Shown here: in pieces, positions 1 to 40,975 of the stretch | Layout: each line of letters opens with the position of its first letter | Position numbering within the stretch: position 1 is the stretch's first letter | Assembly (NCBI GenBank): GCA_964014485.1 | Contig: CAXHAT010000055.1 | Coordinates: forward strand, 1-40,975 | Origin: an uncultured Deferribacteres bacterium | GTDB taxonomy: Bacteria; Zhuqueibacterota; Zhuqueibacteria; Zhuqueibacterales; Geothermadaptataceae | Reading direction: 5' to 3' | Length of the DNA: 40,975 nt | The notes under the pieces: generated by a model | The model's database searches: none | Seen by the model: only the letters and a program-made list of their open reading frames with translations | Told to the model about the DNA's origin: nothing | Program-made: the position numbers and the translations under genes

Positions 1-1
1 A

Positions 2-103
2 ATAAAGCGCAAGCACACTGACGAGCCTGCAAACTTCCATTCCACCGCTCTGAAGGGCGAACTCACTGCAACTTTGAACCAACTTGAAAGGGGGCCGCTA
101 TGA
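2..103 (+). CDS. 3' end of a gene entering from the left (partial)
   Basis: Open frame IKRKHTDEPANF...LERGPL*; its TGA overlaps the ATG at 100 (ATGA coupling). Confidence 0.45.
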   Translation: MKRKHTDEPANFHSTALKGELTATLNQLERGPL

Positions 104-549
104 ACAGACGGCTTTTATTCGCTTTCCTTTTACTCGCACCGGCGGCGCTTTCGGCGCAAAAGCCCGGAATCTGGCTGGGCGTTTCCAAGCAGCACAAGAA
201 CAATATTATCGCTTACGATGCAGTGATTATGCCGCACAAAAACATCGGCATAGCCGGGAGCTACGCGCAAGAGCTTTGGGGGCGGACGCACATCTATTTC
301 ATCAAACAAAATGCGATGGCGCGACTCGGTCTGGTCGGGCGTTACAGCAACTTCGGCTTGCAAGGCGGAGTCAACTTTAACTGGCTCGGTATTTCTCCAG
401 GGTTTACGGTTTCCCGAAAGCGCGGCTATTATGTCACCGGAATGGTCTTTCTAAAAGAGACGGTCTATCTCAAAAGCGGCTGGTCGGAGTTGCAGGACGG
501 CGTGATCTTTGGGTTGGGGATCAATCCGATCTCCTTGCTCTTTGATTGA
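100..549 (+). CDS. Hypothetical exported protein, possibly a small outer-membrane beta-barrel
   Basis: Signal peptide MNRRLLFAFLLLAPAALSA/QK; Gly/aromatic-rich amphipathic strands, e.g. GVIFGLGI near the C-terminus. Confidence 0.65.
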   Translation: MNRRLLFAFLLLAPAALSAQKPGIWLGVSKQHKNNIIAYDAVIMPHKNIGIAGSYAQELWGRTHIYFIKQNAMARLGLVGRYSNFGLQGGVNFNWLGISPGFTVSRKRGYYVTGMVFLKETVYLKSGWSELQDGVIFGLGINPISLLFD

Positions 550-719
550 AATCGGAAATCGATTTCCGATTTAACCTAATGTTTTAGTAGAAAATGGAAA
601 CCGCTTTCCACTTTAACGGAGAACATCCCCCTGACCCCCTTCAAAGGGGGAATTTGAAATCGGAAATCGATTTCCGATTTGACCTAAGACTTTAGTAGAA
701 AACGGAAATCGCTTTCCAC
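546..719. repeat. 66-bp imperfect direct repeat (546-611 and 654-719), each copy holding a perfect 24-bp palindrome
   Basis: AAATCGGAAATCGATTTCCGATTT at 549-572 and 657-680; copies offset by 108 bp. Confidence 0.95.
623..654. repeat. Family D REP-like element, copy 1
   Basis: ACATCCCCCTGACCCCCTTCAAAGGGGGAATT; 31/32 identical to 17965-17996. Confidence 0.95.
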
Positions 720-820
720 ATTGATTTAAAAAGTCCATGATTTTTTCCCTTCCTTTTCCGATCTTACCCAAGTTGCAAAATGCAATACTGTCGGTGTGCA
801 TACGCATTTAAAAGACAAGG

Positions 821-1849
821 ATGTCCATTATGGATACACGTTATCAGGTATTTGTGAGTTCAACTTTCGCTGACCTTGAAGAAGAGCGGAAGAACGTGAT
901 TCAAACGTTGATGGAAATGAATTGCATTCCCGCTGGCATGGAGTTTTTTCCTGCAATTGACGAGGAGCAATTCGAGTTTATCAAGCGAGTAATTGATGAC
1001 AGCGATTACTATATCGTTATAATTGGTGGGAAATATGGCTCCTTGACAACTGAAGGAATCAGTTATACCGAAAAAGAATATGACTATGCGGTGAAAAAGG
1101 GATTGAAGGTAACAGCGCTTCTGCACAAATCCCCGAAGAGCCTTTCGCTTGGAAAATCGGAAGAAGACCCAGAACCCAGAAAGAGATTAGAGGTCTTTAG
1201 AAAAAAAGTATCAGAAAGCAAGCTTGTGAGATTCTGGGAAAAAGCATCAGAGCTACCTGGAATAGTAGCGCTCAGCTTACCAAAAACGATTAAAACCTAC
1301 CCAGCTATTGGTTGGGTTCGAGCAAATATTGCAGCAAACGAAGACGTGCTTTCTGAAATAAATCAACTGAGAAAAGAGAACACTGATCTTGAAGAAAAAA
1401 TACGATCATTAGAAGGCGTTAGAGTAGATGACTTGGCAAGTATGGACGACAAATTTAGCTTTACCCTCTGTAGCAAGTCCTTCAAAGGACATAGTACACC
1501 ATTTTCAATGGAATTGTCTTGGAATCAGATTTTTTGCTTGATAGCCGCCGACCTGATAAGTTATCCAACACAATATGAAGTAATGACTGCTTTGACTGGA
1601 GGTTTAATCAGAAAGACTCCTCCTGGCTTTTATGACGACTGTGAGGTCTATTTGAAAAAACAAGACATGCATCAGATAATGGTGCAACTCATGGCGCAAA
1701 ATCTGATAAACACTAGTTTTACTCAAAAAGCCTTGGATTCCGTAGTTGTCTGGTCGCTGACTAAGAAAGGACATCAGCACATGCTCAAAATATGCAGCGC
1801 CAAGACGCAACAAGAGCGACTTGGTGAACCTGATGCGAAAAAACGATAA
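821..1849 (+). CDS. DUF4062 domain protein with a coiled coil and an uncharacterised C-terminal domain; probable moron
   Basis: N-terminal [16 protein letters not shown]...PAGMEFF...[17 protein letters not shown]...[10 protein letters not shown] is typical of DUF4062; visibly more AT-rich than its neighbours. Confidence 0.85.
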
Positions 1850-2014
1850 ACCCACACACCTTGAATACATTCTGGTGGCAAACGCATAGTCAAAACGCCC
1901 ATCCTTAAACTCACCTATCTACCTTTTACAAATCCAGCAAAAACAATCCCTTTCTTTGTATCATGCGCCAGCGCAAGCGAGACGGAAAGCGCAGCTTTGA
2001 AAATCGACAACATT

Positions 2015-2039
2015 GGAGACGCAAACCTTGCGTCTCTAC
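2015..2039 (-). repeat. GTAG-type REP hairpin
   Basis: Minus strand reads GTAGAGACGCAAGGTTTGCGTCTCC: a 5' GTAG tetranucleotide overlapping a 9-bp stem. Confidence 0.75.
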
Positions 2040-2113
2040 GTTTCGCACTTGACGCTGGCACGGCGCGGGCTTGGACGGTCTCCTTCCCTGCGCCGGTTTT
2101 TAACGAAAGAAAT

Positions 2114-2138
2114 TGGATTCCCGCCTGCGCGGGAATGA
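2114..2138. repeat. Family C palindrome, copy 1 (ATTCCC-N8-GGGAAT type)
   Basis: TGGATTCCCGCCTGCGCGGGAATGA, identical to 6088-6112. Confidence 0.95.
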
Positions 2139-2145
2139 TTTAAAA

Positions 2146-2655
2146 ATGGCCTACAGCAACGACATTCGCGAGCAGGCTTTTGCGGTTTTTTGCCGGGTGA
2201 CTTCCCATGAAGAGACGGCGCAGGTGATGCGCGAACGCTTCCCGGAAGAGTGCGGCGCGATAACCAAGACAACCGTCTTTCGCTGGAAAAAAAAATACGA
2301 TTGGGAAGGACGCGAAGCCAAAATCATGGCGCAGGTCGCGGCGGAAAACGACGGCAATTTGATTTCGGATCGCAAGAGAATGCTCGGCGAAATGCGCACT
2401 TTGCGCAAGCGTTTGGTGCGGCAACTGGAAAAGGCTGAAGTCAAAAGCATGGAAGGCGGCGTTTCCGCCTACGGCAATATTTGCAAATGGATCATGCAGT
2501 TTTCCGGCCACGGCGAGGAAAAGCGCGCGGTGGACGACGTGGTCATGGTCTTGTTTGAAGTGCTCGGCGAGCACCCGAAGATCGCGCCGCTGATTCATGA
2601 AAACGAAGTTTTTCTGCTTGGCGAAATCAAGAAACGCCTGGAGCGTCCGGAGTGA
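2146..2655 (+). CDS. Probable terminase small subunit (HTH plus helical domain)
   Basis: N-terminal HTH-like MAYSNDIREQAF...TKTTVFRWKKKYDW; directly upstream of terL. ATG 2146 is preferred because the longer ORF start is just the family C repeat. Confidence 0.7.
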   Translation: MAYSNDIREQAFAVFCRVTSHEETAQVMRERFPEECGAITKTTVFRWKKKYDWEGREAKIMAQVAAENDGNLISDRKRMLGEMRTLRKRLVRQLEKAEVKSMEGGVSAYGNICKWIMQFSGHGEEKRAVDDVVMVLFEVLGEHPKIAPLIHENEVFLLGEIKKRLERPE

Positions 2656-4379
2656 AGGGGCAAGGGCGCAAAGGATCAAAGGCGCAGAGTGAAATTCTGC
2701 GCAGCGCTTCGCGCGCGCTCAAAGACATAAACACGGCCAAGAAACGTCGCTCGCACGATTGGGACTTTGCCGAGTGGCTGTGCAAGCATACGAGCGTGAA
2801 GGTCGGCGGCAGGCCGCGCAAGTGGTCGTTCAAGGGCTATGAGCCTTACAAACAAATCGCGGCGGACTTGCCGAACAGCCACGAAAACTGGCTGCTGAAG
2901 GGCGCGCAGATCGGCGCGAGCACGCTGATGATCGGTTACAATCTTTACTTGCCGTACTGGAAAGGTCTCGATTCAGCCTACGCCCTGCCGGACAAGGTGA
3001 TGATCAAGCCGTTTATGAAAACGCGCTTCTCGAAAGAGCAGGTCAGGCGCGACGGCGATCTCGGCGCGGTCTACCAGATGCACGAGTCGGACATGTACTA
3101 TGACTGCGGCGACAACTTTCTGTACTTCCTGGGCGCGAACGTGCTCTCGGAAACGATGAGCCGCCCGCTGGAGCAAATCTCGCTCGACGAGGTGACGATC
3201 ATCAACGCGGACGCGATGGAGTGGATGGAAGACCGGCTCGGCGCGGCCAGCTTCGGCCAGAAAAACGCCTTTACGATGGAGATGTATCCGGGCGGGACGG
3301 CGCACGTCGGCTATGAGAGCGGCAGACAAAACGTCTACCTGTTCAAGTGTCCGCACTGCGGCGAAGACGAGCAAAATCTGGAAGACGAGTTTTACCGCTC
3401 CAGCATGGCGGGCGAAGAGATTCCGCGCTGCGTGCATTGGAACGGGCGCAAATGGCAAGTGGTCTGCACCAAGTGCGGCCTGCCTTTTTCGCGGGAGAGC
3501 GCCGGGCGTTGGGTTGCAAAACATCCGACCCGCGATGTGAATTCGTGGCGCTTGCCGCAGTTGATTTTCGGCGGTCTCGATCTTGGCCGCGTCATGCGAC
3601 GCTGGCTCGCTTCGCGCTACAAGAAAAGCAAGCGCGCCAAGCTGCACTGCTCGATTCTGGCGATCCCCGACGCGGGCGACATGCAGCGCATCAACGAACA
3701 AGACATGCGCCTGCTGAAGCAAGACTATAAATTGCAACGCTCGGCCTTGTGGTCAGTCGGCGGCTGCGACGTGGGCAACTGGTGTCATACGGTTTTTTAC
3801 GATCTGGTTCAGGATCAAATGCGCCTGATTTGGGCGGAGAAGATCAACTCCGACCACATGGAAAGCCGCATTTGCGAATTGCTCGATAAGATGAATACGG
3901 TCAAGTACGTCATGGATGCGAAGCCGTTCGCGCCGCAAGTGCGCCGGATCGCGGACGCATTCCCGGACGTGGTCGTGCTGCACGATTACGCAGGCGACGG
4001 ACTGCAAGAGAACGAGAAGACGCACGCGGATCAGACCTACGCCAGCGTGCGCGAGGATCGCGACGATTCCCTGGATTATTACTGCGACCTGTTCAATCCC
4101 GAAGAGATTCTGCTGATGTTTCCGACGCTGGCCCCAGACGAAGACGGGCGCATGGTTGACTTTGAAAATTCAGAGTTCGCCAAACAGCATTACGTCGGTT
4201 CGCAAAAGACGGAAACGGAAGACAAGCGCCTCGGCAAGACCGTGCTGAAGTACCGCAAAAACTGCGACAATCATTACTTCATGGCGGGCAACTACGCACG
4301 CACGTCGTTGGTGCTGTTGGGGCAAGAGAATCGGGAGTTTGTGGGCTTAACGCCGGTATTTGGGAGTTTGAATGCTTGA
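2652..4379 (+). CDS. Terminase large subunit, lambda GpA-like
   Basis: Walker A-like LLKGAQIGAST, Walker B ISLDEV, zinc motifs CPHC and CTKC, nuclease motif GGCDVG, C-terminal DNHYFMA. Confidence 0.9.
   Translation: MKGQGRKGSKAQSEILRSASRALKDINTAKKRRSHDWDFAEWLCKHTSVKVGGRPRKWSFKGYEPYKQIAADLPNSHENWLLKGAQIGASTLMIGYNLYLPYWKGLDSAYALPDKVMIKPFMKTRFSKEQVRRDGDLGAVYQMHESDMYYDCGDNFLYFLGANVLSETMSRPLEQISLDEVTIINADAMEWMEDRLGAASFGQKNAFTMEMYPGGTAHVGYESGRQNVYLFKCPHCGEDEQNLEDEFYRSSMAGEEIPRCVHWNGRKWQVVCTKCGLPFSRESAGRWVAKHPTRDVNSWRLPQLIFGGLDLGRVMRRWLASRYKKSKRAKLHCSILAIPDAGDMQRINEQDMRLLKQDYKLQRSALWSVGGCDVGNWCHTVFYDLVQDQMRLIWAEKINSDHMESRICELLDKMNTVKYVMDAKPFAPQVRRIADAFPDVVVLHDYAGDGLQENEKTHADQTYASVREDRDDSLDYYCDLFNPEEILLMFPTLAPDEDGRMVDFENSEFAKQHYVGSQKTETEDKRLGKTVLKYRKNCDNHYFMAGNYARTSLVLLGQENREFVGLTPVFGSLNA
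2654..2692. repeat. Family A element A1 (left arm only, inside the terL 5' end)
   Basis: GAAGGGGCAAGGGCGCAAAGGATCAAAGGCGCAGAGTGA closely matches the left arm of A2. Confidence 0.9.
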
Positions 4380-4380
4380 A

Positions 4381-4492
4381 AAGGGGCAAAGTTGCAAAGG
4401 ATCAAAGGCGCAGAGTGAGACGCGCGGAGCGAAGCTCCGCCCAAAGACTTTGTCCCTTTGCGACTTTGATCCTTTGCCCCTTCTTAAAAAAA
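4381..4492. repeat. Family A element A2 (about 110-bp compound palindrome)
   Basis: AAGGGGCAAAG...octamer arm...GCGGAGCGAAGCTCCGC (4424-4440)...CTTTGCCCCTT followed by an A-run. Confidence 0.95.
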
Positions 4493-4582
4493 CAGATTGG
4501 ACTTGTTCGGCAGACGCGAGTTCAGTCTGGTTTGGATCGGCTTTGGCCGTCGTTGTGAGCGCGGCGGCGGTCAATGCCTTTT

Positions 4583-4685
4583 AGCAGTGAGCAGTGAGCA
4601 GTGAGCAGTGAGCAGTGAGCTGTAAGCAGTGAAGAGTAATTAGTGAAGACTAACAGTCTTCAGCCTAATAGACTAAAAGCCTAAT
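4583..4685. repeat. Family B heptamer array B1 plus CTAACAGC-like tail
   Basis: (AGCAGTG)x5 and degenerate copies, then CTAACAGTCTTCAGCCTAATAGACTAAAAGCCTAAT abutting ATG 4686. Confidence 0.95.
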
Positions 4686-7118
4686 ATGCTAAACTGGTTT
4701 CGAAAACTTTGGCGCAGATCGAGCGGGTTGAACGCTGACGAGTTGCTGCGCATGGCGCAGACGGCGCTGGCGGCGGAGGCGAACGGATCGGCAAAAGAGT
4801 CCGTCGTTGTTCCGGCGAACGGGCGCTCTTCGGTAGAGGAGTTCGGCACGATACACCAGGCGATGCAGCAAATGCTCGGTTGGTACGGCGACGGCTTGCA
4901 AGACGAACGGCTTTTTCAAGCGCTGGAATTTCTGTGCGAGTGTGCGCCCTATCATCCAGACATAAATCATGCGCTCAACAATCTGGTCAACATGGCCAAC
5001 AGCGGGCATTCGGTGAGCGTGGAAACAGGCTCGGATCGCGCGACGGAAGCGGCGCAAGAGCGACTCAATCAACAGGCGCATTCGCTCTATAAGCGCTCCG
5101 CCGGGATCGACGGCCTGATCAACCACTACTTGCGCCAGATCATGATCACCGGCGCGATTTCGAGCGAGGACGTACTGACCGGCGCGCTCGACGGCGTGGA
5201 GAAAATCGCCATTGTGCCGACGCGCAAGATTCGCTTTCAGGCGGACGGCGACGATTACGCGCCGTTTCAGAAAACCAACGACAGTCAATTGATTGCGCTG
5301 CATCCGGCGACCTACCGGTATTTCGCCTTGCAGACCAACGAGAATTCGCCCTACGCCCTGCCGCCCTTCGCCGCCGCGATTGACGACATACTGATCCAGA
5401 CGGACATGAAACAGAATCTCAAGTTCATTATGCGCAAGTTCGGCCTGCTTGGGTTGGTGGCGATGGTCATGAACAAGGGCAAAAAGAAGCCGAGCGAAAC
5501 CGAATCCGAGTACAACGCCCGGATGTCGAAGCATCAAAACGACACCCTGGTCGCCTTGCAAAAAAACTTCTACAAGGGTTTGATGGTGATGTTCGAAGAC
5601 AAGAAAATCGAGCATCACAACATCACCGGAGATGCGCGCGCGGCGAAAGACATTTGGAATCTGATCCGGCAGAATATCGCCAGCGGCATGGCGACCGATC
5701 CGGTGCTGTTCGGCATACCGACCAACTCGACCGAGACCTTTGCCAACGTCATCTATATGTTTATCATACGACAGGCGAACAATGTGCGCAGGCTGGTCGC
5801 CCGACGCATGGAATGCACTTATCGTTTGGATTTCTTGCTGCAAGGTCTGCCGGTGGAAGGCGTGAGCTTTCGCTTTGAAAAGAATCCGGCGCGCGATCCG
5901 CTGGCGGAAGGGCAGGCGCAGGCGACAATTGAGTCGGCAGCGATCAAAAAGGCGCAGGTCGGTATGATCGAGCCGGACGTTGCGGCGCAGGAATTGGGTT
6001 ACGACGGCTGGCACGATCCGGCGCTGATGCACGGGGCGGAACGGGTTTTCGGAGTCGGTGATGATCCGGGGTTGCGAGCGCATGGACTGGATTCCCGCCT
6101 GCGCGGGAATGACGGCGCGCTGACGCGCCGGACGTTCAGACTTAACAGTGGGCGGGAGCAGTATGAATTTGTCAGGCCGCGAGTGTTGGTTCAGGCCTCG
6201 GCGCACGCCTTCGCCCTCGCTTCGGAAGAGACGGTGCGCAAGACGCTGGCGAAGTGGCAAAAAGAATATCTCGATGCGATTCGACCCTTTCTTGGCGAAC
6301 AGGTCGAAGAGGCGGTTGAAGTGCTGGCGGCGTTTATTCGCCGGTCGAAATTGAGCGACTTCCGCGACGAAAAGGCTTTCGCGGAAGCGGCGTTCGCGAC
6401 CTTGTCAACGGCCTTCAATACCAAATTTCAGCAGGCCGACGCGCGCAAAGTGGTGAAGGATTCCGTCAAAGAGATTTACGAGTTCTACCGCCTGGAAGAC
6501 AAGGCGGCGTTTCCGAAAAGCGGCGGGGTCGCCTTTGCGATGGACTCCATCGACAAGCGTTCGCTCAACTTCATGACGCGCCTGGAGCGGCACTATCTTT
6601 CGAAGTTCATCTTCAACCAGAACACGGAAAAGCAGGTGCTCGACTTCCTGCAAACGCAGTTTCTGGAAAACGGCGACGGCCTGTTCGGGCGCACGAGCAG
6701 AGACGCAATTCAAACCTTGCAGGCGCTGGCGGTTGACCGGCTGGAATCCCTGACTGAATACGAAGCCGAGCGCATTATCAATACCGGCGTGCAGCGCATG
6801 AGAGCCTGGGCGAACATCGGGCAAATGTCGGATTCGGGCGTGCGGGTGGCGGAGATTTTCAACCCGTCGCCGGAGTCGGAAATCTGCAAGTTCATGGTCA
6901 ACGAGGTGAAGTACCTGCCCGTCGGCGAGGCGCGCAAGGCGGTGGACGAACTGAGCCAACTCACGCCGCGCCAGTTCGCGGGGCGCTTACGCAAGATTAC
7001 GCCGGAAGAGATCGCGAGCGAGGGCATTGTGAGCGCAACCCGCAACGGCTACGGCTTCCCGACTTACCATCCGAATTGCGCGACGCGATTGCTGGAGACG
7101 GAGAGAGATGCAGTGTAA
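4686..7118 (+). CDS. Portal protein fused to a Mu gpF/SPP1 gp7-like head morphogenesis domain
   Basis: Position after terL; about 450-aa portal-sized N-terminal part; C-terminal FPTYHPNCATRL resembles the gpF PPxHPNCRC motif. Confidence 0.75.
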   Translation: MLNWFRKLWRRSSGLNADELLRMAQTALAAEANGSAKESVVVPANGRSSVEEFGTIHQAMQQMLGWYGDGLQDERLFQALEFLCECAPYHPDINHALNNLVNMANSGHSVSVETGSDRATEAAQERLNQQAHSLYKRSAGIDGLINHYLRQIMITGAISSEDVLTGALDGVEKIAIVPTRKIRFQADGDDYAPFQKTNDSQLIALHPATYRYFALQTNENSPYALPPFAAAIDDILIQTDMKQNLKFIMRKFGLLGLVAMVMNKGKKKPSETESEYNARMSKHQNDTLVALQKNFYKGLMVMFEDKKIEHHNITGDARAAKDIWNLIRQNIASGMATDPVLFGIPTNSTETFANVIYMFIIRQANNVRRLVARRMECTYRLDFLLQGLPVEGVSFRFEKNPARDPLAEGQAQATIESAAIKKAQVGMIEPDVAAQELGYDGWHDPALMHGAERVFGVGDDPGLRAHGLDSRLRGNDGALTRRTFRLNSGREQYEFVRPRVLVQASAHAFALASEETVRKTLAKWQKEYLDAIRPFLGEQVEEAVEVLAAFIRRSKLSDFRDEKAFAEAAFATLSTAFNTKFQQADARKVVKDSVKEIYEFYRLEDKAAFPKSGGVAFAMDSIDKRSLNFMTRLERHYLSKFIFNQNTEKQVLDFLQTQFLENGDGLFGRTSRDAIQTLQALAVDRLESLTEYEAERIINTGVQRMRAWANIGQMSDSGVRVAEIFNPSPESEICKFMVNEVKYLPVGEARKAVDELSQLTPRQFAGRLRKITPEEIASEGIVSATRNGYGFPTYHPNCATRLLETERDAV
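6088..6112. repeat. Family C palindrome, copy 2, in-frame within the portal gene
   Basis: Identical to 2114-2138; lies within the codons for LDSRLRGND. Confidence 0.95.
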
Positions 7119-7142
7119 GCAGTGAACTGTAATCAGTGAATA
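7110..7142. repeat. Family B heptamer remnant B2
   Basis: GCAGTGTAAGCAGTGAACTGTAATCAGTGAATA, containing the portal stop codon. Confidence 0.8.
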
Positions 7143-7260
7143 GATGAAAGCGCGAGATTCGGCGTGAGAGCGACTTTTACGGCGAGACGCATCTTGTCGG
7201 GCGCAAAAAAGCGGCGGCATAGCCCTGGGACACGATGGGACAGGGTAAAATGGATTTGCG

Positions 7261-7292
7261 AAGACTGGAAGACTGAAATATTGGAGTTCTGG
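7261..7292. repeat. Degenerate octamer array upstream of the protease gene
   Basis: AAGACTGG AAGACTGA AATATTGG AGTTCTGG. Confidence 0.6.
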
Positions 7293-7296
7293 ATCG

Positions 7297-8544
7297 ATGG
7301 ATAAAAAGTTAGCGAAAAAACTGGCGGGCGTTGAGCTTTTGGCGGAGAATCGCATTGCGACCTGTTTGCGCGCGCCGCACCTGCCGCGACTGAGCGATTC
7401 CGGCACGGATGAAGACGTGTTTCAATTGCAGGGTTTCCAGCCGCAAAACAAGTCTGAATTCGCGCCGCAGGACGACGACTATATTTTCGAAAGCTTCCGG
7501 GCGATCTCGGCGCGCTATCTGGGCGCTCGCGGCTACTTTCTCGACTTCGCAACGGAAGGGATGCTTGAAAAAGCCCTGCCACTTTTTCTACCAAAGGACA
7601 AGGGCGGGTCGCGCCTGGATCATCTCAAACTGGTTGAAGATCATTGGAATCATATTAACGCCCAGATCGCTCCGATCATCCTGGCTTCATGGAGCGAAAA
7701 AGACGGCGATCTCGATTCGCCGGGCATTAACGTCACGGCCAAGATCGATTGGAAGCTCAATCCGAAAATCGCGCGCGGTTTTCAATCCAGGCCGCCGCTG
7801 TACGACAATACGTCGATCAGCTTCGTCGGCCAGACCGAACAGTCTCACCCGGACATGAAGTGGATCGAATTCATCTTTGCGCTCGGCGAAGAGCGCGACA
7901 GCGAAATCGTGCGCTGGATCGTGACCGAGGTCGAAGAGATCAGGCATCTTGGCTTGGTCAGCAACGGCGCGGATGAACACGCCAAAAAACTGCCGGGCGG
8001 CGAAATGGCGGCGCAGTTGATCGCCAACGCTGAAAACGGCTCCAAGCAATTCTTTTTGAATGAACCGACAACGGGAGAAAACGACATGGATGAATTAAAG
8101 CTTTCGCCGGAGAATCTGGCGGAGTTGGCGAGCGTGTTGGGCGTGGAAATCACACTCGAAAGCGCTGACCAACTCATCTCGCTGGTGACGACGGCAATGG
8201 AGAACCACGACGCTCTCAAGGCGGAGCTTAAGCAAGCAAAGCCGAAGGCAAAGCTTTGGGATGAACATTTGAGCGCGCAGCGTGAAGCGGTGAAAAAGCT
8301 GCTTGGCAAGGCGCGCGACGGCAAAAACAACGCGGGCACCGAGCGCATCATCGAGAGACTGGATTGGGAAGAACTTTCCGATCTGGAAGACGAACTCAAC
8401 GACGAACTCGACGCGAAATTCCCGCTCAAGTGTCAAAGCTGCGGCGAGACCAATCTCAAGCGGCGCTCGTCGCGGGAAGAGCCGGAAGCGAGGCCGGAGG
8501 GCGACGGCCAGCGCGTCAATGCGCAAAGCTACCGGGACGTTTAA
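7297..8544 (+). CDS. Prohead protease with C-terminal scaffold
   Basis: Synteny; candidate catalytic His (EDHW) and Ser (TSISF); RHLGLVSNGADEHA resembles the E-x-S-L-V-x-x-P-A strand of HK97-type proteases; charged helical C-terminus with CQSC. Confidence 0.7.
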   Translation: MDKKLAKKLAGVELLAENRIATCLRAPHLPRLSDSGTDEDVFQLQGFQPQNKSEFAPQDDDYIFESFRAISARYLGARGYFLDFATEGMLEKALPLFLPKDKGGSRLDHLKLVEDHWNHINAQIAPIILASWSEKDGDLDSPGINVTAKIDWKLNPKIARGFQSRPPLYDNTSISFVGQTEQSHPDMKWIEFIFALGEERDSEIVRWIVTEVEEIRHLGLVSNGADEHAKKLPGGEMAAQLIANAENGSKQFFLNEPTTGENDMDELKLSPENLAELASVLGVEITLESADQLISLVTTAMENHDALKAELKQAKPKAKLWDEHLSAQREAVKKLLGKARDGKNNAGTERIIERLDWEELSDLEDELNDELDAKFPLKCQSCGETNLKRRSSREEPEARPEGDGQRVNAQSYRDV

Positions 8545-8564
8545 GACCGGACGTGAACGGCCTC

Positions 8565-8600
8565 CAGTAATGAGTAAGCAGTGAACTGTAAACAGTCAAC
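8565..8600. repeat. Family B heptamer remnant B3
   Basis: CAGTAATGAGTAAGCAGTGAACTGTAAACAGTCAAC. Confidence 0.75.
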
Positions 8601-8613
8601 GGAGATATGAGAC

Positions 8614-8979
8614 ATGAGTTGGAAAACACAAAAGTTTCAAGGGATCGGCGTGCAGCGCGTCACTTTTCAAAACGGCGGCGCGCTCACGGCGGCGGACGTA
8701 GGCAAGGCATGTAATATTGACGGCGCAACCGGCGATCTCATCATCGGCTCGACGGATACTTTGCTCGGCAGGATCGAACAGGTGGCGGATGACGACGTAG
8801 CCGTCGCCGTCCAGGGCTTTCTTGAATTCGATTACACCGGCGCTCAACCAACGCGCGGCACGATTCAGGAATTCACGGTCGAATCTGGGGGTGAAGTGCA
8901 GGTTGGGGTCGGATCGCGGCAAGCGTATGTGATCGACGTGGACGCGCCGAACACAAAAGTCACTTTGATGCTTCTTTAA
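8614..8979 (+). CDS. Probable capsid decoration/cement protein
   Basis: 121 aa, Gly/Val/Thr-rich beta protein between scaffold and capsid genes; GGAGA upstream. Confidence 0.6.
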   Translation: MSWKTQKFQGIGVQRVTFQNGGALTAADVGKACNIDGATGDLIIGSTDTLLGRIEQVADDDVAVAVQGFLEFDYTGAQPTRGTIQEFTVESGGEVQVGVGSRQAYVIDVDAPNTKVTLMLL

Positions 8980-8981
8980 AA

Positions 8982-9086
8982 AAGGGGCAAAGGAACAAAG
9001 GCGCACAGGCGCAAAGTGTGATTCGCGGAGCAAAGCTCCGCTCGGTTACTTTGTCCCTTTGATCCTTTGACACTTCTCAAAAAAAA
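8982..9086. repeat. Family A element A3
   Basis: AAGGGGCAAAGGAACAAAGG...GCGGAGCAAAGCTCCGC (9025-9041)...CTTTGTCCCTTTGATCCTTTG followed by an A-run. Confidence 0.95.
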
Positions 9087-9099
9087 CGGAGTCAACAAC

Positions 9100-10227
9100 A
9101 TGGATTTAAAACAACTTATACGTTTCGCCAAAATGAACGGCGTTGACGTTGGCGCGTTGAGCGCGCTCGTGCCGGGGCCGGGCGCTGAAGTGGACGCTTC
9201 GAAGTTTAAAAAACTGAGCCTTGAAGCGGGCATGTATCAGGACGCGGCGCGCGACGGCGTAAGCTTCAGCGAGTTCCTGGAAAGGCAAGACCCCAGCGAA
9301 AACTATCCCGGCGTGGAGCTTGATGCATTTCAGCGCCAGCTTGCCGCGCACGGCCTTGCGGTCAAAGGGCCTGGCTGCGTCAATCTGGAGGCGTTTTATA
9401 AGCACGGCGCGGTGCTCTTTCCCGAATGGGTGGATCGGCAGGTGCGCGTCGGCCAGATTTTCAACACGCGGCACTTTCAGGACGATGACGTTGTACGGGT
9501 GGAAGAGCAGATTGACAGCAGCGCCTTTGAAGCGATGAAGGTCGACCCGATCACGGAAGACGACTACGCATACGCGCCCGTCGCCGAAGGGGCGGAAATC
9601 CCGCGCATCAAGGTGGATCACTCAGACGTGACCGGGAAATTGCGCAAGCACGGCTTTGTCCTGGAAGCGACCTACGATTTCCTTGCCGATCAGCGCATGG
9701 ACATGATTTCGGTCTGGCTGCAAATCGCAGCGCTCAAGCTGATCAAGGACAAGGCGGAGCACGCATTGGATATTCTGATCAACGGCGTGCCCGGCAACGC
9801 GAACCCCGCCGTGAACTATCCCTTGAGCAACGTCGATCTGACCAACTTTATCACCTTTAGCGAGAGCTTCGACGTTTACGAGCCGAGCCTGATGATCGCG
9901 GACACGGCGGGCGTGACGGCGATCAAAACGATCTCCGAGTTCGCCAGCCAGTTTATGGCTGCGGAATGGCTGCGGCGCGACCGTATGGAAACGCCGGTCG
10001 ACAGTATGATCAAAAAGCACGTCTATCCGAATTCGTCGCTCTTGACCAACAATATCGTCGGCGTGGATCAGCGCTTTGCGCTCAAGCGCATTGTGCGCGC
10101 GGGTTCCCGGCTGGTGGAAACGGACAAGTTGATCACGTCGCAGTGGCAGCAAATCGTCGTGAGCGAGAAAATCGCCTATGACAAGATGCTTTCCGGCGAG
10201 GTGGTCAAGGTTTGGGATTACTCCTAA
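9100..10227 (+). CDS. Major capsid protein (HK97 fold)
   Basis: 375 aa; VAEGAEIP and KLRKHGFVLEATYD motifs typical of HK97-fold capsids; GGAG upstream of ATG 9100. Confidence 0.85.
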   Translation: MDLKQLIRFAKMNGVDVGALSALVPGPGAEVDASKFKKLSLEAGMYQDAARDGVSFSEFLERQDPSENYPGVELDAFQRQLAAHGLAVKGPGCVNLEAFYKHGAVLFPEWVDRQVRVGQIFNTRHFQDDDVVRVEEQIDSSAFEAMKVDPITEDDYAYAPVAEGAEIPRIKVDHSDVTGKLRKHGFVLEATYDFLADQRMDMISVWLQIAALKLIKDKAEHALDILINGVPGNANPAVNYPLSNVDLTNFITFSESFDVYEPSLMIADTAGVTAIKTISEFASQFMAAEWLRRDRMETPVDSMIKKHVYPNSSLLTNNIVGVDQRFALKRIVRAGSRLVETDKLITSQWQQIVVSEKIAYDKMLSGEVVKVWDYS

Positions 10228-10244
10228 ACGCTTTTGACGCTCAG

Positions 10245-10273
10245 TGAAGGGCGGCGCTCAAGCCGCACTTTCA
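10245..10273. repeat. Hairpin downstream of the capsid gene
   Basis: TGAAGGGCGGC-GCTCAA-GCCGCACTTTCA imperfect stem, no U-tract. Confidence 0.5.
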
Positions 10274-10306
10274 TCTAAACGTAAACCATAAATCACGGTG
10301 AATCAT

Positions 10307-10588
10307 ATGACTGTCAAAGTAAAGCTCAAGCCTGAAATTGAAAAGCAGGGCGGGTTGCTGATCGACCCGATCAGCGGCGTAAAAATCGCCAGGCAAAACT
10401 ACGGCGAAGACGGTTGTCAGGAAGTCACGATGACGGCCTTTGTGCGCAAGCGCATCAAGTCCGGCGATCTCATCGAGTGTCGCGGCGACGACGGCGATGG
10501 GGATGCGCCCGACCCAAATGCGGGGAACGAAAGCGGAAAGGAGCCGGGGAACGATCCGGGAAAAAAGAAGAGCGGCGCAAAAAAGTAA
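10307..10588 (+). CDS. Small phage head-region protein with a low-complexity tail
   Basis: ORF after the capsid gene, with a D/G/P/K-rich C-terminus. Confidence 0.7.
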   Translation: MTVKVKLKPEIEKQGGLLIDPISGVKIARQNYGEDGCQEVTMTAFVRKRIKSGDLIECRGDDGDGDAPDPNAGNESGKEPGNDPGKKKSGAKK

Positions 10589-10668
10589 TGCGGCGAATCG
10601 GCTGTTGGCTGCGGCGGCTGGGCGACTGGCTTCTGGAGCGGTTCCAACGCTTGAACAGTGAACAGTGA
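10588..10668 (+). CDS. Possible 26-aa amphipathic peptide
   Basis: TAATG overlap with the previous stop; MRRIGCWLRRLGDWLLERFQRLNSEQ; stop supplied by the heptamer array. Confidence 0.4.
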   Translation: MRRIGCWLRRLGDWLLERFQRLNSEQ

Positions 10669-10767
10669 ACAGTGAACAGTGAGCAGTGAGCAGTGAGCAG
10701 TGAGCAGTGAACTGTAAGCAGTTTTCAGCTAACAGCCTTCAGCCTAAACCCCTAACAGCCTAAAGAA
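10654..10767. repeat. Family B heptamer array B4 plus CTAACAGC tail
   Basis: (AACAGTG)x4 (AGCAGTG)x4 AACTGTA AGCAGTT, then CTAACAGCCTTCAGCCTAAACCCCTAACAGCCTAAAGAA-ATG. Confidence 0.95.
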
Positions 10768-11220
10768 ATGATTGCAGATGCAGCACATGTTCGTGCGCTG
10801 GGCAACTTCCCGGACGCTTTAGAGGACGCGCAGATCGACCCGCACTTGCGAGCGGCCCGAAGACGCTTGCGGCGCTGGGTCGGCTCTGCCGTCTATGACG
10901 AAGCGGAAGCGGACGCGGGGCCAATGGCCAAGCCGCAAACCGAAGCGTTGAAGGACGCGGAGGCGTATCTCGCGATCAGTATTGGCGTGCGGTCGTGGAA
11001 CGTCGTGATCGAGAACGTTGGCAACGCTGGCGTTTCCGGGCTGACTGAATCAGGCAAGATCGGCGACGACGGTTTTCGCTATCTCTCGCAGGGTGCAGTC
11101 GAAAAGATGCAGGAAGACTTCATGCTCAAGGCGGAAGCCTCGGCGCTGGACTGGATCATCGAGGATTATCCAACGCCCGAAAGTTCGCCCGCCTATGACG
11201 ACGAAGGCGAAGCGATTTAA
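10768..11220 (+). CDS. Probable head-tail adaptor
   Basis: 150-aa helical protein with typical size and position after the capsid gene. Confidence 0.6.
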   Translation: MIADAAHVRALGNFPDALEDAQIDPHLRAARRRLRRWVGSAVYDEAEADAGPMAKPQTEALKDAEAYLAISIGVRSWNVVIENVGNAGVSGLTESGKIGDDGFRYLSQGAVEKMQEDFMLKAEASALDWIIEDYPTPESSPAYDDEGEAI

Positions 11221-11236
11221 CAACCCCCTAACATAA

Positions 11237-11265
11237 CCCCGTCAGGGTTCAGAACCCTGACGGGG
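11237..11265. repeat. Family E palindrome with perfect 14-bp arms
   Basis: CCCCGTCAGGGTTC-A-GAACCCTGACGGGG. Confidence 0.9.
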
Positions 11266-11277
11266 GTTGACTGCGGA

Positions 11278-11616
11278 GTGCAAATCATGTTGTTTTTGAA
11301 TATGCAAATCATGCTTTGGATGCAAATCTTCGGTGAAACGCCGGAGTTGTATTCGGCGCTGTTCGGTCAAACGATGGTAGTGGAAATCGCCGGGGTGATC
11401 GGCGTGACCAAGCTGTTTCGCAACACGGTCAACATCAAGGGCAAGTGGGCGCTCGTTTCGACGTTCGCCTTTAGCCTGGGCTACGCGCTTTGGCAGTACG
11501 GCCTGCAAGGACAAGGCGCGATGTACGGCCTGTTGATCGGCTCGCTCGCGGCGTTGAGTTTCTGGCTCACAAAGCGGACAGGGAAGACGGTGAATCCTGA
11601 AGGGAAAGGGGCATAG
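11278..11616 (+). CDS. Small membrane protein, holin-like (start uncertain)
   Basis: About three hydrophobic segments and a basic C-terminus (KRTGK); several alternative starts between 11278 and 11320. Confidence 0.55.
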   Translation: MQIMLFLNMQIMLWMQIFGETPELYSALFGQTMVVEIAGVIGVTKLFRNTVNIKGKWALVSTFAFSLGYALWQYGLQGQGAMYGLLIGSLAALSFWLTKRTGKTVNPEGKGA

Positions 11617-11716
11617 GCGCAAAGGCACAGAGTGACAAAGTAACTGAGCGCGGCTCCGCCTCGCCAGCGACGCTTTGCCCCTTTGATCCTTTGTCCATCT
11701 GCCCCTTCTAAAAAAA
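11606..11716. repeat. Family A element A4 (degenerate core)
   Basis: AAGGGGCATAGGCGCAAAGGCACAGAGTG...GCTCCGCC...CTTTGCCCCTTTGATCCTTTG...GCCCCTTCT, then an A-run into ATG 11717; contains the upstream TAG stop. Confidence 0.9.
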
Positions 11717-12151
11717 ATGGCGAATCCGAAAATAGACTTTAAGCTCGACGACGCTGAATTCCGCAAGCTGGCCAGTCAGGTCATGCCGGAGAAGGCGGAG
11801 AAAGGCTTGCGCCGCACCGCTGGGCAGATCGAACGGGCGGCGGCGAAGCGCGCGCCAGTGGAGACCAAGAACCTGGTCAATACGATCACCAAATCGTTTT
11901 CCGGTTCCGGCTACCACGTGGAAGCCGAGATAAAGGCCACGGCGACTTATGCGCTTTTTGTCCACGAAGGCACTGGGCTTTTCGGCCCGAAGGCGCAGAA
12001 GATCACGCCGGTGAACGCAAGGGCGTTGAAGATCATGACCCCGAACGGCGTGATTTACCGCAAGAGCAGCAAGGGTCAGAAGCCGCAGCCGTTTCTCAAA
12101 GACGCTTTCGAAATGGAAGCGCCGAAATTGATACCGAGAATTCTGGAGTAG
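11717..12151 (+). CDS. HK97 gp10-family neck/tail-completion protein
   Basis: AKRAPVETKNLVNTI, YALFVHEGT and GQKPQPFLKDAF motifs. Confidence 0.9.
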   Translation: MANPKIDFKLDDAEFRKLASQVMPEKAEKGLRRTAGQIERAAAKRAPVETKNLVNTITKSFSGSGYHVEAEIKATATYALFVHEGTGLFGPKAQKITPVNARALKIMTPNGVIYRKSSKGQKPQPFLKDAFEMEAPKLIPRILE

Positions 12152-12260
12152 TGGCAAAGGCGCATAGGCGCAAAGGATCAAAGTGGACGAGCGGAGCGAA
12201 GCTCCGCCAGTTACACTCTGTGCCTTTGTCCCTTTGCCACTCTGCCCCTTCTTAAAAAAA
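12151..12260. repeat. Family A element A5
   Basis: GTGGCAAAGGCGCATAGGCGCAAAGGATCAAAG...GCGGAGCGAAGCTCCGC (12191-12207)...GCCCCTTCTTAAAAAAA-ATG. Confidence 0.95.
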
Positions 12261-12740
12261 ATGACTGAACTCATCGACAGACTCGAAGAAATTCTGCTCG
12301 CGGCGACGGCGACCGGCGAGGCGCTGGAAGGTTGGCAGATTATGACTTCCCTGCACGACGGACTGGCCGACAAATCGATTTATATTCGCGGCGACGGCGA
12401 GGACATCAAGACCGAAGCGAACCCGCTCGAATATGTGGAAGCGCAGGTGACGTTCCTGATTCTGAAGCATATCGGCAAGCACAATCCGGCGACGATGAAA
12501 AGACACGACTACCAGACGACGGCGGAGACGGGCGGACGGGCTTTGCGGGGCGTATTTTACGGCAATCTGACGCTCGTAACGGCGGGCGATCCGGGCGGAC
12601 TATTGAAGTGCGCGCGCGACTTGCGCTTTACGCGCTCGCAGCCGACCGCAACCACGCTCAAACAAGGCTGGTTTGCTGGCAATGAATTGACGATGAAGGT
12701 GAAATATCTTTATCGCGACGGGGGGATCAATAAGCAGTAA
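12261..12740 (+). CDS. Probable tail terminator
   Basis: 159 aa, between the gp10-like gene and the tail tube gene; ATG 12261 follows the repeat. Confidence 0.55.
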   Translation: MTELIDRLEEILLAATATGEALEGWQIMTSLHDGLADKSIYIRGDGEDIKTEANPLEYVEAQVTFLILKHIGKHNPATMKRHDYQTTAETGGRALRGVFYGNLTLVTAGDPGGLLKCARDLRFTRSQPTATTLKQGWFAGNELTMKVKYLYRDGGINKQ

Positions 12741-12779
12741 GCTGTGATCAGTAATCAGTAATCAGTAATCAGTAAATAG
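12733..12779. repeat. Family B heptamer array B5
   Basis: AGCAGTA AGCTGTG (ATCAGTA)x4; contains the upstream TAA stop. Confidence 0.9.
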
Positions 12780-12792
12780 AACGAGGCGAGAT

Positions 12793-13026
12793 ATGGCGAA
12801 AAGAGCGGAATCGCCGGAAGACTTCGGCGAAAAGTTTGAAAAAATGGCCAAGAAAACGCTGAGATGCAGATTGAAAACGGACGGCATTCCGCCCTACGGC
12901 TCGGCGCGGCGCAAGCTCAAGGACGGCGCGGTTTACGTGCTGTTTCTCAGCGAAACGACGGTCGTCAAGGCCGAGCATTTGGCTGAATTGCAAAAACTGG
13001 AACCCTTACTCTCTGTGGAGGAATAG
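12793..13026 (+). CDS. Hypothetical phage protein
   Basis: 77-aa ORF with GAGG upstream, in operon context. Confidence 0.65.
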   Translation: MAKRAESPEDFGEKFEKMAKKTLRCRLKTDGIPPYGSARRKLKDGAVYVLFLSETTVVKAEHLAELQKLEPLLSVEE

Positions 13027-13029
13027 ATC

Positions 13030-13572
13030 ATGCCTGAAGAAATCCTGCCGACTATCGGCATACACTCGGTTGAGCTTGACGCTTACGGCGGCGACTTCAG
13101 TTCGCCGACAATCTTCGATTGCTTCGACCGGGACGAGGGCCTGAAGTGGAATCCTGTCATCGGTGAAAGCAAGCAAATGGCGGCGGACGGGCCGGGCGTA
13201 CAAAACTTTGCATCCTGGGTCGATGAACTTGTGGTCGAATTCAGGATCGAAGATCATTCGGCGACGAATTTCGCTTACATGTTTGGCCTTTCGCCAGCGG
13301 ATATTGTGGACGACTCCGTCTCGAATCCAAAAACCAAGACAATCAACACAGGCAACAGAATCAGCGCAACGGAATACGCGCTGCAAGTCAAAGTCCCGCA
13401 ACGCATCGATCCCGCGCTCTTTATGATCTACAGGTTTACGCGCGTTATTCCCGTGGCGATGGGGCCGCCTGACCAGACAATGGAATTGTCCTGGGTGTCG
13501 CTCAAGTTTATGACCTTGCGAGACAAAAACAATCAGGGCAGAGTTTGGACAAGAATTAAGGAATACGCATGA
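13030..13572 (+). CDS. Major tail (tube) protein, non-contractile type
   Basis: 180-aa beta-rich protein preceding chaperone and tape measure genes; GGAGG RBS; no sheath gene seen. Confidence 0.7.
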   Translation: MPEEILPTIGIHSVELDAYGGDFSSPTIFDCFDRDEGLKWNPVIGESKQMAADGPGVQNFASWVDELVVEFRIEDHSATNFAYMFGLSPADIVDDSVSNPKTKTINTGNRISATEYALQVKVPQRIDPALFMIYRFTRVIPVAMGPPDQTMELSWVSLKFMTLRDKNNQGRVWTRIKEYA

Positions 13573-14084
13573 GCGACGTGAAACAATTTGACCTGAACGG
13601 CAAGAAGTACGCGCTTGAAGACTTCTCGGTCGATCAGGACGAGTACAGCGCCGATATTCTGGCGGACATTGGATTCAACAGACTATTGCCGCACGCGCCC
13701 GCCATTTATAAAATCTATGAAGCCATGACGGCGGACGAGGAAAATGATGCGGAAGCAAAGGGCGATTCAGGTGCGGAAGACGTTTTGGGCGGCTTGGGTC
13801 TCAAGGACTTTGCGGGGCTTCTTGAAATCGATGTTGACGGTTTTATCAGAGCGATAGCCGGAAAAGCGATTTTGTTTCGCATGATCGCGGCGGCGCTTAC
13901 GCCGGTCAACAGCCATTGGTCTAAAGAAGTGATTGATGAAATCGAGCCTTTCATCAGGCGCATGAAGCGCTCGGAATACTTTCCTGTGGTCGCTTTTTTT
14001 TTAGAGAAGTTCGGGCTGTCAATGAACTCAGAAGGCGATACTTCCCCGACGCTAAAAAAAGCGAAGACGGGAAACCGGAAATAG
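13569..14084 (+). CDS. Tail assembly chaperone (gpG-like)
   Basis: Between tail tube and tape measure genes; slippery T9A at 13994-14003. Confidence 0.75.
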   Translation: MSDVKQFDLNGKKYALEDFSVDQDEYSADILADIGFNRLLPHAPAIYKIYEAMTADEENDAEAKGDSGAEDVLGGLGLKDFAGLLEIDVDGFIRAIAGKAILFRMIAAALTPVNSHWSKEVIDEIEPFIRRMKRSEYFPVVAFFLEKFGLSMNSEGDTSPTLKKAKTGNRK

Positions 14085-14395
14085 ACGGCGAGCGCAGCTT
14101 CAACGCCGCCAGAGTCCTTTGGGAACTGGCGGAAGGCGACGTGCAGCGCATCCCGGAAATCAGGCGCGCCAAAGTTAAAGTCATGCTCGGATGGCTCTAT
14201 GAAAAGCGGCGGCGCGAGCTTGAAGAGATTCGCTTTCAGGCGGCTTTGCACGGCGTGCAACTCAAAGGCGAAGGCGGGCGGACGGCGAGCCTGGAAGCGC
14301 AATTGGCGGGCGTGACGGAGAAGCCCTACAGCGTGAAGCGCGTCAAAGTCTCGCCGGAAGAATTGGAACGAAGAAGGAAGGCGTTAGGCCATTAG
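14000..14395 (+). CDS. Tail chaperone -1 frameshift extension (gpT-like)
   Basis: The -1 frame is open from 13940 to 14395 and reads FREVRAVNELRRRYF...LWELAEGDVQRIPEIRRAKVKVMLGWL. Confidence 0.75.
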   Translation, partial: FREVRAVNELRRRYFPDAKKSEDGKPEIDGERSFNAARVLWELAEGDVQRIPEIRRAKVKVMLGWLYEKRRRELEEIRFQAALHGVQLKGEGGRTASLEAQLAGVTEKPYSVKRVKVSPEELERRRKALGH

Positions 14396-14453
14396 GCTTT
14401 AGACTATTAGCCAAAAACCTGACAGCCTAAAGCCTAACAACCTAAAGGTCTAA
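14379..14453. repeat. TTAGGC/GCCTAA short-period inverted repeat element
   Basis: Left arm GTTAGGCCATTAGGCTTTAGACTATTAG, right arm CTGACAGCCTAAAGCCTAACAACCTAA; contains the upstream TAG. Confidence 0.85.
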
Positions 14454-14457
14454 AAGA

Positions 14458-16605
14458 ATGGCGACGGTTGCGGACATTGTCGGGTTTCTCAGGCTGCGCG
14501 GCGGATCGCAGTTTGATCGCGAATTGAAAAAGCGCCTCACCGTGGCGCGGCAAAGTTTTGCCACGGTCGGCAACGCGATAACCACGATTGCGGCGGGCGG
14601 CATTTTCCAGAAGATCAATGCGGCGGCGAATGCGCTGGAAACATCGCAGCGCAAGCTGAATGCGACTTCCAGGCTCACCGGCATTGAGTTTGGCAAACTT
14701 CGAAGCTTCTCCGAGGATGCGCGCAAAGAGCTTGGCCTGAGCACGAAACAGGCGAACGAGTTCACCATTGCCGTGTCGAAGCTCACCAATAAGGCTGGAG
14801 ACGTGGACAAGACCGGCGACGCGATTTCGCGCTTGCTCGATCTGGCGGCGGCGCAGGGTCTCAACGCCGAGGAAGCTTTGGTCGCCATTCAGCAGGCGAT
14901 TCTCGGCATTGACGAAGGGACGGACAAGCTTTTCCAGAAAAACCCGTCCGTGATTTACGCCGAATACGCCAAGCAGATCGGCACGACGGCGGGCAAGCTC
15001 AACGACCAACAGAAGGCGCAAGCCCTGCTCAACGCCGTGATGACGGACGGTCTGAAGGTGCAGGGCGAATATCAGAACTTTTTGCAAAGCGCAGCCGGAC
15101 GGCAATCGACTTTGGCGGTAAAAACCGAGCAGCTTGCGGCCAAGTTCGGCAAGCTGGCGCAGCAGATCGGCGGGCCGGTTGTGGCGGCGCTGACCAAAGC
15201 GGCGGATTTCTTTATCAATGCGCCGCCCTGGGTGCGCAATCTGGCGGCGGCTTTGGGTATTGCCACCGTTGCGCTCAAACTCTTCGGCGGCGCGATTCAG
15301 GCGCTTTTTGTCAGTCTCGGGCCGGTCGGCTGGCTGTCAATTGCGCTGGGGACGATTGCCACGGCGTTTTTTGCGTTAGGCGCGGCAACCGAAGCGAGTC
15401 GCGACAAGCTTGCCGGATACCGCAAGGAATTGGATAAATTCAGAGAGACGGTGCGCGGGCTGACCGACGACGACCTGAAAGCGCAGGAAACGGCCATGCG
15501 CAGGCAAATCGCTTTCCTGGAGAGCATGGCGACGAATATAAGGCAGATTCGCAGACGCGCCCTGTTCGGCAATGCGGACGAAAAAGAACTTCAGTTCGTG
15601 CGCGTCAATCGCGACGTGGGTCAGCAACTCAAGGAAGCGCGCGACAAGCTTGCCGCCTTTATGCAGGAAACGGAAAGACGGGACAAGGAACACAAGGCCA
15701 AGCTGCTGGAGCAAAGAAAACAACTCTCGGCTGAAGAGAAAGAACTCGAAGAGAACCGAGTGCGGTTTGAGTTTGAGCAGGGGGAAATCAGCCGGGCGCA
15801 GTATCTTGCATTTCTGAAAAAACGGCAAGGCGATTTCAAGGAATGGTCGAGCGATTGGCTGGGGCTGCACAAAGATATTCTTGAGCAGGAAAAAGCGTTG
15901 CAGGTCGAGCAAAACGCCGAGGTCAAGCGCGCGGCTGATGATCAACTGGCGCTGCAAATGAAGATTCCTGAACAGATGCAATTCGCCAGCGAGCAGGCGC
16001 TCGATGCAATGGCGACGAAGCTGGCGCTTATGGAAGACGTGGCGCGCGAAAAAACAATGGCGATGGTGGAAATCATCGGGACGTTTGCCGGGAATATTGG
16101 ATCAGCCTTCGCAGATGCGCTGCGCGGCGACCGGGGCGGCTTCAAGGAAGCGCTCAAGAGCATTCTCATTGATACGCTCGGCTTTATCCAGCGCTTTTTC
16201 ATTCTGGCGAAAATCAAGACGATCATCGAAGGCGTGCTCAATCCTTTCACGGCGCTCAAAAGTTCCGCCGGTCTGATTGCGGCGTTCGCCGCTTTGGAAG
16301 CGGCGAAAGGGGCGATTGCCAGCTTTGCCGAGGGCGGGATCGTTTCACGCCCGACGTTGGCGATTGTCGGCGATTCGCCGCGCGGCCCGGAGATCATCGC
16401 GCCGAAGCAGGATTTTCTGGCGCATTCGCAGGCGCTCATCAGCGAAGCTTTGGCGGGCAATCGAACGCGAGGGGGCGACTTCAAGATCGTCAATAATTTC
16501 AATACGCCGCTGCAGGATCGCAGGCAGGCCAGACAGTTGACGGAAAAGAATCTGAAACCGGAATTGAGACGACAACAGAAACGCGAACGAAGGCATTTGG
16601 TTTAG
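14458..16605 (+). CDS. Tape measure protein
   Basis: 715 aa, Ala-rich helical, hydrophobic segments, C-terminal FAEGGIVSRPTLAIVGD...GPEIIAP motif. Confidence 0.9.
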   Translation: MATVADIVGFLRLRGGSQFDRELKKRLTVARQSFATVGNAITTIAAGGIFQKINAAANALETSQRKLNATSRLTGIEFGKLRSFSEDARKELGLSTKQANEFTIAVSKLTNKAGDVDKTGDAISRLLDLAAAQGLNAEEALVAIQQAILGIDEGTDKLFQKNPSVIYAEYAKQIGTTAGKLNDQQKAQALLNAVMTDGLKVQGEYQNFLQSAAGRQSTLAVKTEQLAAKFGKLAQQIGGPVVAALTKAADFFINAPPWVRNLAAALGIATVALKLFGGAIQALFVSLGPVGWLSIALGTIATAFFALGAATEASRDKLAGYRKELDKFRETVRGLTDDDLKAQETAMRRQIAFLESMATNIRQIRRRALFGNADEKELQFVRVNRDVGQQLKEARDKLAAFMQETERRDKEHKAKLLEQRKQLSAEEKELEENRVRFEFEQGEISRAQYLAFLKKRQGDFKEWSSDWLGLHKDILEQEKALQVEQNAEVKRAADDQLALQMKIPEQMQFASEQALDAMATKLALMEDVAREKTMAMVEIIGTFAGNIGSAFADALRGDRGGFKEALKSILIDTLGFIQRFFILAKIKTIIEGVLNPFTALKSSAGLIAAFAALEAAKGAIASFAEGGIVSRPTLAIVGDSPRGPEIIAPKQDFLAHSQALISEALAGNRTRGGDFKIVNNFNTPLQDRRQARQLTEKNLKPELRRQQKRERRHLV

Positions 16606-16732
16606 AAGGGACAAAGGCGCAAAGGGTCAAAGGGTCAAAGGATCAAAGGCACACAGGCACAGAGTGTGAATCGCGGAGCGAAGCTCCGCCTTACTACTTT
16701 GCCCCTTTGATCCTTTGCTCCTTTGCCCCTTC
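16605..16732. repeat. Family A element A6 (expanded left arm)
   Basis: GAAGGGACAAAGGCGCAAAGGGTCAAAGGGTCAAAGGATCAAAGG...GCGGAGCGAAGCTCCGC (16673-16689)...CTTTGCCCCTTC. Confidence 0.95.
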
Positions 16733-16744
16733 CAAAGGAAAACA

Positions 16745-17011
16745 ATGGATCAGACTGTACAGCAATTGGTTGCGCAAGCGCCGGGCGTGGCGGGCGTGGT
16801 GATGGTGATGTTGATATTATTGCGCTACATCCAGGCGGCTGAAAGGACGCGCGCGGAAACCTACAAAGTAACCAGTGACAAGCTCGCCGTCGCCCAGGAA
16901 AAAACGGCGCAAGCAATTGAAGCCAACACGAAAATGATGGGGCGCGCCCTGGCCGTTATCGAGCGTCATGAAAAGGCGCTGGACGCAATTGAGCGGCGAT
17001 TGAATCAGTGA
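16745..17011 (+). CDS. Small single-TM plus coiled-coil protein (BhlA/XhlA-like holin candidate)
   Basis: One N-terminal hydrophobic helix followed by a coiled coil; AGGA upstream. Confidence 0.55.
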   Translation: MDQTVQQLVAQAPGVAGVVMVMLILLRYIQAAERTRAETYKVTSDKLAVAQEKTAQAIEANTKMMGRALAVIERHEKALDAIERRLNQ

Positions 17012-17035
17012 ACAGTGAACAGTGAACAGTGAACA
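17004..17035. repeat. Family B heptamer array B7
   Basis: ATCAGTG (AACAGTG)x3; contains the upstream TGA. Confidence 0.9.
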
Positions 17036-17056
17036 AAGCAACTTAGGAGACGCACT

Positions 17057-17554
17057 ATGCTCAAGACAAAAGATCAAGTGAAATCGATTGGCTCGGTGGA
17101 AGATTTGGAAAAGGCGATGAAGGAATTGGCCTTAGTACACTTCAAGCAACAGGAAGCTTTGGGAGAAATCAACGGCCAAATGTCAGAACTCAAGGAAAAA
17201 CTGGCGGCGAAAACCAAGCCGTTTTCCGAGCGCATCGCCGCGCTGAATATGATGATCGAGAACTACTGCACCGAGCAAAAAGCGGTGCTGTTCAATGAGA
17301 AAAAGCGCAGCCTGAAACTGCAATTCGGGCAGGTGGGTTTCAAGGCTTCGAAAGCGCTCGAAACCACGGAAAAGACGCTCAAAATTTTACTCAGCCTGCC
17401 GCTGAAAGTCAAAAAGATGTACTTGAAGATGACTCCCGCCATTGACAAGGCGGCGCTCAAAAAAGCGCCCGCCGAAGAGTTGAAAAAATACGACGCGAAA
17501 ATCGTTGAAAACGAGAATTTCTTCTGTAAGCCGAATCAAGTCGTCTCGGCCTGA
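17057..17554 (+). CDS. gam: Mu Gam-like host-nuclease inhibitor (DNA end-binding)
   Basis: Long N-terminal coiled coil, then LFNEKKRSLKLQFGQVGFKAS, IDKAALKK and C-terminal ENFFCKP, the pattern of the Mu Gam family; AGGAG RBS. Confidence 0.85.
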   Translation: MLKTKDQVKSIGSVEDLEKAMKELALVHFKQQEALGEINGQMSELKEKLAAKTKPFSERIAALNMMIENYCTEQKAVLFNEKKRSLKLQFGQVGFKASKALETTEKTLKILLSLPLKVKKMYLKMTPAIDKAALKKAPAEELKKYDAKIVENENFFCKPNQVVSA

Positions 17555-17579
17555 CGGGAGGACGGAAGGCGGAGAACAC

Positions 17580-17602
17580 AGGGGCGCGATGCTCGCGCCC
17601 TT
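17580..17602. repeat. REP-like hairpin
   Basis: GGGCGCGA-TGC-TCGCGCCC at 17582-17600. Confidence 0.65.
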
Positions 17603-17612
17603 TAAATGCGAG

Positions 17613-17774
17613 ATGAAGTACATCAAGATTGACCAATACGGACTGTTTCTATTCAAGTACCGCTTTGCCAACGAAGCCATGATGGAAAGAATTCGCAGAC
17701 AGCCGGAACCTGCAAAGCTTTATCATCACTACAAGCTTTTGGGTCTCAATATCTTCGTGAGACGAGAAAGGTGA
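17613..17774 (+). CDS. Small hypothetical protein
   Basis: MKYIKIDQYGLFLF...; stop overlaps the next GTG start. Confidence 0.5.
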   Translation: MKYIKIDQYGLFLFKYRFANEAMMERIRRQPEPAKLYHHYKLLGLNIFVRRER

Positions 17775-17965
17775 TTAAGAATATTCGAAAACGCATCCAG
17801 GCAATGCTCGATTTACAGGCCAAGTATAAAAGACGGGCGTATCTCAAGAGCATGTTTTCGCAAACAAATAACGGAGAGATCGCCAAGCATCATGAAGCGA
17901 AAATGCTTGCGATAAGCGCGGAATACGAAAAATACCGCTTCTGGTGGATGAAACCCTTGCAGTGA
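17771..17965 (+). CDS. Small basic hypothetical protein
   Basis: 64-aa ORF coupled to the previous gene (GTGA). Confidence 0.5.
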   Translation: MIKNIRKRIQAMLDLQAKYKRRAYLKSMFSQTNNGEIAKHHEAKMLAISAEYEKYRFWWMKPLQ

Positions 17966-18043
17966 CATCCCCCTGCCCCCCTTCAAAGGGGGAATTGGCA
18001 ACAGCCTACAGCCTAACAGTCTTTAGCCTAACAGCCTAAAAAC
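17965..18043. repeat. Family D element copy 2 (17965-17996) followed by a CTAACAGC array
   Basis: ACATCCCCCTGCCCCCCTTCAAAGGGGGAATT, then CAACAGCCTACAGCCTAACAGTCTTTAGCCTAACAGCCTAAAAAC-ATG. Confidence 0.95.
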
Positions 18044-21000
18044 ATGAAATCTTTCACCGATCCCAACACAATTTTGCAGCAGGAAAAGCGCAACAACGCC
18101 ACGTTTGTGGTGCGCATTGAACTGTTGCGGCAGTTTGCCGGGGCGATCAAGTCGCGCGACTCGGCGACGCAGATCACGCTCGAAGGCGACGCAACGGCAT
18201 TGTTGGCGAACGGCGAGGCTTTCGCGATCCCTTTGGACGATTTTTCTGACACACACACAATCACGGCAACCCCCTCCTACAACAGCGGAAGCGACGACAC
18301 GACGGTCGTATGCAGCGGCTCGTCGTTCGCCGCTTCCGGCCTGCCGGGATTGCACGTCGCGAAAAGGTACACGGTGAGCGGCGGCAACGTGGAGCGCTGC
18401 ATTGAGATCACGCCGCTCAAGTTCGAAATGGAAGGCGAGACGCTGAATGCGTGGCAGGCTTCGGAAGTCGATTTGGCGCTGGAGAACGGCGACGGCTTTT
18501 TTGCCAATTCAGCCGATACGGGGCTGTTTGACAACGACGACATTTTTTGGGCGCGCATTTATTTCGGCTGGAAAGGCGCGAGCGACCGCGTGCTCTATTT
18601 TGGCGGCACGGTTGACCGCGACGAAGGTGAAGACGACCGCTACGGCAAGCAGTTTCGGGTGACGGTTTTCGGGCATCTCAAGGAACTGGAGCGTTATCCC
18701 GGCTGGCTGATCAACGACCCGGCGCGCAAACTCCTGACCGTGCGCGGCTTCGACGTGTTGCAGGCGCAAACGTCCGCCGAATTTGTTGAAGGGCTTCGCG
18801 AATTCAAGTTCAATTTTCCGGCGAAAGACTTTTTGAGCGGGCTGGCGATCAACAGCGTCAGCGACGGCACGGAACCGGGCTGGCACGTGATTAAATTCCG
18901 TCCGCCCGACCTGTTTCAATATGACTACGGCGACTGGACGGAACTGACCGCCGGGCAGGAAGACGCGACGCTCACGGCTTCGCAGGGGCATTACGTCAAG
19001 GTCAACGCGCCGCGCGATTTCGACGTGGACATGCGCTACTTGCTGTTTCAGTCGGAGATCGACGGCGGCAAGACGCGGGCGGGCGCACGGGGAACCGCCA
19101 GCCTGCAAGCGGCCAACGGCGCAAAGCTCGATCTTGTGCATGACTTCCAGCACATTGTGCGCGTGAAAGGCGCGGCGAATACCGACTTGAGCTATGATCT
19201 CAACAATGACGCGCGCGTATTCAAAGCCGTTTTCGATGCGGCGAACGACGAGCTTTACCTGATCTCAAATCAAAAGTGGGAGAGCCTGGAATGCGTGCTC
19301 GATGCGGGCTTTGTCGGCGCGCTCGATTGGGATTATAGCAGCGGCTTTGACAATTTTAAAGCGCTTTCGGTGACGGACGGCACCAACGACTTTGCCCAGA
19401 GCGGCCTGGTCACATGGGATTTGCCGAGCGATTGGAACCGGACGGACATTGATTTCGGCGGGACGATTGAAGTCGTACGCGACGTATTTATCCTCCGCAT
19501 CACTTGCGCGAGCTACACGTCCGGCACGGCGAACGCCTACTTTGTCCGGCGCGGGCTGCGGCTGACGAGCGACGACGGGCTGGCGCTCGATCTCAAGGTC
19601 AGTCTGGCGACCCTTTCGCTCGAAGCGTTTGAATTGGACTTGATTGCGCTCAACGGCGCGAGCGAGACCGAAATTTCGACCTGGAAAACCAACCTTGCGC
19701 ATCATCAACTGGCGGAAAACATTCTCGACGCGACCGGCTACGGCGCGGGCAAGCGCACGCTCGATGAACTGAATTACAGTCTGAGCGCGCCCGTGATGAG
19801 CAACTACGGGCAGCCGCCCTATCCGGGCTTTCGCAAGACGGTCTCGGCGCTGGCGGTCGATACGAGCACAACGCCGGAAACGGTCTATCTCGGCATTGGC
19901 GACGAGCTTTGGAAGGTGACGGAAAAGAGCGAATTCGCGTTTCTGGATCGCCTGGACGGGCGGGAAGGCGTTGAGCAGGAGATTTTCCGACTGGCCTTCG
20001 ACGCGAGCGGCAACTTGCACGGCGTAGCGCGGCGGAAAAAAGAGCCGATTGTGACCGAGATCGGGCGCAGCATTTCAACGCAGGCGGTGGCGGCGACGGT
20101 TTTTCGCTCGACCGACTTGGCGACGATCACCGAACAAAACGCGATTGAAGCGTCCGGCGAGCCGAGGCTGGCTTCCGGCGAGTTTCAGTTTCGCGTCTCG
20201 ACCGGGCCGGGCGGGTTTTCCTATGTTGGTCAAAGCACATCGCCGGTCGTTGAAGCGGGCGAAAATCTCATTGTTCCCTATCCGAGCACATCGCACGGCC
20301 TGGTCAACAGCGGAGGGCACGCTTTTAATCGTACGTCCGGGCTGACTTCAGGCGTTACTGGCTTGAGCCTTAGTCATGAGCCAAGTTACCGCAAGGCGTT
20401 CGGCTTTTACCTGATCAATACGATAGATCAGGCGGATTATTTCCGGTTCGAGATGGGCGCGCCGGGCTTTTGCGTCTGGGATGACACGGACGAACAATGG
20501 GTTTTCTTTTATTGGGATAATCCGAATGATAGCCGCGTTTCGCTGGTCGATTATCAGGGAACGATCACCCATCACTTTGCACTCAACGACGTGACCCGCC
20601 AGATGCTTTCCGGCTGCATGGGCGACAATCACGACCTTTGGGTGGCGGAAATGCAGTGGGATAACTTCGGAGCGACCTTCCCTTCTGACTTATCGGAAGG
20701 AAAAATCGTCAAGGCCGATCTCGATACGACCAACGACTTTATCACGCAATTTAATTGCGCCATTGACAGTATTGAAGCCAGCCAGAGCTTGAGCGGCAAT
20801 CACGGCAGTTGGCCGAAGATTCGCAGTTGCACGATTCTGGAAATGTGCTTTCACAGCGTGGAGAATTCATTGCACGGCTGCATTCTCGACCGCTTTACCC
20901 TGCAATATCACTGGTTCGTTTACGACATCGCCAACGCGAAGCTCTACAGTTCGCAGACCGGAACCGGCTTCAACTTCAACGCCGGAATGCAACTCACCGG

Positions 21001-21814
21001 CTTCGTGCATAACACGGACGACGACAAGGTCTATTGCGTGGCCGTGGATCGCAGATACGAGACGCTGGAATCCGTGCTCTTGTGCGCCGATTTTGACGAT
21101 GCGAGAGCGGCGGGAAGCGAAATCCAGATCGAGCAGTGCAGCGTTGTGCTAGCCGGCGAGACGCAGCATCGCGCCGGGATCGTGGCGGGGTCGAACGGCA
21201 GGCTCTACGGCGTGAGCGGCGACCGGCAAAACGCCCTTTGGCAGTACGACGACAATTTCTATCCGCGCATGACGATTGCCGACCTCGGCGACAAGGATTT
21301 GCGCGAGACCCTGAACGATACGGTGCAAGTGCTCAACCGCACGATGCAGAGCCGGGCGGATCGCACCATTCGCGTGGTGGAGCGCGACAACTACGACGGC
21401 GAAAAGACTTTGTTTGAAGACAGGCACGTCATCCGGCTCGATCCCCTGAAAACGTGGCCGTATTATTATGATCGCGTCGAGGTGAATTGGAAGAATCCGG
21501 TCACGGATCAAAGCGGTTTGGCGGCGGCGGGTCAAGGCGGTTGGGAGCGGCGCGTGCTGGCGATTTCGAATGACTTAATTCAGTCGCGCGGCTTGGCGGA
21601 AGTCGCGGCGCAAGAGATTTTTGAGTACTTCAATCAACTGCGTCAGATGATCGAGACGGAGAACATCGCCCTGCTCGACTTGGAAGAGTACGACCGGATC
21701 AATTACATCATGAACACGGCGAACAGGGATATTTCGCGCAACGATTTTTTCAAGCTCGTCAGCCTGGAATTCGACCCGGAATCGCTGACGCTGACGACGC
21801 GGGGGGTGAAGTAA
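18044..21814 (+). CDS. Large tail-tip/hub protein with inserted beta-rich (propeller-like) domains
   Basis: 1256 aa after the tape measure gene; hub-like N- and C-terminal parts (YFGGTVD; ISNDLIQSRGLAEVAAQEIFEYF); no signal peptide. Confidence 0.7.
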   Translation: MKSFTDPNTILQQEKRNNATFVVRIELLRQFAGAIKSRDSATQITLEGDATALLANGEAFAIPLDDFSDTHTITATPSYNSGSDDTTVVCSGSSFAASGLPGLHVAKRYTVSGGNVERCIEITPLKFEMEGETLNAWQASEVDLALENGDGFFANSADTGLFDNDDIFWARIYFGWKGASDRVLYFGGTVDRDEGEDDRYGKQFRVTVFGHLKELERYPGWLINDPARKLLTVRGFDVLQAQTSAEFVEGLREFKFNFPAKDFLSGLAINSVSDGTEPGWHVIKFRPPDLFQYDYGDWTELTAGQEDATLTASQGHYVKVNAPRDFDVDMRYLLFQSEIDGGKTRAGARGTASLQAANGAKLDLVHDFQHIVRVKGAANTDLSYDLNNDARVFKAVFDAANDELYLISNQKWESLECVLDAGFVGALDWDYSSGFDNFKALSVTDGTNDFAQSGLVTWDLPSDWNRTDIDFGGTIEVVRDVFILRITCASYTSGTANAYFVRRGLRLTSDDGLALDLKVSLATLSLEAFELDLIALNGASETEISTWKTNLAHHQLAENILDATGYGAGKRTLDELNYSLSAPVMSNYGQPPYPGFRKTVSALAVDTSTTPETVYLGIGDELWKVTEKSEFAFLDRLDGREGVEQEIFRLAFDASGNLHGVARRKKEPIVTEIGRSISTQAVAATVFRSTDLATITEQNAIEASGEPRLASGEFQFRVSTGPGGFSYVGQSTSPVVEAGENLIVPYPSTSHGLVNSGGHAFNRTSGLTSGVTGLSLSHEPSYRKAFGFYLINTIDQADYFRFEMGAPGFCVWDDTDEQWVFFYWDNPNDSRVSLVDYQGTITHHFALNDVTRQMLSGCMGDNHDLWVAEMQWDNFGATFPSDLSEGKIVKADLDTTNDFITQFNCAIDSIEASQSLSGNHGSWPKIRSCTILEMCFHSVENSLHGCILDRFTLQYHWFVYDIANAKLYSSQTGTGFNFNAGMQLTGFVHNTDDDKVYCVAVDRRYETLESVLLCADFDDARAAGSEIQIEQCSVVLAGETQHRAGIVAGSNGRLYGVSGDRQNALWQYDDNFYPRMTIADLGDKDLRETLNDTVQVLNRTMQSRADRTIRVVERDNYDGEKTLFEDRHVIRLDPLKTWPYYYDRVEVNWKNPVTDQSGLAAAGQGGWERRVLAISNDLIQSRGLAEVAAQEIFEYFNQLRQMIETENIALLDLEEYDRINYIMNTANRDISRNDFFKLVSLEFDPESLTLTTRGVK

Positions 21815-22764
21815 TGGGCGCATCGATCAACGTGGTCGGCGGGGTTGAGAATCCGCGTTTTCTTTTGTTGGGGCCGGAGTTGAGTCCGAACGTCGGCTTT
21901 GAGGAAGATTTGACCGGCGTGGTCGGCGGCGCGGGAACGCGGGTGCAGGACAATGCGGCCCCGTTCGGCGATTACGTGCTCAAAATCGAAGACGATAACC
22001 CTGATTCGAGCGAAAGCGTGCAAATCACGGTCGAGACCGGCGCGGACGTAAAACAGCGCAAGTTTATCGCCTTGTGGTACGCCCGCAACGACGCGGACGA
22101 AGGCGACCAGATGATGCACGTCACGGTTCCGAACTTCTCCAACACGCCGGACTTGAACAAGGACGAAACGCTAGATCCCGCTTGGCGGCAGTTCGTGCAT
22201 GAGATCGTCGTTCCAGCGGACGCGACCGGGCAAAACGTGGTTTACGTCGTCAGTCCAACCGCCAGAGTTGAGGGCGTTGCAGGCGAGGGCGCGATCCGGT
22301 TGGACAATTTTCGCTTCCGCGAAATCTTCGACGAATACGAATTGCCGCTTGCGCCGCGCGGCGAGGCTTCGGAAGGCTTCCGGGAGGTGTTTCAGGCGCA
22401 AAACGAGCTTTTGAACGGCGCATTGCGCACCTATGTGACCGGCTATCGCTACTTTTACCAGGCGTTTTACCAGCGCTTGACGGCGGCGCAAGAAACACTC
22501 AGACGGCGCACGCTTTCACGCGCTCGCGACGTGCTGTTTTTCCCGCACATGGACGCGCAAATGAGTTACTTCGTACGCTGGGACGACGAGTTTGAAAGCG
22601 AGTGGTCGGACGGCATGGCCGAGCTTGGCCACGCCGGAAACGTGGCGCTGATCGGCACGGAACTCATTCCGGCGCTGCCTGCTGACGTAGTCGATCCGTT
22701 GACGGCGTATAATCCGCTCACCGAAGACCTGATTTTGGAAAACGGTGATGTCTTTATTGAATAG
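21814..22764 (+). CDS. Minor tail protein with a carbohydrate-binding-like insert (Dit-like candidate)
   Basis: ELSPNVGFEEDL...AWRQFVHEIVVPADAT...IRLDNFRFRE resembles a CBM4/9 jelly roll; TAATG coupling. Confidence 0.6.
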   Translation: MGASINVVGGVENPRFLLLGPELSPNVGFEEDLTGVVGGAGTRVQDNAAPFGDYVLKIEDDNPDSSESVQITVETGADVKQRKFIALWYARNDADEGDQMMHVTVPNFSNTPDLNKDETLDPAWRQFVHEIVVPADATGQNVVYVVSPTARVEGVAGEGAIRLDNFRFREIFDEYELPLAPRGEASEGFREVFQAQNELLNGALRTYVTGYRYFYQAFYQRLTAAQETLRRRTLSRARDVLFFPHMDAQMSYFVRWDDEFESEWSDGMAELGHAGNVALIGTELIPALPADVVDPLTAYNPLTEDLILENGDVFIE

Positions 22765-23029
22765 CGGAGAACGGAGGAAGATCGTGTTTGTTGGGCGGAA
22801 AATAAACGGCACTTGGCAGCATTTTGTTTTGGGCGTTGGCCTGGTCTTTTTGTCTCTGGCGCTGCACAAAATGATTTGGCCAGCGATTTACGTCCTGCTC
22901 ACGGTCGAATTGGTGCAGGCGGACGTTTTCGGATGGCGCAATCTTTTGAAGCTCGATACGTGGCACGATTTGCTCATCGATGCGCTCGGCGGAATCATTG
23001 GCTGGGCGGTTTGGTGGCTGGCCTTCTAA
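22745..23029 (+). CDS. Small membrane protein (VanZ-like)
   Basis: Three hydrophobic segments with the QHF...ELVQ...DLLIDALGG pattern. Confidence 0.6.
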   Translation: MMSLLNSGERRKIVFVGRKINGTWQHFVLGVGLVFLSLALHKMIWPAIYVLLTVELVQADVFGWRNLLKLDTWHDLLIDALGGIIGWAVWWLAF

Positions 23030-23045
23030 TATATAAGGAGTCGAT

Positions 23046-23789
23046 ATGAAAAAGCTCATTCTGATATTTTTGGCGTTGGCCGCGCCGCTCTTGGCGCAGG
23101 AAACGTCGCGCTACGAGATTAAATTGCGCTCTTCCGTGACCAATAAACTGGTCTCCGGGCGCGATGTTGACCTCTACCAGGGCGCAAGCAAGATTTACGA
23201 TCTCAGCGAATCGGCGAGCACGCCGGGCGTGTACTTCCACGCGGCGGTCGCCAACGGCGAATACGACGTTTGGGTCAACGGTTCCCTGTTCAAATCGGAC
23301 GTGTGGATCGGCGCGAACAAGGTGACGATTGTGGTGGATCATTTTGACGGCAACGGCCACATGACCGGCGCGGCGGTGGATGCGCTGGCGGATACGATGC
23401 AGGCGCGCGGAGTCAAGTTCGGCAACGACGTGGACGATCAGACGGTTGAACTCAACAACGACACTTTACGGGTGAAAGACGGCGGTCTGAGCACGGCAAA
23501 GCTGGCGAATAACGCTGTGACAAGCGTCAAGATCGCCGCCGATGCGGTTTCAATTCAGAAATTCAAGGGCGCGCTGTTGGAAGATCAGAGTTTTCAGGTC
23601 AGCGCCGACAGTCTGGTGATTGACTTAACAATTTACGGTCTGGCGAATCCGAAGGCGTTGATCACCAATAAAAGCGCTTGGCCCGGCTACGTCGCTTCGC
23701 TCTCGACGGCGCAAGTCGTGATCAAGCCTTATTTTCTCGGACAAGGCGACACGGTTACTTTTGACCTTTTGATTTTGGAGGAAAACTAA
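23046..23789 (+). CDS. Signal-peptide-bearing tail-fibre-like protein
   Basis: MKKLILIFLALAAPLLA/QE; fibre-type repeat LSTAKLANNAVTSVKIAADAVSIQK; AAGGAG RBS. Confidence 0.75.
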   Translation: MKKLILIFLALAAPLLAQETSRYEIKLRSSVTNKLVSGRDVDLYQGASKIYDLSESASTPGVYFHAAVANGEYDVWVNGSLFKSDVWIGANKVTIVVDHFDGNGHMTGAAVDALADTMQARGVKFGNDVDDQTVELNNDTLRVKDGGLSTAKLANNAVTSVKIAADAVSIQKFKGALLEDQSFQVSADSLVIDLTIYGLANPKALITNKSAWPGYVASLSTAQVVIKPYFLGQGDTVTFDLLILEEN

Positions 23790-24742
23790 TGCAGCATCTC
23801 AGAATTTGCCTCACGATTTTACTGGTTTTCTTGCTTCAGAACCTTAGCGCGCAGGACGTTGTCGTGCATGTGGACGGTGAAGTTTCCGCAAGCGGCGACG
23901 GTTTGACGCGGACGACGGCCTACAAGACGATTGCCGAAGCGGTCGCGCACGCGCCGGAACCGAATCAAATCCATATTTGGCCGTCAACTTATGCCGCGAT
24001 CACGGTGGACGTAACCGGAAAAGGCTCGATCAGCCGCCCGATGCGTTTTATTGGGCGCGAGGAGAATCTTGAGCGGGTTTCGATCTCCGGGGGTAACGAC
24101 ATTTTTCACGGTACGCTGCTGGCCAACAATAGTTTTATTCAAATCGAGAACATTGATATTTCGAGCACGGGCGAAGCGATCCGCTACTGTACCGCGACGC
24201 TGCGCTCGGTGAACCTGCATAGTGCGGGCAGGCCTTTCGACTGCGGAACGGGCACGGGAACGACAGACGCTTTTGCCGCTTATGACTGCCTGATCGTAGC
24301 CGATTTACAGAATCTTTACGTGATTCGCGCTTCGGCGATTAGGGTTTACAACAGCACGATTCGAACGACTGGGGCTGCGGGTACGAGTATGATGGCGGTC
24401 GTCAATGCCGGGAATAAGATTTTGAAGTTTATCAACTCAGTCATTTGGGGGTATGACAATACCCGAACGCTGGTGCCGAACGACGGCTATCAACCGAACA
24501 TCATCGAAGTGAGAAACTCACGTTTTTTTCAGGCGGATACGACTGGGCTGACTGGTATCTCCGGGGGCTTGAGTCCGGTCGTTGAGCAGATGTACAATGA
24601 GACGAATATGCAACTGACGCTTTCCGGGTCGCCCGACTTCACTTATGAATTGGGCGCATCTTCGCCGCTACGGAATTCCGGGGTGAATGGTGAAGTGATC
24701 GGGGTTATTTCGAAGGTTTCCGGCGTGAGGATCGGCAAATGA
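23789..24742 (+). CDS. Signal-peptide-bearing right-handed beta-helix protein (DUF1565/pectin-lyase-like)
   Basis: MQHLRICLTILLVFLLQNLSA/QD; SGDGLTRTTAYKTIAEAV...IHIWPSTY cap motif; C-terminal LGASSPLRNSG. Confidence 0.75.
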   Translation: MQHLRICLTILLVFLLQNLSAQDVVVHVDGEVSASGDGLTRTTAYKTIAEAVAHAPEPNQIHIWPSTYAAITVDVTGKGSISRPMRFIGREENLERVSISGGNDIFHGTLLANNSFIQIENIDISSTGEAIRYCTATLRSVNLHSAGRPFDCGTGTGTTDAFAAYDCLIVADLQNLYVIRASAIRVYNSTIRTTGAAGTSMMAVVNAGNKILKFINSVIWGYDNTRTLVPNDGYQPNIIEVRNSRFFQADTTGLTGISGGLSPVVEQMYNETNMQLTLSGSPDFTYELGASSPLRNSGVNGEVIGVISKVSGVRIGK

Positions 24743-27609
24743 AAACACGATTCTTAATTGGCTATTTATTGCTGGGCTTCGGCGTGGTTTTCGGGCAGAA
24801 TACCAGGATTCATGCACCGGATCAGCTTGGTCTGAAGTCACTTGCGCCGGTCGGATATGGCGCAAACGTTGGACTTCGCTTTAATCCGTTTTCGGGCGTG
24901 TTCGGCGAAACGGTTTATGCCGGACGCTTCGAGGCGCTGCAATTGAATGGCGACGTTGTTATTGGCGACGGCGGAATCGGCGCGAAGTTGAACCAGGTTT
25001 TTCCAGCGACGGGCAACGCTTTTGTCGGCACGTCTATTTTGCCTTTCGGGGCGGGGTATTTTGAGCGTACGGGGATGCGCTTCATTACGCCCTTGAGCGG
25101 CGAAAACGTGCTTTTTGACACGGAAGCCTTGTCCGTGCGCATTCTGCTGCCGTTTGATTACTTGTCGGTTATTGGCAGACAATATTTACGCTTCTCTGCC
25201 GGTTGGTTTAGCTATTTGGACGCGGACTCGCTCGACGTGCGTAAAATCTCGCAAAACGGCTCTCCTTTGAATCTGGATGCGGACTTTAGTAATATTGAAT
25301 CCGACTCAATCAAGGTCGATACGCTGGAAGTGACGTATCACCTGGAAGCGTCCGGCGCTTATGCGCACTTTGATTCTGTGAAGGTTCGGGCGCTCGACGT
25401 GGGAGTCGGTACGGTCAAAATCACCGACGCAAAAGTCGATGCGGATACGGTTAGCTTTGAAGCGCTGACGCAAGGCGCGGGCGGCAAAACGGCGGCGCTG
25501 CAAACGGCGACTGTTGAGAATCTAACCGTAAATTCTACGTTTTCCGTGATCCCGACGCTATCGGCGAACAGCGTGATTATTGACGGCCAAAACAGAGACG
25601 GATTTTTTGATCGCATTTCCGTTGGCAATCAGGTTTTAGGCGACGGAATTGCCGACGATGCAATCACCAACAGCAAGATCAACACGGATGCGGTCACGAG
25701 CGATAAAATCCAACCGGCGACCATCGTCTTGGGAGACCTTTCCGCAGGATTGCAAACGTGGATCGTTGCCAACGCCGGAACGGGGGGCACGATTAACAAC
25801 TTTGCCGACGAAGTGACTTTAACGGAAAACGCATCGAGCGAACTGGAGTTGAAAATCGGCAATACCGTCAACGGCGTGCGCTGGGAGCATATCAATAATG
25901 CGGCAAAGGCGACGTTTCAGATGCTCGGCTTTGGCGGCGAGACGCTTTATAATCTTGAATTTTACGGTTGTCACCCTGACTCGTCGGCGGATTGGAATTC
26001 GCTCAAAATCGCGGAAATCTGCTCGATTGCACGCTCAAAAGACGAAGGCGTTTTATTTGTGCCGCGTACTTACGAGATTCGAAACCGTATCAATATCGAC
26101 TGGGATCGTTCCGGCGTAATCGGGCTTGCGCCGCAGATTTCCGGCTTTCTGCGCGCGGATTCATTCAACGGCAATTGGCATAAAGACTGGCCTGCAACCG
26201 ATCCGTTCGGGCTTGGCGCGCAACTTAACGTCTGGCAGGCGGACGGCTCCATATTAATGAATTTCAGGTTAGACAGCCAGCATCGCATTTCGCCGGGCGA
26301 GCATGGAAATATGAATCCGATCACCGTCACGCAGTCGCGCAGCGTGCATTATCAGAACGTTCATATTGAGAACATCAACGGTCACACTTACGGCAACTGG
26401 TGGCAGTACTGCGACGACGTGACGATCAAGGATTCCTGGTATCACGGCGATTATGATAATTCGGAAGGCGGCACGGCGGACGCACAAGAGTTATTGGAAA
26501 TCGTCGTTGGGCGGGACATAACGATTGACAATTGCCGCTTTGAGCGTGCGGCTGGTCAGGGCGTATTCATCTACAACGCGCCTTTTGTGGCGCAATCGCC
26601 AACGGACAATCGTTTTGGCGTGAACGGTATTCACAATATCAAGGTCAAAAACTGTTATTTTGACTCACTCAAGAAAGGCGTTTATCTATTGCAAGGCGCG
26701 ACGGCGACAGACTTCACGTATAAAAACGTCACGTTACACGATAATGATTTCTGGCGAATTCACGGGGATGCGGTCTATGTGATCACACAGAATGCAGCGA
26801 CGGTCACAGATACGATGCGGACGATCTTCATCACTGAAAACGACTTTCACCATAATGATCGCAGCGGCTTTTTTCATACGGTGGATTCGCTTTTCGTGGA
26901 AGGCAATAAAGTATGGGGGGATTCTTCCGGCGCTTCCTGGACGGATGCGCCTTTTGTCAATACGTTGTTGGTGAACGCTTTTTTTCGGGAGAATGAAATT
27001 TACAGTCCGAAGGAAGCGGGGATGACGTTTTCAACCGGAATGCAGTATATCGAGGCGACGGGAAACAAGATATATAATCCAGGCAGCGTTGGCATTTACA
27101 ATCAAGGCGTTTATCCGCGACTGATCAAAGACAATTTAGTCGTCAATCCGAATCGCAACAACAATACAGGCAACTCGGAAGGCTCAGGGATTTATCTGTT
27201 TCCGAATTCGGAGAACGCTTTCATTGTCGATAACTTTGTGCTTTCGCTCGGCGACACGGCGATGATGACGAAAGCCTTTTACTTCCAGGCGTTTCAGGGC
27301 GATTCGATCTATGTGCGAGACAATCACACAAACGCCTGGACTTCGTCGCAGGATTTTCTCTACAGTCAGGACGAGACGCGAACGCCAAGTCCTGTATTCA
27401 CTTCGATTACACCAACGAGCGGAGCGACGCAAGTGCGGATATTTTGTCGATTGTATTCGCAGGACGCAAACAAGATTCAGATCGGCAACACGCGAGCTTG
27501 GCTTGATCCTTACGTGTTGTCGTTTCACAATGACGGCTTGACGGTTGGGTTTGCCAACGGCAAAACAGCGGACGGAACGCAAAGAGTTTGGGTGAGACAA
27601 TTTCCTTGA
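24739..27609 (+). CDS. Signal-peptide-bearing tailspike/depolymerase-like protein (fibre repeats plus beta-helix)
   Basis: MKTRFLIGYLLLGFGVVFG/QN; IADDAITNSKINTDAVTSDKIQPATI repeat; beta-helix rungs ITIDNCRFE, IKVKNCYFD, VTLHDNDF, FVEGNKV. Confidence 0.75.
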   Translation: MKTRFLIGYLLLGFGVVFGQNTRIHAPDQLGLKSLAPVGYGANVGLRFNPFSGVFGETVYAGRFEALQLNGDVVIGDGGIGAKLNQVFPATGNAFVGTSILPFGAGYFERTGMRFITPLSGENVLFDTEALSVRILLPFDYLSVIGRQYLRFSAGWFSYLDADSLDVRKISQNGSPLNLDADFSNIESDSIKVDTLEVTYHLEASGAYAHFDSVKVRALDVGVGTVKITDAKVDADTVSFEALTQGAGGKTAALQTATVENLTVNSTFSVIPTLSANSVIIDGQNRDGFFDRISVGNQVLGDGIADDAITNSKINTDAVTSDKIQPATIVLGDLSAGLQTWIVANAGTGGTINNFADEVTLTENASSELELKIGNTVNGVRWEHINNAAKATFQMLGFGGETLYNLEFYGCHPDSSADWNSLKIAEICSIARSKDEGVLFVPRTYEIRNRINIDWDRSGVIGLAPQISGFLRADSFNGNWHKDWPATDPFGLGAQLNVWQADGSILMNFRLDSQHRISPGEHGNMNPITVTQSRSVHYQNVHIENINGHTYGNWWQYCDDVTIKDSWYHGDYDNSEGGTADAQELLEIVVGRDITIDNCRFERAAGQGVFIYNAPFVAQSPTDNRFGVNGIHNIKVKNCYFDSLKKGVYLLQGATATDFTYKNVTLHDNDFWRIHGDAVYVITQNAATVTDTMRTIFITENDFHHNDRSGFFHTVDSLFVEGNKVWGDSSGASWTDAPFVNTLLVNAFFRENEIYSPKEAGMTFSTGMQYIEATGNKIYNPGSVGIYNQGVYPRLIKDNLVVNPNRNNNTGNSEGSGIYLFPNSENAFIVDNFVLSLGDTAMMTKAFYFQAFQGDSIYVRDNHTNAWTSSQDFLYSQDETRTPSPVFTSITPTSGATQVRIFCRLYSQDANKIQIGNTRAWLDPYVLSFHNDGLTVGFANGKTADGTQRVWVRQFP

Positions 27610-27631
27610 CGATTTGCAAGGTCTTGGAATG

Positions 27632-27670
27632 CAAAAAAGCCGGATTTCATCGCGAAATCGGGCTTTTTTT
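27632..27670. terminator. Bidirectional intrinsic terminator
   Basis: AAAAAAGCCGGATTTC-ATCGC-GAAATCGGGCTTTTTTT between convergent genes. Confidence 0.8.
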
Positions 27671-27742
27671 GTGGATTTGGCGGAAGCGACTTTTCAAAAT
27701 ACGAACTTTTTTTCATATAGTGAACATTCGCAAATCACTGAA

Positions 27743-28822
27743 TTAGTGTGATCGATTGGCGAAATTAGCGAGAGCGACTTTAGCTCCGGGAGCGTTGCGC
27801 AGCATAACAATCAAATGACGCTCCTCCACAAAGCGGAAAATGATCGTGTTAAATCCAAAAATGCCGCCGGAATGCGCCGTGACTTTCAAGCTGTCCGAGC
27901 CGCCGTTTGGCGAAGGCATTTTACGCACGCCCCAGCCGAACGCGTAGTTGCTTAACTCCGGCGTAAACATTTCTCTTTTGCTTGCTTCGGAAATCAGTTT
28001 CTCCGTGTAGAGCGCTTGGTCCCACAAATACAAATCTTCCACTGTCGAATAGAGCGATCCGGCGGCGTAGGGAATCGACATGTCCAGATAGGGCGCGTTG
28101 ATAAATTCGCCTTGCTGGTTGCGATGGTAGCCGGAAGCTCGGCGCGCCGTCAAACGTCCATGGTGGTCATAGCCGCTATTTTTCATTCCCAAAGGCTCAA
28201 AAATCATTTCACGCAAAGCATCTTCATATTTCCCGCCGGTGACCGTTTCGATTATCGCCCCCAAAACAAAATAGCCGGAATTGTTGTACTTGAATTTTGA
28301 GCCTGGCTCAAACTCCAGATCGTCGCTGCAATATTTCTTCACAAATTCTTCGGGCGCGTAAGGATCGCGCACTTTGTTTTGCATAAAGTCAGCGGAGCCT
28401 GTGTAACTCGGGATTCCAGAGGTGTGATTGAGCAATTGCCTGATCGTCACCTTCTCCCCAACGTCTTTGCGGTAATAGTCAAGATAATCCGCAAGCTTGC
28501 CGTCGAGCGAAAGTTTTCCTTTTTCAACAAGTTGCATAATCAGCATCGAGGTGAATTGTTTTGTTATCGAAGCGAGGCGGAATTTCGTATCCGCCGTGTT
28601 CGGGACGCCCCACTCCATGTTGGCGTCGCCAAAGCCGCCGCGAAAAACGACTTCTCCTTTCTCCGCGACTAAAATTGCACCGTTGAATCCGCCGTTCTTG
28701 TGATAAGCCGTCATCAGCGAATCGATTCTTTCTGATTTGCTTTCGGCGAAGGCCGCGCTTGCCAAAAAGTAAGCGGCCAACACAGCCCCGAACGCGATAC
28801 GCCTTTTGCAAAAAAATCGCAT
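27743..28822 (-). CDS. Serine hydrolase, beta-lactamase/AmpC-like family; C-terminus possibly clipped
   Basis: Signal peptide; SxxK (ASITK), LLNHTSG, YxN (YNN), HSG. Confidence 0.9.
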   Translation of the reverse strand: MRFFCKRRIAFGAVLAAYFLASAAFAESKSERIDSLMTAYHKNGGFNGAILVAEKGEVVFRGGFGDANMEWGVPNTADTKFRLASITKQFTSMLIMQLVEKGKLSLDGKLADYLDYYRKDVGEKVTIRQLLNHTSGIPSYTGSADFMQNKVRDPYAPEEFVKKYCSDDLEFEPGSKFKYNNSGYFVLGAIIETVTGGKYEDALREMIFEPLGMKNSGYDHHGRLTARRASGYHRNQQGEFINAPYLDMSIPYAAGSLYSTVEDLYLWDQALYTEKLISEASKREMFTPELSNYAFGWGVRKMPSPNGGSDSLKVTAHSGGIFGFNTIIFRFVEERHLIVMLRNAPGAKVALANFANRSH

Positions 28823-28851
28823 TGTCCATCCTTCAGGAAAAATTAAGGTCG

Positions 28852-30117
28852 TCAGTCAACGATTGCCTGGTATGTTAAAACCTGAAACTCCTGCCGTATC
28901 TTGTAATAGCCAAACGGCAAAAACTGCATCATTAAAAGACCGATAAGTTCTTCTTCGGGATCGATCCAAAAGTAGGTGTTTGCCATACCGCTCCAGGAGT
29001 ATTCGCCATTTGAACCAACAATTTGCGTCTGCGCCGGATCGACGACGACGCGAAAACCAAGCCCAAAACCAGCATGATTTCTTCCGCTGGAAAAACCGTT
29101 TAATAATTTTCCCGGAAGATGGTTCATCGTCATAAGCTCGACTGTTTTGCGCCCCAAAATCCGAGCGCCGTCAAGCTCGCCGCCGTTTAGCAGCATTTGG
29201 GAAAACCGCAAGTAGTCGCTGGTCGTCGCCACCATGCCGCCGCCGCCGGAAAAGCCGGTCGGCTTACTCTGAAAAGCTGCGCCTTTGCCGTCCATTTCGG
29301 AGACTGCGAGTTTGCCATCCTTGTTCAGCTCGTACATTGACGCTAGGCGCGCGTGTTTGTCTTTCGGTACAAAAAATCCGGCGTCGCTCATTTGCAGCGG
29401 TTCGAAAATGCGCTCTTGCAGAAACTGATCAAAGGTTTGCCCGGAGACTGCTTCAACAAATCGGCCCAAAACATCGGTGGCCACGCTGTAATACCACGCT
29501 TCGCCAGGCTGCATGAGCAACGGAATCTCGGCAAGTTTCTTGGTGAAGTCAGCCAAAGTCACTTCTCCGCTCAATACATGATTTTCTCGGTAGAGTGAAT
29601 CGACGACCGTGTTCGAAAAAAAACCATAGGTCAATCCGGCTGTGTGACTTAGAAGTTGGCGAACGGTAAATTCTCTTTTTTGCGGCTTGGTGCGAACTTC
29701 GCCGTTGCTCGTGTCGGCAAAAACCTGGGTTTGCTTGAACTCGGGCAGGTACTTTGAAACCGGGTCATCGAGCAGAAAGCGGCCTTCTTCATAAAGCATC
29801 ATCACCGCAACGCTGGTGATCGGCTTGCTCATTGAATAAATGCGAAAAATCGTGTCGAGCTGCATCTCACGGTTCGTCTCAAGGTCCGCTTTTCCGAATT
29901 TTGCAAAATGAACGACTTTTCCTTTGCGTGCGACAAGCGAGACAACGCCCGCCAACTTGCCGTCGTCAACGTATTTCTGAATGAGCGGTTCGATGCGCTT
30001 TAGCCGCTCGCTCGACATGCCGACCGATTCCGGTTTGGCGACAGGCAGGCCTTGAGCAAATAACGGCGTTTGCAAAAGCGCGACGATGAACAAAAATCGA
30101 AAAAACCTAAAATTCAT
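28852..30117 (-). CDS. Serine hydrolase, beta-lactamase-like (family VIII esterase type)
   Basis: Signal peptide; FRIYSMSK, LLSHTAG, WYYS, WSG motifs. Confidence 0.9.
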   Translation of the reverse strand: MNFRFFRFLFIVALLQTPLFAQGLPVAKPESVGMSSERLKRIEPLIQKYVDDGKLAGVVSLVARKGKVVHFAKFGKADLETNREMQLDTIFRIYSMSKPITSVAVMMLYEEGRFLLDDPVSKYLPEFKQTQVFADTSNGEVRTKPQKREFTVRQLLSHTAGLTYGFFSNTVVDSLYRENHVLSGEVTLADFTKKLAEIPLLMQPGEAWYYSVATDVLGRFVEAVSGQTFDQFLQERIFEPLQMSDAGFFVPKDKHARLASMYELNKDGKLAVSEMDGKGAAFQSKPTGFSGGGGMVATTSDYLRFSQMLLNGGELDGARILGRKTVELMTMNHLPGKLLNGFSSGRNHAGFGLGFRVVVDPAQTQIVGSNGEYSWSGMANTYFWIDPEEELIGLLMMQFLPFGYYKIRQEFQVLTYQAIVD

Positions 30118-30422
30118 GATGACCTCGGTACTGTTTGCATTGAAAATCTGGTTCAAGTCAGAAAGCTAACGCTCAAAATTTCAAATCCAATCTCAGCCAG
30201 CCGGGTTCTCCGATCAAAACTGAACGGACGGATCAAATTCACGCCGATGTCTTTCCAGACATTTTCTGAAAGCTTCCACTCTTCCTTGTCGGGTGTATTG
30301 ATTTTTTTGAACTTGCGTCCATCTTGAGAATGATTTTTTATGAAGTGCGATTCATCATCGCCTTCACAGCGATGTGCAAACAAACGCTGAAGCGTTTGAC
30401 TCCAAAGTTTTCGAATAGACTT

Positions 30423-31586
30423 TTAGTTGAAAACAGCCGTTAGAAAGTACTCAACGGCGAAAGTGCTCAACTGCCCTCCAGGGCCGCTCAATTTAAAATC
30501 AAACCCATGCGTCGCCCACGGCATGGCCAGATAAAGATGCGGCGTTCCTGCATCTTTCAAAACTGCGCCCAACCTTCCAGATTGTCGGAACGAAACCAAT
30601 TCGTCACGGCCGCCGTGCAAAAGCAAAGTCGGCGGGGTTTTGTGGCCAACGTGTTTTATTGGTGAAGCAGCCTCGTATGTTTCGAATACCTCTCTCGGGC
30701 TACCGCCAAGAAAATTTTCCAAAACTTCGTGTGTATTAATCACAGCAGGGTTCGCTGGATTTGCATAGCCAAAATGCAAGTCGGCGGGGCCGTAAAATGA
30801 AACCACGCCGCGAATTGCAGGATCGTCAAAAGTATATCCGGCAAGCATGGCAAGATGCCCTCCGGCCGAGCCTCCGATGAAGACAAATTTTGTCGAATCT
30901 ATGTCGTACTGTGCTGCATTCGATTTGAGTTTTCTAAACGCCGATTCGACGTCATCAATTTGAGCCGGGAATTGCCATCGCGGAGCAAGCCGGTATGAAA
31001 TTGACGCGACGACATAACCTTGTCCGGCCAGGTAGCGGTTAAGCTCAGGCAACTGCTGACTGTTTCCTCCGCGCCACGCCCCGCCGTGAATAACGAGAAC
31101 GCAAGGCGCAGGCTGCGTCTGATTTTGGGGAGAGTAGAGGTCGAAAGTTAAAATTTGTCCGTCAGCAGAATCAAAAGGAATTGTCTGGAAAGAAATTTCG
31201 GGCGTATCGACGAATCCAAAAAGATCAAAGGCGCTTATCGGGGCCGATCTCCCAAGCCCGGCCAATTTCTCGGGCGTCAATCTGTTTTCCCCAAATGCGT
31301 TTTCTAAATCGCTGGTTAAATTCACCGCCAGCGGAAGCGCACGCATGAGCGGTGACAGAAAAAGAAGGGAAGCGAGCGCAGCAAACGCAATGGTAGCGCG
31401 CCCCCAATTTCCTCGCTTTTCTGTTGGCAAAACTGCAAGCAAAGGCGTCCAAAAAACCAAATGGCCATATTCCGTCACGGCGATAGATAATAGCCAGAGC
31501 GTGTTGGTCGGCGCCTTAAAAACCGCGAGTAATGAAATCAAGAAACAAGACAATGCGAAGAAGAGTCGAAGAACGTCAGCTAACAT
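30423..31586 (-). CDS. Membrane-anchored alpha/beta hydrolase (HSL-like esterase)
   Basis: N-terminal TM helices; HGGAW oxyanion motif, GGSAGG nucleophile, D (RDELV) and H (THGF). Confidence 0.9.
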   Translation of the reverse strand: MLADVLRLFFALSCFLISLLAVFKAPTNTLWLLSIAVTEYGHLVFWTPLLAVLPTEKRGNWGRATIAFAALASLLFLSPLMRALPLAVNLTSDLENAFGENRLTPEKLAGLGRSAPISAFDLFGFVDTPEISFQTIPFDSADGQILTFDLYSPQNQTQPAPCVLVIHGGAWRGGNSQQLPELNRYLAGQGYVVASISYRLAPRWQFPAQIDDVESAFRKLKSNAAQYDIDSTKFVFIGGSAGGHLAMLAGYTFDDPAIRGVVSFYGPADLHFGYANPANPAVINTHEVLENFLGGSPREVFETYEAASPIKHVGHKTPPTLLLHGGRDELVSFRQSGRLGAVLKDAGTPHLYLAMPWATHGFDFKLSGPGGQLSTFAVEYFLTAVFN

Positions 31587-31603
31587 TTTTTACTGGGTTA
31601 AGC

Positions 31604-32293
31604 TCATAATTTCTCTAACTTTGAGCGCTCTTCGGCAAGTGCTTCTTGCACGCGTCCGATTTGTCGGAAGGTTCTTTCGGCGTGGCTCAGGTACAATCCG
31701 ATGAAGCCAAAGCGCTGATCCAACATGGCGGCGACTTCAGGGTCACGGACGGCGTTCATGGAAAGAAATGCGCTCTTGTGCAAAGAGTAAAACTTTCGCC
31801 GCTCCCAGGTAATTTTCTCAACTACGCCGTCCAACACCGTTCCGAGATAGTTGATTCGAACGTAGTAAAATTCGTACAACTCCACGATTGAAGTCAGCAG
31901 TTCCTTGTTCGAAACAAGTTTTAGGGCGCCTTCTGACACCATTGCTTTGTAGGCGCCGACCGTCGGGAAAAACGTTTCATTGTTGCGTGAAATCAAGAAC
32001 AGCGAATCGATACGCGCCTTTTGGCTTTCCGTCGCTTCCGGCATGATGGTCAGCAGAATGTCCAGCGTTTCGAGAATTTCTTGCTGATTTTGAATGACAA
32101 TTTGCAGCCGATTGTTGTCCGCGGCGAGGTTCGCCGACAATTCCTGAAGGTAAAAGCGCTCTTGCTTTTTGTCGCTTTTATCTTCTCGCCAGCTATTCAG
32201 CGCAAAGCCGACGAGTACGCCAAAAATAATGGCGAGAAATTCAACGAGATAATTGCCGTACTTAGAGCGAAAGTGCGAAATCATAATAGCCAC
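31604..32293 (-). CDS. Hypothetical membrane-anchored protein (DUF6090-like)
   Basis: YLVEFLAIIFGVLVGFALNSWRE followed by helical bundle. Confidence 0.75.
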   Translation of the reverse strand: MAIMISHFRSKYGNYLVEFLAIIFGVLVGFALNSWREDKSDKKQERFYLQELSANLAADNNRLQIVIQNQQEILETLDILLTIMPEATESQKARIDSLFLISRNNETFFPTVGAYKAMVSEGALKLVSNKELLTSIVELYEFYYVRINYLGTVLDGVVEKITWERRKFYSLHKSAFLSMNAVRDPEVAAMLDQRFGFIGLYLSHAERTFRQIGRVQEALAEERSKLEKL

Positions 32294-32403
32294 ATTTTTT
32301 CAGAAAAAACGCAATATGTGCGTGGAAATTCTCAATACAAAACGCTACGCGCCGACCGGAGGCGAAACTTGTTTGAAGTCATTCAACAAACCACAAATCA
32401 TTG

Positions 32404-33540
32404 ATGCGAATTGTTGCAGACGAAAATATCATTTTCGCCAAGGAAGCGTTTTCTGCTTTCGGCGAGGTCAAAACGTTGCCCGGGCGCACTATCACTCGCG
32501 AAAGCTTGAAGAAAATTGACGTCTTATTGGTGCGCTCGGTGACGCGCGTGGACGCTTCACTTTTGGCAGGAACGCCAGTTCAGTTTGTCGGTACGGCGAC
32601 TATCGGAGTGGATCATCTGGATCAAGAATATTTGATCCGAAACGGCATTGCATTCACAAACGCCGCCGGGTGTAACGCAAACGCCGTCGCGGAGTATATA
32701 ATCACGGCAATTTTGCATGTTGCAGCTTGCAAAAACATTTCGCTTGAAAAAAGCAGCCTGGGGATTGTCGGGGTCGGCAATATTGGGAAACGCGTCGATC
32801 AACTGGCGCGAGCGCTGGGCATGAAAACGCTGCTCAATGATCCGCCGTTGCAGCGAAAAACCGGCGACGCTGTGTTTAGAGATTTAGATGCGTTAATGCA
32901 GGCGGATTTCGTGACGTTGCACGTTCCCCTGATTAAGGAAGGCATGGGCAAGACCGTACATCTTTTTGATGACGCCCGCTTGAAAAAGCTCTCGAAGACT
33001 ATTGCGCTGATCAATACGTCTCGTGGGCCAGTGATCGACAATCAAGCATTGCTTTCGTGGAAAAAAGGCGCCCCTGAAGCCACGCTAATTTTGGATGTGT
33101 GGGAAAATGAGCCGGAAATTTCGCCGGCGCTTTTGGAGCAGACTTTTGTCGCGACCCCGCATATCGCAGGCTATACTTTTGAAGGTAAGGTGAACGGCGC
33201 CCGGATGCTCGTCAAGGCTCTCGAAAAACATTTTGCGACACAATCCGGGTGGGCTCCGCTGCCCGCGCGGCAATCGTGCAAAATCTTCCCGGCGGCAAAT
33301 TGCAATAAGCTCGAAACGTTTCTTTCCGAGATCACAGGAAAAGCCAATCCAATTTTGAAAGACAATTATCAATTGAAGAGCGGAATCACGAAGGGCGGCG
33401 GAATTTCCGGACATTTCGAAACGTTGCGGAAGAATTATGCACTGCGTCGCGAATTTGAAAATTTTGAAGTCAGATTGTCAAAAACGCAACGTAAATTCGC
33501 ACATGTATTACGAGCGCTTGGTTTCAAAACTCCAGTTTAA
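32404..33540 (+). CDS. pdxB: 4-phosphoerythronate dehydrogenase
   Basis: MRIVADENI, LLVRSVT, GTATIGVDH, GVGNIG, LDVWENEP, TPHIAGY, LRKNY.RREF. Confidence 0.95.
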   Translation: MRIVADENIIFAKEAFSAFGEVKTLPGRTITRESLKKIDVLLVRSVTRVDASLLAGTPVQFVGTATIGVDHLDQEYLIRNGIAFTNAAGCNANAVAEYIITAILHVAACKNISLEKSSLGIVGVGNIGKRVDQLARALGMKTLLNDPPLQRKTGDAVFRDLDALMQADFVTLHVPLIKEGMGKTVHLFDDARLKKLSKTIALINTSRGPVIDNQALLSWKKGAPEATLILDVWENEPEISPALLEQTFVATPHIAGYTFEGKVNGARMLVKALEKHFATQSGWAPLPARQSCKIFPAANCNKLETFLSEITGKANPILKDNYQLKSGITKGGGISGHFETLRKNYALRREFENFEVRLSKTQRKFAHVLRALGFKTPV

Positions 33541-33587
33541 TTTTCTTGCCTATCAACGCAAGTTTTCTATTTTCAGCATTCATTTTC

Positions 33588-33684
33588 GGGAGCGCATGGG
33601 CGCCTGGTGGCCTCCGCGGTCTTCAAAACCGTTGTGTCGTCGGTTGTCCCGACGATAGGTGGGTTCGATTCCCACACGCTCCCG
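33588..33684 (+). tRNA. selC: tRNA-Sec (anticodon TCA)
   Basis: Acceptor GGGAGCG/CGCTCCC with discriminator G; anticodon loop CTTCAAA (TCA 33623-33625); long variable arm; T arm GTGGG-TTCGATT-CCCAC; CCA not encoded. Confidence 0.93.
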
Positions 33685-33708
33685 CTTTTTTCTTCGGGAA
33701 TAGGATCG

Positions 33709-35070
33709 CTATTTTAGCAACGTCAGTTTTTTCGCAAAAGACACGCCTTCGCCCTGCAATTTGTAGATATAGAGTCCTGCCGGAACCTGCTCGCCGAAGT
33801 CGTTGCGACCGTCCCATTTTAGCGTATGGCTCCCGGCTTCAAAGCGTCCATCTGCAAGCACGCGCACCGTTCGACCGAGAAGGTCAGTAACTGTGAGACT
33901 TATTTCGCGGCCTTTGTCCAAACGAAAAGGTATGACGGTGGAAGGATTGAAGGGGTTGGGATAGTTTTGGAGTAAGGTTAGCGTCGAGGGAATCGCCGGT
34001 TGTTCATCAGCCACGGAGGTGCTGACCGCGCCGCGTCTTGGGTCCCAATATTCCGTATCGATCATCAGGCCGCCAACTTCACTGGCGATATCTTCCCACT
34101 TCGCAATGCCTACGCCATAGGGTTCCTTGCTACCGTTATGATACGCAAACAAGCCTTTCGAAAATCTCCCGCCAAGCGGCACGTTGATCACATCGACGCC
34201 GTCTGTTTTACCGGCTTTCTCGACTTCGAATTCACCCACGGCCTTGTGAGGCGCTTTGCGTTCCAATATGGTAAATTTATCCGCTCCCTGACTCGAAGCG
34301 ATAATATAGCCTTCGCCGTTGGCCGCATAGTAAATCGACAATCCTTCTACGTCCGCTTCCAGCCCCGTGCCGTCACCAGCTTCAGCAATCATGTTCGGCG
34401 AAGTTCCGTCGCCCGGTTCGGCGCCAATTTTCCAAATGCCGTTTTCTTCTTCGCCGAAGTAAGCTTGTGCGGTTTCGTCATCGCAGGCGCAGCCTTCAGT
34501 TTGCGACTTTAATTTGAAACTTCTGACTTCTCGCCCGGCTATTTCCCCGTTTTCTTCGAACAATTCGAACTGCTTCAAACTGCCGTCTTTTGCAGTTGTA
34601 AAGGCGTAGAATTTTCCGGTAACGGGACTTTTGTACGCGCAAGTTCCGTAATTCGCCCCGGCGTTGATCGCGCCGTTGTCAACTCGGCTAAGCTGGCGAG
34701 TCGCTGCGTCAACTTCGTAAATTGCTATTTTGTTGTTTGTACGATCATTATAAATCACAACGTCTATCAGATTTCCGCTCAGAGGAAAACCGTATCTAAT
34801 ATCGATGTTTCCCGGCTTTCCCGGTACGGAAAGCGCTTGCACTGTATTGCCGTCGAGATCATACACAAAAACGATGTTGGCTTCTTTATCGGAAGCGATA
34901 ATCGTGCTTTGTTCCGGGTTCGATGGATGCACCCAAAAACACATGTCATCTTGATCTTTCGTGTCCCCGTCTTTCAGCGTAAGCACCGATGAAACCTTTT
35001 GCGCCCAGAGCGCTGAACATGTTAATAATAAGGAAAAAACCACGAAAATTCCTTTTCGCCCAAATGTCAT
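33709..35070 (-). CDS. Secreted beta-propeller 3-phytase with a C-terminal FlgD/T9SS-like sorting domain
   Basis: DDMCFWVHP, NIDIRY, SQTEGCACDDE, ADVEGLSIY, ASSQG; C-terminal LLQNYPNPFNPST...WDGRNDFGEQVPAGLY; AAGGAG 7 nt before ATG 35070. Confidence 0.9.
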   Translation of the reverse strand: MTFGRKGIFVVFSLLLTCSALWAQKVSSVLTLKDGDTKDQDDMCFWVHPSNPEQSTIIASDKEANIVFVYDLDGNTVQALSVPGKPGNIDIRYGFPLSGNLIDVVIYNDRTNNKIAIYEVDAATRQLSRVDNGAINAGANYGTCAYKSPVTGKFYAFTTAKDGSLKQFELFEENGEIAGREVRSFKLKSQTEGCACDDETAQAYFGEEENGIWKIGAEPGDGTSPNMIAEAGDGTGLEADVEGLSIYYAANGEGYIIASSQGADKFTILERKAPHKAVGEFEVEKAGKTDGVDVINVPLGGRFSKGLFAYHNGSKEPYGVGIAKWEDIASEVGGLMIDTEYWDPRRGAVSTSVADEQPAIPSTLTLLQNYPNPFNPSTVIPFRLDKGREISLTVTDLLGRTVRVLADGRFEAGSHTLKWDGRNDFGEQVPAGLYIYKLQGEGVSFAKKLTLLK

Positions 35071-35475
35071 TGTCAAACTCCTTTCTTGTTGTCATTCGAT
35101 GATGCTACCGAAGCTGTACAGTTAATTCTACGAATCAAACGAGGCTTTTCCCTTCTCCATTTCGGAATCAATTCGAGCCAATATCATCGCGCATATAGAC
35201 AGCCGGTGCGTGGCCGTTTTCAATCATTATGCCATTCGTCAGATGTTACGAATAGTTCGTCAATTCAAGCTGATTTTTGTCCAATTTCTCACTCTGTTCC
35301 GTGCGTTCGTGAACCTGAAACGACTTTTCGCGTTGTGAGATATTCGAAGAATCCAAATTAATTGGGAGAGAATGATTCGCAGGACGTGCAAAAACAATTT
35401 CGTGGTTGACCTACAAAAATGAAAATGACTTGCGCTTTTATGATCAGGAACAAGGTCGGACGTCGATAAAAAACC

Positions 35476-35504
35476 TTGCTTTAGAGGGCAAGGAGAATTA
35501 CATT
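35476..35504 (+). promoter_or_regulatory. Putative sigma70 promoter of the TPR gene
   Basis: TTGCTT-17 bp-TACATT. Confidence 0.5.
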
Positions 35505-35563
35505 AGCAGTCTTTATTTTTTGCGCAATTTTTGATTTTACAGGCAGAGAGACAAGGTTAGGTC

Positions 35564-36235
35564 ATGTTGAAACCAAGAAAGAGCTTGACGGCTCGAAAAG
35601 AAATCAAAGAAGATAAATTTGTAACCTTCTATTTCAAGGCGCAAAGCTTTTTAGAAGAATATAAAAACTGGCTTGGAATCGCTGTTATAGCTATAGTCGC
35701 AGTAGTCGCCCTTTCCCTCTACATCAAGACTTCGTCCGAGGAAAGCGAAAGGGTTGCAGCAAGCAAACTAGCAGAAGCCAAAACGCACTTTGCTTCCGCT
35801 AACTACGCAGCGGCCAGCAGCGTACTAGGGCCCTTGGTCGCGGAACACGGCGATACGCGCAGCGGCGCTTTGGGAACGATTTTGCTCGCCAAGTCCTTTT
35901 TGGCGCAAGAGCAATACAATGAAGCCGCCGAATATTTTAACAGATCTTTGGAAAAATCGAGTGATGACGCCGTACTTTCCCTGGCAGCTCGCCTCGGGCT
36001 CGCAAGCTGCCATGACCAACAAGGCAATTACCAAGAAGCCGCAGTGGCTTATGAAGCAGCCGCAGAAGACGGCAACTTTAAAGCGTCCGACATTCTCCTT
36101 GACGCAGCCCGTTGCTACGAGCTAGCGAATCAAATAGATGACGCCAAGAGAGTATTGAACCAAATCATAAACGATTTCCCCAATACAGCGCCGGCTTCAA
36201 CGGCGCAAGTTAGCCTTGCAGAATTGAAAGGTTAA
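35564..36235 (+). CDS. Membrane-anchored TPR protein (YfgM-like)
   Basis: KEIKEDKFV N-terminus, one TM helix, TPR repeats. Confidence 0.85.
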   Translation: MLKPRKSLTARKEIKEDKFVTFYFKAQSFLEEYKNWLGIAVIAIVAVVALSLYIKTSSEESERVAASKLAEAKTHFASANYAAASSVLGPLVAEHGDTRSGALGTILLAKSFLAQEQYNEAAEYFNRSLEKSSDDAVLSLAARLGLASCHDQQGNYQEAAVAYEAAAEDGNFKASDILLDAARCYELANQIDDAKRVLNQIINDFPNTAPASTAQVSLAELKG

Positions 36236-36272
36236 CTTTCTGTAAAGCCGCTTGCGCGCGATATAAAAATTC

Positions 36273-36301
36273 TTGCAATTAAACAATTCTTTCTTTATTA
36301 T
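36273..36301 (+). promoter_or_regulatory. Putative sigma70 promoter of the rimP-nusA-infB operon
   Basis: TTGCAA-17 bp-TATTAT. Confidence 0.6.
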
Positions 36302-36310
36302 GATCGACTG

Positions 36311-36337
36311 AAGTGGGCCACTTAAGCCCACTTTTTT
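36311..36337 (+). promoter_or_regulatory. rimP leader hairpin/attenuator
   Basis: AAGTGGGC-CACTTAA-GCCCACTT followed by a T-run just upstream of rimP; matches the AGTGGG/CCCACT stem commonly found there. Confidence 0.7.
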
Positions 36338-36362
36338 ATTGCCCATAACTTGAGTGTGAGCA

Positions 36363-36836
36363 ATGGCAAACGAGGCTCTCTCATCTCGCCTGAAAAACTT
36401 GATCTTGCCCGTCCTTGAACAAGACAACGCAATTCTGATCGAGCTTGACGTTAAAGGCAGCCCCGGCAACCTGATTATCCGGGTTTTTGCGGATACTGAA
36501 ACTGGTATTCAAATTGACCAGTGTACAAGACTTACACGCGAGATTAGCGACCTTCTTGAAATAGAAGATATTATTCGCGGACATTATCGTATCGAGGTGT
36601 CTTCTCCCGGGCTGGATCGCCCGTTGAAGACGCATCAGGATTTCCGGAGAAATATTGGCAGAAGAGTCAAAATACATACAACTCCTGACGACGACAATAA
36701 AACGGTCAAAGATATTGGTGAAATCATCGAGGTTGATGATAAATTTGTCACTATTCGAACACTCAAAACCGGGGCGCAAAAAACCTTCGCAATCGATTCT
36801 ATCAAAAAGGCGGTCATACAAATCGCATGGTCATGA
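36363..36836 (+). CDS. rimP: Ribosome maturation factor RimP
   Basis: YRIEVSSPGLDRPL motif; synteny. Confidence 0.97.
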   Translation: MANEALSSRLKNLILPVLEQDNAILIELDVKGSPGNLIIRVFADTETGIQIDQCTRLTREISDLLEIEDIIRGHYRIEVSSPGLDRPLKTHQDFRRNIGRRVKIHTTPDDDNKTVKDIGEIIEVDDKFVTIRTLKTGAQKTFAIDSIKKAVIQIAWS

Positions 36837-36923
36837 CGCAACGGCGCGACCAGCTTGCCAATTAAATTTTAAACACGAGCAAACGCTCTTGCTTCTCCCC
36901 TTCCTTTGGAGGTCTTTTTTCGT

Positions 36924-38153
36924 ATGAATGCAGAAATCGCCGAAGCTTTCTCCCAAATTGTAAGAGAAAAAAGTCTCGAAAGAGACGAGCTGACCGAAAT
37001 CATTGAAAACATTGTCATTTCGATGATAAAAAAGCAGTACGGTCACGCCGATAATTTCGATATTTTTATCAATTTGGATAAAGGCGAAATCGAGATTTAC
37101 CAAAACAAAATTATCGTCGAAGAGGTGGAAGACGTCTCCCGAGAGATTGACCTCGAAACAGCAAGGAAAGTCGAGCCTTCTCTCGAGATTGGCGACGACT
37201 TCATTGAAATTTTAGATCCCGCTGATTTCGGCAGAAGGTCGATTATCTCGGCCAAACAAAATCTCAACCAGCGCATTCGAGACGCTGAAAAAGAAGTCGT
37301 TTATGATGAATTCAAAAACCGTGTTGGAGAAATCATCATGGGCGATATTCGCCAGATAAGCAGAGACAATCTCTACTTGAACATTGAACGCACCGAAGTC
37401 GTGCTTCCTCGAAGCGAGCGCATTGAAAGCGAGAGATACCGCCGAGGCGATCATATTCGGGCGATTGTTAAAGAAGTGCGCAGAAACATGCGCGGGCCCG
37501 AAATCATTGTATCGCGCGCCGATCCCCAATTTCTTATCCGACTGTTTGAGCTTGAGGTGCCCGAGATATATGACGGCGTTATTGAGATCAAAGGCGTTGC
37601 CAGACAACCCGGCGAAAGAGCAAAAATTTCGGTTTATTCTAATGACAAAAGAGTTGACCCGGTCGGAGCCTGCGTTGGAATGAAAGGCATTCGCATTCAG
37701 GCGGTCAGCAAAGAGCTGAATAACGAAAAAATCGACATTATACCTTTCAGCAGTGAACCTGAGATTTATATCACGCGCGCATTAAGTCCTGCGAAGCCGG
37801 TTCGGGTTATTATCAACAGAGAAGCGGAAAGCGCTGTCGCTGTAGTTATGGACAGCGAAGTATCCATCGCGATAGGCAAAGGCGGCCTAAACAGAAGACT
37901 GACCAGCAGATTGACCGGCTTCAATGTCGAGATCATCAAAGAGTCGGAATATCGCGCGATGGTGGAAAAAGCGCGTGAAGACGAAGTTAAAATCGCTGAT
38001 CTCGAAGGCGTTAAGCCATCAATCGTTCAGAAACTCGAACTCAACGGCGTTTATACGGCGGACGACGTTACTGAACTCGGAATGGATGGCTTGTTAGCCT
38101 TGCCTGGGATCGGAGAAAAGACCGCTGAAAAGCTATTAGAACTAGTGCAGTAA
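36924..38153 (+). CDS. nusA: Transcription factor NusA
   Basis: FGRRSIISAKQ, LFELEVPEI, DPVGACVGMKG, AIGKGG; GGAGG RBS. Confidence 0.98.
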   Translation: MNAEIAEAFSQIVREKSLERDELTEIIENIVISMIKKQYGHADNFDIFINLDKGEIEIYQNKIIVEEVEDVSREIDLETARKVEPSLEIGDDFIEILDPADFGRRSIISAKQNLNQRIRDAEKEVVYDEFKNRVGEIIMGDIRQISRDNLYLNIERTEVVLPRSERIESERYRRGDHIRAIVKEVRRNMRGPEIIVSRADPQFLIRLFELEVPEIYDGVIEIKGVARQPGERAKISVYSNDKRVDPVGACVGMKGIRIQAVSKELNNEKIDIIPFSSEPEIYITRALSPAKPVRVIINREAESAVAVVMDSEVSIAIGKGGLNRRLTSRLTGFNVEIIKESEYRAMVEKAREDEVKIADLEGVKPSIVQKLELNGVYTADDVTELGMDGLLALPGIGEKTAEKLLELVQ

Positions 38154-38163
38154 AGAGTAATTA

Positions 38164-40797
38164 ATGAGAGGGTGGTCGCCATTGGCTGCAAAACGACGCG
38201 TATTCCAAGTCGCTAAAGAATTCAACATCTCAAACGAGATGCTCATTACGTATTTGACAAAGCTCGACTTTTCGGTTAAGACTCACATGAGCCCGATAAC
38301 TGAAGAGATGTATGACGCATTGAGCAAAAAATACAGTAGTGATTCTGTCAGCGCTCCCAAAGACATTGAATTTGAGTTTCGTAAACGGCTGCGCGACCGC
38401 AAGGCTGAAGAAGAGAAACGAAACGAGCGAAAAAAGCAAGAACTTGAGGAAAGAATACGTCTTGCTCAGGAAATCGTACGCGCGCCGTTGCGGAAAAAAC
38501 GTTCAGAACCCTCACGTCAAGAAGTACTAAAAATTGCAGAAGCCCAGGCCAAGGCCGAAGCGGCGTCTCAACTTCGATCCAAACCTGCGCACAAGAAAGC
38601 CGAGTCGGCGCCGGCATTGGAAGACCAGCCTCATTTAGACCAAACGGCTCAAGCCGCAGAATCGAAAGCTGACAAAAAACAGCGTCCAGCCGACAAGGAA
38701 ACAACAGGCGCAAAACCGCCCAAACCTGAAGTCGGCGCCGAAGCTCAAGCAGCGCCTCCTGGTGACAAAGAACCTTCCCGGAAAAAGCGCGGCAAAAAAT
38801 CGGCGAAGGGCAAACCAGTTGAAGAGAAAGCGGTTGCCGAAACAAACGGCGCATTGGCAGAAGAAAAGCCCGAAACTGATTCTAAAAAGCGTAAACGCCG
38901 CAAGAAAAAGCCAAGAATCAGCCAGCAGGAAATCGACGCTTCAATCAAGCAGACTTTGGCTAACATTCAAGACGGCGGCCGTTCTAAAAAGCGCAGGAAA
39001 CGAAAGTCTGCGGAAAGCGGCGGTCTTGAGGTTGACGAACGCAACACGATTAAAGTATCCGAGTTTATTTCGGCGTCTGATCTGGCGAAATTGATGAACG
39101 TCGAGCCTTCAGATGTATTGCGAACGTGTTTGCAGCTCGGGATGATGGTTTCGATCAATCAGCGCTTGGACATGGACGCTATTGAGACTGTGGCCGATGA
39201 ATTTGGCTTTGAAGTCGAACAGGAAGAAGAATTCGGCGCTATTCTTGATGACATTGAAGCGGAAAAAGATGACGAAGCTGACTTGGAAGCTCGCCCGCCC
39301 GTGGTCACGATTATGGGGCACGTTGATCACGGCAAGACGTCTCTTCTCGATTACATTCGACGCAGTAATATTATTAAAGGCGAGGCTGGTGGAATCACAC
39401 AGCATATCGGCGCTTATGAAGTCGACGTCGACGGTCGCGAAATCTGCTTTTTAGATACGCCCGGTCACGAGGCTTTTACCGCTATGCGGGCGCGCGGCGC
39501 TCAGGTCACTGATATTGTTATACTTATCGTCGCCGCCGATGACGGCGTTCAACAGCAAACTCTGGAAGCTATTAGTCACGCGAAAGCCGCCGGAGTTCCA
39601 ATTGTCGTTGCTATCAACAAAATCGATAAGCAGGGCGTTAACCCGGATAAAATTAAACAAGAGCTCGCGCAACACGACTTGATGGTCGAAAGCTGGGGCG
39701 GAAAATATCAAAGCGTTGACGTTTCGGCCAAAAACGGCGATAATATCGACAAACTCTTAGAGTCCGTTCTTCTCGAAGCTGACCTTCTGGAGCTTAAAGC
39801 GAATCCGAATCGTAAGTCGCGCGGCGTTGTTATAGAATCTGAATTGGATCGTGGCAAAGGCCCGGTAGCGACTGTACTTGTCCAGTCAGGCACTTTGAAG
39901 ATCGGCGATCCGTTTGTTGTCGGCTTAACTTCCGGTCGTGTGAGAGCTATGTTTGATGAAAGAGGCAAACGTGTTAAAAAAGCGCCTCCTTCAACGCCAG
40001 TACGCGTCGTCGGATTCTCAGCAGTCGCACAAGCCGGGGATTCATTTGTGGTTATGCCTTCTGAAAAAGAAGCCAAGGACATCAGCCTGAAACGCCAGCA
40101 ATTGCGCCGCGAGCAAGAGATTCGCCAGGTGCGCCATAGAACGCTCGATCAAATTTCCAAGCAAATTGCACAAGGCGGGGTTCAAGAACTCAAGGTTATT
40201 GTCAAGGGCGACGTCGACGGTTCAATAGAAGCAGTCGCTGACAGCTTGATGAAATTATCTACGGACGAAGTCTCCGTCCACGTCATTCATAAGGGCGTCG
40301 GCGGGGTTTCAGAATCGGATGTTAAGCTTGCCGTCGCATCCGAAGCCATTATCATCGGCTTCAACATTCGCGTCTCTGGGAATGCAAGAGATATTGCAAA
40401 ACAAGAAGACATCGACATTCGAATTTATAAAGTCATCTACGATGCCGTAAACGATGTGAAAGCGGCGCTTGAGGGTCTGCTGCGGCCTGAATTGGTCGAG
40501 GAAGTTACCGGCTCAGCTGAGGTGCGAGAGACTTTCAAGGTGCCGAAAATTGGCTTGGTCGCCGGTTGTTATGTCACTTCCGGAAAGATTCGCCGAAAAG
40601 ACTTGTCGCGCGTTTATCGTGACGACAAGCTGATCTATGAAGGCAAATTAGCATCCCTGAGACGCTTTAAGGATGATGTTCGCGAAGTTGCCAGCGGCTT
40701 CGAGTGCGGCGTTGGCGTTGAAAATTTTAACGACGTTCACGTCGGCGATATTATAGAATGCATCCAGGTCAATGAAGTTAAGCGTTCTTTGAATTAA
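38164..40797 (+). CDS. infB: Translation initiation factor IF-2 (true start may be TTG at 38182)
   Basis: RPPVVTIMGHVDHGKTSLLD, DTPGHEAF, NKID, SGFECG. Confidence 0.99.
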   Translation: MRGWSPLAAKRRVFQVAKEFNISNEMLITYLTKLDFSVKTHMSPITEEMYDALSKKYSSDSVSAPKDIEFEFRKRLRDRKAEEEKRNERKKQELEERIRLAQEIVRAPLRKKRSEPSRQEVLKIAEAQAKAEAASQLRSKPAHKKAESAPALEDQPHLDQTAQAAESKADKKQRPADKETTGAKPPKPEVGAEAQAAPPGDKEPSRKKRGKKSAKGKPVEEKAVAETNGALAEEKPETDSKKRKRRKKKPRISQQEIDASIKQTLANIQDGGRSKKRRKRKSAESGGLEVDERNTIKVSEFISASDLAKLMNVEPSDVLRTCLQLGMMVSINQRLDMDAIETVADEFGFEVEQEEEFGAILDDIEAEKDDEADLEARPPVVTIMGHVDHGKTSLLDYIRRSNIIKGEAGGITQHIGAYEVDVDGREICFLDTPGHEAFTAMRARGAQVTDIVILIVAADDGVQQQTLEAISHAKAAGVPIVVAINKIDKQGVNPDKIKQELAQHDLMVESWGGKYQSVDVSAKNGDNIDKLLESVLLEADLLELKANPNRKSRGVVIESELDRGKGPVATVLVQSGTLKIGDPFVVGLTSGRVRAMFDERGKRVKKAPPSTPVRVVGFSAVAQAGDSFVVMPSEKEAKDISLKRQQLRREQEIRQVRHRTLDQISKQIAQGGVQELKVIVKGDVDGSIEAVADSLMKLSTDEVSVHVIHKGVGGVSESDVKLAVASEAIIIGFNIRVSGNARDIAKQEDIDIRIYKVIYDAVNDVKAALEGLLRPELVEEVTGSAEVRETFKVPKIGLVAGCYVTSGKIRRKDLSRVYRDDKLIYEGKLASLRRFKDDVREVASGFECGVGVENFNDVHVGDIIECIQVNEVKRSLN

Positions 40798-40815
40798 GCT
40801 TCCGGGTGAGCGATC

Positions 40816-40975
40816 ATGTTGGTAGCGGTTTGTCAACTGGAATTGTTTCTTCCGGCTTGCGGTTCTTTAAAAGCCAAGCGCATGGCTATTCAAAGCATCA
40901 AGAGCCGGGTTCGTCAAAAGTTCAACTTTTCCGTTGCTGAAGTCGGCGAAAACGAAAAATGGCAAAAATGCCTGC
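40816..40975 (+). CDS. DUF503 (YlxP-like) protein, cut by the window end
   Basis: MLVAVCQLELFLPACGSLKAKR...KFNFSVAEV...KWQ, directly after infB. Confidence 0.9.
   Translation, partial: MLVAVCQLELFLPACGSLKAKRMAIQSIKSRVRQKFNFSVAEVGENEKWQKCL

Follow-up and report, generated by a model that had tools for sequence, protein, structure and literature searches.

The DNA analysed here, which we call the window, is a 40,975-nucleotide stretch from an uncultured Deferribacteres bacterium (GCA_964014485.1 CAXHAT010000055.1:1-40975). It contains the head-tail operon of a prophage, with genes for TerS, TerL, a portal protein, a protease, a decoration-like protein, the major capsid protein and tail proteins. 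Every structural reading frame is open, with the 1256-, 956- and 810-aa frames among them, and the tail-chaperone frameshift arrangement is intact. At 54%, the GC content of the element is still distinct from the 48% of its flank. No integrase or lysis gene was found in as much of the element as this contig contains. An earlier note on this DNA described repeats at nearly every gene junction between 546 and 18043 and intact structural genes, and both descriptions hold. The elements lie exactly at the gene boundaries, reaching from stop codon to start region, and leave every reading frame intact. Inspection of all 18 listed places revealed multi-copy repeat families at 15 of them, the remaining three having a lone hairpin or no spacer.

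This stretch, 546-18043, is the top stretch of the 8.4-Mb genome for tandem arrays of 7/8-nt words, with 16 merged arrays per 18 kb compared to a mean of 0.93 across 1287 genome windows; the runner-up, among windows on other contigs only, has 7. From 4376 to 18039, a tandem-repeat finder marks at least 11 places as arrays of period 7 or 8, each with 3-8.7 copies. The excess is smaller when measured by exact 15-mers, an unbiased measure: at least 5% repeated 15-mers are present in 12 of 18 phage junctions and in 684 of 2836 host intergenic regions (Mann-Whitney p = 3e-4). Because the density greatly exceeds the host average, the result does not agree with the equal density in host intergenic regions that the earlier note had named as evidence against its proposal. 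The repeats are absent from the 18-27.6 kb block and from the window's own host part, as had been claimed, although this absence does not extend to the entire host genome. Repeats abound there too, and 24% of host intergenic regions contain repeated 15-mers. That figure, together with the missing integrase and lysis genes, would suit a passive build-up in an old, silent and decaying prophage, where junction insertions are invisible to selection in the lysogen. Such a build-up seems very improbable given the long open frames, the intact chaperone arrangement, the distinct GC content and the junction arrays that relatives known as viral contigs also carry.

The most strongly structured elements belong to family A, which consists of long hairpins with CAAAGGNN and NNCCTTTG arms at 4379, 8979, 11616, 12151 and 16605. 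Four of these five copies have the core GCGGAGC-NNN-GCTCCGC. Predicted RNA folding energies range from -33.7 to -70.8 kcal/mol, with z-scores from -3.1 to -8.5. The first copy (4377..4486), 3' of TerL, has CAAAGGNN arms and a GCGGAGCGAAGCTCCGC core and folds at -54.6 kcal/mol (z -6.2; minus strand, -54.1). The second (8981..9068; -40.4 kcal/mol, z -4.2) separates the decoration-like gene from the major capsid gene. The third (11597..11709) has a variant core, and its left end enters the upstream reading frame; a GGCATAGG word contains the TAG stop of that frame. At the fourth (12150..12253; -51.2 kcal/mol, z -6.1) the upstream TAG stop adjoins the first word, and on the right the element (...CCCCTTCTTAAAAAAAATG) enters the next start codon. 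The longest copy (16605..16732; -70.8 kcal/mol, z -8.5), which has seven left-arm words, follows the gene for a 715-aa tail protein. Arms of reiterated 7-8-nt words in inverted orientation also occur at 14393..14447, where a hairpin of AGCCTAAA/TTTAGGCT-type words (-18.1 kcal/mol, z -4.2) is followed by more words up to the ATG. Folding is equally strong on either strand of the family A hairpins, so that a palindrome at the DNA level would account for them just as readily as one at the RNA level. The constant part of the A words, CAAAG, is conserved beyond the needs of pairing, and the variable bases are often mismatched. When we searched for intrinsic terminators (a GC-rich hairpin plus a T run), none of the five A elements was among the 36 terminator-like sites, a number that is not above chance (28.8, sd 5.3). 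Likewise, Rfam 15 returned no match at gathering score; the sole match, of the longest copy to a microRNA precursor, reached 30.9 bits where the gathering score is 96, and is at chance level.

Family B consists of tandem words, (CAGTGAR)n or (CAGTAAT)n, at 4583-4632, 10652-10722, 12726-12776 and 17001-17035. Related AGCCTAAN words occupy 4633-4685, 10723-10764, 14393-14447 and 18000-18039, and the composite order of B followed by CAGCCTAA is seen at three junctions. All of the following B elements are on the plus strand. The first (4583..4685; unstructured, z -0.3) comprises (AGCAGTG)x7, degenerate words, a small hairpin at 4645-4661 and AGCCTAA words up to the portal ATG. The second (10652..10764; unstructured, z +1.7) comprises (TGAACAG/TGAGCAG)x8.7 from the stop codon, then CAGCTAA/CAGCCTAA words to the next ATG. 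The third, (ATCAGTA)x7 (12726..12776), runs across a stop codon, and the fourth, (TGAACAG)x4.9 (17001..17035), extends from a stop codon 5' of a Mu Gam-like gene. Remnants of three to four degenerate words start at the portal stop codon (7114..7145; CAGTGAA/CTGTAAT) and lie 3' of the protease gene (8570..8600). B arrays begin inside the stop codon and differ among copies in word number and spelling. The stop codons of two genes fall within element words. The B arrays show an orientation bias, as all four phage arrays and 11 of 13 host CAGTRAN arrays follow a stop codon of the same sense. They have no complementary arm and are unstructured (z +1.5 to +1.7).

The remaining families are shorter palindromes. 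Two family C palindromes are present, one (GGATTCCCGCCTGCGCGGGAATGA; 2115..2138) directly 5' of the TerS start codon and the other (6089..6112) within the portal reading frame; the motif, ATTCCC-N8-GGGAAT, has 237 sites genome-wide. Family D hairpins, on the plus strand, lie at 623..653, as ACATCCCCCTGA-CCCCCTTCAAAGGGGG-AAT, and at 17965-17995, directly after a stop codon, where ACAGCCTA words then lead to the ATG of the 1256-aa gene (whole element, 17965..18039). Exact family D cores number 12 in the genome, these two and ten host sites. The first D hairpin sits between the two plus-strand copies, 549-612 and 657-720, of the approximately 64-nt family E unit (549..720), each with two palindromes, one perfect over 24 bp and the other imperfect. 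Family E looks like a set of operators upstream of a DUF4062 gene, outside the head-tail operon, and its motif is confined to this contig except for two isolated matches.

Several entries of the earlier note had to be revised. Its repeat at 2655 is a 4-nt gene overlap with a mere two-word resemblance inside the TerL reading frame. Its repeats at 10227/10307, 11220/11278 and 17554/17613 are one lone hairpin each and not a multi-copy family. The hairpin at 11237..11265 is a perfect 13-bp one, and the GC-rich hairpin GGGCGCGATGCTCGCGCCC at 17582..17600 has a core, GCGCGATGCTCGCGC, that does recur inside an A-like element on contig C443. The "GTAG-type hairpins" could not be identified as a family. 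The count of at least seven families splits them too finely, since the B and CTAACAGC words form one CAGY-N3-4 word class.

The phage words CAGTRAN, CAAAGGNN and AGYCTAAN, the CCCCCTTCAAAGGGGG hairpin and ATTCCC-N8-GGGAAT are spread over the host genome, also in operon junctions. CAGTRAN arrays occur at 16 host sites, and CAAAGGNN arms occur on nine other contigs together with a common end motif, GAAGGGGCAAAGG. A host operon junction can have the layout stop-(CAGTAAG)n-loop-(CAGTTTA/CAGCTCA)n-start, and an acrB operon has TGGANNNN arms in four successive junctions; TGGANNNN, the commonest host word family, is absent from the phage. Genome-wide, there are 396 merged loci of period-7/8 arrays, and 188 of 276 arrays lie outside predicted reading frames, an intergenic abundance like that of known heptanucleotide repeats. 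Given that host operon junctions hold the same families and that about a quarter of host intergenic regions contain repeated 15-mers, the idea that elements are delivered specifically to this phage is not sustained. These copies also bear on whether anything moved at all. Arrays could instead have expanded in place, with slippage acting on a seed close to the stop codon; the varying word number and spelling and the B arrays that start within the stop codon would suggest this. In PMC4692102, slippage has also been proposed as the cause of intergenic heptamer repeats, which are over-represented in many bacteria. However, dispersed copies have common end motifs (GAAGGGGCAAAGG...CCTTTGCCCCTTC) and common cores (GCGGAGCGAAGCTCCGC, in four phage copies and on contig C463, and GCGCGATGCTCGCGC), the B-then-CAGCCTAA order recurs, and slippage alone would not be expected to produce the tight link to four-helix-bundle genes described below. 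We therefore regard slippage as the sole cause as improbable.

The repeats are linked to genes for a small four-helix-bundle protein, the 23S-rRNA-intervening-sequence protein (PF05635). Eight of nine host PF05635 genes have a period-7/8 array within 150 bp, and in two other genomes inverted heptamer arms flank 9 of 11 four-helix-bundle matches. Each such gene has its own word family. Phage words flank two of these cassette genes in the same genome: family A words, CAAAGG/CCTTTG, bracket C58:34862-35176, and CTGTGAG and CAGTRAN-complement words bracket C250:153-470. No PF05635/TIGR02436 frame was found among window proteins (Pfam, NCBIfam) or by our own six-frame profile, which gave no match among 21,537 reading frames from the window and phage-related loci. 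The phage copies are at most gene-less relatives of the word-armed cassettes. REP/BIME elements with RAYT transposases (REPINs) are likewise short, dispersed intergenic palindromes in many copies, and family C is REP-like in this respect. In contrast to those systems, none of the seven Y1 transposase genes lies within 8 kb of an array or within 5 kb of an ATTCCC-N8-GGGAAT site, and the partner gene here encodes a four-helix-bundle protein without known enzymatic activity. Of the partner genes that the earlier note had proposed, the four-helix-bundle genes are therefore borne out and the RAYT/TnpA-Y1 genes are not. The words could also be putative DNA or RNA sites for the host proteins whose genes carry them, with the host marking, silencing or regulating the phage operon or the phage titrating the proteins. 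The separate word family at each gene, the words shared with two host cassettes and the conserved CAAAG are consistent with such sites, but the Coxiella protein is described in PMC4990558 as probably not made in vivo, and we consider this role quite improbable.

In phage relatives whose capsid identity is 25-40%, the arrays are composed of words from the respective host (nine arrays in L024, seven in L051 and five in L045), and the word of L051 is found at 60 places in its host genome. The words of relatives are host-specific. Prophage loci have 1.49 arrays per 10 kb (27 in 181.5 kb) in hosts with at least three four-helix-bundle genes and 0.16 per 10 kb (9 in 550 kb) in hosts with none; array load tracks host four-helix-bundle gene number (Mann-Whitney p = 0.005, among 50 host genomes that are related and non-independent). 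At the corresponding junctions of the head module, three relatives (L005, L085 and L006) have spacers of 45-100 nt with unique sequence, so the operon is not normally as compact as had been assumed for phage late operons. Two further phage-like clusters of the same genome (C13 36-62.6 kb and C62 20-39 kb) contain no period-7/8 arrays. It follows that a host process acting evenly on resident DNA is insufficient to explain the load, and residence time, junction architecture or selection must contribute.

Selection would have the phage clade keep or recruit the elements as junction modules for processing of the late polycistronic mRNA, 3'-end protection or setting of protein ratios. Intercistronic RNase III sites of phage T7 do this. 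Those sites, too, are hairpins that separate cistrons on a long phage transcript, but each is short, unique, phage-encoded and found at a conserved position. The elements described here come from host-wide families and their position is not conserved. Several observations speak for selected spacers: the load is unique to this phage among the three phage-like clusters, arrays recur within one capsid clade in hosts from several phyla, the same words stand at junctions of 13 other viral contigs, the elements fit between intact frames, and L086 shares with the window two occupied junctions, one following TerL and one preceding the capsid gene. Those two junctions are filled by different elements, however, and neither type nor position is conserved among relatives. 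Moreover, the words track the host rather than the phage, three relatives manage without elements, the 18-27.6 kb block is empty of arrays, and the hairpins are not terminator-like. We view selected spacers as possible but doubtful. Cutting as at T7-like RNase III sites is the likely route by which such elements could be harmless or useful.

On balance, we lean towards reading the junction repeats as word-armed host elements that lack a gene, entered at stop codons and later changed size through slippage. In the host, such families are tandem 7-8-nt words, as single arrays or as the inverted arms of 100-140-nt hairpins, that occupy operon junctions and bracket small PF05635/TIGR02436 genes. 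The phage would have acquired them in this host lineage and not from a phage ancestor, each element settling at or on the upstream stop codon and running to the next start region, its length then drifting by replication slippage. Two properties may explain their tolerance. Because a TGA or TAA comes up once per 7-8 nt in the sense-strand words, no reading frame can stay open for more than a few codons. Elements of the hairpin class would form long double-stranded RNA, probably cleavable by host RNase III as rRNA intervening sequences are; such cleavage would divide the late transcript between cistrons instead of blocking it. The strongly structured A hairpins and the RNase III gene of the host genome favor cleavage, which cannot apply to the B arrays because these are unstructured. 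We infer both the arrival by insertion and any effect on expression. Inspection of element ends by eye revealed no target-site duplication, no transposase partner was found, and no pair of empty and filled alleles was seen.

The closest published parallel is the ORF-bearing 23S rRNA intervening sequence of Coxiella burnetii and Leptospira (Warrier et al. 2016, PMC4990558). In Coxiella, the element is described there as joining a stem with tandem heptamers and a reading frame for S23p, and as being cut by RNase III. The likeness lies in the terminal-inverted-repeat stem with internal tandem heptamers and in the protein family, S23p/PF05635, whose genes stand here in the host beside the same words. 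The phage elements differ in that they lie between protein-coding genes and not in rRNA helices, lack a reading frame and have arms composed wholly of reiterated words; the elements described in PMC4990558 are excised by RNase III, whereas here there are predicted stems and a host RNase III gene. Intergenic heptanucleotide repeats (Mrazek et al. 2007, Calothrix STRR; cited in Rehm et al. 2015, PMC4692102) are, in that account, also tandem 7-nt units, some in inverted pairs, with length variation between strains and no known function. The phage arrays match these simple-sequence repeats in having at least three tandem copies of a 5-11-nt unit. They add 8-nt words, end motifs, cores, a gene-family link and the saturation of a phage operon, the cases described in PMC4692102 being chromosomal. 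The repeats are thus real, enriched and members of families common to the host, and what is new is the saturation of a phage late operon by them. This prophage offers an unusually clear view of how unexplained bacterial repeats settle at gene boundaries.

The contig that forms the window (C55) is one of 465 in a metagenome-assembled genome (G000) of 8.4 Mb and 50% GC, and a predicted type-IX secretion sorting domain on one host gene fits an affiliation of the host with the FCB group. Positions 100-27609 hold a single plus-strand run of phage genes, and from 27743 on the genes are ordinary host genes, nusA and infB among them; the GC content is 54% in the phage part versus 48% in the flank. The structural genes of the phage block are those for the small and large terminase, an 810-aa portal protein, a protease, a small virion protein, and the major capsid protein, and they are accompanied by genes for an HK97 gp10-like connector, an LIC12611-like tail protein, a Mu Gam-like protein, fiber-like proteins, and a 1256-aa protein. 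The Mu Gam-like gene (DNA end protection; 17057-17554) lies amid the tail genes with a heptamer array on one side and a GC-rich hairpin on the other, and it resembles an additional gene inserted there. Immediately 5' of the 1256-aa gene, two short ORFs overlap (17613-17774 and 17771-17965); this is the usual site of a programmed-frameshift pair, and by position the two may encode frameshifted tail chaperones. The window stretch is present in 3 DNA runs of one study, and no RNA run appears among the matches listed.

An earlier note on this DNA had listed repeats at 18 junctions of the head-tail genes. We read all 18 and ran a tandem-repeat finder, and the repeats are real, with a few corrections: 2655 is a 4-nt overlap of genes rather than a repeat site, 10227, 11220, and 17554 each hold a single hairpin only, and no family answering to the proposed GTAG-type hairpins could be identified. 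Between 546 and 18043 there are 21 junctions, 3 of which are tight or overlapping, and the junction at 14084/14141 holds unique sequence. Family A is a hairpin of 100-140 nt found at junctions 4379, 8979, 11616, 12151, and 16605. Its left arm is built of CAAAGGNN words (repeat units of 7-8 nt) and its right arm of complementary NNCCTTTG words, with the core GCGGAGC-NNN-GCTCCGC between the arms in 4 of the 5 copies, and the folding energies of the copies lie between -33.7 and -70.8 kcal/mol, their z-scores between -3.1 and -8.5. When the strands are compared as a test for RNA-level selection, the other strand folds equally well and no asymmetry is seen. The family A hairpins are not terminator-like, which rules out that identity for them, and a search of Rfam matched them to no family.

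Clean heptamer arrays of family B, (CAGTGAR)n or (CAGTAAT)n, occupy 4 junctions, with worn remnants at 2 more, and AGCCTAAN/CAGCCTAA words that extend to the start codon occupy 4 junctions. The B and CTAACAGC repeats had been presented as distinct families; both exist, but they fall in one CAGY-N3-4 word class. Composites of B and CAGCCTAA words were rejected as hairpins, given that they fold no better than shuffled sequences. The B arrays are unstructured, purine-rich spacers laden with stop codons. Family D (ACATCCCCCTGM-CCCCCTTCAAAGGGGG-AAT) has 2 copies, and the family C palindrome, ATTCCC-N8-GGGAAT, has 1 copy at a junction and 1 inside the portal gene. This second copy, spelled GGATTCCCGCCTGCGCGGGAATGA and found host-wide, lies at 6089-6112 within the 810-aa portal ORF, in a long C-terminal extension past the portal-family match (residues 68-447). 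The two copies of the ~64-nt family E unit (549-720) lie outside the head-tail operon, upstream of a DUF4062 gene, with a D element between them. In each copy an imperfect palindrome accompanies a perfect one of 24 bp (AAATCGGAAATCGATTTCCGATTT), and the two copies together look like a four-operator control region. At 2652-2675, the opening codons of TerL read GTGAAGGGGCAAGGGCGCAAA, placing two family-A-like words within coding sequence; these could be chance or a relic.

The repeats stand in a regular relation to the ends of genes. B arrays start within the stop codon of the preceding gene (TGA-ACAG-TGA-...), and family A extends with its left end into the preceding gene at 11616 and 12151, where the word that contains the TAG stop is spelled GGCATAGG rather than GGCAAAGG. 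A TGA or TAA recurs in the words every 7 or 8 nt, so that all three frames are closed within ~21 nt. CAGTRAN arrays lie downstream of a same-sense stop codon in 4 of 4 phage cases and in 11 of the 13 host cases that have a gene end nearby. At the capsid junction, the element fills the stop-proximal part and leaves free the last ~20 nt before the ATG, with GGAG, which is the same layout as in relatives whose junctions are empty. This placement fits arrival of the elements at or on stop codons with survival solely in the stop-rich orientation. It is also compatible with growth by slippage out of the stop region, although we regard slippage alone as an improbable account of the repeats.

The earlier note had seen the repeats in the phage operon and not in the adjoining host DNA, but the host is far from repeat-free, and the words of the phage operon occur across its genome. 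CAGTRAN arrays are found at 16 host sites, many of which lie at the end of a contig; CAAAGGNN arms occur on 9 other contigs with the end motif GAAGGGGCAAAGG in common; the D core has 10 further sites in the genome; and ATTCCC-N8-GGGAAT has 237 sites genome-wide, 67 of them within predicted ORFs. Of the repeats in the operon region, only family E and the core of family A are nearly restricted to the window contig, save that the core also occurs on the 1.6-kb contig C463. That contig (C463:1-1602) has two family-A hairpins, one with a GCGGAGCGAAGCTCCGC core, around ORFs without a family match, and it may be a missing piece of the window phage or of a relative. Host operons are built in the same manner: (CAGTAAG)n comes after a stop codon, and beyond a loop (CAGTTTA)n or (CAGCTCA)n precedes the next start codon. 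These junctions fold to long hairpins, and in an acrB operon of contig C111 TGGANNNN/NNNNTCCA arms occupy four junctions in a row. Gene models beyond the window are crude longest-ORF calls. Two host heptamer hairpins have strong strand asymmetry in opposite senses, with wobble pairs on one strand only: the hairpin on C154 (L254:2356-2500) folds at -47.6 kcal/mol in sense and -30.5 in antisense, and that on C115 (L253:2430-2575) at -40.7 in sense and -77.8 in antisense.

The phage operon is nevertheless denser in repeats than the host. Tandem arrays of period 7 or 8 number 396 merged loci genome-wide (0.047 per kb), and an 18-kb window placed over C55 contains as many as 16 arrays, compared with a mean of 0.93 for 1287 windows and a maximum of 7 elsewhere, these counts varying with the thresholds chosen. 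Because 12-mers are uninformative in a genome of this size, we counted 15-mers with at least 3 occurrences in the genome. By this unbiased measure the excess is less marked: such 15-mers make up 5% or more of all 15-mers in 12 of 18 phage junctions and, among host intergenic regions 40-320 nt long, in 684 of 2836 (Mann-Whitney p = 3e-4). The enrichment in the phage is ~3-fold for repeated 15-mers and, counted as arrays per kb, ~17-fold. Passive build-up of repeats in a decaying old prophage is, in our estimate, very improbable. Many contigs of the genome start or stop inside a heptamer or octamer array (e.g. C9, C70, C137, C250, C279, C329, C398, and C415). Since arrays thus break the assembly, the genome-wide repeat counts are underestimates.

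Two other phage-like clusters in the same genome serve as a control. Neither the cluster at C13:36000-62643 (contig end), with portal and capsid genes, nor that at C62:20000-39134, with a terminase gene, contains period-7/8 arrays, and their junctions are compact or unique. Thus, the array load is not acquired by just any resident prophage, and the length of association with the lineage, the open junction layout of the capsid clade, or selection must contribute to the load on the window phage.

Small genes of the PF05635/TIGR02436 "four helix bundle protein" family, that of the 23S rRNA intervening sequences, lie between the arms in host repeat regions. The suggestion that such genes might accompany the repeats is borne out by 8 of the 9 PF05635 matches in the host genome, which have a period-7/8 array within 150 bp. 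The parallel suggestion of RAYT or Y1 transposases is not, since 0 of 7 Y1-transposase matches have an array within 8 kb, which rules out a RAYT/REP model. The PF05635 gene on C58 (34862-35176) has family-A words on its flanks, and that on C250 (153-470) has CTGTGAG words and the complement of the CAGTRAN word; a host cassette, that is, a four-helix-bundle gene between word arms, therefore exists for both main phage word families. Likewise, in two unrelated genomes that host distant phage relatives, 9 of 11 PF05635 matches lie inside inverted heptamer arms. One of these, a Zixibacteria cassette (L261; G062:C5:19705-23019) with GGGTTGC/GCAACCC arms, sits between apparent groES and groEL genes, identified by eye in the flanking sequence. 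No four-helix-bundle gene was found within the phage, either in the window or in any phage-relative locus examined.

When genome contigs and viral contigs were queried with just the capsid protein, no relative came up, and 60 related genomes held none either. The best protein matches to the window phage have 48-54% identity (P0002-P0005), and profile scans recovered loci at 25-41% capsid identity. In three of these (L005, L085, and L006; 36-41% identity), the head-module junctions are unique sequence with ribosome-binding sites and occasional hairpins; even these empty junctions measure 45-100 nt, contrary to the premise that such operons are normally compact. The locus L086 (38% identity) has the window's words, in the form of a CAGTGAG/CAGTAAT array 3' of the capsid gene, GCAAAGR words, and four D-like hairpins immediately 3' of stop codons; its filled junctions coincide only partially with those of the window. 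In more distant relatives, the arrays are made of different words (9 in L024, 7 in L051, 10 in L236, 8 in L192, 8 in L089, and 5 in L045). The arms in L089 are CACAAAGA/CTTTGGTG, and CAATCSR, the word of L051, is present at 60 places in the genome of its host, among them both sides of a four-helix-bundle gene. Among viral contigs, GGGGCAAAGG words lie at gene junctions of 5 others, and (CAGTGAG)4 lies at gene junctions in 15 stretches on 13 contigs, three of them on a single 44.5-kb contig.

The array load of the relatives also follows the number of host cassette genes, in a comparison that covers 50 of 80 genome-contig loci. Where the host has at least 3 PF05635 genes, the loci span 181.5 kb and contain 27 arrays, with at least 2 arrays in 6 of the 10 loci; where it has none, they span 550 kb and contain 9 arrays, with at least 2 in 1 of the 28 loci. 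The association gives a Mann-Whitney p of 0.005 and a Spearman rho of 0.31; because the genomes are related, the p-values exaggerate its strength.

We consider it highly probable that the junction repeats originate in host families. The host word-armed elements would have spread as gene-less copies to the phage junctions, and the family A hairpin class would then be excised from, or cleave, the late transcript through RNase III, whose gene the host carries at C21:44448-44834. Such cutting would render the insertions harmless and possibly useful. The predicted family A stems are long, imperfect, and double-stranded, like RNase III substrates, and the Coxiella 23S rRNA intervening sequence is a direct published precedent. 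According to PMC4990558, its terminal stem measures 28 bp, and it contains an S23p four-helix-bundle ORF and tandem GACAGAT heptamers whose number differs among strains; RNase III removes it, cutting on the 5' side at the first repeat, and rRNA intervening sequences and the S23p protein remain unexplained. We infer the insertion, the cutting, and any benefit to the phage. By analogy, cutting of the hairpin class by RNase III is a tentative proposal, somewhat short of an even chance, while we lean modestly toward the account as a whole, in which gene-less host copies settle at junctions, the hairpin class is cut, and the insertions are harmless or possibly useful. Among rival accounts, selection of the junction elements by the phage strikes us as unlikely, and we consider it quite improbable that the words serve as binding sites for the host four-helix-bundle proteins.

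Over-represented intergenic heptanucleotides in bacteria, known since 1990-2007 without an assigned function or origin (PMC4692102), and S23p-bearing intervening sequences (PMC4990558) are already on record. In the non-subscription literature that our search covered, and the Coxiella case aside, we found no paper that describes phage operons with word-armed repeats or a general link between cassettes and heptamers. To this the window contributes the saturation of a phage late operon by gene-less word-armed elements, the host-specific words of related phages, a dose relation to host cassette number, and, as a negative control, two further prophages of the genome. Here, ~16 heptamer or octamer elements lie in one co-transcribed, inducible phage unit, and relatives offer both empty junctions and junctions holding the words of other hosts; a cultivable relative would permit direct tests of RNA excision, element mobility, and reading by four-helix-bundle proteins. 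For annotators, the caution is that repeats at phage junctions may be host-derived and are not necessarily phage regulatory signals. A bolder reading, which we hold to be a long shot, is that the words are a host-specific RNA or DNA code read by matching four-helix-bundle proteins and RNase III, and that this FCB-group phage clade must adopt the words of its current host at nearly every late-gene junction for transcript cutting and proper expression. If that were true, the junction repeats would be a record of host adaptation, and intercistronic mRNA processing would be the first function for bacterial heptamer repeats.

What the first reader, a model, noticed from the sequence alone, without database searches (positions are those of the whole stretch)
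4381..16732. Family A: 105-130 bp compound palindrome of octamer arms around a GCGAAGC mini-hairpin
Seen: five full copies (4381, 8982, 11606, 12151, 16605) and one half copy. Arms are variable numbers of NNCAAAGG-type octamers mirrored by CCTTTGNN octamers. The core GCGGAGC-GAA-GCTCCGC is exact in three copies, has an AAA loop in one and is degenerate in one. All copies have the same polarity and start at or within a few bases of a stop codon; four end in an A-run. Established: d(GCGAAGC) is an unusually stable ssDNA mini-hairpin. Inference: a non-autonomous element recognised as folded ssDNA, or a long RNA stem used as an RNase III-type processing or stabilising site. Arms vary while pairing is roughly kept, which suggests selection on structure.
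Basis: partly seen in the sequence, partly recalled or inferred. Interest (0 to 1): 0.72.

Follow-up and report, generated by a model that had tools for sequence, protein, structure and literature searches.

The report
Octamer-repeat hairpin inserts in a prophage
The five long palindromes are real, gene-less copies of a little-described kind of hairpin insertion element whose arms are runs of an 8-base word; they have lodged exactly between the genes of an integrated virus, and they look like passengers, not parts that the virus needs.

Summary
Observation confirmed. There are five 101-132 nt hairpins plus one left arm, in the gene junctions of a prophage late operon. The arms are (NNCAAAGG)n / (CCTTTGNN)n around a GCGGAGC-GAA-GCTCCGC centre.

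Interpretation partly supported. They are non-autonomous copies. The same word flanks a four-helix-bundle gene (PF05635, the 23S-rRNA intervening-sequence / Avd-like family) on contig C58 of the same genome. The two closest relatives of that protein, in other genomes, carry the same word.

Selection on structure is not supported:
- 0 of 32 pairs covary.
- Swapped arms pair better than cognate arms.
- Both strands fold equally well.
- Two further copies, on a phage early-gene contig, lie antisense to the genes.

The closest syntenic phage relative has overlapping or abutting genes where this prophage has hairpins, so the hairpins are insertions. Their left end supplies or touches the upstream stop codon.

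No match was found to Rfam, to REP/RAYT or to intrinsic terminators.

Best reading (0.65): selfish hairpin cassettes like rRNA intervening sequences, tolerated at junctions. RNase III action on the RNA stems is inferred, not shown.

This scan has described the same class on other genomes (e.g. e1-1153229, e1-902566). I found no paper describing it. New here are the dense colonisation of a prophage, a subfamily with a mini-hairpin centre, and the negative covariation tests.

The parts
4376..4487 (+). Family A copy 1, between large terminase (stop 4377-4379) and portal. Core 4424-4440; A-run 4486-4492.
   Evidence: 115.7 bits
8978..9078 (+). Family A copy 2, between the head-decoration-like gene (stop 8977-8979) and the major capsid gene (ATG 9100). 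Core with AAA loop 9025-9041; shortened right arm.
   Evidence: 97.9 bits
11599..11710 (+). Family A copy 3, between g11278 and the HK97 gp10-like gene (ATG 11717). The upstream stop TAG 11614-11616 lies inside the first octamer (CATAGG). The centre is degenerate.
   Evidence: 82 bits
12148..12252 (+). Family A copy 4, between the gp10-like gene (stop 12149-12151) and the next gene (ATG 12261). Core 12191-12207.
   Evidence: 102.9 bits
16603..16734 (+). Family A copy 5, after the 715-aa gene that sits where a tape-measure gene would (stop 16603-16605) and before the next gene (ATG 16745). Seven left and four right octamers; core 16673-16689.
   Evidence: 119.3 bits
2652..2692 (+). Half copy: a left-arm-like run of octamers that encodes the first ~13 codons of the large terminase (GTG 2652).
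4583..4687 (+). Second and third word families in the same gap: (AGCAGTG)7, then AGCCTAA-type units. Same kind of single-arm arrays at 7114-7140, 8574-8600, 10652-10766, 12726-12775, 14414-14447, 17001-17035 and 18000-18039.
   Evidence: The words match those around the PF05635 genes on C250 and C205.
2113..27609 (+). Prophage late operon that hosts the elements: small and large terminase, portal, protease, capsid, neck, tail genes and a Mu Gam-like gene.
   Evidence: Host genes (rimP-nusA-infB and others) lie from 27.7 kb onward.

Best explanation
Family A is a set of gene-less copies of a hairpin insertion element. Its arms are inverted arrays of one 8-nt word (NNCAAAGG on the left, CCTTTGNN on the right).

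The word belongs to an element lineage, not to the phage or the host. The same word flanks a PF05635 four-helix-bundle gene elsewhere in this genome, and it travels with the closest relatives of that gene in other genomes.

The copies were inserted, by a step that is still unknown, exactly at the gene junctions of a prophage late operon. Related phages have overlapping or abutting genes at those junctions. Insertion is tolerated for two reasons. The left terminus (T-G/T/A-A followed by GAAGGGGC) supplies or abuts a stop codon for the upstream gene. The A-rich right flank leaves the next start codon free. The number of units changes by slippage.

Inferred, not shown: in the late transcript each copy folds into a long imperfect stem with an internal loop every 5-6 bp. 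Host RNase III may cut or bind that stem, as it does with rRNA intervening sequences and Neisseria Correia elements. The phage does not need the elements.
For: Shown here:
1. The hairpins are real and far above chance.
2. They are insertions.
   - L103 is syntenic from small terminase to the 715-aa gene (terminase 60%, portal 53% identity). Its junctions overlap or are 1-96 nt wide, and no 7/8-nt array was found there.
   - No junction hairpin was found in L103, L023 or L024.
   - The window has 100-306 nt at the five sites.
   - Across 160 related phage loci the median is 0 arrays per 10 kb. The window's phage part has 5.8, and only 2 loci have more.
3. The same word forms hairpins with other centres after ordinary host genes such as AcrB, ClpS, a CMD-family gene and a solute-binding protein. 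A 36-nt left arm on C183 is identical to that of the 11599 copy.
4. A gene-bearing relative exists. All 7 PF05635 matches above Pfam's cut-off in G000 (9 matches in all) are flanked by inverted arrays, each with its own word. The one on C58 uses CAAAGG.
5. The word follows the protein. The two nearest relatives of the C58 protein (65% and 57% identity, in other genomes) have CAAAG-type arms. The other 27 loci fetched (40-50% identity to the C58 protein) have other words. A Mantel test on 34 cassettes gave r = 0.20; 0 of 2000 permutations reached it.
6. There is no sign of selection on a particular RNA structure.
7. An RNase III gene is present in the genome.

From papers:
- Coxiella's IVS is a selfish element with a 28-bp terminal stem and an S23p ORF in the loop, and RNase III cuts it out (PMC4990558: abstract and passages read).
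- Correia elements bind RNase III and are either cut or protected by it (PMC2649163: start of abstract, seen in the search listing).
Against: - No insertion event, target duplication or empty allele was seen. The relatives are too distant (39-60% protein identity) to rebuild the sites base by base.
- On C58 the gene is flanked by two hairpins of the word, not plainly sitting in the loop of one. It could therefore be just another gene with junction hairpins.
- Inverted arrays of other words also flank ordinary genes, for example a glyoxalase-like one, judged by eye from the translation.
- The word-protein link can come from shared descent alone.
- Matching the genome's 303 arrays to its own cassettes was only modestly better than matching them to foreign ones: 63 arrays against 9 own cassettes, 42 against 28 foreign.
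- All five window copies share one polarity, which pure chance insertion would give 1 time in 16.
- No RNA evidence of any kind.
Confidence: 0.65

Rival explanations
1. The hairpins are working parts of the phage. They would be RNA stems selected to process, stabilise or uncouple segments of the late polycistronic mRNA (RNase III sites or 3' protectors).
For: - All five copies in the late operon have one polarity and sit exactly between stop and start codons.
- They form strong folds.
- None has a U-tract, so read-through is possible.
- RNase III is present.
- Several other phages of this capsid clade also carry word hairpins at junctions: L172, L107, L042, L069.
Against: - 0 of 32 pairs covary, and the covariation score is below the shuffled mean.
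- Cognate arms pair worse than swapped arms.
- The antisense strand folds as well as the sense strand.
- The two C463 copies lie antisense to their genes.
- The closest syntenic relatives lack the hairpins.
- The same word occurs at unrelated host junctions.
Confidence: 0.12
2. The hairpins are a REP- or MITE-like DNA element moved by a transposase that recognises folded single-stranded DNA (a Y1 / IS200-IS605 / RAYT type enzyme). The d(GCGAAGC)-type mini-hairpin would be the recognition point.
For: - The centre contains GCGAAGC. Mini-hairpin DNA of the form GCGNAGC is unusually stable (PMC13037366: start of abstract, seen in the search listing).
- Both DNA strands fold with z -5.8 to -9.1.
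- The genome has 7 matches to the Y1 transposase family.
- The elements lie outside genes, at 3' ends, as REPs do.
Against: - None of the 7 Y1 transposase genes has the word or any 7/8-nt array within 500 nt.
- I saw no target duplication when reading the flanks.
- Same-word hairpins at host sites have quite different centres, so the mini-hairpin is not needed for the family.
- The elements are 100-130 nt long and made of tandem words, unlike REPs of 20-40 nt.
- The 17-nt core occurs 10 times in viral contigs, none with octamer arms.
Confidence: 0.12
3. The arrays are binding sites. Each four-helix-bundle protein lineage would read its own 7-8 nt word as a ring-shaped oligomer on single-stranded RNA or DNA, one word per subunit, and so act on the transcripts or DNA that carry the arrays.
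For: - The word is conserved while the NN spacers are free and unpaired.
- Extra left-arm units and single-arm arrays keep the word without a pairing partner.
- The word follows the protein lineage.
- The three words in the window are those of three PF05635 cassettes in the same genome.
- The two solved relatives, 2GSC and 2RLD, each hold 5 chains in the entry.
- Arms have 3-7 units.
Against: - No binding data exist.
- Shared descent plus slippage explains the same facts.
- The own-versus-foreign cassette match was modest.
- Coxiella's S23p seems not to be made in vivo (PMC4990558, abstract).
Confidence: 0.1

Closest known systems
ORF-bearing intervening sequences (IVS) of 23S rRNA (Coxiella burnetii, Leptospira; PMC4990558)
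   Same: - Selfish insertion bounded by inverted repeats that form a long stem.
- The gene-bearing relatives here carry the same protein family (PF05635 / S23p).
- It sits in transcribed RNA that must stay functional.
   Different: - Not in rRNA: the 23S gene on C373 has no array.
- Gene-less.
- Arms are tandem 8-mers with looped-out spacers, not a near-perfect 28-bp stem.
- Many copies, at mRNA gene junctions of a prophage.
- RNase III cutting is untested.
REP / BIME elements and REPIN-RAYT systems (recalled, not read here)
   Same: Imperfect palindromes outside genes, at 3' ends of genes and inside operons. Many copies, non-autonomous. A gene flanked by inverted copies may be the master.
   Different: - 100-130 nt instead of 20-40.
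- Arms built of tandem words.
- No conserved GTAG end.
- The flanked gene is a four-helix bundle, not a Y1 transposase.
- The Y1 genes of this genome lack the word.
Correia / NEMIS elements of Neisseria (PMC2649163, start of abstract in the listing; PMC2229807, listing only)
   Same: A small element of about 100-150 nt with an inverted repeat and a core, transcribed with neighbouring genes. The hairpin RNA is bound by RNase III and is either cut or protected. This is the nearest model for how Family A may act.
   Different: - Different sequence and host phylum.
- Correia's ends are single inverted repeats, not arrays.
- Their TA target duplication and IHF site (recalled) were not found or not looked for here.
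STRR heptamer repeats of heterocyst-forming cyanobacteria (recalled; the library search gave only passing mentions)
   Same: Short tandem words of a length not divisible by three, between genes. The window's own heptamers (CAGTGAA type) resemble an STRR word as I recall it.
   Different: Family A has period 8, forms hairpins, and lies in a non-cyanobacterial genome. No link of STRR to four-helix-bundle genes is in print as far as my searches reach.
Tandem-word hairpin cassettes noted earlier in this scan on other genomes (e1-1153229, e1-902566, e1-730272, e1-2714829 and others; AI notes, unpublished)
   Same: The same design: inverted arrays of a 7-8 nt word, gene-less copies at gene junctions, and full forms around a PF05635 gene, with the word specific to the protein subfamily.
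   Different: - A new word family with a conserved GC mini-hairpin centre.
- 12 of the first 19 junctions of one prophage operon are occupied, by three word families.
- Explicit negative tests for covariation.

Membership tests
23S rRNA intervening sequence (S23p type) | Inserted in a 23S (or 16S) rRNA helix | tested here: not met
   The copies lie between phage protein genes. The genome's 23S gene (C373:1003-4017) has no tandem array.
23S rRNA intervening sequence (S23p type) | Terminal inverted repeats that form a long stem | tested here: met
   91% of cells are paired on the consensus of 7 copies, against 31-52% when the partners are slid.
23S rRNA intervening sequence (S23p type) | PF05635 ORF in the loop | tested here: not met
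   The Family A loops hold only a 17-nt mini-hairpin. A same-word relative on C58 flanks a PF05635 gene on both sides (E 2.6e-41).
23S rRNA intervening sequence (S23p type) | Cut out of the RNA by RNase III | not testable with these tools
   An RNase III gene is present. No RNA run holds the stretch.
REP / REPIN-RAYT | 20-40 nt imperfect palindrome with a conserved end motif (as recalled) | tested here: not met
   101-132 nt with tandem-word arms.
REP / REPIN-RAYT | A Y1 (RAYT) transposase gene flanked by the repeats | tested here: not met
   7 PF01797 matches. Each has 0-3 stray CAAAGG/CCTTTG hexamers and no array within 500 nt.
MITE | Terminal inverted repeats | tested here: met
   Ends are TT(G/A)A(G/A)AAGGGGC ... 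GCCCCTTCT(T/C)AA.
MITE | Target-site duplication | tested here: inconclusive
   I saw none when reading the flanks of 7 copies. T-rich and A-rich flanks blur the ends, and no empty site is available.
MITE | An autonomous partner that encodes a transposase and has the same ends | tested here: not met
   The only gene-bearing same-word copy found holds a four-helix-bundle gene. The CM search of 125 genomes gave hairpins only (11 of the foreign hits were read).
Intrinsic (Rho-independent) terminator | GC-rich stem followed by a T-run | tested here: not met
   None of the 36 terminator-like sites in 1-19000 is a Family A copy. The copies are followed by A-runs.
Any Rfam family | Score at or above the family's gathering cut-off | tested here: not met
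   The only match is a plant miRNA model at 30.9 bits against a cut-off of 96.
Tandem-word hairpin cassettes (this scan's unpublished class) | Arms are inverted arrays of one 7-8 nt word, and the same word flanks a PF05635 gene | tested here: met

The most novel reading that the evidence does not exclude
The words are an address code. Each lineage of pentameric four-helix-bundle (IVS / Avd-like) protein would recognise its own 7-8 nt word, one word per subunit, on single-stranded RNA or DNA, much as the TRAP ring reads spaced triplets (recalled).

The arrays that fill 12 of the first 19 junctions of this prophage's late operon would then be handles. Through them three resident cassette proteins (those on C58, C250 and C205) could copy their arrays into the operon, or hold or silence its late transcripts.

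If so, rRNA intervening sequences, cyanobacterial STRR repeats and these hairpins would be one protein-guided system.
Probability: 0.12. Interest if true: 0.85.

Novelty: new variant of a known kind. Interest (0 to 1): 0.55.

Why it matters
Short tandem 7-8 nt repeats between bacterial genes, and the small four-helix-bundle genes of rRNA intervening sequences, have both lacked an explanation for decades.

This window shows the gene-less form of one such element at unusual density inside a virus genome. Relatives without it allow the insertion sites to be compared. The word is shared with a gene-bearing copy in the same cell.

The window also gives a clean negative result: the stems are kept by a conserved word, not by compensatory change. 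That points away from a selected RNA structure and towards a sequence that some factor reads or copies.

Practically, such arrays break assemblies: 3 to 43 arrays per word family lie at contig ends. They also add codons to gene ends and create false ORFs, so annotators need to know them.

Tried and rejected
- Core in other collections. The 17-nt core in viral contigs gave 10 hits, none with octamer arms, about what I estimate chance would give. A longer subfamily pattern in metagenome contigs gave 0.
- Capsid protein as a probe. Alone it found no relative in viral contigs and none in 166 other genomes of the phylum at E 1e-10. An alignment of database homologues was needed.
- Strand test. I looked for G-U pairs on the sense strand only. 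Energies are equal on both strands, and the G-U positions are shared by the antisense C463 copies, so they are inherited.
- Four-helix-bundle genes in the 160 related phage loci. None at E 1e-5. One weak hit in L107 looks like the Avd of a diversity-generating retroelement.
- The 88-aa gene that L103 has between terminase and portal has no trace in the window's gap.
- Matching all 303 arrays of the genome to its own cassettes against foreign ones: only a modest excess, and most arrays were unmatched.
- 'Gene in the loop' as a rule. Inverted arrays of other words also enclose ordinary genes.
- Literature. Searches for PF05635, the protein's names, STRR plus heptamer, and IVS plus tandem repeats found no paper linking the gene family to tandem-word arms. 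The library lacks most subscription journals.
- The loop insert of the C159 copy has no Rfam match.
Full report
WHAT IS THERE

- Bases 2113-27609 are a phage late operon on the + strand. It holds small and large terminase, portal, protease, a head protein, major capsid, an HK97 gp10-like neck protein, a 715-aa protein where a tape-measure gene would sit, a Mu Gam-like protein and tail-fibre-like genes.
- From 27.7 kb on the genes are cellular: two beta-lactamase-fold genes, a phytase, rimP-nusA-infB and a tRNA-Sec. The phage is therefore integrated, or is a remnant.

The doubled word CAAAGGNNCAAAGG (up to 1 mismatch) occurs 27 times against 0.34 expected, all in the six places. As RNA the five copies fold at -39 to -71 kcal/mol, with z from -4.1 to -7.3. 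The core, the common polarity, the stop codon at the left end (5 of 5) and the A-run (4 of 5) are all confirmed.

The half copy is not intergenic. It encodes the first codons of the large terminase, whose GTG start overlaps the small-terminase stop. Lining up a KRRR/KKRR motif by eye, I read the window's terminase N-terminus as about 8 residues longer than that of relative L103.

THE COPIES ARE INSERTIONS

An alignment of capsid homologues brought in 160 related phage or prophage loci.

- The closest, L103, is syntenic from small terminase to the 715-aa gene (terminase 60%, portal 53%, capsid 39%, 715-aa protein 47% identity).
- In L103 the genes overlap or are 1-96 nt apart. The window has 100-306 nt at the five sites.
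- L103, L023 and L024 have no long junction hairpin. L103, L023 and L105 have no 7/8-nt array; L024 has one period-14 row.
- Across the 160 loci the median density of such arrays is 0 per 10 kb. The window's phage part has 5.8 per 10 kb (16 arrays in 27.7 kb), and only two loci exceed it. The whole genome has about 0.37 per 10 kb (313 arrays).
- A few other phages of this clade carry word hairpins of their own, with other words: L172, L107, L042 and L069.

THE FAMILY REACHES BEYOND THE WINDOW

- The exact or 1-mismatch core occurs six times in the genome: four on C55 and two on C463. C463 is a 1.6-kb fragment whose genes run on the minus strand; one of them resembles a CII-like phage activator (E 1.3e-6).
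- The polarity of the element can be defined. The + strand scores higher in all seven copies, and the inner left units read CAGAG while the inner right units read CTTTG. By that measure the two C463 copies lie antisense to their genes.
- One C463 gene, like g11278 in the window, reads on into the arm and stops there.
- Hairpins with the same word but other centres follow ordinary host genes: AcrB, ClpS, a CMD-family gene and a solute-binding protein.
- One host hairpin, on C183, shares 36 identical bases with the left arm of the 11599 copy. One on C290 has a degenerate core, flipped relative to the contig's + strand.
- Three octamers in a row (up to 1 mismatch) occur 42 times in this genome, against 0-5 in each of 40 relatives.
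- A covariance model of the seven copies scores them at 82-119 bits and other hairpins of this genome at 49-59. It finds weaker GCAAAG-type hairpins (27-50 bits) in 35 of 124 other genomes of the class. These tallies include two unpublished genomes, G016 and G023; nothing here rests on them.

LINK TO A GENE

While reading the relatives' hits I saw a four-helix-bundle gene between CAAAG-type arms. That led to a search of the genome itself, which gave 9 PF05635 matches, 7 of them above Pfam's cut-off.

- All 7 are flanked by inverted arrays of a short word, each gene with a different word.
- The gene on C58 (E 2.6e-41, with a weaker match to bAvd) uses CAAAGG. It has a five-unit array with a small hairpin upstream, whose centre contains GCGAAGC, and a full hairpin downstream.
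- The genes on C250 and C205 use the two other words that occur as single-arm arrays in the window (C(A/T)GTGAG and AGCCTAA).
- The C58 protein has relatives in 137 of 167 genomes of the phylum.
- Its two nearest relatives, in other genomes (65% and 57% identity), have CAAAG-type arms. The other 27 loci fetched (40-50% identity to it) have other words, mostly heptamers.
- Over 34 cassettes, protein similarity and word similarity are correlated: Mantel r = 0.20, and 0 of 2000 permutations reach it. Shared descent is enough to explain this.

Only after this did I read the scan's earlier notes. They describe the same class on other genomes.

- On the seven-copy alignment 91% of cells pair, against 31-52% when the partners are slid.
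- No pair out of 32 shows a change on both sides, and the covariation score (0.036) lies below the shuffled mean of 0.057.
- The paired columns are the invariant word. The NN spacers are looped out.
- When left and right arms are exchanged among the seven copies, the cognate combination is among the worst. Its summed energy is -394.7 kcal/mol against a permutation mean of -429 (sd 16.6), and 99.3% of the 5040 permutations fold at least as well.
- Both strands fold equally, as RNA and as DNA.
- Adjacent identical units (for example GGTCAAAG twice in the 16603 copy) point to slippage.

So the stems exist because both arms are made of one word and its complement, not because pairs are maintained one by one.

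WHAT IT IS NOT

- No Rfam family matches.
- None of the copies is terminator-like.
- None of the 7 Y1-transposase genes is flanked by the word.
- I saw no target duplication in the flanks.
- The 17-nt core is not a marker of the family elsewhere.

HOW IT PROBABLY WORKS

Shown:
- The copies are insertions at junctions.
- The stop codon is supplied or abutted by the left end.
- An A-rich stretch lies before the next start codon.
- Across the genome (crude gene calls), arrays of three word families lie mostly between co-directional or convergent genes and rarely between divergent ones: GGATTG type 69, 20 and 6; CAGTRAN type 18, 3 and 1.
- Those arrays start within about 20 nt of the upstream stop in 29 of 35 sense cases.

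Inferred:
- The elements are selfish passengers that survive only where they do not break a gene.
- Unit lengths of 7 or 8, not divisible by three, together with stop-containing words or ends, close any reading frame quickly.
- The transcribed stems may be cut or bound by RNase III. The gene is present. This would match the Coxiella IVS (PMC4990558: abstract and passages read) and Correia elements (PMC2649163: start of abstract, seen in the listing).

How the DNA copy is made is unknown. The role of the four-helix-bundle protein is also unknown. Its two solved relatives each have five chains in the entry. That fact, together with a conserved word separated by free spacers, is what the bolder reading rests on.

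LIMITS

- Gene calls outside the window are crude longest-ORF calls.
- The relatives are distant.
- There is no RNA or read-level evidence.
- The statement that the class is not in print rests on five searches of a library that lacks most subscription journals. The features of REP, STRR and TRAP are recalled.

Noticed in passing
window 4583-4687, 7114-7140, 8574-8600, 10652-10766, 12726-12775, 14414-14447, 17001-17035, 18000-18039: Two more word families fill other junctions of the same operon as single arms, all in one polarity: C(A/T)GT(G/A)A(G/A/T) heptamers and AGCCTAA-type units. Each unit holds TGA or TAA, so three units stop all three frames. Several upstream genes end inside the first unit (7116-7118, 12738-12740, 17009-17011). 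Counting Family A, 12 of the first 19 junctions are occupied, and none of the last six.
   Followed up: partly
window 33588-33683 (+): A tRNA-Sec gene (68.8 bits, cut-off 47) in the host part of the contig.
   Followed up: no
window 623-659 and 17965-18001: A 37-nt direct repeat, 92% identical, holding a CCCCCTTCAAAGGGGG hairpin. It occurs once near the left contig end and once before the 1256-aa gene (D19).
   Followed up: no
window 546-722: Two 69-nt direct repeats (90% identical), each with a perfect 24-nt palindrome AAATCGGAAATCGATTTCCGATTT, upstream of a DUF4062 gene. They look like operators (D7 and I22).
   Followed up: no
window 17057-17554: A Mu Gam-like end-protection gene sits in the middle of the tail-gene block.
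   Followed up: no
L197 (G000:C159) about 1395-1620: A same-word hairpin whose loop holds a GC-rich insert of about 130 nt and whose left arm has five perfect GGCACACA units. No Rfam match.
   Followed up: partly
G000:C373 about 740-810: A weak CAAAG/CTTTG hairpin, in what looked to me like the spacer between two tRNA genes upstream of the 23S gene (judged by eye, not scanned). The 23S gene itself has no array.
   Followed up: partly
L107 12076-14649: A related phage appears to carry a diversity-generating retroelement: a tail-fibre C-terminus repeated in an asparagine-rich copy just downstream, with a small Avd-like gene between them. Read by eye only.
   Followed up: no
G000:C64:29299-29628 and G000:C76:24971-25300: Two weak Y1-transposase matches are flanked by GTCGTTTGTAGTTCA...CTTCAG motifs. 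This may be a true REP-RAYT pair, unrelated to Family A.
   Followed up: no
L183, L191, L192 (viral contigs): The identical 17-nt core sits at the centre of a different nested palindrome built of several small GC hairpins.
   Followed up: no
G000 contig ends (e.g. C279:1-70, C332:5574-5643, C250:1-60, C9:1-60): Many contigs end in pure word arrays: 3 to 43 arrays per word family lie at contig ends. These repeats break the assembly, so copy numbers are underestimates.
   Followed up: partly

What the first reader, a model, noticed from the sequence alone, without database searches (positions are those of the whole stretch)
23046..27609. Tail-fibre/tailspike-like genes that all carry Sec signal peptides: a possible exported receptor-binding module
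Seen: three translationally coupled genes at the canonical fibre position, at the end of the late operon, each begin with a basic-hydrophobic signal peptide and Gln at +1 (LLA/QE, LSA/QD, VFG/QN). Host secreted proteins in this window follow the same style (LFA/QG, LWA/QK). Two contain fibre-type AVTxxKI repeats and two contain right-handed beta-helices. A small membrane protein gene precedes them. Established: tailed-phage virion proteins normally fold and assemble in the cytoplasm without signal peptides. Inference: either the adsorption apparatus is exported and joins the virion in the periplasm or at lysis, or fibre-derived depolymerases/adhesins are secreted to remodel the host surface, aid release or block superinfection. 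Either would be an unusual phage strategy, and this is the best candidate for a new system in the window.
Basis: partly seen in the sequence, partly recalled or inferred. Interest (0 to 1): 0.88.

Follow-up and report, generated by a model that had tools for sequence, protein, structure and literature searches.

The report
Phage tail-fibre proteins carrying export signals
A prophage in an uncultured marine bacterium ends its tail operon with three fibre- and tailspike-like proteins that each start with the host's own secretion signal, so these host-recognition parts probably fold outside the cytoplasm, where tailed-phage particles are normally built.

Summary
Genes A (23046-23789), B (23789-24742) and C (24739-27609) overlap one another, close the late operon of a siphovirus-like prophage, and are the only 3 of 22 phage ORFs with a basic-hydrophobic N-terminus ending in small residue/Gln. 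The host, related to a candidate-phylum KSB1 MAG, uses the same Gln rule genome-wide.

The signal is conserved. It occurs in 10 of 11 beta-helix relatives of C, one of them at the same post-tail position in an unrelated viral contig. A and B have leaderless relatives that begin exactly where the mature proteins would begin; B's is an MS/MS-annotated virion protein of Cellulophaga phage phi4:1. C's C-terminal 550 residues model as a tailspike/depolymerase beta-helix.

Cultured Cellulophaga phage phi18:3 has three consecutive leader-plus-Gln proteins annotated as virion or tail proteins from MS/MS. Two are homologous to leaderless phi4:1 virion proteins.

Best reading (0.45): exported receptor-binding or depolymerase proteins that mature in the periplasm and meet the tail at lysis. 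Main rival (0.33): exported accessory enzymes that never join the virion. Nothing here shows cleavage or location.

This scan has already noted the same pattern on other DNA, at least 16 notes. My five literature searches found no paper describing it for tail fibres. What is new here is the KSB1-type host and a temperate siphovirus-like phage.

The parts
22745..23029 (+). 94-aa small membrane protein (about 3 hydrophobic segments), overlaps the end of the 316-aa tail-module gene and ends 16 nt before gene A
   Evidence: ORF. Weak VanZ hit, E 3.2e-4, 21.8 bits, below the 30.1 cut-off. A 53%-identical paralogue in a non-phage context at C80:21187-21453.
23046..23789 (+). Gene A, 247 aa: leader, N-terminal beta-rich domain, short AVTxxKI-type fibre repeats, C-terminal beta-rich domain
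   Evidence: phrog_892 tail fiber, E 4.8e-7, residues 113-169. Residues 22-187 align to residues 4-180 of leaderless P0014, E 1e-13. Nearest Atlas clusters are mostly viral, score 0.84, a lead only.
23046..23099 (+). Predicted signal peptide of A (18 residues, cut ..LLA/QE)
   Evidence: AAGGAG lies 8 nt upstream. No Shine-Dalgarno-preceded internal start in the first 60 codons.
23789..24742 (+). Gene B, 317 aa: leader plus the N-terminal cap of a right-handed beta-helix protein; the rest is unassigned
   Evidence: phrog_36353 virion structural protein, E 1.5e-7, residues 27-93 to profile positions 4-70. Residues 23-89 are 37% identical to the start of Cellulophaga phage phi4:1 gp048. Residues 4-100 match a host-type secreted beta-helix/FN3 protein, E 1e-12.
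23789..23851 (+). Predicted signal peptide of B (21 residues, cut ..LSA/QD)
   Evidence: GGAGG upstream. GTG codons 26 and 28 with a weak AGGA upstream could give a leaderless form; this is not shown.
24739..27609 (+). Gene C, 956 aa: leader, about 380 residues of poorly modelled fibre-like region with two AVTxxKI repeats, beta-helix, C-terminal beta-sandwich
24739..24795 (+). Predicted signal peptide of C (19 residues, cut ..VFG/QN)
   Evidence: GAGGA upstream. No Shine-Dalgarno-preceded internal start.
25936..27606 (+). C residues about 400-956: right-handed beta-helix plus terminal beta-sandwich (tailspike/polysaccharide-depolymerase fold)
   Evidence: AlphaFold2 with an 11-row alignment gives block pLDDT mostly 75-95 over residues 400-956. 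Foldseek top PDB hits are the LKA1 gp49, HK620, Sf6, Det7 and Pam1 tailspikes and the secreted lyase RbmB, E about 1e-8. BFVD top hits are phage tailspikes and depolymerases, E down to 1.7e-13.
27639..27670 (.). Hairpin with a T-run after it and an A-run before it, between convergent gene C and the host beta-lactamase-family gene; probable two-way terminator closing the late operon
   Evidence: Seen in sequence. RNA fold of 27610-27680 is -21.2 kcal/mol, z -1.94. The consensus scan did not list it.

Best explanation
A, B and C are phage fibre/tailspike-type glycan-binding or glycan-cutting proteins made as Sec pre-proteins. Signal peptidase I cuts them just before a glutamine, so they fold in the periplasm, probably with a pyroglutamate N-terminus as in host exported proteins. 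They are made together with the tail proteins from the same late transcript. I think they are most likely the phage's distal host-recognition and depolymerase parts. On this reading they meet the cytoplasm-built tail only when the inner membrane and wall are breached at lysis, and dock then. Shown: the leader-like N-termini, their conservation, the fibre/tailspike homology and the operon structure. Inferred: export, cleavage, periplasmic folding and late docking.
For: (1) Only A, B and C of 22 phage ORFs have leader-like N-termini. Their starts are fixed by gene overlap and Shine-Dalgarno-like motifs.
(2) The small-residue/Gln junction matches the host's genome-wide habit: 466 of 1328 against an 11% background.
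(3) The leader is a family trait. Of 10 fetched beta-helix relatives of C, 9 have it, as does the viral-contig relative (10 of 11). All 10 have A or G before Gln. M1 and Q19 are near-invariant in alignment A2.
(4) The relative in viral contig L002 directly follows the tape-measure, 705-aa and LamG tail genes. That phage shares no other protein with this one by BLASTP.
(5) Leaderless relatives start exactly at the predicted mature N-termini. P0014 residue 4 aligns to A residue 22. phi4:1 gp048, an MS/MS-annotated virion protein, starts at about B residue 24.
(6) C has the tailspike/depolymerase fold.
(7) Cultured Cellulophaga phage phi18:3 gp085, gp086 and gp087 are consecutive and each has a leader ending S or A before Gln. 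The GenBank record annotates them as virion structural or tail proteins 'based on experimental MS/MS proteomics'. gp087 is homologous to leaderless phi4:1 tail protein gp050 (E 1.4e-35) and gp085 to gp047 (E 1.2e-14).
(8) There is no room for a separate promoter: 16 nt before A and overlaps between the genes. The sigma-70-type scan found 2 sites in 21500-28000, against a mean of 4.0 in shuffles; one lies inside gene B and one downstream of C.
(9) The D[ST][AILVMT] motif exceeds composition-matched shuffles in A (4 vs 1.26, P 0.033) and C (10 vs 3.66, P 0.004). It does not in B or in four other phage proteins. I recall this motif as the Bacteroidota O-glycosylation site; that comes from no call.
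Against: No result here shows export, cleavage or presence in virions, and SignalP was not run.
GC3 falls from phage-like to host-like along the module: A 0.71, B 0.64, C 0.60, phage core 0.69-0.77, host 0.50-0.59.
B's cap is best matched by a host-type secreted protein.
The membrane-protein gene just upstream has a host paralogue. All of this suits acquired cargo.
The phage also has leaderless candidate tail-tip proteins of 1256 aa and 316 aa. The latter has viral look-alikes at 0.92 and a CBM_4_9 lead at 0.87. So A-C need not be its receptor binders.
In phi4:1, 0 of the 22 CDS with an MS/MS note among the 27 checked (34-78 kb) has such a leader. Only gp057 has a hydrophobic N-terminus, and it looks like an uncleaved anchor beside the endolysin gene.
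Some relatives have only about 30-55 residues between the leader and the helix (P0004, P0006, P0016), which is short for a particle-binding domain.
The MS/MS labels come from the GenBank record only. The source paper was not held, and co-purifying exported proteins cannot be excluded.
Confidence: 0.45

Rival explanations
1. Exported but never part of the virion. The three proteins are fibre-derived enzymes or adhesins released into the envelope during late infection. They would cut or mask surface polysaccharide to help release, stop progeny from sticking to debris, or block superinfection.
For: The export signals and the depolymerase fold suit this equally well. Among the top structural matches is a free secreted lyase, V. 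cholerae RbmB. Six of 11 family members hit the periplasmic NosD model. The phage has other, leaderless tail-tip candidates. Several relatives have a very short region before the helix. Typical virion fibres of a Bacteroidota phage lack leaders. Exported proteins encoded beside tail genes are a known habit of phages; lambda Lom and T5 Llp are examples recalled from memory, not from a call.
Against: A keeps the N-terminal domain that forms the extreme N-terminus of a leaderless fibre. C keeps about 380 residues of fibre-like region that a free enzyme would not need. The phi18:3 leader-bearing proteins are annotated as found in virions, and two are homologous to leaderless virion proteins. No type IX secretion C-terminal domain was found in any of 11 members. 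They would therefore stay in the periplasm until lysis, away from surface polysaccharide.
Confidence: 0.33
2. Host-benefit cargo (lysogenic conversion or an auxiliary metabolic module). Secreted polysaccharide-active proteins were picked up from bacteria and are expressed from the prophage for the lysogen.
For: GC3 drifts to host values. B's cap resembles a host secreted beta-helix/FN3 protein. The adjacent membrane-protein gene has a host paralogue. The module sits at the prophage end next to host genes.
Against: The genes are translationally coupled to the tail genes, with no gap for their own promoter. A relative sits at the same place in an unrelated phage. A and C carry phage fibre repeats. 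No paralogue of A, B or C exists elsewhere in the 8.4-Mb genome. No orthologue was found in 166 other genomes of the phylum; only short beta-helix matches turned up.
Confidence: 0.1
3. The hydrophobic N-termini are not cleaved export signals. They would be uncleaved anchors or assembly tags, and the proteins end up as ordinary cytoplasm-assembled fibres.
For: No cleavage data exist, and the assessment rests on my heuristic only. B has possible internal GTG starts at codons 26 and 28 that would give a leaderless form.
Against: All three, and 10 of 10 leader-bearing relatives, end in A or G before Gln, as host exported proteins do. That is hard to explain without signal peptidase I. The cores are short (about 10-14 residues) and follow K/R. 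A and C have no Shine-Dalgarno-preceded internal start.
Confidence: 0.08
4. The three genes are host genes that merely abut the prophage.
For: C's composition is near host values.
Against: They are on the same strand as the tail genes, overlap each other and follow them without a gap. The terminator-like hairpin lies after C. They have phage homologies. A relative lies inside a viral contig.
Confidence: 0.03

Closest known systems
Cellulophaga phage phi18:3 gp085, gp086, gp087 (NC_021794)
   Same: Three consecutive late proteins each have a basic-hydrophobic leader ending S or A before Gln. Small membrane-protein genes lie nearby. The GenBank record annotates them as virion structural or tail proteins from MS/MS. 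Two are homologous to leaderless virion proteins of another phage.
   Different: No detectable sequence similarity to A, B or C; best BLASTP E is 0.09. It is a lytic phage of a Bacteroidota host. Its genes sit beside the lysis genes and away from the main structural block. No Pfam domain was found in them.
Leaderless tailspikes and fibre depolymerases (LKA1 gp49, HK620, Sf6, Det7, Pam1 tailspikes; Cellulophaga phage phi4:1 gp048)
   Same: C shares the right-handed beta-helix with terminal beta-sandwich, and the position after the tail-tip genes. B's cap is 37% identical to the start of phi4:1 gp048.
   Different: Those proteins start directly with the particle-binding or cap domain and have no leader. 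Trimer formation and a particle-binding domain were not shown for A-C.
Leaderless metagenomic fibre P0014 (1015 aa)
   Same: A single protein combines A's N-terminal domain, long AVTxxKI arrays, C's 'NAGTG..' linker and a beta-helix.
   Different: It has no leader, is one gene instead of two, and its genomic context is unknown (34-kb contig; viral scan negative).
Q-rule signal-peptide genes of Porphyromonas gingivalis phages (PMC10367356, passages read)
   Same: Phage genes whose predicted signal-peptide cleavage exposes Gln, read by the authors as adaptation to the host's secretion system.
   Different: They are described as five genes of unknown function. The passages I read do not link them to fibres or tailspikes.
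Secreted bacterial beta-helix polysaccharide lyases, e.g. Vibrio cholerae RbmB
   Same: They are exported and share the beta-helix fold. RbmB chains are ranks 2, 5, 7 and 10 in the PDB search.
   Different: They are chromosomal, not in a tail operon, and lack fibre repeats and the fibre-like N-terminal region.

Membership tests
Sec / signal peptidase I substrates obeying the Bacteroidetes-type Q-rule | Positively charged N-region followed by a hydrophobic core of about 10-15 residues | tested here: met
   A has 2 K/R, B 1 and C 2 before cores scoring 3.24, 3.30 and 2.42. This is my heuristic, not SignalP.
Sec / signal peptidase I substrates obeying the Bacteroidetes-type Q-rule | Small residue at -1, permissive residue at -3, and Gln at +1 | tested here: met
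   L-L-A/Q, L-S-A/Q and V-F-G/Q. The host shows the same bias, 466 of 1328. The rule is as described in PMC5837995 (abstract and passages read).
Sec / signal peptidase I substrates obeying the Bacteroidetes-type Q-rule | Actual export, cleavage and pyroglutamate formation | not testable with these tools
   This needs N-terminal proteomics or reporter fusions. A plant-type glutaminyl cyclase (PF05096) was not found in the 97%-complete genome. The animal-type enzyme was not searched.
Lipoproteins (signal peptidase II substrates) | Lipobox with Cys at +1 | tested here: not met
   There is no Cys at or near the junction in A or C. B's only leader Cys is at residue 7, before the core.
Phage tailspike / polysaccharide depolymerase | Right-handed parallel beta-helix | tested here: met
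   Met for C. For B only the N-terminal cap is shown.
Phage tailspike / polysaccharide depolymerase | Homotrimer with an N-terminal particle-binding domain; presence in virions | not tested
   C is too long for the complex tool. The first 390 residues of the model have pLDDT below 50. No proteomics were available.
Phage tail fibre with AVTxxKI-type repeats (phrog_892 and relatives) | Tandem repeat array | tested here: inconclusive
   A and C have only about 2 repeats each, and these align to arrays of dozens in P0010, P0014, P0015, P0018 and P0019.
Type IX secretion cargo | C-terminal sorting domain (Por_Secre_tail) | tested here: not met
   No hit at E up to 1 in any of 11 family members, nor in A or B. 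The host phytase in the window does have one.
Moron / lysogenic-conversion gene (lambda Lom/Bor type) | Own promoter and terminator, and composition unlike the phage | tested here: inconclusive
   There is no intergenic room, and the sigma-70-type scan found no more sites than shuffles give. That scan does not cover other promoter types. GC3 does drift towards host values, and a terminator-like hairpin follows C.
Lysis cassette (holin, endolysin, spanin) | Peptidoglycan hydrolase domain; holin family membership | tested here: not met
   No hydrolase domain was found in A-C with Pfam, NCBIfam or PHROGs. The 94-aa protein has only a weak VanZ-like hit and a host paralogue.

The most novel reading that the evidence does not exclude
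Tailed phages of hosts in the Bacteroidota-related (FCB) group, here a KSB1-type bacterium, have an extracytoplasmic step in particle assembly. Their outer receptor-binding fibres and depolymerases are exported by Sec, trimmed and capped (perhaps glycosylated) by the host's periplasmic machinery, and dock onto cytoplasm-built tails only at lysis. Leader-bearing and leaderless versions of the same fibre modules are swapped between phages.
Probability: 0.4. Interest if true: 0.85.

Novelty: new variant of a known kind. Interest (0 to 1): 0.7.

Why it matters
Textbook assembly of tailed phages takes place wholly in the cytoplasm. Absence of a signal peptide has even been used as an argument that a protein is phage-borne and not bacterial (PMC6199706, passage read). 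If receptor-binding proteins are routinely exported in this group of hosts, three things follow. Annotation pipelines would mislabel them as host secreted enzymes or 'auxiliary metabolic genes'. Host-range engineering would have to keep the leader. Particle infectivity would depend on host Sec, signal peptidase and possibly pyroglutamyl or glycosyl modification, which is a new point of phage-host dependence. The phi18:3 / Cellulophaga system makes the question directly testable in culture.

Tried and rejected
- **Word-based homologue searches** for A, B and C found only self or fragments.
- **Collection scans that found no relatives.** Viral contigs with the 1256-aa protein (whose only tblastn-confirmed stretch gave no locus), the portal and P0014. 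Genome contigs with A1. Metagenome contigs with A1 and A2. tblastn of A and C against 50,697 phage records.
- **Genomic context** of relatives P0004-P0017 could not be fetched; only cluster sizes and contig lengths were available.
- **Single-sequence AlphaFold of A** was unusable, mean pLDDT 37.
- **Complex prediction** of the 316-aa tail protein with mature A gave no verdict, score 0.00. This is no evidence either way.
- **Sequencing runs.** No RNA holder was listed, so expression could not be examined. In runs X2 and X3 the stretch 27801-30200 had almost no cover while the phage part had some.
- **Cysteines** are not enriched in A-C: 0, 3 and 6. The paired-cysteine pattern noted elsewhere in the scan does not apply here.
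- **Plant-type glutaminyl cyclase** (PF05096) was not found in the genome.
- **Type IX secretion domain** was not found.
- **Cluster variants of P0004** are too alike to test selection on the leader. Twelve of 13 keep it; P0025 has a different N-terminus.
- **Holin idea** for the 94-aa protein was dropped after finding a host paralogue in a non-phage context.
- **Holmfeldt et al. 2013**, the source of the MS/MS annotation, is not held. I saw only its citation and the GenBank notes.
- **Literature searches** and passages of PMC9144972, PMC3556154, PMC5723332 and PMC5026251 gave no description of leader-bearing tail fibres.


Full report
**What is there.** The window is the whole of contig C55 of an 8.4-Mb, 465-contig genome. 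Positions 2113-27609 hold one same-strand phage late operon:
- small and large terminase, portal, protease, major head protein and Neck1;
- a 715-aa probable tape measure (NCBIfam LIC12611 phage tail, E 1.9e-9);
- a Mu Gam-like gene;
- a 1256-aa and a 316-aa protein without family hits;
- a 94-aa membrane protein;
- gene A (23046-23789, 247 aa), gene B (23789-24742, 317 aa) and gene C (24739-27609, 956 aa).

Host genes follow on the other strand from 27743: two beta-lactamase-family proteins, an esterase and a phytase with a type IX sorting domain. Further on lie rimP, nusA and infB. The left end of the prophage runs off the contig.

**Host.** IF-2 is 65% identical, and NusA 77%, to a MAG whose record title carries 'KSB1'. 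The figures against Ignavibacteria-type MAGs are about 50-60% and 44-45%. The phylum as held has only 167 genomes. The host is therefore most likely candidate phylum KSB1, a relative of Bacteroidota, and not Bacteroidota itself.

- A/B and B/C overlap (TAATG, ATGA). A starts 16 nt after the membrane-protein gene. Each start has a Shine-Dalgarno-like word upstream.
- Among the 22 phage ORFs only A, B and C have a K/R-containing N-region followed by a strongly hydrophobic core. Their scores are 3.24, 3.30 and 2.42; the next best, 2.20, has an acidic N-region.
- All three then have A or G followed by Gln.
- This junction is the host's own habit. Among 1328 long ORFs with such N-termini, Gln is the first polar residue after the core in 466 (35%). 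Gln makes up 11% of polar residues elsewhere. In 270 of the 466 the preceding residue is A, S or G.
- The rule is described for Bacteroidetes, with a continuum elsewhere including Ignavibacterium album at 77% (PMC5837995, abstract and passages).
- All of this rests on a heuristic. SignalP was not available.

**What the proteins are.**
- *Gene A.* It hits a PHROG tail-fibre family through its short AVTxxKI-type repeats. Residues 22-187 align (E 1e-13) to residues 4-180 of P0014, a 1015-aa metagenomic protein with no leader. P0014 continues into long repeat arrays, a linker shared with C, and a beta-helix. A plus the middle of C thus resemble one leaderless fibre split in two, each half given a leader.
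- *Gene B.* Residues 27-93 match positions 4-70 of a PHROG 'virion structural protein' family. They are 37% identical to the very start of Cellulophaga phage phi4:1 gp048, which the GenBank record marks as a structural protein from MS/MS and which has no leader. The same cap matches a host-type secreted beta-helix/FN3 protein in another genome of the phylum, which does have a leader. Beyond residue 100, B has no significant match.
- *Gene C.* It has a Pfam Beta_helix hit. In an AlphaFold model built on an 11-row alignment, residues 400-956 are confident and residues 1-390 are not. The best PDB matches are phage tailspikes (LKA1 gp49, HK620, Sf6, Det7, Pam1) together with the secreted lyase RbmB, AlgE epimerases and the adhesin PfbA. 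The best viral matches are tailspikes and depolymerases. The fold does not discriminate a virion spike from a free secreted enzyme.

**The leader is conserved and travels with the gene between phages.**
- An exhaustive HMMER search of 1.84 billion representatives gave only 18 hits for C. Eleven cover the beta-helix, and I fetched 10 of them. P0012, a 286-aa piece, was left out.
- Nine of the 10 have a leader. P0009 starts with V and is probably cut or fused.
- All nine have A or G before Gln. In the alignment without C, M1 and Q19 are nearly invariant.
- Of the six hits that match only the repeat region, one (P0010) has a leader and five do not.
- The only relative found in IMG/VR (L002) follows a Neck1 gene, a tape-measure gene, a 705-aa gene and a LamG-domain gene. 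It also starts with a leader ending A before Gln. It is the only protein that phage shares with this one.
- L002 has a second leader-plus-Gln protein of 190 aa among its head-tail genes.
- Within the host's phylum there is no orthologue. In 28 of 167 genomes there are matches, nearly all short beta-helix stretches inside large ORFs.
- No paralogue of A, B or C exists in the genome.

**A cultured-phage precedent.** This is a lead from earlier notes of this scan that I tested here.
- In Cellulophaga phage phi18:3 (NC_021794), gp085 (547 aa), gp086 (785 aa) and gp087 (559 aa, 'tail protein') are consecutive. Each has a basic-hydrophobic leader ending S or A before Gln. Each carries the GenBank note 'annotation based on experimental MS/MS proteomics analysis'. 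They are followed by small membrane proteins and the endolysin.
- The other 10 MS/MS-annotated proteins in that half of the genome have no such leader; gp120's N-terminus is moderately hydrophobic (score 2.05) but has no K/R before it.
- gp087 is homologous to leaderless phi4:1 tail protein gp050 (E 1.4e-35), and gp085 to gp047 (E 1.2e-14).
- The first 60-115 residues of gp086 and gp087, leader included, match the starts of other PHROG 'tail fiber' and 'pectate lyase' families. N-terminal attachment modules typically behave this way.
- By contrast, of 27 phi4:1 CDS examined, 22 of them MS/MS-annotated, none has such a leader. Only gp057 has a hydrophobic N-terminus, and it looks like an uncleaved anchor.
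- Leader-bearing and leaderless forms of the same virion-protein families therefore both exist in cultured phages of a related host group.
- I could not read the source paper, so co-purification of exported proteins remains possible.
- A, B and C have no sequence similarity to gp085-087.

**Points towards cargo instead of virion parts.**
- GC3 falls along the module from phage-like to near host values.
- The 94-aa membrane protein has a 53%-identical paralogue in a non-phage context beside polysaccharide-synthesis genes.
- B's cap is closest to a host-type protein.
- The phage has other leaderless tail-tip candidates.
- Against cargo expressed in the lysogen, there is no room for a promoter before A, B or C, and the sigma-70-type scan found 2 sites against a mean of 4.0 in shuffles. 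That scan does not cover other promoter types. The only terminator-like hairpin with a T-run lies after C.

**Where they would go.** No type IX sorting domain is detectable in A, B, C or any of the 11 family members, and none has a lipobox. On present evidence they would stop in the periplasm until lysis. A small extra hint of periplasmic adaptation is that the D[ST][AILVMT] motif exceeds shuffles in A and C only. I recall this motif as the Bacteroidota O-glycosylation site. Whether a KSB1 host glycosylates it is unknown.

**Verdict.**
- Export is likely. I put about 0.8-0.85 on a cleaved Sec leader. This is roughly the sum of the exported readings (the best explanation and rival explanations 1 and 2).
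- What the exported proteins then do is open.
- I favour late docking onto the virion (0.45). The reasons are the retained fibre architecture, the exact N-terminal register with leaderless fibres, the conserved post-tail position in an unrelated phage, and the phi18:3 annotation.
- The main rival is free envelope-acting enzymes (0.33).
- The remaining rivals are lysogenic-conversion cargo (0.10), non-cleaved anchors (0.08) and host genes (0.03).

**Novelty.** This scan has already noted leader-bearing fibre modules on other DNA: eight notes and eight more, one of them marked as checked later and standing. My five literature searches found no paper that describes signal peptides on tail fibres or tailspikes of tailed phages. 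The nearest is the remark on Q-rule genes of unknown function in P. gingivalis phages (PMC10367356). This window adds a host outside Bacteroidota proper, a temperate siphovirus-like phage, and two clean leaderless/leader-bearing homologue pairs.

Noticed in passing
whole genome G000; window 27743-35076 for examples: A host that two marker proteins place next to a KSB1-labelled MAG follows the 'Bacteroidetes' Gln-after-signal-peptide rule: 35% against an 11% background by my heuristic. No plant-type glutaminyl cyclase (PF05096) was found in the 97%-complete genome.
   Followed up: partly
window 17057-17554: A Mu Gam-like end-protection gene (Pfam E 6.5e-24) sits inside the tail module, between the probable tape-measure gene and the 1256-aa gene. 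Its GC is lower (0.48) than its neighbours' (0.57-0.58).
   Followed up: no
window 821-1849: A DUF4062 protein (E 2.8e-29; phrog_15411, E 3e-102) with GC 0.41 lies just upstream of the terminase genes, in a phage of GC about 0.56. It looks like an inserted accessory gene.
   Followed up: no
window 22745-23029 and G000 C80:21187-21453: The phage's 94-aa membrane protein has a 53%-identical host paralogue. The paralogue lies near glycosyltransferase, flippase and polysaccharide-export-like genes.
   Followed up: partly
L002 2001-2573: The unrelated viral contig carries another leader-plus-Gln protein (190 aa, ..VVAIS/QQ) between its neck genes and a 345-aa gene that may be the major tail protein. 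It has no family hit.
   Followed up: no
window 21001-33000 in runs X1-X3: In run X1 (possibly the source sample) one contig of mean depth 20 bridges the phage-host junction (21001-29141). The host contigs beyond it have depth 3.5-7. This might mean phage replication or strain mixture. Contig depths are flat means, so it is weak.
   Followed up: no
L122 (NC_021794) 2891-8583 and L119 (NC_021788): Leader-bearing phi18:3 gp087 and gp085 are homologous to leaderless phi4:1 gp050 and gp047. In phi18:3 the phi4:1 N-terminal 120 residues are replaced by a leader plus about 47 residues.
   Followed up: partly
window 23864-23872: GTG codons 26 and 28 of gene B, with a weak AGGA upstream, would start a leaderless B exactly where phi4:1 gp048 starts. 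Dual cytoplasmic and exported forms are conceivable for B only.
   Followed up: no
window 33588-33685: ARAGORN called a tRNA-SeC gene in the host flank, about 6 kb from the prophage end.
   Followed up: no
L120 2890-3840: A leaderless B-like protein (316 aa, same 'DG..SGDG..AYKTI' cap) sits directly after the major capsid gene in another viral contig.
   Followed up: no
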